From: Eledone cirrhosa
Lineage: Eukaryota
Direction: 5' to 3'
Length of the DNA: 64,000 bases
NCBI GenBank assembly: GCA_964016885.1
Contig: OZ024744.1
Span: 86,428,001-86,492,000 of the forward strand
Positions 1-64,000 of this stretch are shown here, one piece after another. Made by a program: the position numbers and the translations under genes. Each line of letters opens with the position of its first letter. Position 1 is the first letter of the stretch. A model generated the notes under the pieces. The model did not search any database, was not told where the DNA came from, and was given only the letters and a program-made list of their open reading frames with translations.

Positions 1-3000
1 TATTAGCGTTAAATTTTCCCTGCTGTATTAGCGATAAATTTTCGAGGGTTTCTCTTAGTAGTTTTTCATGACGTTATTATTGTTAATTTTACTGATGTAG
101 TATTAACTTGGATATTTACCATGCGACCCTCAGTTCCTACCTCACAATTTCCCTCCCCCCCACCCCCACACACCACCATAGACTATTCGACCAATCAAAC
201 CTAGCATGCCATTTCCACTGCTGCTGCTACTACCTGCCTAACTAACTCTCTCCTCCTCTGGCGCATCCAACACACCCTGCCATTACCCCACCACCACTGT
301 TCTTCTAGCCCTCAATTTTCCCACCGTTATGGATGGATGAGCTGGGAATACACGAGCAACTCTGAATCAATAGATGAAATATGAATCTGCGAGCTACCAA
401 GCACCCACGTGAAGCGCCAACCCAGAGACCCTCCCCTACGAGTGTCGACAAATGCCCAAAACTCCGAGTTGGTACCATCAATGTAGGCTCAATGAAAGGA
501 AGAGCAGGAGAAATCGTAGAAATGCTAGAGCGAAAGGAAGTTGATGTATGCTGTGTGCAAGAGACTAGATGGAGAGGAGGGTCTGCTAGAGTCCTTGTAG
601 GAAAAAGCCAGTGCTACAAATTTTTCTGGGTGGGAAATGACGATGGGATGGGTGGTGTAGGTATACTATTAGCTGACAAGTGGGTAGATAAAGTAATCTC
701 AGTGTACAGGGTAAATGCAAGAATCATTAAACTCAGACTAGTCCTGAATAAGACAATTACCACAATAATATCAGCTTACGCACCCCAATCGGGGCTGCCA
801 GACGAACTTAAGGATAGGTTTTACGAGTCCCTAATACACACTACTGCTCTAACAGACGACAAGGACTTCCTAATCATTGCAGGAGATTTTAACGGACACG
901 TAGGTAAACACTGCGACGGCTTCAATAGAGTACATGGAGGCCATGGAGTTGGCACAAGGAATGAGGAAGGATTCAGACTTCTAGAATTCTGCGAGGCCAA
1001 TGACATGTCGATATGTAACACAAACTTTAAAAAACCCGACAACCACCTGATCACCTATAGATCAGGGGAGCACTCTAGTCAGTTAGATTTTATCCTCATC
1101 AGAGGACGTGACAGATGGACGGTCGTAAACACAAAAGCCTTCCCTAGTGAGGAATGTACATCCCAACATAGCTTAGTTGTCAGCGACCTCACGGTCAGAA
1201 CTAGACGAGCCCTGAAACAGAGGCCAACCTGGAGAAGAAAGATCTGGAAGCTGAAAGTCCCCTCAACCAGTAACAGATTTAAAGATATTTTACTCAACGC
1301 CTACGACAGTAAAGAAGAACAGATAGAGACATTTAACGTAGAAGAGAACTGGGAGTTCCTAAAAAATAACTTACTAGAGGCGACGGATGAGGTTTGTGGC
1401 TGGAGTAAGACCTCAAGCAGGAGGAGAGTGACTTGGTGGTGGAACAATAAGGTAGATGAAGCAGTCAAGGCCAAGAGACAGGCATGGAAAGAATGGAAGA
1501 ACGTGGGGAGCAGGGTACATTACATAGAGACCAAGAGGGAAGCTAGGCGACAAGTATACTTAGCTAGGAGGGAAGCAGAGGATAGAAAATTCAAGCATGT
1601 TTTACAACGTGAGGACCAGAAACAGGAGGTATTCAAGATTGCGAGGCAGTGTGTCAGAGATAGTTGTGATGTCATTGGAGAGAAGTGTATCCGGAATGAT
1701 AAAGGTGAGCTTGCCCTCACAAGTGCTGAGAAGAAAGATGCATGGAAGAGTCAATATGATAGATTACTAAATGAGGAGAATGCATGGGAAGAAGAGACCC
1801 TACCCCACGTAGACCCTATAGAGGGACCAGCAGTACAAGTCAGCGGCAGCGTAGTAAGTAAGGCAATCAGAGATATGAAGATAGGGAAGGCAACCGGTCC
1901 ATCGGGTATAGCTGCCGAGATGCTGAAGGCATCTGGGTCTGTAGGTCACACTATAACCACACGTATCGTTAACCAGGTAATACTAGAGGGGGCCATACCA
2001 AAAGATTGGTGCAGTAGCATCATTGTCAACTGCTACAAAGGTAAAGGCGATGCACTAGATAGAGGAAACTATAGAGGTATAAAGTTGATGGACCAGGTCA
2101 TGAAAGTAACAGAAAGAGTTATAGCACAGCTGATTAGGGACCGGGTGAATATAGACGAGATGCAATTTGGGTTTGTACCAGGGAAAGGCACCACTGATGC
2201 CCTCTTCCTTGTGAGGCAATTACAGGAAAAGTACCTAGCTAAAAGTAAGCCACTCTACTTGGCATTTGTCGACCTTGAGAAAGCCTTTGACAGAGTTCCA
2301 CGTGCAGTAATCTGGTGGGCTCTTAGAAAACTAGGAGTAGATGAATGGCTTGTGAAAGCGGTACAAGCCATGTATAGGGGAGCAGTCAGCAAAGTTAGGA
2401 TTGGCAATGAGTATAGCGAGGAATTTAGCGTACAGGTTGGGGTCCACCAGGGCTCTGTTCTTAGCCCTCTCCTGTTCATCATAGTCCTGCAGGCAATAAC
2501 GGAGGAGTTTAAGACCGGATGCCCATGGGAACTCCTGTATGCTGATGACCTCGCACTCATAGCTGAATCTATGGTAGAACTAGAGAATAAATTCCAAACC
2601 TGGAAGCAGGGACTAGAGAGAAAGGGCCTCAAAGTCAACATGACAAAGACTAAGGTCCTTATAAGTAGACGAGAAAACAGAACCCAGATCCCCTCAGGGA
2701 AATGGCCTTGCTCAGTATGTAGGAAAGGTGTAGGTAGGAACTCCATTCTCTGCCCCAAATGCAAACAATGGGTACACAAGAGATGTAGCGGGATCTCAGG
2801 AAGCTTAATTAAGAATGTAGGATTCACATGCAGCAGCTGTGCTGAAACAGCAAGCAAACAGCCACAGGAAACAAGTACCACCAATCTCTGGGAGGGCCCT
2901 GTAGAAACAGTAGACAGCTTCTGCTACCTAGGTGACCGAATTAGCAACGGAGGTGGGTGCTCAGAAAGTACAATAACTAGGGTAAGAACGGGATGGAAGA

Positions 3001-3808
3001 AGTTTAGGGAACTACTACCAATGCTAGCTGCAAAAGGCTTCTCCCTCAGAATGAAAGGCAGACTGTATGATGCGTGTATCCGAACAGCGATGTTGCATGG
3101 TAGTGAGACCTGGGCGCTGAAGGTGGAAGACTTACGTAGATTAGAGAGAAACGAAGCCTGCATGCTCCGATGGATGTGTAACAGTAATATACGTGAACGA
3201 CAAAGCATAAAGGAATTGAGAGAGAGACTGAGCATAAGAGGAATCAAATGCTGCGTGCAGGAGAGTCGGTTACGCGGGTATGGACATGTGATGCGTATGA
3301 AGGATGACAGCTGCATAAAAAGGTGCAGAGCACTAGAAGTTGATGGAAACCGCGGAGTGGGGAGACCCAAGATGACTTGGGATGAGGTGATAAAAGCCGA
3401 CCTTACCCAACTACACCTCTCAAAGTCAATGACACACGACCGTGACTTCTGGCGTCACGCAGTAATACATGGTACCCGACCTCCCATGGGTACATGCTGA
3501 AGCATATAAACAATATGCCCCCACTCCCCCCACCGCAAGGTGGTCGTGGAGGTGCCACGGCAAAAAAGCACCCAGCCCACACTGTAAAGTGGACGTGTAG
3601 GCGCCACGAAAAAGCACCCAGCACTCACTGTAAATGAGGTTGGTGTTAGGAAGGGCATCCAGCTGTAGAAATCAAGCCAGATCAGTTCCTGTATGAGCAG
3701 GGCATGGTCAGCCGACCAGACACTGCCCACAACAGGACAACCCGTCTAACCCATGCTAGCGTGGAAGAACGGACGTAAAACGGTGATGATGATGATGATG
3801 ATGATGAT
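1..3808 (+). mobile_element. RTE-clade non-LTR retrotransposon (LINE), near full length, with (GAT)n tail
   Basis: Single APE+RT ORF at 381-3500, a 3'UTR with an internal ~45-bp imperfect duplication (about 3552-3640), and a (GAT)n tail at 3784-3808. The 5' end may lie upstream of the window. Confidence 0.9.
381..3500 (+). CDS. RTE LINE polyprotein: APE endonuclease, reverse transcriptase, PHD-type zinc finger
   Basis: Uninterrupted 1039 aa ORF. APE motifs GTINV, VQETRW, SAYAPQ, AGDFNGH, LDFIL, SQH. RT motifs QFGF, FVDLEKAFD, GVHQGSVLSP, YADD, YLG. RTE-type C-terminus GHVMR...GRPKMTW. Confidence 0.95.
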   Translation: MNLRATKHPREAPTQRPSPTSVDKCPKLRVGTINVGSMKGRAGEIVEMLERKEVDVCCVQETRWRGGSARVLVGKSQCYKFFWVGNDDGMGGVGILLADKWVDKVISVYRVNARIIKLRLVLNKTITTIISAYAPQSGLPDELKDRFYESLIHTTALTDDKDFLIIAGDFNGHVGKHCDGFNRVHGGHGVGTRNEEGFRLLEFCEANDMSICNTNFKKPDNHLITYRSGEHSSQLDFILIRGRDRWTVVNTKAFPSEECTSQHSLVVSDLTVRTRRALKQRPTWRRKIWKLKVPSTSNRFKDILLNAYDSKEEQIETFNVEENWEFLKNNLLEATDEVCGWSKTSSRRRVTWWWNNKVDEAVKAKRQAWKEWKNVGSRVHYIETKREARRQVYLARREAEDRKFKHVLQREDQKQEVFKIARQCVRDSCDVIGEKCIRNDKGELALTSAEKKDAWKSQYDRLLNEENAWEEETLPHVDPIEGPAVQVSGSVVSKAIRDMKIGKATGPSGIAAEMLKASGSVGHTITTRIVNQVILEGAIPKDWCSSIIVNCYKGKGDALDRGNYRGIKLMDQVMKVTERVIAQLIRDRVNIDEMQFGFVPGKGTTDALFLVRQLQEKYLAKSKPLYLAFVDLEKAFDRVPRAVIWWALRKLGVDEWLVKAVQAMYRGAVSKVRIGNEYSEEFSVQVGVHQGSVLSPLLFIIVLQAITEEFKTGCPWELLYADDLALIAESMVELENKFQTWKQGLERKGLKVNMTKTKVLISRRENRTQIPSGKWPCSVCRKGVGRNSILCPKCKQWVHKRCSGISGSLIKNVGFTCSSCAETASKQPQETSTTNLWEGPVETVDSFCYLGDRISNGGGCSESTITRVRTGWKKFRELLPMLAAKGFSLRMKGRLYDACIRTAMLHGSETWALKVEDLRRLERNEACMLRWMCNSNIRERQSIKELRERLSIRGIKCCVQESRLRGYGHVMRMKDDSCIKRCRALEVDGNRGVGRPKMTWDEVIKADLTQLHLSKSMTHDRDFWRHAVIHGTRPPMGTC

Positions 3809-3813
3809 ATGCA

Positions 3814-3936
3814 TATATATTTAATATAGAAATGTTTTCTACAGGAGTAGAACTGTTTCAATCGAAGGAAATCATCCTTCCTTCGAAGGAAATAGTTCTA
3901 GACCTCTAGAAGCCATTTCTATATTAAATATATATA
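3814..3936. repeat. Small fold-back element with ~21-bp terminal inverted repeats
   Basis: TATATATTTAATATAGAAATG (3814-3834) is the reverse complement of CATTTCTATATTAAATATATA (3914-3934). There is an internal hairpin TCGAAGGAA...TTCCTTCGA. Confidence 0.6.
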
Positions 3937-4008
3937 CTCTGCTATATATTGAGTACCTTACTTACTGTGGTTACCCCCGATTGAGCCCCCGGATACCCCC
4001 CTCCCCTG

Positions 4009-4068
<60 letters not shown>

Positions 4069-4214
4069 TAATTTTATATTAATGTTTATAAAAAATAAAT
4101 CATCTCACGGAATTCCAAAATTCTTTCGTCAAACCCTGCATTTTCCCCGGAATCTGCTTTGAAAAAACTGTTCAAGAGAAAAACAATATGTGTTTGTTGT
4201 CTCTGTCCATTTTG

Positions 4215-4689
4215 TCATTGTAGGTTTAAGTAGATGTATTTAACTTGTATGGAAATGAAGCTTTCATGTTGAAAGTTAACTAGGAATGAAGATGTGGCAT
4301 CATTTATAAAAAGGTTGACCGTTGTTAGCTGTGACAGAAAGTTTGTCATTAATATGCAGATGAGTGGGTATTGAGAACCTAACAATACTTTGTTGTACAC
4401 AGGAGTTGATTGAGTGTGGGTGAAATATAGACTCGTCTACTAACGTCAAGAAGATTAACATCCACAGGATAAGAGGCATATGGAGTTTAAGATAAGGTTC
4501 ACCATAACAAATGCGAACGAATGCATTCTAAATATCCAATGCAATGATAGCACTTTTACCAACATTTCCCATAAAAGATCAATTCTCCAGGAGATTTAGA
4601 TCTCTACAATCTGTACTTCTTTATTCTGAGAATGTAGGACATTATATGTGGTGATTGTTAACCACAGTCTTCCTTATATTTAAGATCTT

Positions 4690-4734
<45 letters not shown>

Positions 4735-5270
4735 GGAGAGGGGAGTGTGTGTGTGTGTATGTGGTAGTTCAGTGATTAACACAGTTTGAGAGATTGGCCG
4801 TAGGGTTAATGGAACACAGTGAAGTATATTTCCAAAGAATATATATTTATAAATGTATTTACTTAAATAAGTATTTATTTCGCACAATGAAAGTTGGTGG
4901 ATAGTTGGATGATATTTCTAGCAGGTCAAGCAAAGATTCTCTCATAGATGCAACACTTAGAGAGGTTAACCGTTATGGCAATGGAACATTCTGTAACATA
5001 TTTTAAGCGATGGGAATAGATTCCTGCAGGTTTTATTTTTAACCGGGTTAAATAAGTAAATAGCGGGTGAGGGTGGATTGAACGTAGCAGTCCCCATGTC
5101 TGTCTTTCTGATTGTGGTTGTAATTTAGGTTGTAGACAGGACAGTAAGTATGGCATTACGACAAGGGCTCCGAGATAAATATATCGAATCATATGTATAG
5201 GTTTAATGCTAACAGTAAGACATATATGGGCTCCTGTAGAGCAGTTGCTGTGTTTATATGAAATATACAA
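4215..5270 (-). pseudogene. Highly decayed CR1/Jockey-like LINE reverse transcriptase remnant, interrupted by microsatellites
   Basis: Hand translation of the minus strand gives degenerate RT motifs in the expected order: KPAGI..LK, LRPISQT (cf. YRPISL), IIALDI*NAF (cf. ALDISKAFD), HSINSCVQQ (cf. INSGVPQG), HIND. Confidence 0.55.
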
Positions 5271-5627
5271 AGTGAAAAAAAATAGGAACGGGTGAGCAAA
5301 TTGAGCGAGGGCGACAGATGGATTGACAGAAAAGAAACAATGAAGATACAGAGAGAGAGAGTGAGAGAGAGAGAGAGAGAGGGGGGGAGAGAGAGAGAGA
5401 GAGGGAGAGAGAGAGAGAGGGTAGAGATATATAGAGACAGACATGGTCAGAAAAGTAAGAATATGGTTGTCCTGATAATCTAACAACAGGAACGCAATAA
5501 GTGATTAAAAGGGTTAAAAAGATTTAAAAAAAGCTTTATGGCAAATATATGTGTATGTATGTATGTATGTATGTATGTATGTATGTATGTATGTATGTAT
5601 GTATGTATGTATGTATGTATGTATGTA

Positions 5628-6091
5628 GGGAGAAAGAACTCATAAGAGTCAACGACCTTCCAAAAGTGTATAAATATGTATATACACATGTACATATGTA
5701 TGTATATGTGTATATACATGGGTGCATGTGTATGTATATGCACGGGGACATAGAAATAGTCGGGCTGGACACCCGGTCGTGCGGTTAAACCACTGGGAGT
5801 AAAGGACCCCTAGCCTTTGTCAGGGCATTCTTCTAGAAGGCAACTCAGGAAACTGGGATAACTCCCATATAAAACCTGCGGCTCAGTAGTTACCGATGAT
5901 GTTGATCTTTTCTTCTTTTCGGGTTATAGCTACTGTCACTCAGAGAGTGGGTTTGGCTCAGTGTACAGTCTTTCCACACTTTAAAAAATATCTTCACGCA
6001 CAGGCATTACACAATAGAATTAATTAATACCACTTAATCAAGGTATATCGTGCAATGACCATATTCGATAACGAGGGGGCAGCCATCATGT
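5628..6091 (+). mobile_element. Non-autonomous RTE-related short element, diverged copy 1 (split by a microsatellite)
   Basis: Shares blocks with 6405-6970: TAAGAGTCAA, GACCCC(T)TAGCCTTTGTCA, and a 3' end TCGA.AACGAG..GGCAGCCA.CATGTA. It follows a (TATG)n tract. Confidence 0.55.
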
Positions 6092-6174
6092 AAAACGTAA
6101 ACAGAAATAAAAACACAATCGGTACAGTATGTGGAAGAGATATATTAGGTTAACCCTTGATGTAGGAGAAAGAG

Positions 6175-6215
6175 GGTCTTAACGATTCGGACGCTAGTCC
6201 TTCATAAGAAGAAAG
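6175..6215 (-). ncRNA. Degenerate minimal hammerhead ribozyme motif (Penelope pLTR remnant)
   Basis: The minus strand reads CTTATGA-AGGAC-TAGC-GTCC-GAATCGTT, against the consensus CUGAUGA-stem II-GAAAC. Two core substitutions make it probably inactive. Confidence 0.45.
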
Positions 6216-6404
6216 AATGAGCAATACGGTAGATTGAGGGGACGGGCGGGCTGGAACTGGAAAAAATGTCTTTGGATAAAAATAACAGTTCATTCATGTT
6301 AATATCTCTTGCAAAACTGTTGGTGCTGGCGTATTGTGTATGATTATGTATATATGTATGTATGTATGTATGTATGTTTGTATGTATGTATGTATCTATG
6401 TCTC

Positions 6405-6970
6405 ATGGTCGGGTCGTTGGCGACTAAACTGGCAACCCCACCAAGCTTTCTTGGTGAGGAGGGTGACTTTGGACATCATCCAGGACTAAAAACAAAACCT
6501 GTCAAAGGGCAAAGGAGCTCTTAAGAGTCAATGGCCATCCAAAATCACCGGGAGAGATGACCCCTTAGCCTTTGTCAAGGCAGAATTCTAGGAGAAGGAA
6601 AACTCTGATATAACACCTGCAACCCTGATGGTATCCAATGATATTGACTTGTTCTTCTTTTTGGTAAATATCATCTTGGTTAAGAGAGCGGGACTGGCTT
6701 TGTGCAGTGCCTTTGCTCACTATTAAAGCTTCACGGCACAGGCATTGCTTTATATCTGGAGATCTCTCTGCACTTGTCGTCACTGGTACCATGGGCCCAG
6801 CACTATGTGTCAATAATTGTCACATGTTTAGTGTTCGTACCAGAGTTTTCAAGTCGCTGGCTGGACTAAAAATTCACACTCGTTCAGCACATCGGTAGGG
6901 GTTCTCCTACATGGATATAAAGTAGTGGACGTACTCGAAAACGAGTTGGCAGCCACCATGTATCTATGTA
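6405..6970 (+). mobile_element. Non-autonomous RTE-related short element, copy 2, flanked by (TATG)n
   Basis: Homologous to 5628-6091, with (TATG)n on both sides and no coding capacity. Confidence 0.55.
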
Positions 6971-6988
6971 TGTATGTATGTATATATG

Positions 6989-7418
6989 TTCTTCTGGTTT
7001 TATAATTTCACAAATTTTTTCCCAATAGATACAGGACTCTCTCATTGGAATTTACACAACATCAACTAGGTAGATATGTATGTATGCATGCATGTGTAGT
7101 TATGCATGTTATTGTATGTGTGGATGTGTATGTTTTGAGTTGTATGTGTGCATGTGTATATGAGTTGTATCTGTACATGTGTATATGCAGTTATTAGATG
7201 CAACATTTTTGGAATGTTTTACATATTTTTACTGTTCCATTAATGGATTGTACTTGTAATTTCCTAACTAGTTGTGTTCTTTCTGTTCTTGTGAAGCCCA
7301 GCTTCTCAGGATTTATATTGAGGTAGTTACTAACATACCCCAGTGCCCCAATAATCACAGACATAAATCTGAAGGTGTAATCAGGGTGGAGTATCTGCAG
7401 ATTTCTCATCAGTTCTGC
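6989..7418 (-). mobile_element. 5'-truncated RLE-type (R4/NeSL-like) LINE 3' end inside (CATA)n
   Basis: Peptide AELMRNLQILHPDYTFRFMSVIIGALGYV...GTVKICKTF matches the C-terminus of RLE LINEs. (TATG)n lies on both sides (6961-6988 and 7419-7505). Confidence 0.7.
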
Positions 7419-7589
7419 ATGTATGTATGTATGTATGTATGTATGTATGTATGTATGTATGTATGTATGTATGTATGTATGTATGTATGTATGTATGTAT
7501 GTATGTGTATGTGTGTTTGTTGTATGTATATACATATATTTATATATATATACATATATCTATCTATATATATATCTATATATACATGC

Positions 7590-7679
<90 letters not shown>

Positions 7680-7723
7680 ATATCTATATAGTTAAAAGAA
7701 TAGAGGTGTAACACACCAGTTAT

Positions 7724-8220
7724 TATATATTGGTAAACGGAATAGAAAATGCTGACAAATTGTTCACAGTTGAAAAATGGTTTAATTAGGAATAAAAGAG
7801 TATTAGTGATTGTATGGGTTAATATTCAGTTGTGGTTTTAAGTTTTTAAGTTTTTACCGGGTGCACATTTCTAAATGCTTTTCAAAAATAATTTTGAGAT
7901 AGAGTGTCCGTGTTGTTTGCTCTGATCTGATTAGTTTTGGGAATTCTACCTGTTTTTATGTTAAAAAAGTGGCTCCAGCGTTACTTTGGTGTTGCAAAAA
8001 TTCTTGTGGTCAAAACAATTTTGATTGGTCGGTAGAGGTCATGTGAATGTAAAAAATTGATTTTGCGCCAAGACTGTTTTTATGTTAAAAAAGTAGCTCC
8101 AGCGCTACTTGGTGTTTGCAAAAATTCTTGTGGTCAAAACAATTTTGATTGGTTGGTAGAGGTCATGTGAATAAAAAATTGGTTTTGCGCCAAGATTGAG
8201 AAATGACTCTTTCACAACAA

Positions 8221-8266
<46 letters not shown>

Positions 8267-8331
8267 TAGTAGTAAGGTGTTCGATGTTGTGATAATGGTT
8301 AGCAGGGATGTGTGTCAAATGGCTATTACGT

Positions 8332-8379
<48 letters not shown>

Positions 8380-8734
8380 GTATAGCAGAGTAATTCGTGG
8401 TAGCAGGGATGGTCAGTAAGAATGTGTCTGAAAGCAATGGGGGGTATTTTAGCATGTCAAAAGATATTTTTCAGCTTTTGTCTTATACGGAGAAGTGTGT
8501 GTGTGTGTGTGTGTGTATAAGTCTCTTTGTATGTTAATGTACGCGTGTGTATGTGTGTGTGTGTATATATATATGTGTGTGGGGGGGGGGGATCAGTATT
8601 TTTTTCCCCCTGGTAAAATGGTGTACATTATTCGATTTTTTCAGTAAAATCGGTTCTCTTAATAGAACATCAAAAATCTTAACAATAAAAGGTGTGAAAT
8701 GATATTCACTATATATATATACACATACATATAT

Positions 8735-8792
<58 letters not shown>

Positions 8793-10898
8793 TTTTTTTG
8801 TGTTGCACCATAGAGCATGTGTGTTTACGTATGTCATTGTGTTTATATGTGAGTAGAGATGTGTGCTGATGTAGGTATGTATGTTGACGTGTGTATGTTG
8901 TGGGTTCGTCTTAGGGAGAAGTGTTTAGACGGGGTCCGTATTTGTTAATGAAGTAAGATTCCTTGCTGATGCGCTGGGTGTGGGTGGCATTATCTTTAAA
9001 TTTGTAGAGGGGAAAGATTCTGAAGTTGGGATGATTTTGGGCGGCACAGGTATCAATGTGTTCACTCAGTGGTATTTTCCTGTATTCCCGTATTTTAATT
9101 TGGGATCTATGGACAGTCATGCGTTGGCGGAGGTTGTTTTTGGTCTGGCCTATGTATTGTTCTCGACAACTTGAGCAAGTTAATACATATATTAGATTTT
9201 CCGATGCACATGTGAAATTGTGTTTTACTATAAAACGTTGTCCATCTTTGAAATAGAATTCCGAACCCTCTATTAGGTTGATGCAAATGCCACAGTTGGG
9301 TCTATCGCATTTTTTTACTGTGGGTTTCGTTGTTGTGGTTGGCAGTACTTTGGCATGTGTTAGGATGTTTTTCATTGACTTGGATTGTCTTTTGCTCTTT
9401 ATGATATCGTGTGTTCGTAGAATTTGGTTCATTCTATGGTCCTTTTTCAACACAGAGATGTTCTGGAGGATGGTGTCAAAGGCCTCATTGTTGAGGGTGT
9501 TGTGTGTGGAGATGTATGGAAGAGCTTTTAGTTTCGGTTGATTTACTTTAGGGTGTCTAAGGTCCTGGGTACTGAGTTTTAGGGCACGTTGGATTCCATT
9601 GTCAATTAGTGATGCAGGGTAGTCCCTGCCTATGAGTGTGTCCTTTAGATCTTGTAGCCGTAAGTAGCAGATGTTTTTATTGGAGACTATAGTACAGATT
9701 CTCTTGGCTAAGTTGTAGGGAATATTAATTTTAACGTGTCTAGGGTGGCAAGAGTTGAAGGGGAGATATTGCTTGGAGTCTGTGGGCTTGTAGTATATGT
9801 CTGTTTCTATTTTTTTTGTTATGGATCTTAATGAGGATGTCGAGGAAGGGGAGTTGTTGATGGCTGTATTCCATCGTGAAGTTAATATTCGTGTTGAGCC
9901 CATTTATAAGGGTGTGAAATTCTTTAAGTTTTTCGATGTTTTCGTGCCAAAGGATGAAGTAGTCATCTAGATATCGCTTCCAGTTCCTTTCAATGTGTAA
10001 GTGGAGGGTGTTTCCAAATTTGTTTAGGACTTTAGTGTAGAGGGTGATTTCCAGGTATCCCATGACTAGGTTGGCATAAGTGGGGGCTGTTTTCGTTCCC
10101 ATAGCGGTCCCAGATTTCTGCCTGTAGGGTTTGTTATTGAAACCGAAGTAATTGTTCTCCAAGATAAATTTGAGTCCCTCTATCACGAATTCTTTTTTGA
10201 TGCGTTGTGGGAGTTCATTGTGGAAATTATCCAGCCAGAATTGGATAGCTTCTATTCCTAGGTTGTGGGGGATGTTGGAGTATAGGTTGACTACATCGAA
10301 CGTCACTAGTAGGGTTTGTTCAGAAAGTGGCATATTAGGGAGGTGATTGAGCATATCTAGGTCGTCCCTTATATAGATTTTGATGTGCTTGAGGAAGGGT
10401 TTGAGAAGGGTATCAATGAAGTTGCTAAGACGGTGCGTTTCGCAAGCGGGGCCTGCTATTATAGGTCTTAATTTGAGATCATTGGGTGAGGAGACATTGA
10501 TGACTATGTCTGTGGCTTCCTTGCATGCCTTACTTATTGATTCGCTTTTATGTACTTTAAATCAATTTTTTACATTCACATGACCTCTACCGACCAATCA
10601 AAATTGTTTTGACCACAAGAATTTTTGTAACACCAAAGTAACGCTAGAGCCACTTTTTTAACATAAAAACAGGTAGAATTCCCAAAACTAATCAGATCAG
10701 AGCAAACAGCACGGACACTCTATCTCAAAATTATTTTTGAAAAGCATTTAGAAATGCGCAACCGGTAAAAACTTAAAAACTTAAAACCACAACTGAATAC
10801 TAACCCATACAATTACTAATACTCTTTTATTCCTAATTAAACCATTTTTCAACTGTGAACAATTTGTCAGCATTTTCTATTCCGTTTACCAATATATA
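7724..10898 (-). mobile_element. Penelope-like element (RT + GIY-YIG), 5'-truncated, with an inverted terminal segment, in TA-rich sites
   Basis: Coding remnant 8911-10555. A ~340-bp inverted repeat (7724-8062 vs 10559-10898) brackets the element, and there is an internal ~120-bp tandem duplication (7949-8073 / 8074-8194). Confidence 0.9.
8911..10555 (-). pseudogene. Penelope-like RT/GIY-YIG ORF, frameshifted in an A-run near 9810
   Basis: RPIIAGP, TFDVVNLYSNIP, GTAMGTKTAP, RYLDD, LPFLD, YYKPTD, a CDRPNCGIC linker, LIYVLTC...YIGQT...LRQRMTVH (GIY-YIG). Confidence 0.9.
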
Positions 10899-10910
10899 TA
10901 TATATATATG

Positions 10911-10981
10911 TATAAGAAAAAAATTCGTTATACTGAACAGTTCGTTATAATGGTATTCGTTATAACGGAATTTTACCTGTA
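10911..10981 (-). mobile_element. Terminal fragment of a Tc1/pogo-like MITE
   Basis: The minus strand reads TA|CAGGTAAAATTCCGTTATAACG followed by repeated TATAACGAA subterminal motifs. Confidence 0.4.
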
Positions 10982-11529
10982 TATATGCTACAATGTCAGG
11001 TGCCAGAAAACATTTTATTTTTTCTTGTGTTGTTTACCGGACAAACTAACTGAAGATACGAATGCCAATTCCGAGTTGACTATATATATATATATGCTTG
11101 TGTGTCTGTCTATATATGTATGTTTACATGCATGATTGAATACACTAAGCTTTGGATTTAGAACTGTTAGAATCGTATATATTTACTAACAGTTGGCTTC
11201 GGTGAAACCAACGTTGGTGTGGGTAGATATCAATATCTTTTTTTATTAATTCATCTGATTATTTAAATCACTGATATAAGTTGCATTAATTTTATTGATA
11301 ACCATGATTGATTTGTTCGGTTATTGCCACTGCACCCTTAAATGTGTATGAGTATACTTTGTTCCTTGAATTCATTTCAGTTATCAATGAGGAAGATAGT
11401 GTGTGGCACGGTATTTCACGATAGTAAAACAATGGATTAATTACTTTAGTTCACAGTGTCTAGTTCCTTCGTTGTTTAATATTACACACACATATATATA
11501 AATATAGTTCAAGAATAATAAGCAAGACA

Positions 11530-11995
11530 AACACGGGAGACCCTGGGGTAGACCTCGAGCAAGATGGTTGGATAACATCTATGAGCTTGGTTGGTCTTAG
11601 CTTGGGCATCCAGACGGATTAATTAATGAGGGTTACTTCTGACAGAGTAAACAGAGACTCAGATTTGCTGACCACTGTTGGCGCAGCAAGGAAGAAATAG
11701 CAGGTGATGTATTGTTATGGAGTCCATCTCATGGAGTAAGAAACGCTGGTCGTCCCAAGAAGTCATACGTCAAGCAACTTGAGGACGATACTGGATGCAA
11801 TGCGGAAGAATTGGCAAACGCTATGAGAGACAGAGATAGATGGAGGAAACGTGTCGTAGAGAGCCGAGCAAGCTCGACCTGATGATGATGACTTCTGACA
11901 GCACACGCTGGTAGAAGTGTCTAATGAATCTGTCCCCACGATCCACTCGGGAATAAGTGGACGAAGAAAAAGAAGAAGAAGCAGAAGAAGAACAA
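11530..11995 (+). mobile_element. Nested RTE 3' fragments: an inner element (11646-11890) inserted into an outer one
   Basis: Inner peptide RFADHCWRSKEE...GRPKKSY...MRDRDRW with a (TGA)n tail. An 11-bp target-site duplication ACTTCTGACAG lies at 11635-11645 and 11891-11901. The outer element reads GRPRARWLDNI... and ends in a (GAA)n-like tail. Confidence 0.8.
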
Positions 11996-12005
11996 GAATA
12001 ACACA

Positions 12006-12094
<89 letters not shown>

Positions 12095-12337
12095 CTAAGT
12101 GTACAATCCATTCAATAAGGAGAGATTAGAGATTAGTTGTGAGAATTATAAGTGGGTAGGGAAGAGAGCAAGTGTGCTCAATGCGTATAATATGCTAGAC
12201 AAACATGTAGTGGACGAAACATAATAAGAGAAATATAAGCCATGAAAAAAGTATATAGGCAGAGCATAAATATGAACAAATTATAGTTTGAGAATAAACA
12301 ACGAAGAATTTGGTTGTTTATTCCCCGACTATAATAT

Positions 12338-12367
<30 letters not shown>

Positions 12368-12368
<1 letters not shown>

Positions 12369-13175
12369 AATTCATAGGGATATATGTATATATTTAGACA
12401 TAGTCACAGATACATATATGAGTGTGGCTACCTTTCACGGTGTGGCTCAATGAAAATCTTAATTAAGCAAATAATTATTAATCAGAGCTATATATAAAAT
12501 TGAAAGTTTGAAGAATAGTTAGATAAAATAAAATATATCCAATCTTTCTTCACCCTAGTCCATAGAAATCCACCAGATAAATAATCATTTAAATGGAGCT
12601 AAGTTTAAAATATAACTTCGAAGAAATAACAGATAAATGACACAGACTATCCCTCTCGAGGAACAGTCAGATAACATTTATCTCGTCTTTCTTCTTAGGC
12701 CGTAGAAATTAACTAGACAAATAATCAATTAAACGGAGCTAAATCTAAAATATAAGTTAGAAGAAAAAATGCATATAAACTTTACCAAAATTCCTCTAGT
12801 CCCGACTGTCGACAGTTTCGCTCGTATTTTGTGGATATGTCCAATCCTGGTATTATCCATAAGGCTTAGAGCTTGTCAAGAGATTTCCTCAAGTTTGGAT
12901 AAAAATTTCTAGTGATCGCCGGCAGAAATGAATTCAAAATTGTTAAGAATCACAACGTGGCTAGTGGTCAAAGTAGAGGTTATGAATGGTGTCCAGGTAG
13001 CAGGTAGGTAGGCTGCTAGAAAGAGCAGTTAGATACCGCCTAACGTTTACTCTACCGAACGGGAGTATAGAATAAATTCATAGGGAAATATGTATATATT
13101 TAGACATAGTCACAGATACATATATGTGTGTGGCTACCTATCAGAGGTATATATAAGATTGCAAGTTTGAAGAAT
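12368..13175 (-). mobile_element. Probable solo Penelope-type pLTR with partial direct repeat and hammerhead motif
   Basis: Direct repeats at 12368-12433 / 13074-13139 and 12481-12516 / 13140-13175, and a hammerhead core at 12805-12885. Confidence 0.55.
12805..12885 (-). ncRNA. Hammerhead ribozyme motif, U3-A8 variant, long stem II
   Basis: The minus strand reads TCTC-TTGACAA-GCTC-(hairpin TGGATA..CCA GGAT TGG..TATCCA)-GAGC-GAAAC-TGTC-GACA. Confidence 0.55.
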
Positions 13176-13963
13176 CTTGGTAATACTTTTAGTTGGGGAG
13201 ATCTAATAAAACCGAAACATGTCTAAAAACCACTTCAAAAAATTTTTATTAACCGATATGTTTGGTGGTGAGGGGCTTTCTTCGCACCAATATTTTTGAA
13301 TTTGTTTACATTTACAGATTGTTTCATAGTTCCAGCATGGTTTATTGTCTTACAATAGCATTACAGATACGATTACAAATCTCGGCATTTCCTCGAATAA
13401 ACTACAGCAACCACTACCATGTTAACTAAGTCACCAGCTACATAGCTACACAGCTGCATCAACTACTATCTGAATACAGTCACGTTAGCCATACCCGATC
13501 ACTAGACAAATTGTTCTGTGGAAAGCTGAGCTCTGTAACTTTCTCGAGAAGCCTCACAGTCCAGCATAATAACACCATCAAATTAATGTGAACTTACGAC
13601 TCTTTTTCAATTTGTCATTCAAAACAAGATGAGAACGTTTGCGTGAATGTCTGAGTTGATGGCGTGTAAGGTACCAGAAATATAGTCAGTACTCGACCAA
13701 AATAGTATCAAAAAAATGTTGCCAATATTATATTAACGTTGTAGCTATTTTACTTGGTCTGTTTTTACTTTGCTGTGCACCTCAAGGAAGTCGATAAAAC
13801 TGTCACACGTCCACCATTTCTCAGTTAGAGACGAACCGGAAATAGTCTGCGGCAACAATAGGTTGACTTAAAACAACAGGGTGGTGTTGTGTGGTCGATG
13901 TCTATTGTGTATGTGACTGGAATGTAATAATATGTAACTTGAAATACTGACATATTGTATGTT

Positions 13964-14074
<111 letters not shown>

Positions 14075-14413
14075 ATATGGGAAACAGGGGTAAATTGAGA
14101 GATGAAAAATACACAAACAATACAGAACATACCTATAAAGACGCATTAAATATGCAGACACACAGTCAAATACACAAGCATAATATATGCATACACACAG
14201 ACATGTATGTATGTATGTATGAATGAATGCATGTATGAATGTATATATGAATGCATGAATGTATAAATGATCGTAAGTATATATATGTATATATATATAT
14301 ATGTGTGTGTGTCTATACACACACACATATATGTAATAAATATAATATATATATATATTAAATATATAAACATACATGCATATATGAATATTATTTACAT
14401 ATATACACACACA

Positions 14414-14475
<62 letters not shown>

Positions 14476-14721
14476 CCTCTCACTCTTTCATACTCACACA
14501 TGTACACATATATTCACAACAAACCTCCTCCCCCCACATAAATACATATATATGGTAGGAAGTTTACACCAGGTAATGATCAATTCCGTCTATGTTTTAT
14601 GAAACACGCCAACAGGTGTCGCTGTGAGTCTACTATGGGTTTTTTGTGGAATATATTTATTCTTTTATCGGTATTTAGTTTGTTATAGCTATTTTTACAG
14701 TTTTTATTTATGTCGTAAATA

Positions 14722-15180
14722 GGGCGGTGGATTGGTAGAATCGGTAGAGCGTCGGACCCCATGCTTTTCAGCATAGAATTATGGCCCTTTATGATCTAAG
14801 TTCAAATCCCGCCGAGTTTAACTTTGCCTTTCATCCTTACGGGGTCGATAAAATAAAGCACCAGTCACGCACTGGGGTTGATTTAATCGACTGGTCCCTC
14901 CCCCCAAATTGCTGGGCTTGAGCCTATATAAGAAACCATTATTTATGTCGTAAACAGGGCGGTGGATTGGCAGTTTCGGTAGAGCGTCGGACACCATGCT
15001 TTGCAGTATAGAGTTACGAAGCTTTTACGGTCAGAGTTCAAATCCAGCCGAGTTTAACTTTGTCTTTTATCCTTACGGGGTCGATAAAATAAAGCACCAG
15101 TAATGTACTAGGATCAATTTAATCGATTTCGCCTCCCCCAAATTGCTGGCCATGTGCCTATAAGAGAAATCATTATTTAT
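14722..15180 (+). mobile_element. Two tandem tRNA-derived SINEs (Deu/Nin-like central domain)
   Basis: Units start at 14722 and 14957. Each has an A-box-like TGG.AG..TCGGTAGAGCG, a B-box GTTCAAATCC and the core TTTGCCTTTCATCCTTACGGGGTCGATAAAATAAAG.ACCAGT. A third decayed unit follows (~15185-15370). Confidence 0.8.
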
Positions 15181-15870
15181 GTTGTAAATGGCGTGGCATA
15201 ATACCTTGCCTTATTTTACGTTCGGAATTTCAACTCCACGGAAGCCAGCTTAACCTTTTCATATTTTCTTGAGTCGAAATATTAAAATACTACTGCTATG
15301 CTGGAGTCAATTCACTGTAATCAGCTATACAGATTATCTCACATTTTCAAGTTAGTGCTTATGTAACAAACGGAATAGTTGCTGTATTTCCTAGCTTAAT
15401 AGGAGCGCATTGTTTTTTCCAAAACATTTTACAGAAGGTTAGCATAGAGTCTTATGCACACAATTCCAGTTCATAAACTTATGTGGTGGAAAACTGAGGA
15501 CTGAGGAGGATAAACATAAATAGTTTTGTTGTTAGAGATTTTCGTGAAATTTCTTGCCAAATTGTATCATCATAATCTATAAAGCTCAGTGTGTGGTCAT
15601 GCTCCTTCGTTATAGAAATCTACGATATAGAATTTCTTCAATTGAAATTTACAATTCAGTATTCGAAATAGTTTCGATTGCGTCTTGACGCAGATAATTT
15701 TTCAATTTCACCCACAATTACGCAAAAAATAGATAAAACTCAATATTTTACGATTTTTCTCTCTCATTTAAACTGCTGAACACTTTCTACTACCATTCAA
15801 AATCTATACAACTTCATACTTTCTGCTACTTTCTCTTTCCAAGCTTGATGGTGATACTGTCCGTTCACAC

Positions 15871-16180
15871 CACTCCCTACTGTCTTAAATTTAGAAAACA
15901 CATATCCTCTATGAGGTTACTAAACCTGCTAGAAACAGCAGCTAACTCTCCCACATATCACACCCCTCCCTACTGTCTTAAATTTAGAAAACATATCTTC
16001 TATGAGGTCACTAAACCTGCTAGAAACAGCAGCTAACTCTCCCCCATATCATACTATTCCCTACTGTCTTAAATTTAGAAAACACATATCCTCTATGAGG
16101 TCACTAAACCTGCTAGAAACAGCAGCTAACTCTCCCTCATATCACAACCCTCCCTACTGTCTTAAATTTAGAAAACACAC
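15871..16180 (+). repeat. ~90-bp tandem repeat, about 3.5 copies
   Basis: CCCTACTGTCTTAAATTTAGAAAACA recurs four times and ACTAAACCTGCTAGAAACAGCAGCTAACTCTCCC three times. Confidence 0.9.
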
Positions 16181-16230
16181 AGACAACCATGCAGAACAAC
16201 TCCATCGCAGCTCTGTTGTTCGGCTGACAT

Positions 16231-16465
16231 CGTCTACGCGCGTGTTGCGCAAGTACTGTGAAACAATAAATTTCAACACTTTTTTGCACAGAGATAATAT
16301 CCATAGGCGAAACTACAATTGTCACTGCTGGCGCAGCTCATGCTTCCAGGTCTGCAATTCATTCACCCAGTGCCTGGCAGACAAAAAAGTGCTGCCATAA
16401 AATGGGTGGTGCAACCTAACTTTGGTAACTTAATGACCCCGAGCAACGCCGGGCTTTAATGCTAG
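16231..16465 (+). mobile_element. Non-autonomous Helitron-like element (3' terminus clear, 5' end tentative)
   Basis: Hairpin CCCG-AGCAACGC-CGGG (16438-16453), 8 nt before a CTAG terminus (16462-16465) followed by T. A candidate A|TC 5' end lies at 16230/16231. Confidence 0.55.
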
Positions 16466-16504
16466 TGTCCTATAAATTCATGCGTCGTAAAAGCCATCAA
16501 AATA

Positions 16505-16900
16505 TTCATTCATTATTTATTCAAAGTAATCCAATTTATTTTACTAGCGGGATAAAAAAAAAGATATTCAGGACACAATCCCGCACTCCTCCCTTTATCC
16601 GAACGTGGAAGAGCCGAACTCCCAATGTCATCGTCTGCATCCCTCTCGCCCTCCCCATCTCTCTGTGTGGTGAACAAATGGGGTCCCACGTCCTGGCCTC
16701 CCCACATCCCCGCCGGACAGAATGGAGAACCATTTCCCCGGAGGATGGTAAGAGAGATGCGCTGGAAGAGCCATTCCAACTCGCGAGGCTTACACCTGCG
16801 GCTGGCCAGCTCAGCGCCTATGGTGGTGAGTAGGGAGGTAGCCCTATGGCCAAGAACACCAGAAGTCTCCACTGCCAAGGGCACGACCGCAAACTGTCGG
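16505..16900 (-). mobile_element. CRE-like RLE LINE, 3' fragment
   Basis: PLAVETSGVLG...RELEWLFQRISLTILRGN is typical of the C-terminus of CRE-type RLE proteins and is followed by a short 3'UTR ending in AATAAATAA. Confidence 0.7.
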
Positions 16901-18176
16901 AGAGCGATGGTGTCGTTTTTGACGTTTTGAGTTCAAATCATGCCGCTATCGAATGTATATTTTTTTAAATTTACAACGCCAATAAACACAAGGCATCACT
17001 CATGTAATAAGGTAGGTATAATAAATTATATCGATCCCACTTTCTCTAACAATGTTCTGGTCGTGTATTAGATGTAAATATCATTATCATTTGTTTTGCT
17101 CTTGAATTTTCGTCTTAGGTCAGCTCTAAATTAGTATACCTGTGATCAACGAAAGATTTCCTGCTACGATCATCCCGCTTAGTCTTGATTCTTCATTCTA
17201 GACTTATTGTATAAATAAATACCTTACACACCGTCTTTCCTAGCAACAAAGTAAAGTGTCATTGGCTTGCATGTTTACTGTAGTCATTGTTTAGTGAATG
17301 GTCAGCCCTCTCTGAATAGGACCATTCGCTCCCGGAGAGTTAATTCTTTTCAGTTTGAAACCAGGTGGTCAATGGTTCTTAACATGGTCATTGTAAAGGC
17401 GTGCCGACTGTGACTACTCTGTATTTTTTCTTCATTAAATATATCTAAGATTAAAATACTCAATATGAACATATATTTTTCCAAGACTTTAAGGTAGATT
17501 TGAGGTTGATTTCACTGTTATGTCTATTGGACCGGACGACCATACAGTGGTTCCGTAATTGACTGTATTTTTCTAGTTTATAACATTGCTTCCGTTCTTT
17601 TTTCTATTTTCTTTTGTTGATGTTGCAGTCTTTGTTGGCTGTATTTCTGCTGATATTGATATGTTGTCATCTAAACCGCGACCAGATCAAATATGTTTTC
17701 CCAGTATTGAACTTCTGTTCAAACCTTGTGTATCTATTATTGCGATTGTCATTTACTCTTTTAAAAGACTTGGCTACCATTTCTAGCAGATCAGGCAAAA
17801 GCATAGTGGGTCCCTCTTTAGTATGCAGAACGACGTTCTTATCGCTTATACGGAAGCCGAAACCGGACAGCGTGATTTCAACACTAAACTGCTAATAAAA
17901 ACTATCTTCAGTTTAGTTATATGACATTCCCATCTAATGCAATGAGTAACAGCTTGTTGTGCCACTGTTGTTTTTGTTTTTCTTGTTGTTGGGGGATATT
18001 TTTGTTTTTGTTTTCTTTTTTGTCTTTCTTCTTCCTTTTGTGTCACTACACAACCACATCTGCTGGGTGATGAGTTGTACTAATAGCCGGTTTGTTGTAA
18101 CCGCGTTCGATAAGGACAGCGTTTGTGGCGCTTAGGACACAATCTAGGAGACACTGCCACATGGACAGAGAAGAGA

Positions 18177-18498
18177 TAGAGGCATAATGAGAAAGGGAAA
18201 TCAAATATAGTTTCGTAGAGTGTTGTGAAATGGAGAATCGAGGTGTTAGCGTGAATTAGACCCCGCGTGTCACCTTCACTTCAAAATATTTTTTTAAAAT
18301 CATATTCACTTAAAAATAATTTTTAAATAATTAGAATATACACAGACGTGTATATAATGTGAAATGAAACTGGAAGGCCCATATATATATACGTGTGTGT
18401 ATGTATATATATGTTCTAATTATAGAGGCATAATAAGAAAGCGTAATCAAATATAGTTTCGTAGGGAGTTGTGAAATGGAGAATCGCGGTGTTAGTGC
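18177..18498 (+). repeat. ~75-bp direct repeat pair
   Basis: TAGAGGCATAAT.AGAAAG..AATCAAATATAGTTTCGTAG.G.GTTGTGAAATGGAGAATCG.GGTGTTAG at ~18177-18253 and ~18423-18498. Confidence 0.8.
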
Positions 18499-20282
18499 GA
18501 CTAAGTGGATTGCTTGATTTGAAAAAAAAAAGAAGCAATTTATAAGAAGTTACTGGAAGTGCCAGAAATAGTAGAAGTAAAGTCTCAAATGACTTAAAAG
18601 AGATATCGAATGATGTGGACATGGCAAGGTGAGAAGGTTAGAAGTATTGATACAGTGGTCGATATAATGACCTAAAGTTTCAGCTATGCAATCCGTCAAA
18701 TGTGCAAATATCTGCACCACAAATGGTTTAGGAGGACATTTTCATGGTGTATCTTTTTATCTTGTGCTAGACTACGATGATGGTAAGAACGAATTCAATG
18801 AGAAGTAAGTAAACTGTAGATGAGTGTGCTGTATGTGGTGCAATGGCCAAAACAGCGTTTGAGGGTTGTGAGTCCACTATCATTGTAATAAATGACACAA
18901 CGATTTTACATCCATTAAAAAAAAAACCCCGCATCAGAAAGACAGACAAACAACGTGACGGAGCGAAATGGATAGTCGGTGTCCTTAGTGTGTGATTAGA
19001 GGGATAGCACCAAGAGAAAAAATAAGTTGGTGTAAGTAGCTGGTTAACGATGATCATTTGCAAGCGTGTACAATAGAACGCTCGGAATTGAGGTGTATAA
19101 ACATTTAGTATACTGTGGAAGTTCGTAACATGCAAACGATGGTGTTCGTGGCTGTGACAGATTCAGAGTGTATAGAGGCGAGAGACGATCTGTTTCATGA
19201 TACTAAATATGGGTTTTAATTGTGGTTGATATGTTTGGGTAGAAAATGTTAATGTTATGTTGCAGAAGGGCTCAATCTCTCTAATGGTTAACTCGCATTG
19301 CTACAGCAATCCCAAATCCCACCGTGTTTACAATTTAGTTGAGTTTATGAGTCAGCGGTGTTTGGCAAGTTTCAACGAATAACCGTTAAGACGTTTTCAC
19401 TTCTGGATATCGAAGCACTTTAAATTTAGTCGGCACTAGCAACATCGATTGAGTTGGATGGCCTACATCAGGTGTTCATTTAGACTTAAATCTGTCGAAG
19501 ACATTCATGTTGTAGTTGGTATTTGGTGCTTTCTTCGTTGTTAAACATAACACACCACGTTTAGTCAAGAGGTTGGAGCGGTTATGTTCAGAGTAGGGTC
19601 ACTACTACATTAGAAAGTGCCATAGCTTTAAGGATAGTGATAGTTGCCTACGAGTGGGTAGAGCTTCCGAATTTTGGTGTTGGAGAGAAAAAAGTAGATA
19701 ATTATTATGATGGAAATACAGAGCTACAGATTAAGCAAGTAGGTGTTTCAGAATATGGACAAAATAGGTCAGGATTGTATAATGTCACAGTTTGGACTGG
19801 GGTTGAAGCAATTAAGTTGCGGTAGATAGTATTGACAATTTGGGAGAGGCTTAAAATGGAGTATGAATCTACATGGGAGGTTTACCAACGTAGGCAAAAA
19901 CTGAAGAATTCGTTTTTGTCTGATGTTTTATCAGATTGTCTCACTTTTAACTAGCTGTCAGTTATGTAGCCTCTAGTCTGGATTATTATTCTTACCAGTG
20001 GCTCTGTGTGTAATGCTTGAGATTCCTGTATCCAGTGTTAAATGTATCATATAACCATCCGCTATCTGGTAATATAATTCTCGGGAATTATGGATTCACA
20101 CCACTCAAAAACTGCACAAATAATAATTTAACGACAAGAGTAACCCCTTCCACAATTTCTTTCTTTTTACTTTATTTATTTATTCTCTCTCCCTCGCTCA
20201 CTGTATATATACACACACGTATATATATATATAAATATGTGTTTTTTCGATTATTCCTGACTATATATATATATATGTGTGT

Positions 20283-20700
<418 letters not shown>

Positions 20701-20810
20701 TATATCGCTATTTCAGAGCACCAATTCTAATTTTCATATATATATACATATCTGTATGTATATACTATTCAGAGAGAGAGAGAGAGTGAAAGAGAGAGAA
20801 GAGGGAGAGA

Positions 20811-20908
<98 letters not shown>

Positions 20909-21215
20909 GAGAGATAGATAGAGATAGATAGTGAGATAGAGAGAGAGGGAGATGTCATGGACTACCTTTTTCTACTTTAAACTTATCCTACGATCATAAG
21001 TCCAAGCTGTAACATTCCCCACAAATTGTTTGTGGCCATGTGTTGTTTGATATTCTTTGCGTCTTTAATTGCAGAATCGCCATCATTTTCAAAATGTATT
21101 CCTAATTCTTCGGCAAACATCTCACTTGACTTTGTGATTGAACGTAATCTCTTCTACCTTTCATGACCTGCATCAATTTTCATCATCTGGTGTATTAAGG
21201 TATTATTTGAATTTT

Positions 21216-21399
21216 GGTGGATTGGCAGTATCAGTAGAGGGTCGGACGCCATGCTTTCTAGCATAGATTTACGGCCCTTTACGGTCCGAGTTCAAATCCC
21301 GCCGAGGTTAACTTTGCCTTTCTTCCTTACGGGGTCGATAAAATAAAGTTCCAGTAATGTACTGGGATAATTGTTGGCCTTGTGCCAATAGTAGAATCA
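21216..21399 (+). mobile_element. tRNA-derived SINE with a 14-bp TSD
   Basis: Same family as 14722. ATTATTTGAATTTT occurs at 21202-21215 and 21400-21413. Confidence 0.85.
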
Positions 21400-21413
21400 A
21401 TTATTTGAATTTT

Positions 21414-21697
21414 AGTTGATATTTAGGTTGATATTTTGGTTGATATTTTGGTTGATATTTTGTATGATAATTTGGTTGTTATTTTGGTTGATATTTTGTA
21501 TGATAATTTGGTTGTTATTTTGGTTGATATTTTGGTTGATATTTTGGTTGATATTTTGTATGATAATTTGGTTGTTATTTTGGTTGATATTTTGGTTGAT
21601 ATTTTGGTTGATATTTTGATTGATATTTTGGTTGATAATTTGTTTGATATTTTGTATGATATTTTGGTTGATATTTTAGTTGATATTTTGTATGATA
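21414..21697. repeat. 12-bp minisatellite (TTGGTTGATATT and variants)
   Basis: Tandem array directly visible, more than 20 units. Confidence 0.95.
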
Positions 21698-21840
21698 GCT
21701 CAAGCTGGATTGTTCCTCAATATTTGGTTTGCCTGTGGAGATGGAGGCGATCCGCGTCTGCTTTTGGGTGATGTAGTTTATTACAGATCAGAGGTTTCTT
21801 GACGTTAGTGTCCTATTGTTAGTATTATTATTATTAAAGC

Positions 21841-21973
21841 GGTTACGGCCCTTGCCATTCTGAGTTCAAATCCCGCCTAAGTTAACTTTGCCTTTCATCC
21901 TTACGGGGTCGATAAAATAAAGTACCAGTAATGCACTGAGATAATTGCTGGCCTTGTGCCAAAAGTAGAAACA
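21841..21973 (+). mobile_element. 5'-truncated tRNA-derived SINE with TSD
   Basis: B-box and core present, flanked on both sides by ATTATTATTATTAAAGC. Confidence 0.8.
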
Positions 21974-22099
21974 ATTATTATTATTAAAGCAATGAACTGG
22001 GTTTTTATTGACGAAAATAACACTTTGTTTCATACAGTTTGACTATGAAAAAGATAAGATTTAGTGTAACCATAACCAACGCCATTACAACTGCTAGTA

Positions 22100-24700
<2,601 letters not shown>

Positions 24701-24797
24701 TGTGTATCTGTGAGTGTGTTTTTATGTGTGTATGTATGTATGTATGTATGTATTCATACATACGTACATAATGCATATTTATGTTTTCTTCTACAGG

Positions 24798-24863
24798 TTA
24801 GGGTTAGGGTTAGGGTTAGGGTCAATTTAAAAACATTTAAATTGACCCTAACCCTAACCCTAA
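24798..24863. repeat. Palindrome of telomere-type repeats, (TTAGGG)4 ... (CCCTAA)3
   Basis: Perfect 28-bp arms at 24804-24831 and 24836-24863 around the loop AACA. Confidence 0.95.
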
Positions 24864-26599
24864 TTCACCCGACATCTTAAAAAATATGTCTTTCATTAAA
24901 CTTCTATATCGGTTTGACAAAATTTTCTTTGTTTTTCTATAGCTTAACGAAGTAAAAGTTTGAAAATGTTTATATTAGTCTAATAACAGGGCATGTAAGC
25001 CTCCATAACGGAAACCCATTTATTTCCATTATGGGGTCACATATGTCTTGTTATTAGTATATTTACTACGGTGAAAATAAAGTTAAAATTTATAATTCTA
25101 TTTTCACAAGTTTCACTCAACGCCGTATTTTAAAACACACCTGCTGATAGTATTTCATAAAATAAGATAAAGCTTCATAACCCGCTTAGTGCTACACATT
25201 TTACAGTTCATGATAAATGTATTGTTTCATTTGTAATTGAGTAACTGAGAGAAACTTAAGTAATTGAATATTCCACAGATATAGTTTGCTTATGTTAACA
25301 TCTTATTCGAAATTTGCACACAAAGGAATGGTTAGCAGTTGTACATCTTATATTCATGCATATTTTATAGAGAAACTTAATTGAATTCAATGTTTAGTAG
25401 TTATCTTTGTGTAGTATGCATGGATGATGTCTAGTGAGTTGTTTTAGTTGACAGAAAAAAAAAATGAAACAAATGTTTGTACATTGAATAGATAAGAAGT
25501 TATTTTGTGCGCCTTGACACATCAAGTAGGCTGCTCTCGATGAAAGGTGTATTTGTAATCTCCTTGACCATCCTCCGGGGAAACGCACGTAGGGCCCCAT
25601 TTGCTCAACATAGAGAGAGATGGGGAGGGCGAGAGAGATGGAGGCGATGATAGTTTAAATATATTATCATTCGGACTGTCATAATAGTAAAAAATTGTCT
25701 TCCACCAGTGAAGAGTTTAGAGTTATGGAACAGTTCTCAGCACGGGACAGTTGCGTCTGGTAAGTGTGAATTGAAGTTCTTACTTTTAGTAGAAGCGTGC
25801 ATGATAATGATGATTTGTATTGTTTGTAGATAATTGCGGTAGTTAACCAATGTGTACATTTGTGGAAAGCGAAAGAGATTTTCCTCGATCACACCACTAG
25901 CGTTATAGAAGAAGAACGAAATCTCCCGCTACATTTATATATTATTTTATTTATTAATTAGCATTTCACGGCGGAAAGACTTACATTAAACTTTTGTTAT
26001 AGTCAAAAGATATGAACAACAATCAAAGAGAAATTGTGTACGCTGAGAAAGTGTAACTTGCCTTATAGAAGTAGATAGCTGCTATTTCTTGTCAATGACT
26101 ACATCTTGTTAGTGGCTTGATGGGTAGACATAAGCGTCTCCAGGCGGAGCTGCCCGTCTATATCGCGTTCCAGGACAGCTTATTTATCGAAAGTTAGTTA
26201 TTTTTTATAGCAAAGGTCGATGACCTGCCGCTGCGTTCTATCATACGAATCCCTGCCAGTGAGAGGAAACGCTGGAACATTTCTTTTGCTTCAAATTTTC
26301 AGTAAATTTATAGAATATCCTAAGTTTTAGTGGGGAAAATATATTTTCCTGTTTTTTTGTTTTTTTTGTATTTTTTCGTGTGCTATCAGCTAATCTAACC
26401 TCGACGATGCTTGCAATTGCATTTTTTCCCCAGGAAAATGGAAATGTTGGGATGGGTGAATCCCCGTCCGGAGTTGTCTCTACGCTGTTTTATTTCGCAT
26501 CTTATCAACGAATATGACCTTCGATTTAATCGAAAACGACTAGCTTTGAAAAAAAGGAAGGGGAAAAGGGACGGAAAGACCAATGGAGTTTTGCGCTTG

Positions 26600-26842
26600 G
26601 TAGGAAATAATAATTTTTCTTCGTTTTCTTCGTATGCTATCAACTAATCAGACCTCCAAGATGGTCGCAATCGATTTTTTCTCCGGAAGTCAGGAACTCT
26701 AACCGTATACCTAACCATAAGCATAGCCCTAAAATTATCACGAACCCTAACCCTAACACTAACTCGAGGAAAATGTCGATTGTGATTATCTTAGAGATCA
26801 GATTGATAGCACAATAAAAAGCGGAGGAATAAATGTTTCTCC
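26600..26842. mobile_element. MITE-like element with imperfect TIRs and internal CCCTAA-like repeats
   Basis: TGCTATCAA..AAGATGGTCGCAATCGATTTT versus AAAATGTCGATTGTGATTATCTT..TTGATAGCA. A second left-arm-like copy lies at ~26330-26435. Confidence 0.55.
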
Positions 26843-26899
26843 AATACCGTAGTTTTTGTGTTGCCTGCCATTTATATTGTGGTTGGTTTTCTGTGATGG

Positions 26900-27130
26900 A
26901 AATTCATATGGTCCACCGAAGAGGTTCCAGTTGATTGATCAACAGAAGATCATGTTCGAAAAATTAACGCGTAGGTAGCTGAAGTTTCCACAAACACGTC
27001 TATCCGTAACATAGTTCTCAGAGAGATTCAGCGAGACATACGGTGTGGTATGACTACCGCTTTGTACTACTGGTTAAAACTGATTTTCGACATTGAGTTA
27101 AATATAAGTAGACGAATTAGAGTGGTATGT
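26900..27130. mobile_element. Diverged SINE-like dispersed repeat
   Basis: Resembles, from recall only, an abundant octopus repeat (AATTAACG.G.A.GT.GCTGAG...TAGTTCTC..GAGATTCAGCG.GACA). Not verified. Confidence 0.35.
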
Positions 27131-27364
27131 GCAAAAAAAACCGCAACACACAACCCGGAATCTAACACTAACCAATAAGCCATGCACCTTCAAAGGTGAT
27201 TGATAAGTTTATGCCTTGAGATAGTTTAATTCTTTTCAGAAATATATTTTGATTAAAAAACGTTGACCCACAACGTATGAATTTATGAATATTGGAAATT
27301 AAAGTTATACATCGCTGGAGAAAACTACTATATGCCGCTCACCGCTATTATTTTGATTTGTTTA

Positions 27365-27551
27365 GGTGGATTGGCAGTATCGGTAGAGGATCGGACACCA
27401 TACTTTGCGGCATAGAGTTACGTCCTTTGCGTTCTGAGTTCAAATCCCACCGGTTAACTTTGCCTTTCATCCTTACGGGGGCCGATCAAATAAAGTACCA
27501 GTAATGCACTGGGTTAATTACTGGCCTTGGGCAAAAAGTAGAAACAATTAA
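27365..27551 (+). mobile_element. tRNA-derived SINE with a 13-bp TSD
   Basis: Same family as 14722. TTTGATTTGTTTA occurs at 27352-27364 and 27552-27564. Confidence 0.85.
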
Positions 27552-27641
27552 TTTGATTTGTTTACTTAAATACATAATGTTTATTTATGGTAATTATGTG
27601 TCCTGATTTAGATACATACGTTGTGTTTTCAAATAGCTAGT

Positions 27642-27750
27642 AATCCCGCCGAGGTTGACTTTGCCTTTCATCCTTACGGGGTCGATAAAATAAAGTACCA
27701 GTAATGCACTGGGTAATTGCTGGCCTTGTGCCTAAAGTAGAAACAATTAT
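27642..27750 (+). mobile_element. 5'-truncated tRNA-derived SINE
   Basis: AATCCCGCCGAGGTTGACTTTGCCTTTCATCCTTACGGGGTCGATAAAATAAAGTACCAG...GTAGAAACAATTATT. Confidence 0.8.
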
Positions 27751-27999
27751 TGGAAGTACATGATAGGAATTCTCTGAACTGGATGTATATTGCTATAGAA
27801 ATTAACCGGATCCATAATTATAAGGTATAAATAGCCACGGTATCTGGAAACTTCAAAATCTGTAAAACAATTGAAAGGATGACGATTCAAAGGTGACGAA
27901 AATCTACTTTTCTTTACAACCATGCCACCAGGAAGGTGCCTGCTGTAAAATAAACTCAAAATTAAGAGAAAGAGACAAAATAAATATATACTATTTTCA

Positions 28000-28270
28000 T
28001 ATAGCACACATGTAGCAAATCATGAAAATCGTACGGGACTGAGGTTAGCTGGACATGCTCACCGACATCCAGAGTTGACATTACACTCAGTGTTCCTGTG
28101 GGAGCCTCTACTTCGACACACAGGAAGAGGAATACCAGGGTTAAGGTATGTTGATGCCCTAGGGACAGACAATGGTCTGTTGAAGACGCAGGACATGGCA
28201 GCGATAATGAAGGAGAGAGACCGCGGGAGAGAACTCGTCCATCGATCTCGTGAATTTTACCTGCCCTAGA
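28000..28270 (+). mobile_element. RTE-clade LINE 3' fragment
   Basis: LRLAGHAHRHPEL...FLWEP...GRG...YVDAL...MKERDR is an RTE C-terminal pattern. It ends at (TA)n. Confidence 0.7.
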
Positions 28271-28337
<67 letters not shown>

Positions 28338-28639
28338 CGTTTATACGTATAATTATATAAACGTATATAAATATACACACACAAATACGTATATAACGCG
28401 CGCACACACATACCTACATGTAAATACACATATACCAGTATATATAATATAATATATACGCCTATAACAAATACAAGCAAACATACGTGCGAGAAAGTAT
28501 ACGTACCTTCACAAAACATACAGGTAATATATACATACCTATACAAATAAGTAATAGTATAAACATAAAATATACTTAGCTACCACATCAAGACGTAAAT
28601 TATCCGCGTATAGTTCGTACTACCCGTAGGGTATAGTGT

Positions 28640-30330
28640 GGGGCCGTAATACAGGAACGTTTTATGCTATTTATGTTTACAAGCCGAAATTGGCTCAGAT
28701 TTTTTGTTTAAAATGTGGTCATTGGCGTAGAGTATTTCCAGGGCTTCAGCGGCGAAGAGGTTACATGGTCTTTTATTTCCGTTATACGATCTAGCTTGAG
28801 CTAGGATCTCCCAGTGTAACCTATATTGTGTGTGGTTGTCTTTTAGACTCCAGATATAAGCTGAAAGTGACGTCATATTCCTTCTTAAATGGTTAAGAAA
28901 AGAATGGGTGTGCATGTAAAGACGTTGTTTGAATCTATTGGCGCTTAACCCTATGTAGGCCCTAGGGGCGTGGGTGTTTCAACCTTACATTTGTAGACAA
29001 TGTCACTAGAGAGTCATTTCCCGGATAGGGGGCAGTAACCCCAATTCCTACAATTACAGTTAGTACTAGCGACCGAGTTGCACGTGTTCCTACGGCTAGC
29101 AAATTTTGCTAAATTAGAAGCAGTGATGTTATGTGCAAGGTTAGGAGTCGTAGAGTAAGAAATTTTAATGGTATTTCTATTAAACATTTTATTATATTTA
29201 TGTGGTGGGGGAAATGCTTCATAATAAGGGAGAGAAGGGATCTTAGCTAATGATGTAGCCACCTCCATATTATGTGGTGGGTTATACCATATAATGCGTC
29301 GGGATCTATTTTTCCTAGGTCTATGCTCATATTCGGTATATTCTACTTTATCGACAAATCCACTCCGAGCAAGAACTTCATTATAATATTTGCAATGGTC
29401 GGTGAAAATAGGCTCATTTGTAGATAGACGGGAAAGTCTCAAAGAAACGTTTCTTACCAGGTTCTTGGTTATGCTGGCAGGATGGTTAGAATGCTTACTT
29501 ATGTAATTAAGCGTACCATTCGGCTTTCTATACGGGTAATGTAAGCCATTCGACAAATTGAGGGTAACATCGAGGTAATTAAGGACCGATAGGTTGGTCT
29601 CAACCTGTATGGAGAGGTTGAAGCCTTTAAAGAAGGCTGAGTGTTCGTTTCTGAACCTGTCGCAAGCGCCTGGGCCGCACTTTGTATGGTCAAAAGACCG
29701 TCATCACGGTACAAACCACCGCCCACATTGGCGAATTCTTCCTTGATAGAGAAAAGAAGGAAGAGGCCGTTAAGAATCGCTGGCGCCCATCCTCGCGTCG
29801 AATGGGGTACTATTAGATTTTTTAATCGAAATAGAGTCGTCGAAATTAAACACCGACTACGGGCATTGAGGATGACATCAACTTCGAAATCCTTAACCAC
29901 CGTGAGCGTTTTAGCGAAATTGAAGTCTCTAAGAAGAGGTAAAGTGATGGAGGAGTAAGAATTATTGATGTCGAATTGAATAAAACGGCAATGTTCCTTG
30001 TTGCATATGCCGTTGAACCAATCAATCACAGCGAAATAATTGTACCAAGAGGGGCTAAGCCTCTAATTTCAGGTATAATTCTATCTAAAATCCTTTTAGA
30101 AAGTCTACCTAAATCGGGATTCGTAGGGTTAATAAGCCGAATAGAGGGGTTGTTCGGGAAATTGGATTTCTGATCCTTCAGGGTAAAGTGGGGAGAAATA
30201 GGGTCGAGAGGGTCAGGTCGGTCCAGGATGTTTAGATCAGAGGTGATTTTAAGCACAGCATCGTTGATGGCATTAATGACACTCCGATTAGTTTTACGGT
30301 AATCCTTAGTTACAGCATTATGTAGTAGTT
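28640..30330 (-). pseudogene. Decayed Penelope-like element of a second lineage (Hydra-clade-like RT + GIY-YIG)
   Basis: Frameshifted fragments FTLKDQKSNF..RLINP, FIQFDI, GLYRDDGL, YLDVTLNL, PYRKPN..SNHP, CNCRNWGYCPLSGK, YIGL, TSLSAYIW..W.IL..A..Y...CNL. Confidence 0.85.
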
Positions 30331-30627
30331 GATGATAACTACTTACTGTACTGCACTTGATATAGATTGCCAGTTTTGTCGGAGTGGACGTGCTATTATT
30401 ATTATTATTATTATTATTGGCGACCTACGTAGTAAATCGTATCATCGTGAGCTCCGCAAAGGTTTGTTATTTCCGTTTGTTAAAAATTGCCATTTATGGA
30501 AAATTTTATTGTTAACTGTTTATAAGCACACATACATTGTTTTCCGAAAAGGACACCCAAAAAGATTGGGGCCTTGTGCCCAAAATTTTAACTTTTATTA
30601 TTATCAAAAAATTTCTTTGAAAAAAAA

Positions 30628-32568
30628 ATGGCTACTTCACCTCTGCACGAAGCAGCTGAAAGCCTTCCTCACAAAATAACACCTCACACCATTGTAAATG
30701 TTACTACGTTTGCCAACACAAAAAAAAATATAAGCAGTAGCAATATTTTAAATTTGTCTCAGGCAGACATTCATTTCCCGCCATTACCAATGACTGCAGG
30801 TGTTAAAGCCTCCACCACCACCACCACAGCGACAACCAACACCGCGACAACAGAAACAAAAGAAGAAAAAAATAAATTAACTCGTGATGTCGAAATGAAA
30901 TCAAGCAAAATGGACTCTTCCCCACCAAAGACGACTGACGTCACCACCACCACAACTGAAACTAAAATTAATATTAACGATAGCAACAACAACAACAATG
31001 ACATTATAACCCCCCCCCCCTCAGTTTCGCCAGAGTAGCAAAACAATTCGAAGCATTTATGGTAACTCAGGAAGATTTAGAAAATGCCAAACAAATGGTA
31101 AAGAAAGATGGGTACAGGGTCAGCCTCACCCCCCACCTAATAAAATGGAGCATCAGCGCCTATGCACCGTGTCGTATAGAACAATAAATGTAAAATCGCG
31201 CCGAGTGGAACGGGCATCCGAGTCCCAAATCCAAAAAGCTTTGGGACATGTGTGGGCAAGAAAAACCCACATCAGACGTGGGCAAAAGTATGGAACCGTG
31301 GACGTGTTCTTTGAAACACCAGAGGAGGCTAGAGAACACTCCATGGCCCCATTAAAAAGTGACAACTTCACACTCGTCCCAAGCTATTGTGGCCAGAGAC
31401 TCGTAAAGATCAGGGTGACCCACGTTCCACCGGCCATCGAAATTCCCTGGCTAATAGCGGCCGTCCTCGCCGGCATCGAAGCCAACACGAAAATAATAGC
31501 AATAGCAAAAGAAAAGCAGGAAAACTGGTCCGGATCTGGGATGGAGCTCCTGATCCAAGCGGACCAAAAAAGCATTGAGGAGATCCCAGAGGTAATAGAC
31601 CTCACTGACGGCAGCCACCTCACGGTAATTGTCGAGGGCAGAAGACCTAGGTGTGTCGTTTGTGGTGAAGGAACCCACCTAAGGGCTTTCTGCCCTCAGG
31701 CTAAAAGGTTGAGGCCACCTCTCCTACCCACCCCAGTGACACAACCATCAACACCACCAGTAGCAGAGATGGCAGCAACAACTATAACAGCAACAACCCC
31801 AGCAACAGTAGCAAAACCAACACCACTACCACCACCAGCAAAACCAACACCACCACCACCCAACGCTTCAGAACTAGCACCAGCGCCTACACCATCCACC
31901 ACACCACAACCAAAACTAACGGCTGTGGAGGATTTTCCACTCCCCGGCCTATCACAACTGGAGACAGATTGTGACGACGAGGAGTGGGAAACGATATCCG
32001 GAAAAAAAAAGAAACCAAAAAAGAAAAAAATTCTCTTCCTTCCCCCTCCAAAAACAAAATACAGAGGGAAACAAATAAACTAAGAAACAAAAAAGTTAGG
32101 ACAGATATGCCACCATCCACACCAGCATCACCAACCCCATCAACCCAAACACCAACACCATCACCATCATTAACTCCAACACCACCATCACCTACACCAC
32201 AAAAGTCACCAAAATGCGAAACAGAAACAAACCCACAACAAACGCAAACAAAACAAAACAACCAAAACGATACACACTACACAGCATTAAATTTGAACAA
32301 CAAGCAATTATTACACTACATCCAACACAACACCAGCATCACAGAAAAAGACTACACAACAACCCCAAAATTCACACCACCTCCACACATACAAATCACT
32401 CGCATCACACAGAAAACGTACATGACACTAAAACAAAAATTCCCCAAAGACATCGGAGACGTCCGACAAGCACTCTCCAGGAGGATTTATAAGGACATCC
32501 TTCCTGAGGAGGCCACAAGCAGTGAAAAGGATGGAAAAGCCGTCCTTCCCCTACGAGAAGTAAGGTAA
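30628..32568 (+). pseudogene. ORF1 (gag-like, CCHC knuckle), type A, frameshifted at homopolymer runs
   Basis: Pieces 30628-31038, 31145-32083 and 31984-32568. CVVCGEGTHLRAFC knuckle. Homologous to the type B ORF1 core. Confidence 0.85.
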
Positions 32569-32602
32569 GTGGTCTTTCCCATCTTTTCCACTCCTTTTCA
32601 AC

Positions 32603-35600
32603 ATGACCTCACTCAGAATAGGCAGCATAAATGCGCGTGGCTTGGGGTCGTCATGGAAGCAGGGCCACCTGCTCAATGACCTCAGGTCACTAAACATAGA
32701 TGTAGTGGCCATCAGCGAGACCAGAATCTCCGAAGCACAGGCTTTCGCACCGATCTTCGGCGGCTACGATGTGTACGCATCTCCCAGCCGTCCGGGATCG
32801 GGAGGAGGAGTTGCTGTGCTTTTTCGGAGAGGTTTGGATCTTGCCATACGGGCCATCTTCCTGGACCCAGAAGGTAAGTTGGTGGTGCTGGACGTGACCA
32901 GCGGAGACGGGCAAGCTTTCAGGTTAGTGGCCGTCTATGCCCCGACAGGAGCAGGGCGGCCTGATTTCTTCCGGCGTCTGGAGACCTTTCTTGGAACGTC
33001 CCGCTCTTTAGTGTTAGTGGGCGACAGGAACGGGATCTTAGATGCACGCTGGGATTGTGTGGGATTAGTGGATAGGGAAGGAGGGTGCAAGAGTCTCACC
33101 AACCTGCTCAGACGTTTTGAACTGTCTGACAGGTACCGAATGGATTTCCCGAATGTACCAATGTGGACTTGGACAAATCGCATAGGGTCATCCAGATCAT
33201 ATCTAGATAGAGTATTTTGTAGGGAAATAGATAGGTCTAGCATAGGCTGTCCACAATTCAAGATAGTCAGCTACACGGACCACAAATTCGTGATCTGTGT
33301 GCTTGACTTAGATAGGCTTCATAGGCGAGGACCCGGCTACTGGAAGCTAAACGCGTCCTTACCAGCGCGCAAGGCCTACAGAGACCGGATTAGCGAACTA
33401 GTTAAGCGGGCGTTGACGGGGGCCATCGTCAACAACAAGTGGTGGTTTGCTCTGAAAAGAGCAATTAGAATAGAGTCCATTAGGTTTAGTAAGACTTTAG
33501 CAATAGAGAAAAATAGAGCAGAGGGAGAACTAGTTAGAAAATTAGATGAGGCGCTTAGCAAAGGCATCGCGACCGACGTACTTGCGGCGAAATTGGCCCT
33601 TGACCAATTCTTCAATGCAAAGCACGAAGGCTGCGTTGTCAGAGCTAGGGTGCGTGCTCTCAGACACGAGGGGACGAAAGCCGTTCAATGGGCCCGAGTG
33701 GCGGAGGCGCGTCGTGGCAACAAAGCCACGATCCGGTCTTTGGTGGACCACGACGGGCGCATGCTAATCGATCCCGGGCAAATGTGTGAAGCTTTTCAGC
33801 GACACTTCGCTCAACTGTTCGGGGGCAGTGGTGGGCCGGATCGAGGGATGGACTTTAGTGTCTACCTCGACGGACTGCCGCGGCTTTCGGCCACTGAGGC
33901 GGAGTGTTGCGAAAAGCCGATAACAACCGCTGAAGTACGGGATGCAATGACTAGTTGCACAAGGAGTAAATCGCCTGGTTTGGATGGTCTGCCCTATGAA
34001 CTTTACGTACAAATGCCAAACTTGTTCGGAGGCCTCTTGGCGGACGTCTACTGTAACTGGCAACAGAACGGGAGAATTTCCAGCTCTGTGAGCCGAGGAG
34101 CGGTGGCGCTGCTGAGAAAGGATCCGAACAAGGGGGATAACATAGATAATTTTAGGCCCATAACTCTGCTAAACACAGAGTTCAAGATTTTGGCCAAGGT
34201 GCTAGCAAAGAGGTTGGCGCTTGTCGGTGGTGGTCTGGTGGGAGAGGCACAGACATGCGCCATTCCCGACAGATCCATCCACGACAACCTCCACCTCATG
34301 CGATACATCGTAGAGAGGGCAGCTAGGGAACCTGGCACGGGTGGGTCTTTGATCAATTTAGATCAGTCGAAAGCCATCGATAGGGTCGACCATCGTTACC
34401 TAACGGCAGTCCTGAGGGCGGCTGGCTTTGGGCCCGTCTTCAGAGGCTGGATCGCTGCCATGCACAGCGACATCTGCTCTGTAGTGAGAGTGAACGGTCA
34501 CCTTTCGGAACCGTTAAACATCATGCGCTCGGTCCGCCAAGGATGTCCCCTCTCGTCCCTATTGTACGTATTGACTCTCGAGCCATTACTGCACAAAATG
34601 GAGACGTTGAGGGGGGTCCCGCGCGAACTAGGATGCGGAAGATCCGTGTCAGCATATGCCGACGATGTCACCGTAATGGTGTCGAACGCCAAACACATCG
34701 AGGCGATCGGCACTACACTAAGAGAATACGAAGCGGTGACAGGAGCAATGATCAACCAGGAAAAGTCAGTGGGCCTGCAGCTCGGCACCTGGAGAGGCAG
34801 GTCCATGCCGTCCAACAGCGTCGTCGGGCGCTGGACGGACGGACCGGTTAAATTGCTAGGGGTCTGGTTCGGTCCAGACCTCCAGACGGACAAAAACTGG
34901 GACGAGGTGACGAGCAGGGTGGCTTCTCTCACCCAGAAATGGGCCGAGAGGAAGCTATCCCTGAAAGGTCGAGTGGAGGTGGCGAATGCGTACATCGCAT
35001 CCGTCATCTACTACCGCCTGACCGTCGTACCTTGTCCTAAGCCCCGCCTGACTGCGCTGGAGCGTTTGCTCTTTCGCTTCTTGTGGAAGGGACGCGCTCC
35101 GATGGTCAGGCGGTCCATCTGCTGTCAACACCCGCTACGTGGAGGGCTGGGCATGCCGTGGCTGATGATGCGCAGACACGCGCTCAGGCTACGACATCTC
35201 CAACTCTTCCTCGACGGTGATCAGGTGTGGTCACCGTTTGCAAGACACCTTTTTCCCCAGCTCGTCTCCTTGACGGAGCTGCAGTCCTGGGTCAAGAGAA
35301 GACCGAGAGGGAGCGCTTGGAGACTGGAATGTCTTCAGGCGCTCACAGCCCTCGACCAATCGGGCAATGTGATCGGTGGAAACTCCACCTTGGCGTTCTA
35401 TAGGGGATTAGTGGAAAGGATGAGCGACGACGTACTTGGAGAAACTCTAGGCGTCGACGAAAATCAACTAGCGAATCTCTTCGGAAGGACTTTCGGGCCG
35501 GGGCCTATGGACAACTTCCAGAAATCCCTAGCCTGGCAGTGCTACCGAGGAGCTTTGCCAGTTCGGGATAAACTCTACAGGCATGGAGGTGCCGTCAGCC

Positions 35601-36022
35601 GGGCATGTCCGAGATGCGCGCAGGGCGACGAAACCGTCCTGCACGCACTCGTCCAGTGTCCGAGCATTGCTGACTTGTGGGTTTATGTCGAACACCTGCT
35701 GTCACGTGTAGGACGGATCCAGCTATCAGCTGAGTCCATCGTGAGGATTGCCCCGCCCCCTTCCTTTAGCCTGGAAGGGCAGGCAGTTTTTATCTGTCTG
35801 GTGGCCATGGCGAAAGAGATAGTATGGTGGACACGTTTGAAAGGGCTGAAGACGAGCACTTACCTCTTCGGTGATGCCCTGATTAACTTTTTCAAATTTC
35901 ATTTGAAAAGGAAAATCAGGGTAGAGAGGGAAGTGCTCTCTTCCCAGCATTTTGTTGAAAGATGGGTGAGAGAAGCAAGTATGGCCCGAATGAATGGGCC
36001 TTCTCTGAGTATGTGTCTGTAA
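32603..36022 (+). CDS. ORF2: APE endonuclease, RT, C-terminal CCHC finger
   Basis: 1139 aa open. SINARGL, ISETR, VYAP, YLDR, TDH, PGYWKLN, KSPGLDGLP, RPITLLN, VRQGCPLS, YADD, GGLG, CPRC..ETVLHALVQC. Confidence 0.95.
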   Translation: MTSLRIGSINARGLGSSWKQGHLLNDLRSLNIDVVAISETRISEAQAFAPIFGGYDVYASPSRPGSGGGVAVLFRRGLDLAIRAIFLDPEGKLVVLDVTSGDGQAFRLVAVYAPTGAGRPDFFRRLETFLGTSRSLVLVGDRNGILDARWDCVGLVDREGGCKSLTNLLRRFELSDRYRMDFPNVPMWTWTNRIGSSRSYLDRVFCREIDRSSIGCPQFKIVSYTDHKFVICVLDLDRLHRRGPGYWKLNASLPARKAYRDRISELVKRALTGAIVNNKWWFALKRAIRIESIRFSKTLAIEKNRAEGELVRKLDEALSKGIATDVLAAKLALDQFFNAKHEGCVVRARVRALRHEGTKAVQWARVAEARRGNKATIRSLVDHDGRMLIDPGQMCEAFQRHFAQLFGGSGGPDRGMDFSVYLDGLPRLSATEAECCEKPITTAEVRDAMTSCTRSKSPGLDGLPYELYVQMPNLFGGLLADVYCNWQQNGRISSSVSRGAVALLRKDPNKGDNIDNFRPITLLNTEFKILAKVLAKRLALVGGGLVGEAQTCAIPDRSIHDNLHLMRYIVERAAREPGTGGSLINLDQSKAIDRVDHRYLTAVLRAAGFGPVFRGWIAAMHSDICSVVRVNGHLSEPLNIMRSVRQGCPLSSLLYVLTLEPLLHKMETLRGVPRELGCGRSVSAYADDVTVMVSNAKHIEAIGTTLREYEAVTGAMINQEKSVGLQLGTWRGRSMPSNSVVGRWTDGPVKLLGVWFGPDLQTDKNWDEVTSRVASLTQKWAERKLSLKGRVEVANAYIASVIYYRLTVVPCPKPRLTALERLLFRFLWKGRAPMVRRSICCQHPLRGGLGMPWLMMRRHALRLRHLQLFLDGDQVWSPFARHLFPQLVSLTELQSWVKRRPRGSAWRLECLQALTALDQSGNVIGGNSTLAFYRGLVERMSDDVLGETLGVDENQLANLFGRTFGPGPMDNFQKSLAWQCYRGALPVRDKLYRHGGAVSRACPRCAQGDETVLHALVQCPSIADLWVYVEHLLSRVGRIQLSAESIVRIAPPPSFSLEGQAVFICLVAMAKEIVWWTRLKGLKTSTYLFGDALINFFKFHLKRKIRVEREVLSSQHFVERWVREASMARMNGPSLSMCL

Positions 36023-36265
36023 ATTAAAGGTGGAAAACTGGGAGAGGGCACTTGCCCTGGTGGTCAGGGCCACTGTGGTCTTTTAATGGGCTTTCTCCAC
36101 AAATGTCCGTTGGAAGTCTCCCCCCCTATTGGGGAATTTTTCTTTGTTATTTTATTTCAACCTCTTTCTTTTTACACGCAGAAATGCCCATTTGTACCGT
36201 CCTGTATTGTCCTGTACTGTCCTTAATGTCTACTTTATGTGAACCCTTGTGGTTAATAAAGAAAA

Positions 36266-36308
<43 letters not shown>

Positions 36309-36309
<1 letters not shown>

Positions 36310-38302
36310 TTTGAACCTCAGTCATTGATGTTATTCAACTGGAAAGTCTGTTGAAATGAATATCAAGCCGCTACCTGCAGCCTCAGATATTCAGGACGTA
36401 TCGGAGGGTTCATGCTGTTCCCAGCAAGCATGCCTTTTGAAGCGTTCCAAAAAGCGTGGCGGGGCCAATTTTCTTTTACCATCCCTGGAAACTTTTTGAG
36501 ATAGTACCTAGTGCGCCTATGACAATCGGGACCACTTTGACTTCATGGCAGTTCCAAATCCTTTTTACCTCCCACTTTAAGTCCTGGTTTCAGTTAATTG
36601 TCTCCCTCTCCTTCTCTTGCACCCTCATCTCGAATGGGCAGGCCACATCCACAATCAGGCACGATTTTTTTCCTTGTCCTAAACCACCATGTCGGGTCTA
36701 TTGTGTTCCAGTTTCTTGGCCGTCTGTATCCTAAATTCCCACAGCACCTTCACCTGCTCGTTTTCTATCACCGACTCTGGCTTATGCTCACACCACTCCT
36801 CAGAATGTGGTAAATTGTTTACTTTGCATAGGTGCCAGTGGATCACCCTGCCCATCACATCATGTCTCCAGCCTTTATAGTGAGTCTGGGCTAGGTGCTT
36901 ACACTCGGATACAATGTGAGCCACAGTCTACTCTCTCTCTCCACAGATCCTACACAGTGGGCTAGCCTCCTCCTTGTAAATATGATGTTTCAACCACTTC
37001 GTTTTGAGGGCCTGCTCTTGCGCAGCCATTAACATTCCTTCTGTAGCCTTTTTAAGGTCTCATCTTTTCAACCAGTTCCATGTCTGTGGATCTCTGAATT
37101 CAGTTTTCTCAAAGAAGGTACTATGAAGGGATTTTTCCTGAAGGCTGCTCTTTCTCCTTGATGTTATTTCCTCCTTGGACATCCCCTGGTCTATTGTCCC
37201 CTCCTTCAGTACAGTTCTGAGCATTGGCTCCTTACTATCAGTCACGTATTTGTGTAGGTTGTTTTTCTCCATCTGAACACAGTCCTCTATGCTGATAAGA
37301 CCTCTTCCACCTTCAGATCTCCTTAAATAGAGTCTATCGACATCACTCCTCTTGTGGAAGATGTTGCAGATAGTCAATAGCTTCATAGTCTTCCTATCCA
37401 TTTCTTTTTGTTCAGCAACATTCCATCTCAGAATTCCCGCACTGTACCTAATAATAGACACAGCTCGGGAATTTACTGCACTTATGGCATTCCTACTGTT
37501 CAGATGTGACTTTAATACGCTCCTTACTCTCCGAAGGTATTCAGTTCTTATCAATTCCTTCATTTTTTTGTTCTTGATGTCATCAGCCTCCAGAACACCC
37601 CAAAATTTGTATCCTTTTTCAGAGTCAATTTCCTTTATCATCTCACCTGTTGGTACCTGGATTCCGTTGCTTCTGCTCAATTTACCCATCTTCATCACAA
37701 GGACTCCACACTTACTAATACCAAATTGCATACATATATAATTGCTGAAAATACGGACAGTGTCAACAAGCACACCCAACTCCTTCTCACTCTTCCCGAA
37801 GAGCTTAAGATCGTCCATGAAGAGGAGGTGATTGATGGTAAGCCCTCCCTTTCCCAACCTGTATCCTGCTCTCACTTTTCGCAGTACACAGGTCAGGGGC
37901 ATCAGGGCAAGGACAAATAACAGAGGGGACAGACTATCTCCCTGGAAGATACCTCTCTTGGTCTTCACGACTCCCAGGGATTCTCCAGCCGATGTTAACT
38001 CTGTTTTCCAGCACTTCATACTTTTGTCCAACAACTGTCTCATGTTATCTGCCACCTTGAAGATCTCCAGGCTTTTGGTGATTCAAGAATGAGGCACCAT
38101 GTCAAATGCCTTTTCGTAGTCTATCCATCCCATGGCAAGACCAGTGTGTCTCCTCTTGCAATTCCTCATTACCATCTTATCAATAAGTAACTGGTCCTTT
38201 GTAGCACGTGACTTCTTTCGGCATCCTTTCTGTTCGTCCGGTAACAAGTTGTTTGTGTGGAGGTGATGGTAGATTTCCTCAGACATAATGCTTGTCAACA
38301 TT
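36309..38302 (-). mobile_element. R4/Dong-clade RLE LINE, family X copy 1, 5'-truncated and decayed
   Basis: [67 protein letters not shown] short 3'UTR runs into (TAA)n. Confidence 0.92.
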
Positions 38303-38322
38303 TTATTATTATTAGGATGTTA

Positions 38323-39746
38323 TTGATAATTTCAGGCCCATAACTCTGCTAAACGCAGTTCAAGATTTTGGCCAAGGTGTTAGCAACGAGGTTGGCGCTT
38401 GTCGTCAAGGGTCTGGTGGGAGAGGCGCAGACATGCGCCATCCCGGACAGATCCATACACGACAATCTCTACCTCATGCGATACATCACAGAGAGGGTGG
38501 TTAAGGAACCTGGCAAGGGTGGGGCCCTGATCAACTTGGATCAATCCAAAGCATTCGATAGGGTCCTGGCGGCGGTCCTCGAGGCAGCCGGGTTCGGGCC
38601 CGTTTTAAGGCGTTGGATCGCAGCGATGTACAGCGACATCTGCTCAGTTGTGAGGGTGAACGGTCACCTGTCGCAGCCGTTCAGCATCATGCGCTCATTC
38701 TGCTAGGGTTGTCCCCTCTCGTACCTCTTGTACGTATTGGCTCTCGAGCCGTTACTGCACAAACTAGGGGCGATGATGGGCGTCCCACGCGAACTAGGAT
38801 GCCGGAAATCCGAGTCGGCTTACGCTGACGACGTCACCGTGGTGGTGTCGAGCACCAGACACGTCCAGATGCTCGGTACCGCTCTCAAGGAATACGAAAC
38901 GGTGACAGGAGCAAAGATAAACCAGGAAAAGTCGGTGGGCTTGCAGCTCGGCACCTGGAGAGGCAAGTCCATGCCATCCGACAGCGTCGTGGGGCGTTGG
39001 ACGGACGGACCGGTTAAATTGCTCGGGGTCTGGTTCGGACCGGACCTCCAGATGGAGAAAAACTGGAACGAGGTGACAAGCAAGGTGGCCTCCCTCACCC
39101 AGAAATGGGCTGAGAGGAAGCTGTCCCTGAAAGTCCGGGCGGAAGTGGCGAATGCGTACATCGCATCCGTCATTCTGCTACCGCCTCACCGTCGCCCCTT
39201 GCTCCAGCCCAACTCTCACCAAAATGGAGCGCCTCCTGTTCTGCTTTTTGTGGAAGGGATACGCTCCCATGGTCAGACGATCCATCTGCTGTCAACACCC
39301 GTTGCGTGGAGGACTGGGCATGCCATGGCTGACGATGCGCAAACATGCGCTGAGGCTCCGACATCTCTGGTGCTTCCTTGATGGTGAACGGGTGTGGTCG
39401 CCGTTTGCCAGGCACATTTTCAAACAGCTCGTCTTCTTGAACGAGCTGCAGTCCTGGGTCAACAAAAGACCGAGGGATAGCGCTTGGAAACTGGAATGTC
39501 TCCAGTCGCTCACTGCCCTCTCCCAGTTGGGCACCAGTATCGGTGGAACATCCACCTCGGCGTTCCTCAGAGGACTAGTGGAGGGGAAGAGCGACGACGT
39601 TCTCGGAGTAAATTTTTCTTTGTTATTTTATTTCAACCTCCGTTTTTTTTACACGCAGAAATGCCCATTTGTACCGTCCTGTATTGTCCTGTACTGTCCT
39701 TAATGTCTACTTTATGTAAACACTTGTGGTCAATAAAGAAAACATT
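38323..39746 (+). mobile_element. Tx1-like 5'-truncated fragment (divergent type C ORF2) joined to an A-type 3'UTR
   Basis: RT fragments at 38368-39600 (DQSKAFD, YADD) jump at ~39610 to a 3'UTR matching 36135-36266. A (TTA)n tract lies at 39747-39767. Confidence 0.88.
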
Positions 39747-39980
39747 TTTATTATTATTATTATTATTGAATGCCATGGTTGACGGAGGCTCTGCTCTGTA
39801 AGGTATAGTAATTTTTAACCGTTAAAACAATTGTAAATTGTTTAAAACTTGAACCAAATTGTTGATAAAGACACCCTCCTCCTCGTGAGAGGGGTCTTTC
39901 TGTCCGTTATTTGGCCCTTCGGGGTTAAATAACCAGTTATTGGGGTTTTGTACCCAAAATTTCATTTTAAACAAAAAAAC

Positions 39981-42074
39981 ATGGCTACCAAAAAGAAATT
40001 TCATACGTCACTCCCACTCATTCCGTCTTCTTCTTCCTCAATCATCACAACAGCAGAGAGAAGATTGTCTCTCTCCCTCCCTTCTTTAAATGTGTCTCTC
40101 TCCCTCCCTTCTCTTTCGCAAGCGACGAAAGAAAAGAAAAGTCTCGTGCAAAGCGTGCAAGGTTTCTCCACGACGACGACGACAGCGACGAAACAGGTGT
40201 GCGGGAAATACGAAAACCCAGTTCATTCGTCTGACGTCAGGAATAATAGCAGTAGCAGCCGTAATAACAACAGCAACAGTGACAATGAAAACAACAGTAG
40301 CAGCCGCAACAGCATCACCAGCAGCATAAACAACAACAGCATTAGCAGCAGCAACACCAACAACAACCACAGCAACAGCGGCGCAGGCAGTAGTCGTAGT
40401 ACCTGCAGCAACAAAAGTACCAGCAGCTCTGACGACAACAACAACAGCAGAGAAAAACCAATCTCATTTGCAGGTATTGCGAAAAACTTGGAAACAATCC
40501 TCATAACAAATGAGGAATTAGAGGAAGCGAAGAAGATGGTGACAAAGAAAGGACACCGAGCAATCTGCAAGGCAGCGAAAAATTTTTTCGAAACCCAAGA
40601 GCACTGTACGGTCACGTACCGTACAGTAAGTACAAAATCCCGTAGGGTGGAAAGAGCCACAGAGGCCCAAATACAAAAAGCCTTGGGGTCTGTGTGGCAG
40701 AGGAAAACGCACATCACCCGAGGCAAAAAATACGCCACCGTAGACGTACTTTTTGCCACACCCCAGGAGGCAAAGGCCCAATCAGTAGTGACCCTAAGGA
40801 GCGAGGAAATGGTGTTGGTGCCCTCCTACTGCGGGCAAAAAATTGTGAGGGTCAAACTGACCCACGTCCCCCCCGGAATGACCCCTTCTTGGCTGGCCGC
40901 GTCTGTCCTCGTCGGAATCGAGGACAAAACAACTGTACTGCAAGTACAGAAAAAAGTAAGAGAAGATTGGGTCGGCTCCTCCATTGAGATGCTAATCCAA
41001 ACCAACCAGGAGTGCATCGAAGCTATCCCGGATGTGATAGACTTCGATAACGGCACTCAACTGCCCATAAGTGTTGAGGGCAAACGCCCGAAATGCTTTC
41101 GCTGTGGATCGAAGACTCACCTCAGGGCCTTCTGCAACGAGAAGACCCTGAGAAAGGAGAAAACCCCCCTCCTTCCGAATCCGGCTCCACGGCTACCAGC
41201 AACAGGACAAGCGGCAACCAGGAACGATAGGTCCGTGGCACCCATACCCACTCCACGGAAATCAAAGTCAGCAGCAGCAGTGGAAATATTAACAACAACA
41301 ACAGCAATACCAAATGCAGCTGCAACAGAGACTCCAGTGCAAACATCACCAACAACAACAAGTGAAAGAGTGGAGCTGGTACCCCTCCCCGACCTTACAG
41401 AATCAGACATGGAGTGTGAGGTGGGAGAGGGATGGCAAAAGGTCGCAAGAAGGCACAAACGCAGAAGCAGCGCATCGTCGCCTTTGAAAAGGGAGGAAAG
41501 AAATGAGAAAAGGGTAAAGTCTACTGCAAAGAGACCCACAGCAGCAACACCACCAACACCATCACCACCCACACCAGCACCACCATCACCACCGGCGACA
41601 ACCCCACCGCCAACAACACCTTCAACACCACCACCACAAGCACCAACATCGCAAACACAACAACAAAACACACACACCCAGCAACAACGACAAGAAAATA
41701 GCAGAACCACACCCCACCCCCAGAAAAACAAATGCACGGCAATAAACACACACAACAAGAAACTAATGACTTACATAATTGAACACACAGACATTTCACA
41801 ACAGGACTACATAATACCAGCACCAATCAAAACGCCAACTAACATAAGACTGCTAAAAATAGCACAGAAACAATACACAAACATTAAAACGAAATTCCCC
41901 AACGCAGTTGGTGATTTCAGGGACCTAGGAGGAACCATCAATCGAAGAGTATATTCAGACATTCTCTTAGAAGAGCCGACGACCAGCCGAAGGGACGATT
42001 CAACGGTCCCTTCACCAGACGATCAAGTGAAAAGGGATGTAAAAACCATCCCTCCTCTACCAAAAGTACGGTAA
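39981..42074 (+). CDS. ORF1 type B (gag-like, CCHC knuckle, Asn/Ser- and Pro/Thr-rich regions)
   Basis: ATG at 39981 within the open frame 39948-42074. CFRCGSKTHLRAFC is a CX2CX4HX4C knuckle. Confidence 0.9.
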   Translation: MATKKKFHTSLPLIPSSSSSIITTAERRLSLSLPSLNVSLSLPSLSQATKEKKSLVQSVQGFSTTTTTATKQVCGKYENPVHSSDVRNNSSSSRNNNSNSDNENNSSSRNSITSSINNNSISSSNTNNNHSNSGAGSSRSTCSNKSTSSSDDNNNSREKPISFAGIAKNLETILITNEELEEAKKMVTKKGHRAICKAAKNFFETQEHCTVTYRTVSTKSRRVERATEAQIQKALGSVWQRKTHITRGKKYATVDVLFATPQEAKAQSVVTLRSEEMVLVPSYCGQKIVRVKLTHVPPGMTPSWLAASVLVGIEDKTTVLQVQKKVREDWVGSSIEMLIQTNQECIEAIPDVIDFDNGTQLPISVEGKRPKCFRCGSKTHLRAFCNEKTLRKEKTPLLPNPAPRLPATGQAATRNDRSVAPIPTPRKSKSAAAVEILTTTTAIPNAAATETPVQTSPTTTSERVELVPLPDLTESDMECEVGEGWQKVARRHKRRSSASSPLKREERNEKRVKSTAKRPTAATPPTPSPPTPAPPSPPATTPPPTTPSTPPPQAPTSQTQQQNTHTQQQRQENSRTTPHPQKNKCTAINTHNKKLMTYIIEHTDISQQDYIIPAPIKTPTNIRLLKIAQKQYTNIKTKFPNAVGDFRDLGGTINRRVYSDILLEEPTTSRRDDSTVPSPDDQVKRDVKTIPPLPKVR

Positions 42075-42108
42075 GTGGTCTTTCCCATCTTTTCCACTCT
42101 ATTTAAAC

Positions 42109-45100
42109 ATGACCTCACTCAGAATAGGCAGCATAAATGCGCGTGGCTTGGGGTCGTCATGGAAGCAGGGTCACCTGCTCAACGACCTCAGGTCACTAAA
42201 CATAGATGTAGTGGCCATCAGCGAGACCAGAATCTCCGAAGCACGGGCCTTCGCACCGATCTTCGGCGGCTACGATGTGTACGCATCTCCCAGCCGTCCT
42301 GGATCGGGTGGAGGAGTTGCTGTGCTTTTTCGGAGAGGTTTGGATCTCGCCATACGGGCCATCTTCCTGGACCCAGAGGGTAAGCTGGTGGTGCTGGACG
42401 TGACCAGCGGAGACGGGCAAGAGCAGGGCGGCCTGATTTCTTCCGGCGTCTGGAGACCTTTCTTGGAACGTCCCGCTCTTTAGTGTTAGTGGGCGACTGG
42501 AACGGGATCTTAGATGCACGCTGGGACTGTGTGGGATTAGCGGATAGGGGTGGAGGGTGCAAGAGCCTCACCAACCTGCTCAGGCGTTTTGAACTGTCTG
42601 ACAGGTACCGATTGGATTTCCCGAATGTGCCAATGTGGACTTGGACAAACCGCATAGGGTCATCCAGATCATATCTAGATAGAGTATTTTGTAGGGAAAT
42701 AGATAGGTCTAGCATAGGCTGTCCACAATTCAAGATAGTCAGCTACACGGACCACAAATTCGTGACCTGTGTGCTTGACTTAGATAAGCTTCATAGACGA
42801 GGACCCGGCTACTGGAAGCTAAACGCGTCCTTACCAGCGCGCAAGGCCTACAGAGACCGGATTAGCGAACTAGTTAAGCGGGCGTTGACGGGGGCCATCG
42901 TCAACAACAAGTGGTGGTTTGCTCTGAAAAGAGCGATTAGAATAGAATCGATTAGGTTTAGTAAGGCTTTAGCAATAGAGAAAAATAGAGCAGAGGGAGA
43001 ACTAGTTAGAAAATTAGACGAGGCGCTTAGCAAAGGCATTGCGACCGACGTGCTTGCGGCGAAATTGGCCCTTGACCAATTCTTCAATGCAAAGCACGAA
43101 GGCTGCGTTGTCAGAGCTAGGGTGCGTGCTCTCAGACACGAGGGGACGAAAGCCGTTCAATGGGCCCGAGTGGCGGAGGCGCGTCGTGGCAACAAAGCCA
43201 CGATCCGGTCTTTGGTGGACCACGACGGGCGCATGCTACTCGATCCCGGGCAAATGTGTGAAGCTTTTCAGCGACACTTCGCTCAGCTGTTCGGGGGCAG
43301 CGGGGGGCCGGGTAGAGGGATGGACTTTAGTGTCTACCTCGACGGACTGCCGCGGCTCTCGGCCACTGAGGCGAAGTGTTGCGAAAAGCCGATAACAGCC
43401 GCTGAAGTACGGGAGGCAATGACTGGCTGCACAAGGGGTAAATCGCCTGGTTTGGATGGTCTGCCCTATGAACTTTACGTACAGATGCCAGACTTGTTCG
43501 GAGGCCTCTTGGCGGATGTCTACTGCAACTGGCAACAGAACGGGAGAATTCCCAGTTCTGTGAGCCGAGGAGCGGTGGCACTGCTGAGAAAGGATCCGAA
43601 CAAGGGGGATAACATAGACAATTTCCGGCCCATAACTCTGCTAAACACAGAGTTTAAGATTTTGGCCAAGGTGCTAGCAAAGAGGTTGGCGCTTGTCGTT
43701 GGTGGTCTGGTGGGAGAGGCGCAGACATGCGCCATTCCCGACAGATCCATCCACGACAACCTCCACCTCATGCGATACATCGTAGAGAGGGTAGCTAGGG
43801 AACCTGGCACGGGTGGGTCCTTGATCAATTTAGATCAGTCGAAAGCTTTCGATAGGGTCGACCATCGTTACCTAGCGGCAGTCCTGAGGGCGGCTGGCTT
43901 TGGGCCCGTCTTCAGAGGCTGGATCGCTGCCATGCACAGCGACATCTGCTCTGTGGTGAGAGTGAACGGTCACCTGTCGGAACCGTTCAACATCATGCAC
44001 TCGGTCCGCCAAGGATGTCCCCTCTCGTCCCTCTTGTACGTATTGACTCTCGAGCCATTACTGCACAAACTGGAGACGTTGAGGGGAGTCCCGCGCGAAC
44101 TAGGATGCGGAAGATCCGTGTCAGCATATGCCGACGATGTCACCGTAGTGGTGTCGAACGCCAAACACATCGAGGCGATCGGCACTACACTAAGAGAATA
44201 CGAAGCGGTGACAGGAGCAATGATCAACCAGGAAAAGTCAGTGGGCCTGCAGCTCGGCACCTGGAGAGGCAGGTCCATGCCGTCCAACAGCGTCGTCGGG
44301 CGCTGGACGGACGGACCGGTTAAATTGCTAGGGGTCTGGTTCGGTCCGGACCTCCAGACGGACAAAAACTGGGACGAGGTGACGAGCAGGGTGGCTTCTC
44401 TCACCCAGAAATGGGCGGAGAGGAAGCTATCCCTGAAAGGTCGAGCGGAGGTGGCTAACGCGTACATCGCGTCTGTCATCTGCTACCGCCTAACCGTCGT
44501 ACCTTGTCCTAAGCCTCGCCTGACTGCGCTGGAGCGTTTGCTCTTTCGCTTTTTGTGGAAGGGACGTGCTCCGATGGTCAGGCGGTCCATCTGTTGTCAA
44601 CACCCGCTACGTGGAGGGCTGGGCATGCCGTGGCTGATGATGCGCAGGCACGCGCTCAGGCTACGACATCTCCACCTCTTCCTCGACGGTGATCAGGTGT
44701 GGTCGCCGTTTGCTAGACGCGTTTTTCCCCAGCTCGTTTCCTTGACGGAGCTGCAGTCCTGGGTCAAGCGAAGACCGAGAGGGAGCGCCTGGAGACTGGA
44801 ATGTCTTCAGGCGCTCACAGCCCTCGACCAATCGGGCAATGTGATCGGTGGAAACTCCACCTCGGCGTTCTATAGAGGATTAGTGGAGGGGAAGAGCGAC
44901 GACGTACTTGGGGAAACTCTAGGCGTCGACGAAAATCAACTAGCCAATCTCTTCGGAAGAACTTTCGGGCCAGGGCCTATGGACAACTTCCAGAAATCTC
45001 TGGCCTGGCAGTGCTACCGAGGAGCCTTGCCAGTTCGGGATAAACTCTACAGGCATGGAGGTGCCGTCATCCGGGCATGTCCGAGATGCGCGCAGGGCGA

Positions 45101-45494
45101 CGAAACCGTCCTGCACGCACTCGTCCAGTGTCCGAAAATTGCTGACTTGTGGGTTTATGTCGAACACCTGCTGTCGCGTTTAGGACGGATCCAGCTATCA
45201 TCTGAGTCTATCGTGAGGATTGCCCCGCCCTCCTCCTTTAGCCGGGAAGGGCAGGCAGTTTTTATCTGTCTGGTGGCCATGGCGAAAGAGATAGTATGGT
45301 GGACACGTTTGAAAGGGCTGAAGACGAGCACTTACCTCTTCGGTGATGCTCTGATTGACTTTTTCAAATTTCATTTGAAAAGGAAAATCAGAGTAGAGAA
45401 GGAAGTGCTCTCTTCCCAGCATTTTGTTGAAAGATGGGTGAGAGAAGCAAGAATGGCCCGAGTGAATGGGCCGACTCTGAGTATATATCTGTAA
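42109..45494 (+). pseudogene. ORF2 (APE-RT) frameshifted by a 34-bp deletion at ~42421
   Basis: Span is 3386 nt versus 3420 nt in the intact copies. The missing segment is CTTTCAGG..GCCCCGACAGG, which encodes the VYAP motif. Confidence 0.92.
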
Positions 45495-45755
45495 ACTAAA
45501 GGTGGAAAACTGGGAGAGGGCACTTGCCTTGGTGGTCAGGGTCATTGTGGCTTTTTACTGGGCTTTCTCCACAAATGTCCCTCCGAAGTCTCCCCCCTAT
45601 TGGGGAATTTTTCATTGTTATTTTCATTGTTATTTTTGTTACATCCTCTATTTTTGTTTTTTTTACACGCAGAAATGCCCATTTGTACCGTCCTGCATTG
45701 TCCTGCACTGTCCTTAATGTCTACTTTATGTAAACCCTTGTGGTTAATAAAGAAA

Positions 45756-45810
<55 letters not shown>

Positions 45811-47728
45811 GCATTTATCTTGCTTTATGTTCATACGAGTTATCACCAAGTCACAACCAGTGACCTCAAGAGACAACAAGGTCCGCCATGTTCAAGAAAG
45901 AACATACATATTCACACATGCATCTTTAGTGTTTAGACTTGTGATGTACTTATATTGACAGAATCTTCCTTAGCATGTGAGCAGTTCCCATTAGTACTAT
46001 GTTTTGTATTTCTCCTATACGCGGGTTTACTGGGATTTGCGATAAGTAATCATTAGACCTCTTAGGTATCATTCCTAGAGCGCCTACAACCACTGTTCTC
46101 AATTTCCACATTTTTCCAATTTCTATCTCCAGGTCCTTATACTTGCTCAATTTTTCAAATGTTTTTATAGATACATTCTTGTCTATTGGAACGGACATAT
46201 CAATTAGCAGGCATACCCTCTTTTTAAAGTCCTTCAATATTATATCAGGTCTATTTGCATCTATTTTTCGGTCTGTTTGGATGCTAAAGTTCCACAAGAT
46301 TGAGATGTGATCTTTTTCTAGTATGGGAGGTGGCTGATGCTCCCACCAATTCTTTTGATGGGGCAGGTCAAAATGCTTACACATTATCCAATTATTGTGC
46401 AGCTCTGTCATGCATGTTTAGGTATTCGGTTGGAGCTATAGGACTGCACATTGAAATTATATGATCAATAGTCTCTGGTTGTTTTTTACATACACAGGCA
46501 TAATGGGTTGCATCCATTTTTTATTATGTTGGCTTGGTAATTTTTTGCTGGCAGACACTGATCTTGTGCTGATATAATCAGTCCTTCAGTCTCCGATTTC
46601 AGTCCAGAGGATGCCAACCACTGATGGGTTAAAGTTTTGTCAACATCAGGATTGTTAGCTCTTTCTGGGTATCTTTCCATACAGAGGCTTTTCTTGCCAT
46701 TTCTTAGCCAGTTTCTGTAGCAGTTCTTTCTTTGCAGTTACTTTTACCTGCTTTGCTTTTTCTGTGTTTTCCATTTCAGCAGTAAATGGGACTTCTGAAA
46801 TTTGTAGTCCATTACTGTATCTTTGTGCATCATTTGTAATGGAATATGATCTGTTGATGCTTTCTTGTTTCAAAACGAGTTTGATCATCCAATCGTGTGA
46901 TTCCCTTAGATATGTAGATAATCCAATTGTTGCAGTTTTCAACGCAATATCTAACTGGATTAACCCACGTCCTCCTTCTTTCCTAGGGAGATATCTTCTA
47001 TCTATATCTGCCTTAGGGTGATGTATTCTGTGCCTTGTCAAGAATTTTCTAATTTTTGTATCGAGCCTACGGATCTCTGTGCTTGACCAGTTGATGACAA
47101 TGTAACTGTAGGTTACTACTGGTATGGCAAGCCTGTTTATGGCACCGCTCCTATTCATTGCATTCAATTCCGTTCTTAAGATGGCTCTTTCTCTGCGGTA
47201 ACATTCCTTCCTTATCCTTTCCCTCATTGTCGAGTGCTTGATTCCGTCTCCTTCACAAACACCTAGATATTTGTAATTTTCTGCTTGATCAAGTTTTCTT
47301 ATCACATTCCCCCGATCAAGATTAATGTCTGAACTTTTCAGCAGCTTTCCTCTTGTGAACGTTGCTTTGGCGCATTTATCTAGTCCAAAATCCATTTTAA
47401 TGTCATCACTGAACCGCTCCACAGTCGATAATAGCCCTTGCAATTGTTCATCATTTTTTCCAAATAGTTTCAGGTCATCCTTGTAGAACAAGTGATTAAT
47501 GGTTTTGTCATAGACTTTATATTCATGTTTTGTTTTATTGAGCATTTTACTTAATCTAATGGTATAAGTGCGATGCAGAATAAAAGCGATGATTAAGAGT
47601 CACCCTGAAAAATTCCACAATTAATATTAACTTCTCCAGCTTCCAGTGATTTTGTTTCACTATTCAAAAGGAGTGTCGTTTTCCATGTCTTCATACTGAA
47701 TGACAAGAACCTCCTGACAACGGGAGAT
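45811..47728 (-). mobile_element. R4/Dong-clade RLE LINE, family Y copy 1, 5'-truncated and decayed
   Basis: CGIFQGDS, HLFYKDDLKL, YKYLG, EGGRGL, AQDQCL, NRPDI, LIDMSVP, EKLSKYKDL. The 3' end abuts (TAA)n. Confidence 0.92.
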
Positions 47729-47743
47729 TTATTTTTATTATTA

Positions 47744-50700
47744 ACCAACAGCAACATCGACACCACCTCCACAATCCCCGAAACGCAAACAACCTAAACA
47801 AACACAAGTACAAATAAACACACAAATACCTGAAATTGCAGATACCACACCTACAACAAACATAGACATACCCGAAACAACACCACCAAAACCATCACCA
47901 CCACCTTCACCAAAACGAAAACAAATAAAACCACACCAACAAAATGTTAAAAACTTCGTGCTTGTCAGAAGGGCCAACCATAAACTGATGGACCTCTTAG
48001 CACGAAGCGAGGACATTCAAACAGAGGGGGAGATTTTTGAAATGAGCACATTTTGCATGCCAGAAGATTTGCTTCTGGTCCGAATGTCACTCAATTCCTT
48101 CAAAGAAATTCGAGAGAGCTTTCCTCAAGACGTGGGAACCCCGAATGTGAAACCCACATCAAGACTTTTAAAGGGGTTCCCAAAAGAAACCCCACCAACC
48201 ATGGAGGTCGAACCACCCGACCTTCACAAGACCCGGGAGGTAAGTAAACCTTCCCTCTCTCTCTCTTAGCTTACCAATGTGGCTATATTAAGAGTAGGAA
48301 GTTTAAATGTTCGCGGCCTGGCGTCACCCTGGAAGCAGGGTCGCCTGCTCAACGACCTCCGGTCACTGGAAATGGATGTGATTGCCGTAAGCGAGACCAG
48401 AATTTCCGATACGCGCGCACTAGCCCCCATTTTCGACGACTATCAGATCTTCGCATCTGTTAGCAGGCCGGGAATGAGGGGTGGGGTGTCAGTGCTGTTT
48501 AGGAAAGGACTAGATCTCGAGGTAAGGTCGATCTTCGGGGACCCGGACGGTAAGTTGGTGGTCTTGGATGTGAGCAGTAGCGAAGGTGGTGCTTTTAGAC
48601 TGCTGGCCGTCTACGCCCCCACAGGGGCCGGACGACCTGACTTCTTTAGGCGCCTGGAGACCTTTCTGGGTACGTCTCGCCCTTTACTGTTAGCGGGGGA
48701 CTGGAATGGAATCTTAGACTCACGCTGAGATTGTGTGGGAGTAGCCGATAAGAGCGGGGGGTGCAAAAGCCTCAAGCACCTACTCAGCCAGTTCCAACTG
48801 TCTGACAGGTATCGACTAGATTTCCCCAATGTGCCAGTATGGACATGAACCAACCGAATGGGGTCATCTAGATCGTATATAGACAGGATCTTCATTAGGA
48901 AAATAGATAGAAATAGTGTGGGCTGTCCACTTTTTAAAACGGTCGCCTATTCAGATCACAAATTTGTGATCTGTACGGTCGACCTAAATAAAACGCGTAG
49001 GTTAGGACCGGGTTACTGGAAGCTGAACATGTTATTTCCGGCACGTAAGGCTTACAGGGACCGAGTCAACAATTTAGTTAAGCAAAAGTTGAAAGGGGGA
49101 TCATGAACAACAGATGGTGGGTGGCTCTCAAAAGAGAGATTAGAGTAACTTCGATAGAGTTCAGCAAAGAACTAGCGTTAGAGAAAAATAGAAAGGAGGG
49201 GAGCTTGTATATAAGTTAGACGAGGCTATTTGTAGTGGCATCGCAACTGACGTGTTAGCGGCGAGAATGGCATTAGACGATTTCTTCAATGCCAAACACG
49301 AAGGTTGCATTGTCAGAGCTAAGGCGCGTGCGCTGAGAAACGAGGGAACTAAAGCTGTTCGATGGGCCCGCGTGGTGGAGGCGCAGCGTGGTAATAAAAC
49401 CACAATTCGGTCTTTGGCGGACTGAGACGGACACGAGATAAGCGATTCCAAGGGGATGTGTGAGGCCTTTCGCCAGCACTTTGCTCGGTTGTTCAGAGAG
49501 AGTGGCGAGTCAGAGAGAGTAGCGGATTTCAGTCCCTACCTTGACGGCTTGCCGCGCATCTCGACGGTAGACGCTGAGCGCTGCGAAAGGCCGATTACTT
49601 CAGCCGAAATTCAGGACGCCTTTGTCGGCTGCATGAGGCGCAAGTCACCCGGTTTGGATGGCCTGCCCTACGAGCTTTACGTAAATATGCCAGACTTGTT
49701 CTCCGAACTCCTCGAAGCACTCTACTGCAACTGGCAGCAGAATGGGAGTATTCCCAGTTATGTAAGCAGGGTAGTGGTGACGCTGATAAGGAAAGACGAG
49801 AACAAGAGGGTCACATTAGACAACTTCAGGTCCATAACTCTGCTCAACACAGAGTTTAAGATTTTGGCCAAGGTGTTAGTAAAGAGATTGGCGCTTATCG
49901 TCAAGGATTTGGTTGGGGAGGCGCAAACTTGCGCAATCCCAGCCAGGTCCATACACGACAATCTCCACCTCATGCGATACATCATAGAGAGGGTAGGGTG
50001 TAAACCTGGCTTCGGTGGGGCACTGATCAATTTAGATCAATCGAAAGCATTCGATAGGGTCGACCATCGGTATCTGGAGTTTGTCCTCAAAGCAGCTGGC
50101 TTCAGCCCTGTCTTCAGAAGCTGGATCGCTGCAATGCACAGCGACACATGCTCGGTGGTCAAGGTTAATAGCCACCTCTCGGAACCATTTCGGCTCTCCC
50201 GATCGGTCCGTCAAGGGTGCCCTCTCTCTTCCCTTCTGTACGTATTGACTCTCGAGCATTTTCTGCGGAAGCTGGAGCTGTTGCAGGGCATCCCACTCGA
50301 ACCGGGACGTGGAAAGGCGGTGTCGGCTTATGCGGACGACATCACCGTGATGGTGTCGAACACCTCAGAAATCGAGGTGGTCGGCACCTTATTGAAGGAA
50401 TATGAAAGGTTGACAGGAGCCAAACTTAACTCGGAAAAGTCGGTGGGCTTGCAGCTCTGAATCTGGAGAGGCAAGCCCAACAGCGTCGTGGGGCGCTGGA
50501 CGGACGGACCGGTAAAGTTGCTCGGGGTTTGGTTCGGACCAAACCTCCAGCTGGAGAAGAATTGGGACGAGGTAACGAGCAGAGTAGCCAGTCTCACCCA
50601 AAAATGGGCTGGGAGGAAGCTATCACTGAAAGGTCGCGCGACGGTGGCCAATGCGTACATCGCGTCCGTCATCTACTACCGCCTGACCGTCGTGCCTTGC

Positions 50701-51966
50701 CCCCGTCCGCGCCTCGTCAAGCTGGAACGCCTCCTCTTCAAATTCTTGTGGGGGGACAAGTTCCGTTGGTGAGGCGGTCCATCTGCTGCCAGTACCCTCT
50801 ACGCGGTGGGCTGGGCATGCCGTGGCTAATGATGCGCAGACATGCGTTGAGGTTGCGACATCTCCAGATATTCTGCCTCAACGGTGAACAGGTGTGGTCG
50901 CCGTTTATCAGACGGACCTTTCCGCAGCTCATTTCTTTGACTGAGCTGCAGTCCTGGGTCAAAAAGATACCGAGACTGGGTGACTGGCACCTGGAATGTT
51001 GCCAGACACTCACTGCCCTCTACCAAGCGGGCAATGCGATCAGTGGAACTTCCACTCTCGAGTTCTATAGAGGATTAGTGGTGGACAAGTGCGATGACGC
51101 ACTCGGAGAAGCTTTGGGCCTCGACGAAGTCGAACTGACCAGTCTATACCGGAGGACTTTTGAGCCGGGGACTATGGACAATTTCCAGAAATCCCTCGCT
51201 TGGCAGTGCTACCGGGGGGCACTGCCGGTTCGGGATAAACTCTACAGGCACGGAAGTGCTGTCAGACAGACCTGCCCAAGATGCGCACAGAACGACGAAA
51301 CCGTTCTGCACGCACTTGTCCAATGTCCGTGCATTACTGACTTGTGGAGTTATGTCGAACAGCTATTGTCGCGTGTAGAACGAATCCGGCTATCGGCCGA
51401 GTCCATAGTGAAGATCGATCTACCGCCTTCCTTAGGTCAGGAAGAGCAGGAAATTTTCTTCTGTCTGGTGGCAGTTACGAAAGAGATTATATGGTGGACC
51501 AGGTTGAAAGGACTAAAGACAGACACTTTTCTCTTCGGCCAATCCCGCATCAACTTCTTCAAGTTTCACCTGGAAAGGAAGGTGAGGGTGGAGAGAGAAG
51601 TGCTGCCCCCCAGTACATTTGCTAAAAGGTGGGTGAATGTGGCGAGAATGGCTCGTGTGAATGGGCCTACTCTGACCATGCGCCTATAGGCTGGCTAACT
51701 TGAGGAGAGGGGTGCTCTCCCTGGGTGCCCTAGAAGCGCAGGGTGGTTCAGGATTGGTGGGGTACCCGAATCACCCCAGGGTCGTCCACCCCCTATCGGG
51801 GAATTTATTTATTATATATATGCATAGTTTATTTTATATTTTTATATTTTCATTGTTAAATTAGTCTTGCCACTGTGCACTTTTACTCGACCTTATTGTA
51901 AACCACCACTGTCCCTGTCTTTGTATTGTCCCCTACATGTCGGCCCTTGTGGCTAATAAATGAAAT
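47744..51966 (+). mobile_element. L1/Tx1-clade LINE, divergent type D, 5'-truncated within ORF1, decayed
   Basis: ORF1 tail to 48269 and ORF2 pieces 48279-51689 with stops and frameshifts (GSLNVRGL, GDWNG, YADD, CPRC..HALVQC). Distinct 3'UTR, with (TTA)n at 51967-51983. Confidence 0.92.
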
Positions 51967-51983
51967 CATTATTATTATTATTA

Positions 51984-53470
51984 CAGTTGCATTTATCTTG
52001 CTTTATGTTCATACGAGTTATCACCAAGTCACAACCAGTGACCTCAAGAGACAACAAGGTCCGCCATGTTCAAGAAAGAACATACATATTCACACATGCA
52101 TCTTTACTGTTTAGACTTGTGATGTACTTATATTGACAGAATCTTCCTTAGTATATGGGCAGTTCCCATTAGTACTATATTTTGTATTTCTCCTATACGC
52201 GGGTTTCCTGGGATTTGCGATAAGTAATCATTAGACACCTTAGGTATCATTCCTAGAGCGCCTACAACCACTGGTATTGTTTTAGTTCTCAATTTCCACA
52301 TTTTTCCAATTTCTATCTCCAGGTCCTTATACTTGCTCAATTTTTCAAATGTTTTTATAGATACATTCTTGTCTATTGGAACAGACATATCAATTAGCAG
52401 GTATACCCTCTTTTTAAAGTCCTTCAATATTATATCAGGTCTATTTGCATCTATTTTTCGGTCTGTTTGGATGCTAAAGTTCCACAAGATTGAGATGTGA
52501 TCTTTTTCAAGTATGGGAGGTGGTTGATGCTCCCACCAATTCTTTTGATGGGGCAGGTCAAAATGCTTACACATTATCCAATGTATGAATTGTGCAGCTC
52601 TGTCATGCCTGTTTAGGTATTCGGTTGGAGCTATAGGACTGCACATTGAAATTATATGGTCAATGGTCTCTGGTTGTTTTTTGCATACACGGCATAATGG
52701 GCTGCATCCATTTTTTATTATGTTGGCTTGGTAATTTTTTGTTGGCAGACACTGATCTTGTGCTGATATAATCAGTCCTTCAGTCTCCGATTTCAGTCCA
52801 GAGGATGCCAACCACTGATGGGTTAAAGTTTTGTCAACATCAGGATTGTTAGCTCGCTCTGGGTATTTTCCATACAGAGGCTGTTCTTGCCATTTCTTAG
52901 CCAGTTTCTGTAGCAGTTCTTTCTTTGCAGTTACTTTTACCTGCTTTGCTTTTTCTGTGTTTTCCATTTCAGCAGTAAATGGGACTTCTGAAATTTGTAG
53001 TCCATTACTGTATCTTTGTGCATCTTTTTTAATGGAATATGATCTTTTGATGCTTTCGTGTTTCAAAACGAGTTTGATCATCCAATCATGTGATTCCCTT
53101 AGATATGTAGATAATCCAATTGTTGCAGTTTTCAACGCAATGTCTAACTGGATTAACCCACGTCCTCCTTCTTTCCTAGGGAGATATATTCTATCTATAT
53201 CTGCCTTAGGGTGATGCATTCTGTGCATGGTTAAGAGTTTTCGAATTTTTGTATCGAGCCTACGGATCTCTGTGCTTGACTAGTTGATGACATTGTAACT
53301 GTAGGTTACTACTGGTATGGCAAGCGTGTTTATGGCATCGATCCTATTCCTTGCATTCAATTCCGTTCTTAAGATTGCTCTTACTCTGCGGTAACATTCC
53401 TTCCTTATCCTTTCCCTCATTGTCGAGTGCTTGATTCCGTCTCCTTCACAAACACCTAGATATTTGTAAG
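51984..53470 (-). mobile_element. R4/Dong-clade RLE LINE, family Y copy 2, 5'-truncated
   Basis: Open frame 52128-53228 with CRVC..ETIDHIISMC, RHD, RPD and IDMSVP..EK. The 3'UTR is nearly identical to 45811-45950. (TTA)n lies at 53472-53493. Confidence 0.93.
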
Positions 53471-53708
53471 TTATTATTATTATTATTATTATTGAATGCC
53501 ATGGTTGACGGAGGCTCGGCTCTGTAAGGTATAGTAATTTTTAACCGTTAAAACAATTGTAAATTGTTTAAAACTTGAACCAAATTGTTGATAAAGACAC
53601 CCTCCTCCTCGTGAGAGGGGTCTTTCTGTCTGTTATTTGGCCCTTCGGGGTTAAATAACCAGTTATTGGGGTTTTGTACCCAAAATTTCATTTTAAACAA
53701 AAAACAAC

Positions 53709-55805
53709 ATGGCTATGAAAAAGAAATTTCATACGTCACTCCCACTCATTCCGTCTTCTTCTTCCTCAATCATCACTACAGCAGAGAGAAGATTGTCTCT
53801 CTCCCTCCCTTCTTTAAATGTGTCTCTCTCCCTCCCTTCTCTTTCGCAAGTGACGAAAGAAAAGAAAAGTCTCGTGCAAAGCGTGCAAGGTTTCTCCACG
53901 ACGACGACGACAGCGACGAAACAGGTGTGCGGGAAATACGAAAACCCAGTTCATTCGTCTGACGTCAGGAATAATAGCAGTAACAGCCGTAATAACAACA
54001 GCAACAGTGACAATGAAAACAACAGTAGCAGCCGCAACAGCATCACCAGCAGCATAAACAACAACAGCATTAGCAGCAGCAACACCAACAACAACCACAG
54101 CAACAACGGCGGAGGCAGTAGTCGTAGTACCTGCAGCAACAACAAAAGTACCAGCAGCTCTGACGACAACAACAACAGCAGAGAAAAACCAATCTCATTT
54201 GCAGGTATTGCGAAAAACTTGGAAACAATCCTCATAACAAATGAGGAATTAGAGGAAGCGAAGAAGATGTTGACAAAGAACGGACACCGAGCAATCTGCA
54301 AGGCAGCGAAAAATTTTTTCGAAACCCAAGAGCACTGTACGGTCACGTACCGTACAGTAAGTACAAAATCCCGTAGGGTGGAAAGAGCCACAGAGGCCTA
54401 AATACAAAAAGCCTTGGGGTCTGTGTGGCAGAGGAAAACGCACATCACCCGAGGCAAAAAATACGCCACCGTAGACGTACTTTTTGCCACACCCCAGGAG
54501 GCAAAGGCCCAATCAGTAGTGACCCTAAGGAGCGAGGAAATGGTGTTGGTGCCCTCCTACTGCGGGCAAAAAATTGTGAGGGTCAAACTGACCCACGTCC
54601 CCCCCGGAATGACCCCTTCTTGGCTGGCCGCGTCTGTCCTCGTCGGAATCGAGGACAAAACAACTGTACTGCAAGTACAGAAAAAAGTAAGAGAAGATTG
54701 GGTCGGCTCCTCCATTGAGATGCTAATCCAAACCAACCAGGAGTGCATCGAAGCTATCCCGGATGTGATAGACTTCGATAACGGCACTCAACTGCCCATA
54801 AGTGTTGAGGGCAAACGCCCGAAATGCTTTCGCTGTGGATCGAAGACTCACCTCAGGGCCTTCTGCAACGAGAAGACCCTGAGAAAGGAGAAAACCCCCC
54901 TCCTTCCGAATCCGGCTCCACGGCTACCAGCAACAGGACAAGCGGCAACCAGGAACGATTGGTCCGTGGCACCCATACCCACTCCACGGAAATCAAAGAC
55001 AGCAGCAGCAGTGGAAATATTAACAACAACAACAGCAATACCAAATGCAGCTGCAACAGAGACTCCAGTGCAAACATCACCAACAACAACAAGTGAAAGA
55101 GTGGAGCTGGTACCCCTCCCCGACCTTACAGAATCAGACATGGAGTGTGAGGTGGGAGAGGGATGGCAAAAGGTCGCAAGAAGGCACAAACGCAGAAGCA
55201 GCGCATCGTCGCCTTTGAAAAGGGAGGAAAGAAATGAGAAAAGGGTAAAGTCTACTGCAAAGAGACCCACAGCAGCAACACCACCAACACCATCACCACC
55301 CACACCAGCACCACCATCACCACCGGCGACAACCCCACCGCCAACAACACCTTCAACACCACCACCACAAGCACCAACATCGCAAACACAACAACAAAAC
55401 ACACACACCCAGCAACAACGACAAGAAAATAGCAGAACCACACCCCACCCCCAGAAAAACAAATGCACGGTAATAAACACACACAACAAGAAACTAATGA
55501 CTTACATAATTGAACACACAGACATTTCACAACAGGACTACATAATACCAGCACCAATCAAAACGCCAACTAACATAAGACTGCTAAAAATAGCACAGAA
55601 ACAATACACAAACATTAAAACGAAATTCCCCAACGCAGTTGGTGATTTCAGGGACCTAGGAGGAACCATCAATCGAAGAGTATATTCAGACATTCTCTTA
55701 GAAGAGCCGACGACCAGCCGAAGGGACGATTCAACGGTCCCTTCACCAGACGATCAAGTGAAAAGGGATGTAAAAACCATCCCTCCTCTACCAAAAGTAC
55801 GGTAA
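53709..55805 (+). pseudogene. ORF1 type B with one premature stop (CAA>TAA at 54399-54401)
   Basis: ORFs 53709-54401 and 54414-55805 are in the same frame and match 39981-42074. Confidence 0.9.
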
Positions 55806-55840
55806 GTGGTCTTTCCCATCTTTTCCACTCTATTTTAAAC

Positions 55841-58800
55841 ATGACCTCACTCAGAATAGGCAGCATAAATGCGCGTGGCTTGGGGTCGTCATGGAAGCAG
55901 GGTCACCTGCTCAACGACCTCAGGTCACTAAACATAGATGTAGTGGCCATCAGCGAGACCAGAATCTCCGAAGCACGGGCCTTCGCACCGATCTTCGGCG
56001 GCTACGATGTGTACGCATCTCCCAGCCGTCCTGGATCGGGTGGAGGAGTTGCTGTGCTTTTCCGGAGAGGTTTGGATCTCGCCATACGGGCCATCTTCCT
56101 GGACCCAGAGGGTAAGCTGGTGGTGCTGGACGTGACCAGCGGCGACGGGCAAGCTTTCAGGCTAGTGGCCGTCTATGCCCCGACAGGAGCAGGGCGGCCT
56201 GATTTCTTCCGGCGTCTGGAGACCTTTCTTGGAACGTCCCGCTCTTTAGTGTTAGTGGGCGACAGGAACGGGATCTTAGATGCACGCTGGGACTGTGTGG
56301 GATTAGCGGATAGGGGTGGAGGGTGCAAGAGCCTCACCAACCTGCTCAGGCGTTTTGAACTGTCTGACAGGTACCGATTGGATTTCCCGAATGTGCCAAT
56401 GTGGACTTGGACAAACCGCATAGGGTCATCCAGATCATATCTAGATAGAGTATTTTGTAGGGAAATAGATAGGTCTAGCATAGGCTGTCCACAATTCAAG
56501 ATAGTCAGCTACACGGACCACAAATTCGTGACCTGTGTGCTTGACTTAGATAGGCTTCATAGACAAGGACCCGGCTACTGGAAGCTAAACGCGTCCTTAC
56601 CAGCGCGCAAGGCCTACAGAGACCGGATTAGCGAACTAGTTAAGCGGGCGTTGACGGGGGCCATCGTCAACAACAAGTGGTGGTTTGCTCTGAAAAGAGC
56701 GATTAGAATAGAATCGATTAGGTTTAGTAAGGCTTTAGCAATAGAGAAAAATAGAGCAGAGGGAGAACTAGTTAGAAAATTAGACGAGGCGCTTAGCAAA
56801 GGCATTGCGACCGACGTGCTTGCGGCGAAATTGGCCCTTGACCAATTCTTCAATGCAAAGCACGAAGGCTGCGTTGTCAGAGCTAGGGTGCGTGCTCTCA
56901 GACACGAGGGGACGAAAGCCGTTCAATGGGCCCGAGTGGCGGAGGCGCGTCGTGGCAACAAAGCCACGATCCGGTCTTTGGTGGACCACGACGGGCGCAT
57001 GCTACTCGATCCCGGGCAAATGTGTGAAGCTTTTCAGCGACACTTCGCTCAGCTGTTCGGGGGCAGCGGGGGGCCGGGTAGAGGGATGGACTTTAGTGTC
57101 TACCTCGACGGACTGCCGCGGCTCTCGGCCACTGAGGCGAAGTGTTGCGAAAAGCCGATAACAGCCGCTGAAGTAAGGGAGGCAATGACTGGCTGCAGAA
57201 GGGGTAAATCGCCTGGTTTGGATGGTCTGCCCTATGAACTTTACGTACAGATGCCAGACTTGTTCGGAGGCCTCTTAGCGGACGTCTACTGCAACTGGCA
57301 ACAGAACGGGAGAATTCCCAGTTCTGTGAGCCGAGGAGCGGTGGCACTGCTGAGAAAGGATCCGAACAAGGGGGATAACATAGACAATTTCCGGCCCATA
57401 ACTCTGCTAAACACAGAGTTTAAGATTTTGGCCAAGGTGCTAGCAAAGAGGTTGGCGCTTGTCGTTGGTGGTCTGGTGGGAGAGGCGCAGACATGCGCCA
57501 TTCCCGACAGATCCATCCACGACAACCTCCACCTCATGCGATACATCGTAGAGAGGGTAGCTAGGGAACCTGGCACGGGTGGGTCCTTGATCAATTTAGA
57601 TCAGTCGAAAGCTTTCGATAGGGTCGACCATCGTTACCTAGCGGCAGTCCTGAGGGCGGCTGGCTTTGGGCCCGTCTTCAGAGGCTGGATCGCTGCCATG
57701 CACAGCGACATCTGCTCTGTGGTGAGAGTGAACGGTCACCTGTCGGAACCGTTCAACATCATGCGCTCGGTCCGCCAAGGATGTCCCCTCTCGTCCCTCT
57801 TGTACGTATTGACTCTCGAGCCATTACTGCACAAACTGGAGACGTTGAGGGGAGTCCCGCGCGAACTAGGATGCGGAAGATCCGTGTCAGCATATGCGGA
57901 CGATGTCACCGTAATGGTGTCGAACGCCAAACACATCGAGGCGATCGGCACTACACTAAGAGAATACGAAGCGGTGACAGGAGCAATGATCAACCAGGAA
58001 AAGTCAGTGGGCCTGCAGCTCGGCACCTGGAGAGGCAGGTCCATGCCGTCCAACAGCGTCGTCGGGCGCTGGACGGACGGACCGGTTAAATTGCTAGGGG
58101 TCTGGTTCGGTCCGGACCTCCAGACGGACAAAAACTGGGACGAGGTGACGAGCAGGGTGGCTTCTCTCACCCAGAAATGGGCCGAGAGGAAGCTATCCCT
58201 GAAAGGTCGAGCGGAGGTGGTTAACGCGTACATCGCGTCTGTCATCTGCTACCGCCTCACCGTCGTACCTTGTCCTAAGCCTCGCCTGACTGCGCTGGAG
58301 CGTTTGCTCTTTCGCTTTTTGTGGAAGGGACGTGCTCCGATGGTCAGGCGGTCCATCTGTTGTCAACACCCGCTACGTGGAGGGCTGGGCATGCCGTGGC
58401 TGATGATGCGCAGGCACGCGCTCAGGCTACGACATCTCCACCTCTTCCTCGACGGTGATCAGGTGTGGTCGCCGTTTGCTAGACGCGTTTTTCCCCAGCT
58501 CGTTTCCTTGACGGAGCTGCAGTCCTGGGTCAAGCGAAGACCGAGAGGGAGCGCCTGGAGACTGGAATGTCTTCAGGCGCTCACAGCCCTCGACCAATCG
58601 GGCAATGTGATCGGTGGAAACTCCACCTCGGCGTTCTATAGAGGATTAGTGGAGGGGAAGAGCGACGACGTACTTGGGGAAACTCTAGGCGTCGACGAAA
58701 ATCAACTAGCCAATCTCTTCGGAAGAACTTTCGGGCCAGGGCCTATGGACAACTTCCAGAAATCTCTGGCCTGGCAGTGCTACCGAGGAGCCTTGCCAGT

Positions 58801-59260
58801 TCGGGATAAACTCTACAGGCATGGAGGTGCCGTCAGCCGGGCATGTCCGAGATGCGCGCAGGGCGACGAAACCGTCCTGCACGCACTCCTCCAGTGTCCG
58901 AAAATTGCTGACTTGTGGGTTTATGTCGAACACCTGCTGTCGCGTTTAGGACGGATCCAGCTATCATCTGAGTCTATCGTGAGGATTGCCCCGCCCTCCT
59001 CCTTTAGCCGGGAAGGGCAGGCAGTTTTTATCTGTCTGGTGGCCATGGCGAAAGAGATAGTATGGTGGACACGTTTGAAAGGGCTGAAGACGAGCACTTA
59101 CCTCTTCGGTGATGCTCTGATTGACTTTTTCAAATTTCATTTGAAAAGGAAAATCAGAGTAGAGAGGGAAGTGCTCTCTTCCCAGCATTTTGTTGAAAGA
59201 TGGGTGAGAGAAGCAAGAATGGCCCGAGTGAATGGGCCGACTCTGAGTATATATCTGTAA
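55841..59260 (+). CDS. ORF2: APE endonuclease, RT, CCHC finger (open)
   Basis: 1139 aa with all motifs of 32603-36022, including DQSKAFD and YADD. Confidence 0.95.
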   Translation: MTSLRIGSINARGLGSSWKQGHLLNDLRSLNIDVVAISETRISEARAFAPIFGGYDVYASPSRPGSGGGVAVLFRRGLDLAIRAIFLDPEGKLVVLDVTSGDGQAFRLVAVYAPTGAGRPDFFRRLETFLGTSRSLVLVGDRNGILDARWDCVGLADRGGGCKSLTNLLRRFELSDRYRLDFPNVPMWTWTNRIGSSRSYLDRVFCREIDRSSIGCPQFKIVSYTDHKFVTCVLDLDRLHRQGPGYWKLNASLPARKAYRDRISELVKRALTGAIVNNKWWFALKRAIRIESIRFSKALAIEKNRAEGELVRKLDEALSKGIATDVLAAKLALDQFFNAKHEGCVVRARVRALRHEGTKAVQWARVAEARRGNKATIRSLVDHDGRMLLDPGQMCEAFQRHFAQLFGGSGGPGRGMDFSVYLDGLPRLSATEAKCCEKPITAAEVREAMTGCRRGKSPGLDGLPYELYVQMPDLFGGLLADVYCNWQQNGRIPSSVSRGAVALLRKDPNKGDNIDNFRPITLLNTEFKILAKVLAKRLALVVGGLVGEAQTCAIPDRSIHDNLHLMRYIVERVAREPGTGGSLINLDQSKAFDRVDHRYLAAVLRAAGFGPVFRGWIAAMHSDICSVVRVNGHLSEPFNIMRSVRQGCPLSSLLYVLTLEPLLHKLETLRGVPRELGCGRSVSAYADDVTVMVSNAKHIEAIGTTLREYEAVTGAMINQEKSVGLQLGTWRGRSMPSNSVVGRWTDGPVKLLGVWFGPDLQTDKNWDEVTSRVASLTQKWAERKLSLKGRAEVVNAYIASVICYRLTVVPCPKPRLTALERLLFRFLWKGRAPMVRRSICCQHPLRGGLGMPWLMMRRHALRLRHLHLFLDGDQVWSPFARRVFPQLVSLTELQSWVKRRPRGSAWRLECLQALTALDQSGNVIGGNSTSAFYRGLVEGKSDDVLGETLGVDENQLANLFGRTFGPGPMDNFQKSLAWQCYRGALPVRDKLYRHGGAVSRACPRCAQGDETVLHALLQCPKIADLWVYVEHLLSRLGRIQLSSESIVRIAPPSSFSREGQAVFICLVAMAKEIVWWTRLKGLKTSTYLFGDALIDFFKFHLKRKIRVEREVLSSQHFVERWVREARMARVNGPTLSIYL

Positions 59261-59519
59261 ACTAAAGGTGGAAAACTGGGAGAGGGCACTTGCCTTGGTG
59301 GTCAGGGTCATTGTGGCTTTTTACTGGGCTTTCTCCACAAATGTCCCTCCGAAGTCTCCCCCCTATTTGGGAATTTTTCATTGTTATTTTCATTGTTATT
59401 TTTGTTACATCCTCTGTTTTTGTTTTTTACACGCAGAAATGCCCATTTGTACCGTCCTGCATTGTCCTGCACTGTCCTTAATGTCTACTTTATGTAAACC
59501 CTTGTGGTTAATAAAGAAA

Positions 59520-59587
<68 letters not shown>

Positions 59588-59588
<1 letters not shown>

Positions 59589-60295
59589 CTTGAATCTCAG
59601 TCATTGATGTTAGTTAACTGGAAAGTCCGTTGGAATGAATATCAAGCCACTAGCTGCAGCCTCAGATATTCAGGACGTATCGGAGGGTTCTTGCTGTTCC
59701 CAGCAAACATGCCTTTTGAAGCGTTCCAAAAAGCGTGAAGGGGCCGATTGACAATCGGGATCACTTTGACTTCATGGCAGTTCCAAATCCTTTTTACCTC
59801 CCACTTTAAGTCCTGGTATCGGTTAATTTTCTCCCTCTCCTTCTCTTGCACTCTCGTGTCGAATGGGCAGGCCACATCCACAATCAGACACGATCTTTTT
59901 TCTTTGTCCACAACCACCAGGTCAGGTCTATTGTGTTCCAGTTTCTTGTCCGTCTGTATCCTAAAATCCCACAGCACCTTCACCTGATCGTTCTCCATCA
60001 CCGCCTCTGGCTTATGCTCATACCATTTCTCAGTGTGTGGTAAATTGTTTACTTTGCACAGGTGCCAGTGGATTACCCTGCCCATCACATCATGTCTCCA
60101 GCCCTTATAGTGGGTCTGGGCTAGGTGTTTACACTCGGATACAATGTGAGCCACAGTCTCCTCTCTCCACAGATCCTGCACAGTGGGCTAGCCTCCACCT
60201 TGTAAATATGGTGTTTCAACCACTTCGTTTTGAGGGCCTGCTCCTGCGCAGCCATTAACATTCCTTCTGTAGCCTTTTTAAGGTCTCCTCTTCTC

Positions 60296-60296
<1 letters not shown>
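59588..60296 (-). mobile_element. R4/Dong-clade RLE LINE, family X copy 2, heavily 5'-truncated
   Basis: ETVAHIVSEC, RHD, NRPDL, IVDVACPFD, EK. The 3' end is homologous to 36309ff, and (TTA)n lies on both sides. Confidence 0.92.
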
Positions 60297-60363
<67 letters not shown>

Positions 60364-63300
60364 GGCGACCTACGTAGTAAATCGTATTATCGTGAGTTCC
60401 GCAAAGGTTTGTTATTTTCAGTTGTTTAAAATTGCGATTTACGGAAATATTTATTGTTAACTGTATATAAGTGCACATACATTGTTATCTGAAAAGGACA
60501 CTCAAAAAGATTGGGGTCTTGAGCCCAAAATTTAAACTTTTATAATTATCAAAGAAAAACATTTTCTTTAAAAAAATCATGGATGATTCACAGCCACACC
60601 TTCCTCACAAACTAACACCTCACACCGACACCACTATTGCAAATATTACTACGTTTGCCAACACTAAAAATATAAACAGTAGCAATATTTTAAATTTGTC
60701 TCATGCAGACATTCATTTCCCGCCATTACCAATGACTGCAGGTGTTGAGGCCGCCACCCCCACCAACACAACAGCGACAACAGAAATAAAAGAAAAAAAT
60801 AAATTATCTCGTGACATGAAATGGATTCACCCAGAATGATTCACCCAGAATGGACTCTTCGACACCGAACACCACTGACGCCACCACCACCACAACTGAA
60901 TCTAAAAATAACAATAACAAAAATAACGATAACAACAACAGCAACAATGAAATTAAGAAAACCACCCTGTCTTTTGCCAGAGTAGCAAAAAAGTGCGAAG
61001 CATTCCAGGTAACTCAGGAATAATTAGAAGAAGCCAAAAAAATGGTAAAGAAAGATGGGTTCAGGGTCAGCCTCACCCCCACTCCCCACCTAATAAATGG
61101 AGCACGGCGCTTATGCACTCTTTCTTATCGGACGATTAACATAAAATCGCGCCGAGTGAAACGGGCATCCAAGTCTCAAATCCGAAAAGCTTTGGGACAT
61201 GTGTGGGCAAAAAAACCCCACATCAGACGTGGGCAGAAATATGGAACCGTGGACTTGTTCTTTGGAACACCACAGGAGGCCAGAGAACACTCCATGGCCC
61301 CATTAAGAAGTGACGACTTCACACTCGTCCCAAGCTATTGTGGCCAGAGACTCTTAAAGATCAGGGTGATCACGTTCCACCGACCATCGAAATTCCCTGG
61401 CTGATAGCTGTCGTCCTCGCCGGCATCGAAGCCAACACCAAGATAATAGCAATAGCGAAAGAAAAGCAGGAGAACTGACCCGGATCTGGGATGGAGCTCC
61501 TGATACAAGCGGACCAAAAAAGCATTGAGGAGATCCCAGAGGTAATAGACCTCACTGACGGCAGCCACCTCACGGTAATCGTCGAGGACAGAAGGCCTAG
61601 GTGTGTCGTTTGTGGTGAAGGAACCCAACTAAGGGCTTTCTGCCCTCAGGCTAAAAGGTTGAGGCCACCTCTCTTACCCACCCCAGTGACTCAACCATCA
61701 ACACCACCAGCAGCAGAAATGGCAGCAACAACTGTAGCAGCAACAACAGAAGCAACTGTAACAGCAACAACCCCAGCAACAGTAGCAAAACCAACACGAC
61801 CACCACCCAACACGCCATAACTAACACCAGAGCCTACACCATCGACCACGCCACAACCAAAGCCAATGCCTGTGGAGAATTTTCCACTCCCCGACCTATC
61901 GCAACTGGAGACAGATTGTGACGACGAGGAGTGGGAAACGGTATCAGAAAAAAAGAAAAAAAGAAAAAGAAACCCAAAAAAGAAAAAATCCCCTCCCTTC
62001 CCCCTTCAAAAACAAAATTCAGAGGAAAACAAATAAACTATCAAACAAAAAAGTTAGGACAGCTATGCCACCATCCACACCAGCATCACCAACCCCATCA
62101 CCACAAACACCAACACCATCACCATCATTAACCCCAGCACCACCATCACCAACACCACAAAAGTCACCAAAAAGCGTAACAGAAACAAACCCACAACAAA
62201 CGCAATCAAAACAAAACAACCAAAACGATACACACTACACAGCATTAAATTTGAACAACAATACAATTATTACACTACATCCAACACAACACCAGCATCA
62301 CAGAAAAAGACTACACAACAACCCAAATGTTCACACCACCTCCACACATACAAATCACACGCATCACACAGAAAACGACACTAAAACAATAATTAGTACA
62401 CGACACTAAAACAATAATTCCCCAAAGACATCGGAGACTTCCGACAAAAACACTCCAGGAGGATTTATAAGGACATCCTTCCGGAGGAGGCCACAAGCAG
62501 TGAAAAGGATGGAAAAACCGTCCTTCCTCTACGAGAAGTAAGGTAAGTGGTCTTTCCCATCTTTTCCACTCCATTTCAACATGACCTCACTCAGAATAGG
62601 CAGCATAAATGCGCGTGGCTTGGGGTCGTCATGGAAGCAGGGCCACTTGCTCAACGACCTCAGGTCACTAAACATAGATGTAGTGGCCATCAGCGAGACC
62701 AGAATCTCCGAAGAAGGGGCCTTCGCATCAATCTTCGACGGCTACGATGTGTTCGCATCTCCCAGCCTTCCGGGATCGGGGGGAGGTATTGCTGTGCTTT
62801 TTCGGAGAGGTTTCGATCACGCCAATCGGGCCATCTTCCTGGACCCAGAAGGTAAGTTGGTGGTGCTGGACGTGACCAGCTGAGACGGGAAAGCTTTCAG
62901 ACTAGTGGCAGTCTATGCGCCGACAGGAGCAGGGCGGCCTGATTTCTTCTGGCGTCTGGAGACCTTTCTTGGAACGTCCCGCTCTTTAGTGTTAGTGAGC
63001 GACTGGAACGGGATCTTAGATGCACGCTGGGACTGTGTGGGATTAGCGGATAGGGGAGGAGGCTGCAAGAGCCTCACCAACCTGCTCATGCATTTTGAAC
63101 TGTCTGCCAGGTACCGATTGGATATCCCGAATGTGGACTTGGACAAATCGCATAGGGTCATCCAGATCATATCTAGATAGAGTATTTTGTAGGGAAATAG
63201 ATAGGTCTAGCATAGGCTGTCTACAATTCAAGATAGTCAGCTACACGGACCACAAATTCGTGATCTGTGTGCTTGACTTAGATAGGTTTCATAGACGAGG

Positions 63301-64000
63301 ACCCGGCTACTGGAAACTAAACGCGTCCTTACAAGCGCGCAAGGCCTACAGAGAACGGATCAGCGAACTAGTTAAGCGGGCGTTGACGGGGGCCATCGTC
63401 AACAACATGTGGTGATTTGCTCTGAAAAGAGCGATTAGAATAGAGTCCATTAGGTTTAGTAAGACTTTAGCAATAGAGAAAAATAGAGCAGAGGGAGAAC
63501 TAGTTAGAAAAGTAGACGAGGCGCTTAGCAAAGACATCGCGACCGACATACTTGCGGCGAAATTGGCCCTTGACCAATTCTTCAATTCAAAGCACGAAGG
63601 CTGCGTTGTCAGAGCTAGGGTGAGTGCTCTCAGACACGAGGGGAGGAAAGCCGTTGAATGGGCCCGAGTGGCGGAGGCGCGTCGTGGCTACAAAGCCACG
63701 ATCCGGTCTATCGTGGACCACGACGGGCGCATGCTACTCGATCACGGGCAAATGTGTGAAGTTTTCAGCGACACTTCGCACAGCTGTTCGGGGTCATCGG
63801 CGGGCCGGGTAGAGGGAACGACTTTAGTGTCTACCTCGATGGACTGCCGCGGCTCTCGGCCACTGAGACGGAGTACTACTACGAAAAGCCGATAACAGCT
63901 GCTGAAATACGGGAGGCAATGATTGGCTGCATAACGGGTAAATCGCCTGGCTTGGATGGTCTGCCCTATGAACTTTACGTACATATGCCAGACTTGTTCG
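60364..64000 (+). mobile_element. L1/Tx1-clade LINE, type A copy 2, decayed, runs off the window
   Basis: Starts GGCGACCTACG after (TTA)n at 60297-60363. ORF1 remnants lie at 60579-62546 and ORF2 remnants start at 62581, both with stops and frameshifts. Confidence 0.93.

Follow-up and report, generated by a model that had tools for sequence, protein, structure and literature searches.

The window, a stretch of 64,000 nucleotides of Eledone cirrhosa DNA, carries a strand-polarised retrotransposon array in which Tx1-like elements occupy the TTA strand and Dong-like elements the TAA strand of one microsatellite. Growth of such arrays by repeated target-primed insertion, together with copying from neighbouring elements, is the reading favoured here, with a probability of about 80%. 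The flank, its phase and the polarity of the elements are fixed genome-wide, the copies in the window are of independent origin, and the array is not a special locus, being one of very many found at thousands of places in the genome.

The array and its elements

The array occupies C28:86,458,394-86,494,746, a total of 36,353 bp, and comprises 11 elements, with its right end 2.7 kb past the window; the completion of element 10 and the whole of element 11 were read from the adjoining assembly sequence to the right. Nothing but TTA tracts lies between the elements, with no host DNA, and the 12 tracts of the array sum to 425 bp. Six Tx1-like elements of the APE type lie on the plus strand and five Dong-like elements of the RLE type on the minus strand. 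The features are as follows (window coordinates).

30394..30418, +: left (TTA)n tract and left end of the array, ending in TT ahead of the head
30419..36267, +: element 1, full-length Tx1-like family A; ORF1 split over frames, with a CCHC knuckle; ORF2 at 32564-36022 (+), open for 1152 aa, with APE, RT and zf-RVT
36307..38300, -: element 2, 5'-truncated DongX
38315..39744, +: element 3, 5'-truncated Tx1-like family D
39768..45758, +: element 4, full-length Tx1-like family B; ORF1 open for 713 aa, ORF2 interrupted close to its start
45810..47729, -: element 5, 5'-truncated DongY
47744..51968, +: element 6, 5'-truncated Tx1-like family C, 75% identical to A/B, with several stops
51984..53470, -: element 7, 5'-truncated DongY; C-terminal 383 aa open, with CCHC and the PD..D motif
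53494..59522, +: element 8, full-length Tx1-like family B; a stop breaks ORF1, ORF2 frame 55646-59260 open
59586..60295, -: element 9, 5'-truncated DongX
60364..64000 in the window, running to 66232, +: element 10, full-length family A, degraded
66269-66692, -: element 11, DongX, beyond the window, with TTA between elements 10 and 11
66693-66746: closing (TTA)18, with (TA)n next
36268-36306, 38301-38314, 39745-39767, 45759-45809, 47730-47743, 51969-51983, 53471-53493, 59523-59585 and 60296-60363: nine internal TTA tracts of 14-68 bp

Extra T is present in three of the tracts (at 38301, 39745 and 47730). Element 3 is 82% identical to A/B, has a 91% relative in locus L338, and carries an internal deletion followed by an A-type tail (95.5%). 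The left flank of the array appears Penelope-like by eye, its ORFs having no Pfam match, and no tRNA genes were found in the window.

The original prediction had described ten junctions as TTA, all of which are tracts in position, and six plus-strand APE-type elements, an assignment that agrees with matches of the ORFs of five of them to RT, zf-RVT or APE families and with the 90% DNA identity of element 10 to element 1. The four minus-strand elements of the window, proposed to be of the RLE type, are indeed 3' fragments of elements with a single ORF containing RT, CCHC and PD..D. The count of at least six families also holds, namely A, B, C and D (75-95% DNA identity) together with DongX and DongY (35% protein identity), as does the statement that a Dong tail adjoins four of the five Tx1 3' ends visible in the window.

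Element classes and the (TTA)n target

ORF2 of the Tx1-like elements matches PF03372, PF00078 and PF13966, and a separate ORF1 is present, which is the architecture of L1-group APE non-LTR elements. Human L1 ORF2p is matched at E 1.5e-52, and in separate searches 325 bits were obtained to Xenopus Tx1 ORF2 versus 182 to human L1. ORF1 with a CCHC zinc knuckle is a feature of the Tx1 clade, and ORF1 of A and of B each contains one CX2CX4HX4C. In an RT tree whose rows lack mammalian L1, Repbase, Kibi and Koshi sequences and which leaves the deep fork open, the elements group with an Argonauta protein and further relatives (100/100), apart from fish and frog Tx1 rows. The APE catalytic motifs are retained, and 80 of 86 motif matches read GDWNG. 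Elements 1 and 8 have GDRN instead of GDWN, which was considered as a family trait or a local conversion and set aside, being found in only 3 of the 86 matches, one of them elsewhere.

Full-length Dong-like ORFs of 1141 aa and 1216 aa consist of a single frame with RT, then CCHC and a PD-(D/E)xK nuclease, and no APE. Their best PDB matches are R2 proteins, weak over the PD..D region, and no named Dong or R4 sequence occurs among the 120 matches listed. The elements likely belong with Dong, judging from architecture, target and motifs. DongX and DongY are 35% identical, and about 100 nt of 5' end is common to most full-length heads. No ribozyme family was present among 28 Rfam matches (E <= 1, four loci), such ribozymes being divergent.

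Genome-wide, heads of family B are preceded by TTATTATT in one phase in 1611 of 1655 cases (97%) and those of family A in 1584 of 1687 (94%), compared with a background of about 0.0004 (0.00038) of strand-positions following it in 107,641 bases outside the array. These counts come from TTA-free patterns, which replaced TTA-containing, score-ranked queries (59/60, biased). A published criterion for target specificity is one sequence in more than 20% of flanks (Kojima 2015), and the two head counts lie far above it. The phase TTATT|G was found in all 60 position-ordered heads. The proposal that (TTA)n is a target and not merely a tail is thus upheld, the repeat lying 5' of 94-97% of full-length heads.

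Read in their own sense, Dong-like elements have (TAA)n on either side, adjoining the tract at 60 of 60 tails and at 25 of 31 truncated 5' ends. For truncated Tx1 copies, TTA was found 5' in 10 of 23; the truncation-point loci, like arrays b and c, were picked via the earlier TTA-containing, score-ranked searches. By eye, internal deletions explain 8 of the 13 Tx1 misses and three of the six Dong misses, and five of the 23 truncated Tx1 copies stand as a counter-case, having a non-TTA 5' flank with no evident internal deletion (one is TAA by eye). Among distant metagenome relatives (24-44% identity; other lineages, with ends often missing), a TTA tract of at least five units was seen at none of the 28 loci scanned out of 80.

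Polarity, duplicated flanks and the proposed mechanism

Fixed orientation in other clusters, on which the original prediction depended, is what was observed: across 238 tracts, all 139 LINE-LINE junctions keep the polarity. A point against the favoured reading is that blocks of opposite polarity meet at a TAA/TTA switch in arrays g, p and q. Of the 60 heads, 42 have a LINE directly across the tract, as do 37 of 60 Dong tails and 14 of 30 Tx1 tails. The suggestion that tail-to-tail pairing is a special feature found no support, Dong-Dong and Tx1-Tx1 joins being about as common. To the left of 60 Dong tails are 22 Dong and 15 Tx1 neighbours, and to the left of 60 Tx1 heads 23 Tx1 and 19 Dong (Fisher P 0.26 for neighbour type), and on these counts alternation was rejected as a mechanism.

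Under the TPRT model, a nick in the TAA strand would prime Tx1 RNA, whose end would consist of UUA repeats, and the TTA strand would prime Dong RNA, whose end would consist of UAA repeats. Repeated target-primed insertion likely leaves target at both sides, with some 14-20 bp or more presumably duplicated per insertion, so that the number of tracts would increase by one each time and the order of elements would be near random; tail-to-tail joins follow from polarity alone. Target duplication is not visible inside pure TTA, and a SINE with a similar tail has duplications of 14-19 bp starting ATTA in five clear cases among 27.

In other arrays, 13 of 30 adjacent pairs of family-B elements (Tx1B) have a second copy of their spacer (23-890 bp) upstream of the left element, examples being 888 bp at 99.9%, a 757-bp Dong with one mismatch, and 230 bp identical. 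The first 0.7-3.5 kb of the left copy is identical to the right neighbour in eight of the 30 pairs versus 14 of 1167 between-array control pairs (5' identical runs of at least 700 nt; P about 1e-8, the pairs not being independent), while long 3' identical runs occur in two. The sample comprises 30 of 32 B rows and seven of eight A rows, the dropped rows not being adjacent. In arrays i and j, the 5' 1.4-1.6 kb of the left copy is old-type and matches the right neighbour, and the remainder is young-type; the leftmost B is the chimeric copy in arrays b, d, e, j and l. Families A and B show swapped 5' ends, as do DongX and DongY, and one DongY pair has a common truncation point, 286 nt identical at the 5' end and 32 substitutions elsewhere. 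The shortest Tx1B-Tx1B spacers are 17, 20, 20, 23 and 23 bp.

The 5' runs and duplicated spacers suggest neighbour-templated completion, by which some new Tx1B copies likely finish insertion by copying the 5' part and flank of a neighbour. A new Tx1B would be primed upstream of an older copy, and its cDNA would likely invade that neighbour and copy its 5' part with the upstream flank, yielding X-new-X-old with a chimeric new copy, an outcome suggested by other arrays and absent in the window. Against such copying, six of the 13 duplicated-spacer pairs have no exact 700-nt run, and in a follow-up set only two of 11 pairs have one (three with array i). None of seven adjacent A-A pairs showed a long 5' run.

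The same X-chimera-X-old product would arise from unequal crossing-over after insertion, in which a new copy recombines with an older one carried by the sister chromatid or the homologue, and this origin is possible though doubtful. It fits the copy c18509, whose 5' end matches the right neighbour and whose 3' end matches the left one, and is also favoured by rare variants common to adjacent copies (10, 5, 5, 4 and 4 in arrays x, r, s, i and c, versus a 99th percentile of 2). However, crossing-over predicts that the unrecombined state should dominate, whereas duplicated informative spacers number 13 versus seven unduplicated or partly so among the 30 pairs; the first mismatch in the 888-bp duplication of array a falls at base 27, which leaves an improbable window for a crossover, and 5' runs exceed 3' runs by eight to two.

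As to how insertion by target priming is directed, genome data alone do not separate endonuclease specificity from base pairing between the repeat tail of the RNA and TTA tracts that are nicked or unwound, in which case the endonucleases would be only loosely specific. Since the tail of each clade equals its own target, pairing alone would fix the polarity, and the related SINE is inserted at short ATTA sites, with at least three TTA units 5' in only six of 27 near-full copies. Targeting by pairing is nevertheless rather unlikely, as target choice in the Tx1 clade has been credited mainly to the endonuclease (PMC4494074) and 3' pairing would be insufficient for the single 5' phase in nearly all heads.

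Assembly artefacts, through repeat concatenation or haplotype duplication, are a highly improbable source of the array or the chimeric tandems. Over 28900-30900, short-read contigs do not bridge the left junction, and one fetched head (L057) adjoins an N gap; on the other hand, the window's copies are 0.6-25% apart with distinct breakpoints, there are no N bases in 144 kb, identical junction types recur across the 238 tracts, and the chimeras have sharp joins between young- and old-subfamily parts.

Independent insertion without duplication, as originally put forward, stands for the window, where B1 and B2 are separated by 35 substitutions, starting at base 26, as unrelated copies are, and fails elsewhere, where flank blocks are duplicated with neighbour-derived 5' ends. 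Growth of the window's array by segmental duplication of Tx1-Dong blocks is scarcely credible and largely refuted, for although alternation there is regular (10 runs; P 0.024, for a single locus picked after the fact) and duplicated blocks do occur in other arrays, no breakpoint is common to two blocks, identities diverge (A1/A2 90%, the DongY pair 95.8%, DongX copies 86-94%), and B1 and B2 have no rare variant in common.

Relation to known systems and significance

Precedents exist for Dong at TAA, for Tx1 at other microsatellites and for opposed TRAS/SART arrays. Dong elements of the R4 clade (Bombyx Dong, DongAg and DongBg of the snail Biomphalaria) target the TAA microsatellite (PMC3812793), and in Octopus vulgaris Dong-R4 is counted among the recently active elements (PMC13282606). 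The elements described here resemble Dong in the TAA target and in a single ORF with RT, CCHC and the PD..D nuclease motif; unlike Dong, they form two families 35% identical, interleaved with an APE clade, and the 5' HDV-like ribozyme of Bombyx Dong (PMC3774820) was not found at their 5' end. Microsatellite-specific Tx1 families include Kibi on (TC)n, Koshi on (TTC)n and crocodilian families on (TTCC)n/(TTTC)n, recognised by the flank criterion above (PMC4494074). ORF2 with APE, RT and zf-RVT, a CCHC ORF1 and a microsatellite target are common to Kibi, Koshi and the present elements, whose target is instead (TTA)n and which are set apart from both by target, the RT tree having no row for either.

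TRAS and SART of Bombyx are two families opposed in one telomeric repeat, where they form arrays (PMC10088271); both are telomeric APE elements of the R1 clade, whereas APE and RLE clades are combined here in dispersed interstitial tracts. Keno (APE) and Utopia (RLE) evolved in parallel onto one target in U2 genes (PMC4640811), which is one site in a gene, and no mixed opposed arrays are described in the accessible part of that report. No mixed Tx1/Dong array was found in the literature searched, nor a (TTA)n-specific Tx1 outside Repbase, Kojima and Fujiwara 2004 and the target lists of PMC4494074, which may name one.

The wider claim, given even chances, is that Dong and a so far undescribed Tx1 lineage specific for (TTA)n converged on opposite strands of one microsatellite, producing thousands of self-extending mixed LINE arrays in octopods, in which roughly one tandem Tx1B insertion in four was completed with the 5' end of its neighbour and as much as 0.9 kb of flank as template. 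If so, neighbour copying would restore truncated cDNAs to full length and supply them with a promoter, swap heads between subfamilies, offering a route for the A/B and DongX/DongY exchanges, and duplicate passengers, including Dong fragments. Target specificity would also account for the local LINE hotspots reported in cephalopod genomes, for which no mechanism is given in the accessible part of the report (PMC13282606). Short-read assemblies will fragment at such arrays, which will also confuse repeat libraries, and APE and RLE nucleases assigned to opposite strands of a single trinucleotide repeat form a clean pair for comparing recognition.

Joining of the 5' end is the least understood step of non-LTR retrotransposition (PMC3774820, PMC10760644), and the arrays hold many dated natural intermediates, in which interrupted tracts mark the start and end of each insertion. 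In SDSA-like templated L1 insertions, the cDNA leaves its RNA and pairs with nearby homologous DNA, and a segment is duplicated (10.1101/2024.08.27.596794); in the 5' heteroduplex priming of R2, uniform 5' junctions result from upstream target sequence in the RNA (PMC3774820); and SINEU-3 is inserted sequentially in tandem around a TSD (PMC4494074). Those templated systems are typically below 250 bp and somatic, or based on a gene target, whereas the template here would be a neighbouring family member, with 0.7-3.5 kb of element and up to 890 bp of flank, in about a quarter of sampled B-B pairs.

Extent, target and polarity of the array

The window is part of contig C28, in an assembly of 3.0 Gb. 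On re-inspection, all ten junctions of the original prediction and their orientations are as claimed, with Tx1-like APE LINEs (families A, B, C and D) on the plus strand, Dong-like RLE elements (DongX and DongY) on the minus strand, and TTA tracts between them. Inspection of the next 80 kb placed the right end of the array at 66,746, beyond the window; the whole array comprises 11 elements in 36,353 bp, with TTA between and around them totalling 425 bp. Two components are as follows:

About 27900-30392, minus strand: high-copy element forming the left flank of the array, Penelope-like by eye
Element 3: truncated family-D body joined to an A-type tail

Genome-wide exact-motif counts gave 1655 B and 1687 A heads (5′ ends of full-length elements), and tails (3′ ends) numbered 9314 for A/B, 4612 for DongX and 3840 for DongY. 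With TTATTATT required in front (background rate 0.00038 per position), 1611 B heads and 1584 A heads remain, so that (TTA)n is a target, as predicted, and not a mere tail. In flank samples taken in position order, where neighbours within one array may count twice, the junction TTATT|G was present in all of the first 30 matches per head type on contig C1, and truncated Dong copies showed many different breakpoints, 25 of 31 being followed by TTA on the plus strand (TAA 5′ of the element); the six misses include three internal deletions and two TTC tracts, judged by eye. TTA also lies 5′ of 10 of 23 truncated Tx1 copies; by eye, Tx1 sequence carries on past the break in eight others, and the remaining five are genuine misses.

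Fixed orientation in clusters elsewhere was likewise borne out. Among 238 TTA tracts in stretches chosen by the analyst and enriched for Tx1 tandems, 139 are flanked by LINEs on both sides, and polarity is kept in all 139 (Tx1-Tx1 38, Dong-Tx1 38, Tx1-Dong 35, Dong-Dong 28). In three arrays (g, p and q), opposite-polarity blocks adjoin where TAA switches to TTA. Of 60 Tx1 heads, 42 have a LINE directly on the far side of the tract, and mixed arrays are thus the normal state of these families. The tail-to-tail alternation of the window's array (P 0.024, after the fact) is not a rule, since like neighbours are at least as frequent as unlike ones in position-ordered samples (P 0.26), and one array contains nine consecutive Dong copies.

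Identity and independence of the elements

The plus-strand elements are L1-group APE elements that score 325 bits against Xenopus Tx1 versus 182 bits against human L1. Their nearest named protein relative, at 69% identity, comes from Argonauta, which makes an octopod host likely, and forms one clade with their RT (support 100/100). The minus-strand elements are 3′ fragments from two single-ORF RLE families, whose full-length copies elsewhere in the genome have ORFs of 1141 and 1216 aa, 35% identical to each other. The clade names Tx1 and Dong are putative assignments based on architecture, target and score rather than on tree placement among named references.

The window's copies inserted independently, as had been proposed: B1 and B2 (elements 4 and 8) differ by 35 evenly spread substitutions and have no rare variants in common, A1 and A2 (elements 1 and 10) are 90% identical, the DongY pair is 95.8% identical, and all breakpoints differ. 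Segmental duplication as the origin of the array is rejected on the same grounds.

Families A and B (window 30419-32520 and 39768-42025) have ORF2 and tail in common at about 95%, and their 5′ UTR and ORF1 regions are unalignable, constituting a head swap. The first ~100 nt of DongX and DongY, often with an expanded GAA run, are near-identical (L274, L269, L285, L286), which, given their protein divergence, suggests 5′-end exchange between families; some copies carry other heads. Many A/B copies have large internal deletions with both ends kept (L003, L016, L021, L029, L219, L229, L234, L235).

Probable copying from neighbouring elements

In interrupted tracts elsewhere in the genome, the flank upstream of the left copy often recurs as the spacer separating two tandem B copies, which mostly differ from each other like unrelated ones. 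That the left copy would match its right neighbour at the 5′ end was predicted alongside the first test, and more arrays were added afterwards. The 30 adjacent B pairs comprise 13 with an informative duplicated spacer (23-890 bp), 10 with pure-TTA spacers and seven with un- or partly duplicated ones. Eight of the 30 (6/19 in the first set, 2/11 in the follow-up) carry an uninterrupted identical stretch of 727-3502 nt at the 5′ end, versus 14/1167 between-array pairs, and seven of the eight belong to the 13 duplicated-spacer pairs; a comparable 3′ stretch occurs in 2/30. The left copies of arrays i and j consist of 1.4-1.6 kb of old-type 5′ sequence, with 0-8 differences from the neighbour, joined to a young-type body. 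One DongY pair has the same geometry; adjacent A-A pairs gave no long 5′ run (0/7), and the window's own array no case of neighbour copying.

We attribute these chimeric tandems to insertion-coupled copying of the neighbour, with a probability of about 0.6. A crossover after insertion that recombines a new copy with the old one on the homologue would yield an identical product and is a possible, though distinctly less probable, origin. Simple unequal exchange within the tandem, with which one copy is consistent, is excluded by five chimeric copies without any B to their left, and assembly error is very improbable.

Adjacent Tx1 copies in arrays x, r, s, i and c (L341-L343, L331-L334, L311-L312, C2 array) have 10, 5, 5, 4 and 4 rare variants in common, more than the background (99th percentile 2) and a sign of local conversion or exchange. 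At L276 (945-1050 and 3030-3290), the sequence after a truncated DongX comprises a 106-bp copy of the element's other flank and further short templated pieces, a long duplication without a homologous neighbour.

Insertion model, known systems and other features

Under the TPRT model, as described in the available parts of PMC10760644 and PMC3774820, priming would start from the TAA strand for RNA with terminal UUA repeats and from the TTA strand for RNA with terminal UAA repeats, so that orientation would be fixed once a tract exists. Choice of tract could lie with the nuclease or with RNA pairing. The RNA may carry upstream repeat, as proposed for R2 in the accessible text of PMC3774820, giving the uniform head junction. 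Target duplication is invisible within pure TTA; spacers of 17-23 bp are the shortest between B copies.

A likely SINE (window 21205-21411, 21843-21986, 27356-27755, 14704-15188) has a last ~25 nt resembling Tx1-like tails, with terminal TTA. Duplications of 14-19 bp beginning ATTA flank 5 clear and 2 doubtful cases among 27, and the SINE lies left of 6/60 Tx1 heads; it may therefore be mobilised by these LINEs, seeding new tracts.

The array pattern is real, genome-wide and built from known parts. In the passages available, Dong targets TAA (PMC3812793), Tx1-clade families target TC, TTC, TTCC and TTTC (PMC4494074), TRAS and SART form arrays in opposed orientation (PMC10088271), and APE and RLE elements converge on U2 (PMC4640811). 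In octopus surveys, Dong-R4 and L1-Tx1 are listed among the expanded or active elements (PMC13282606, PMC8967140, PMC9115989), in passages that name no targets. A (TTA)n Tx1 family or mixed array was not found in the accessible portions of the literature searched, a set exclusive of Repbase, Kojima and Fujiwara 2004 and the PMC4494074 supplements. The neighbour-copying signal is the less expected part and bears on 5′ joining; SDSA-like templated L1 insertions in tumours are typically under 250 bp, according to the available part of 10.1101/2024.08.27.596794.

The window also contains the following features:

378-3500, plus strand: ORF of 1040 aa with APE, RT and PHD, presumably RTE-like
8911-10561, minus strand: Penelope-like element with RT and GIY-YIG
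7724-8063 and 10559-10898: inverted pair of 340 bp, 98% identical, flanking the Penelope-like ORFs
24796-24863 and 26743-26763: short interstitial telomere-type repeats, of which two are inverted relative to each other
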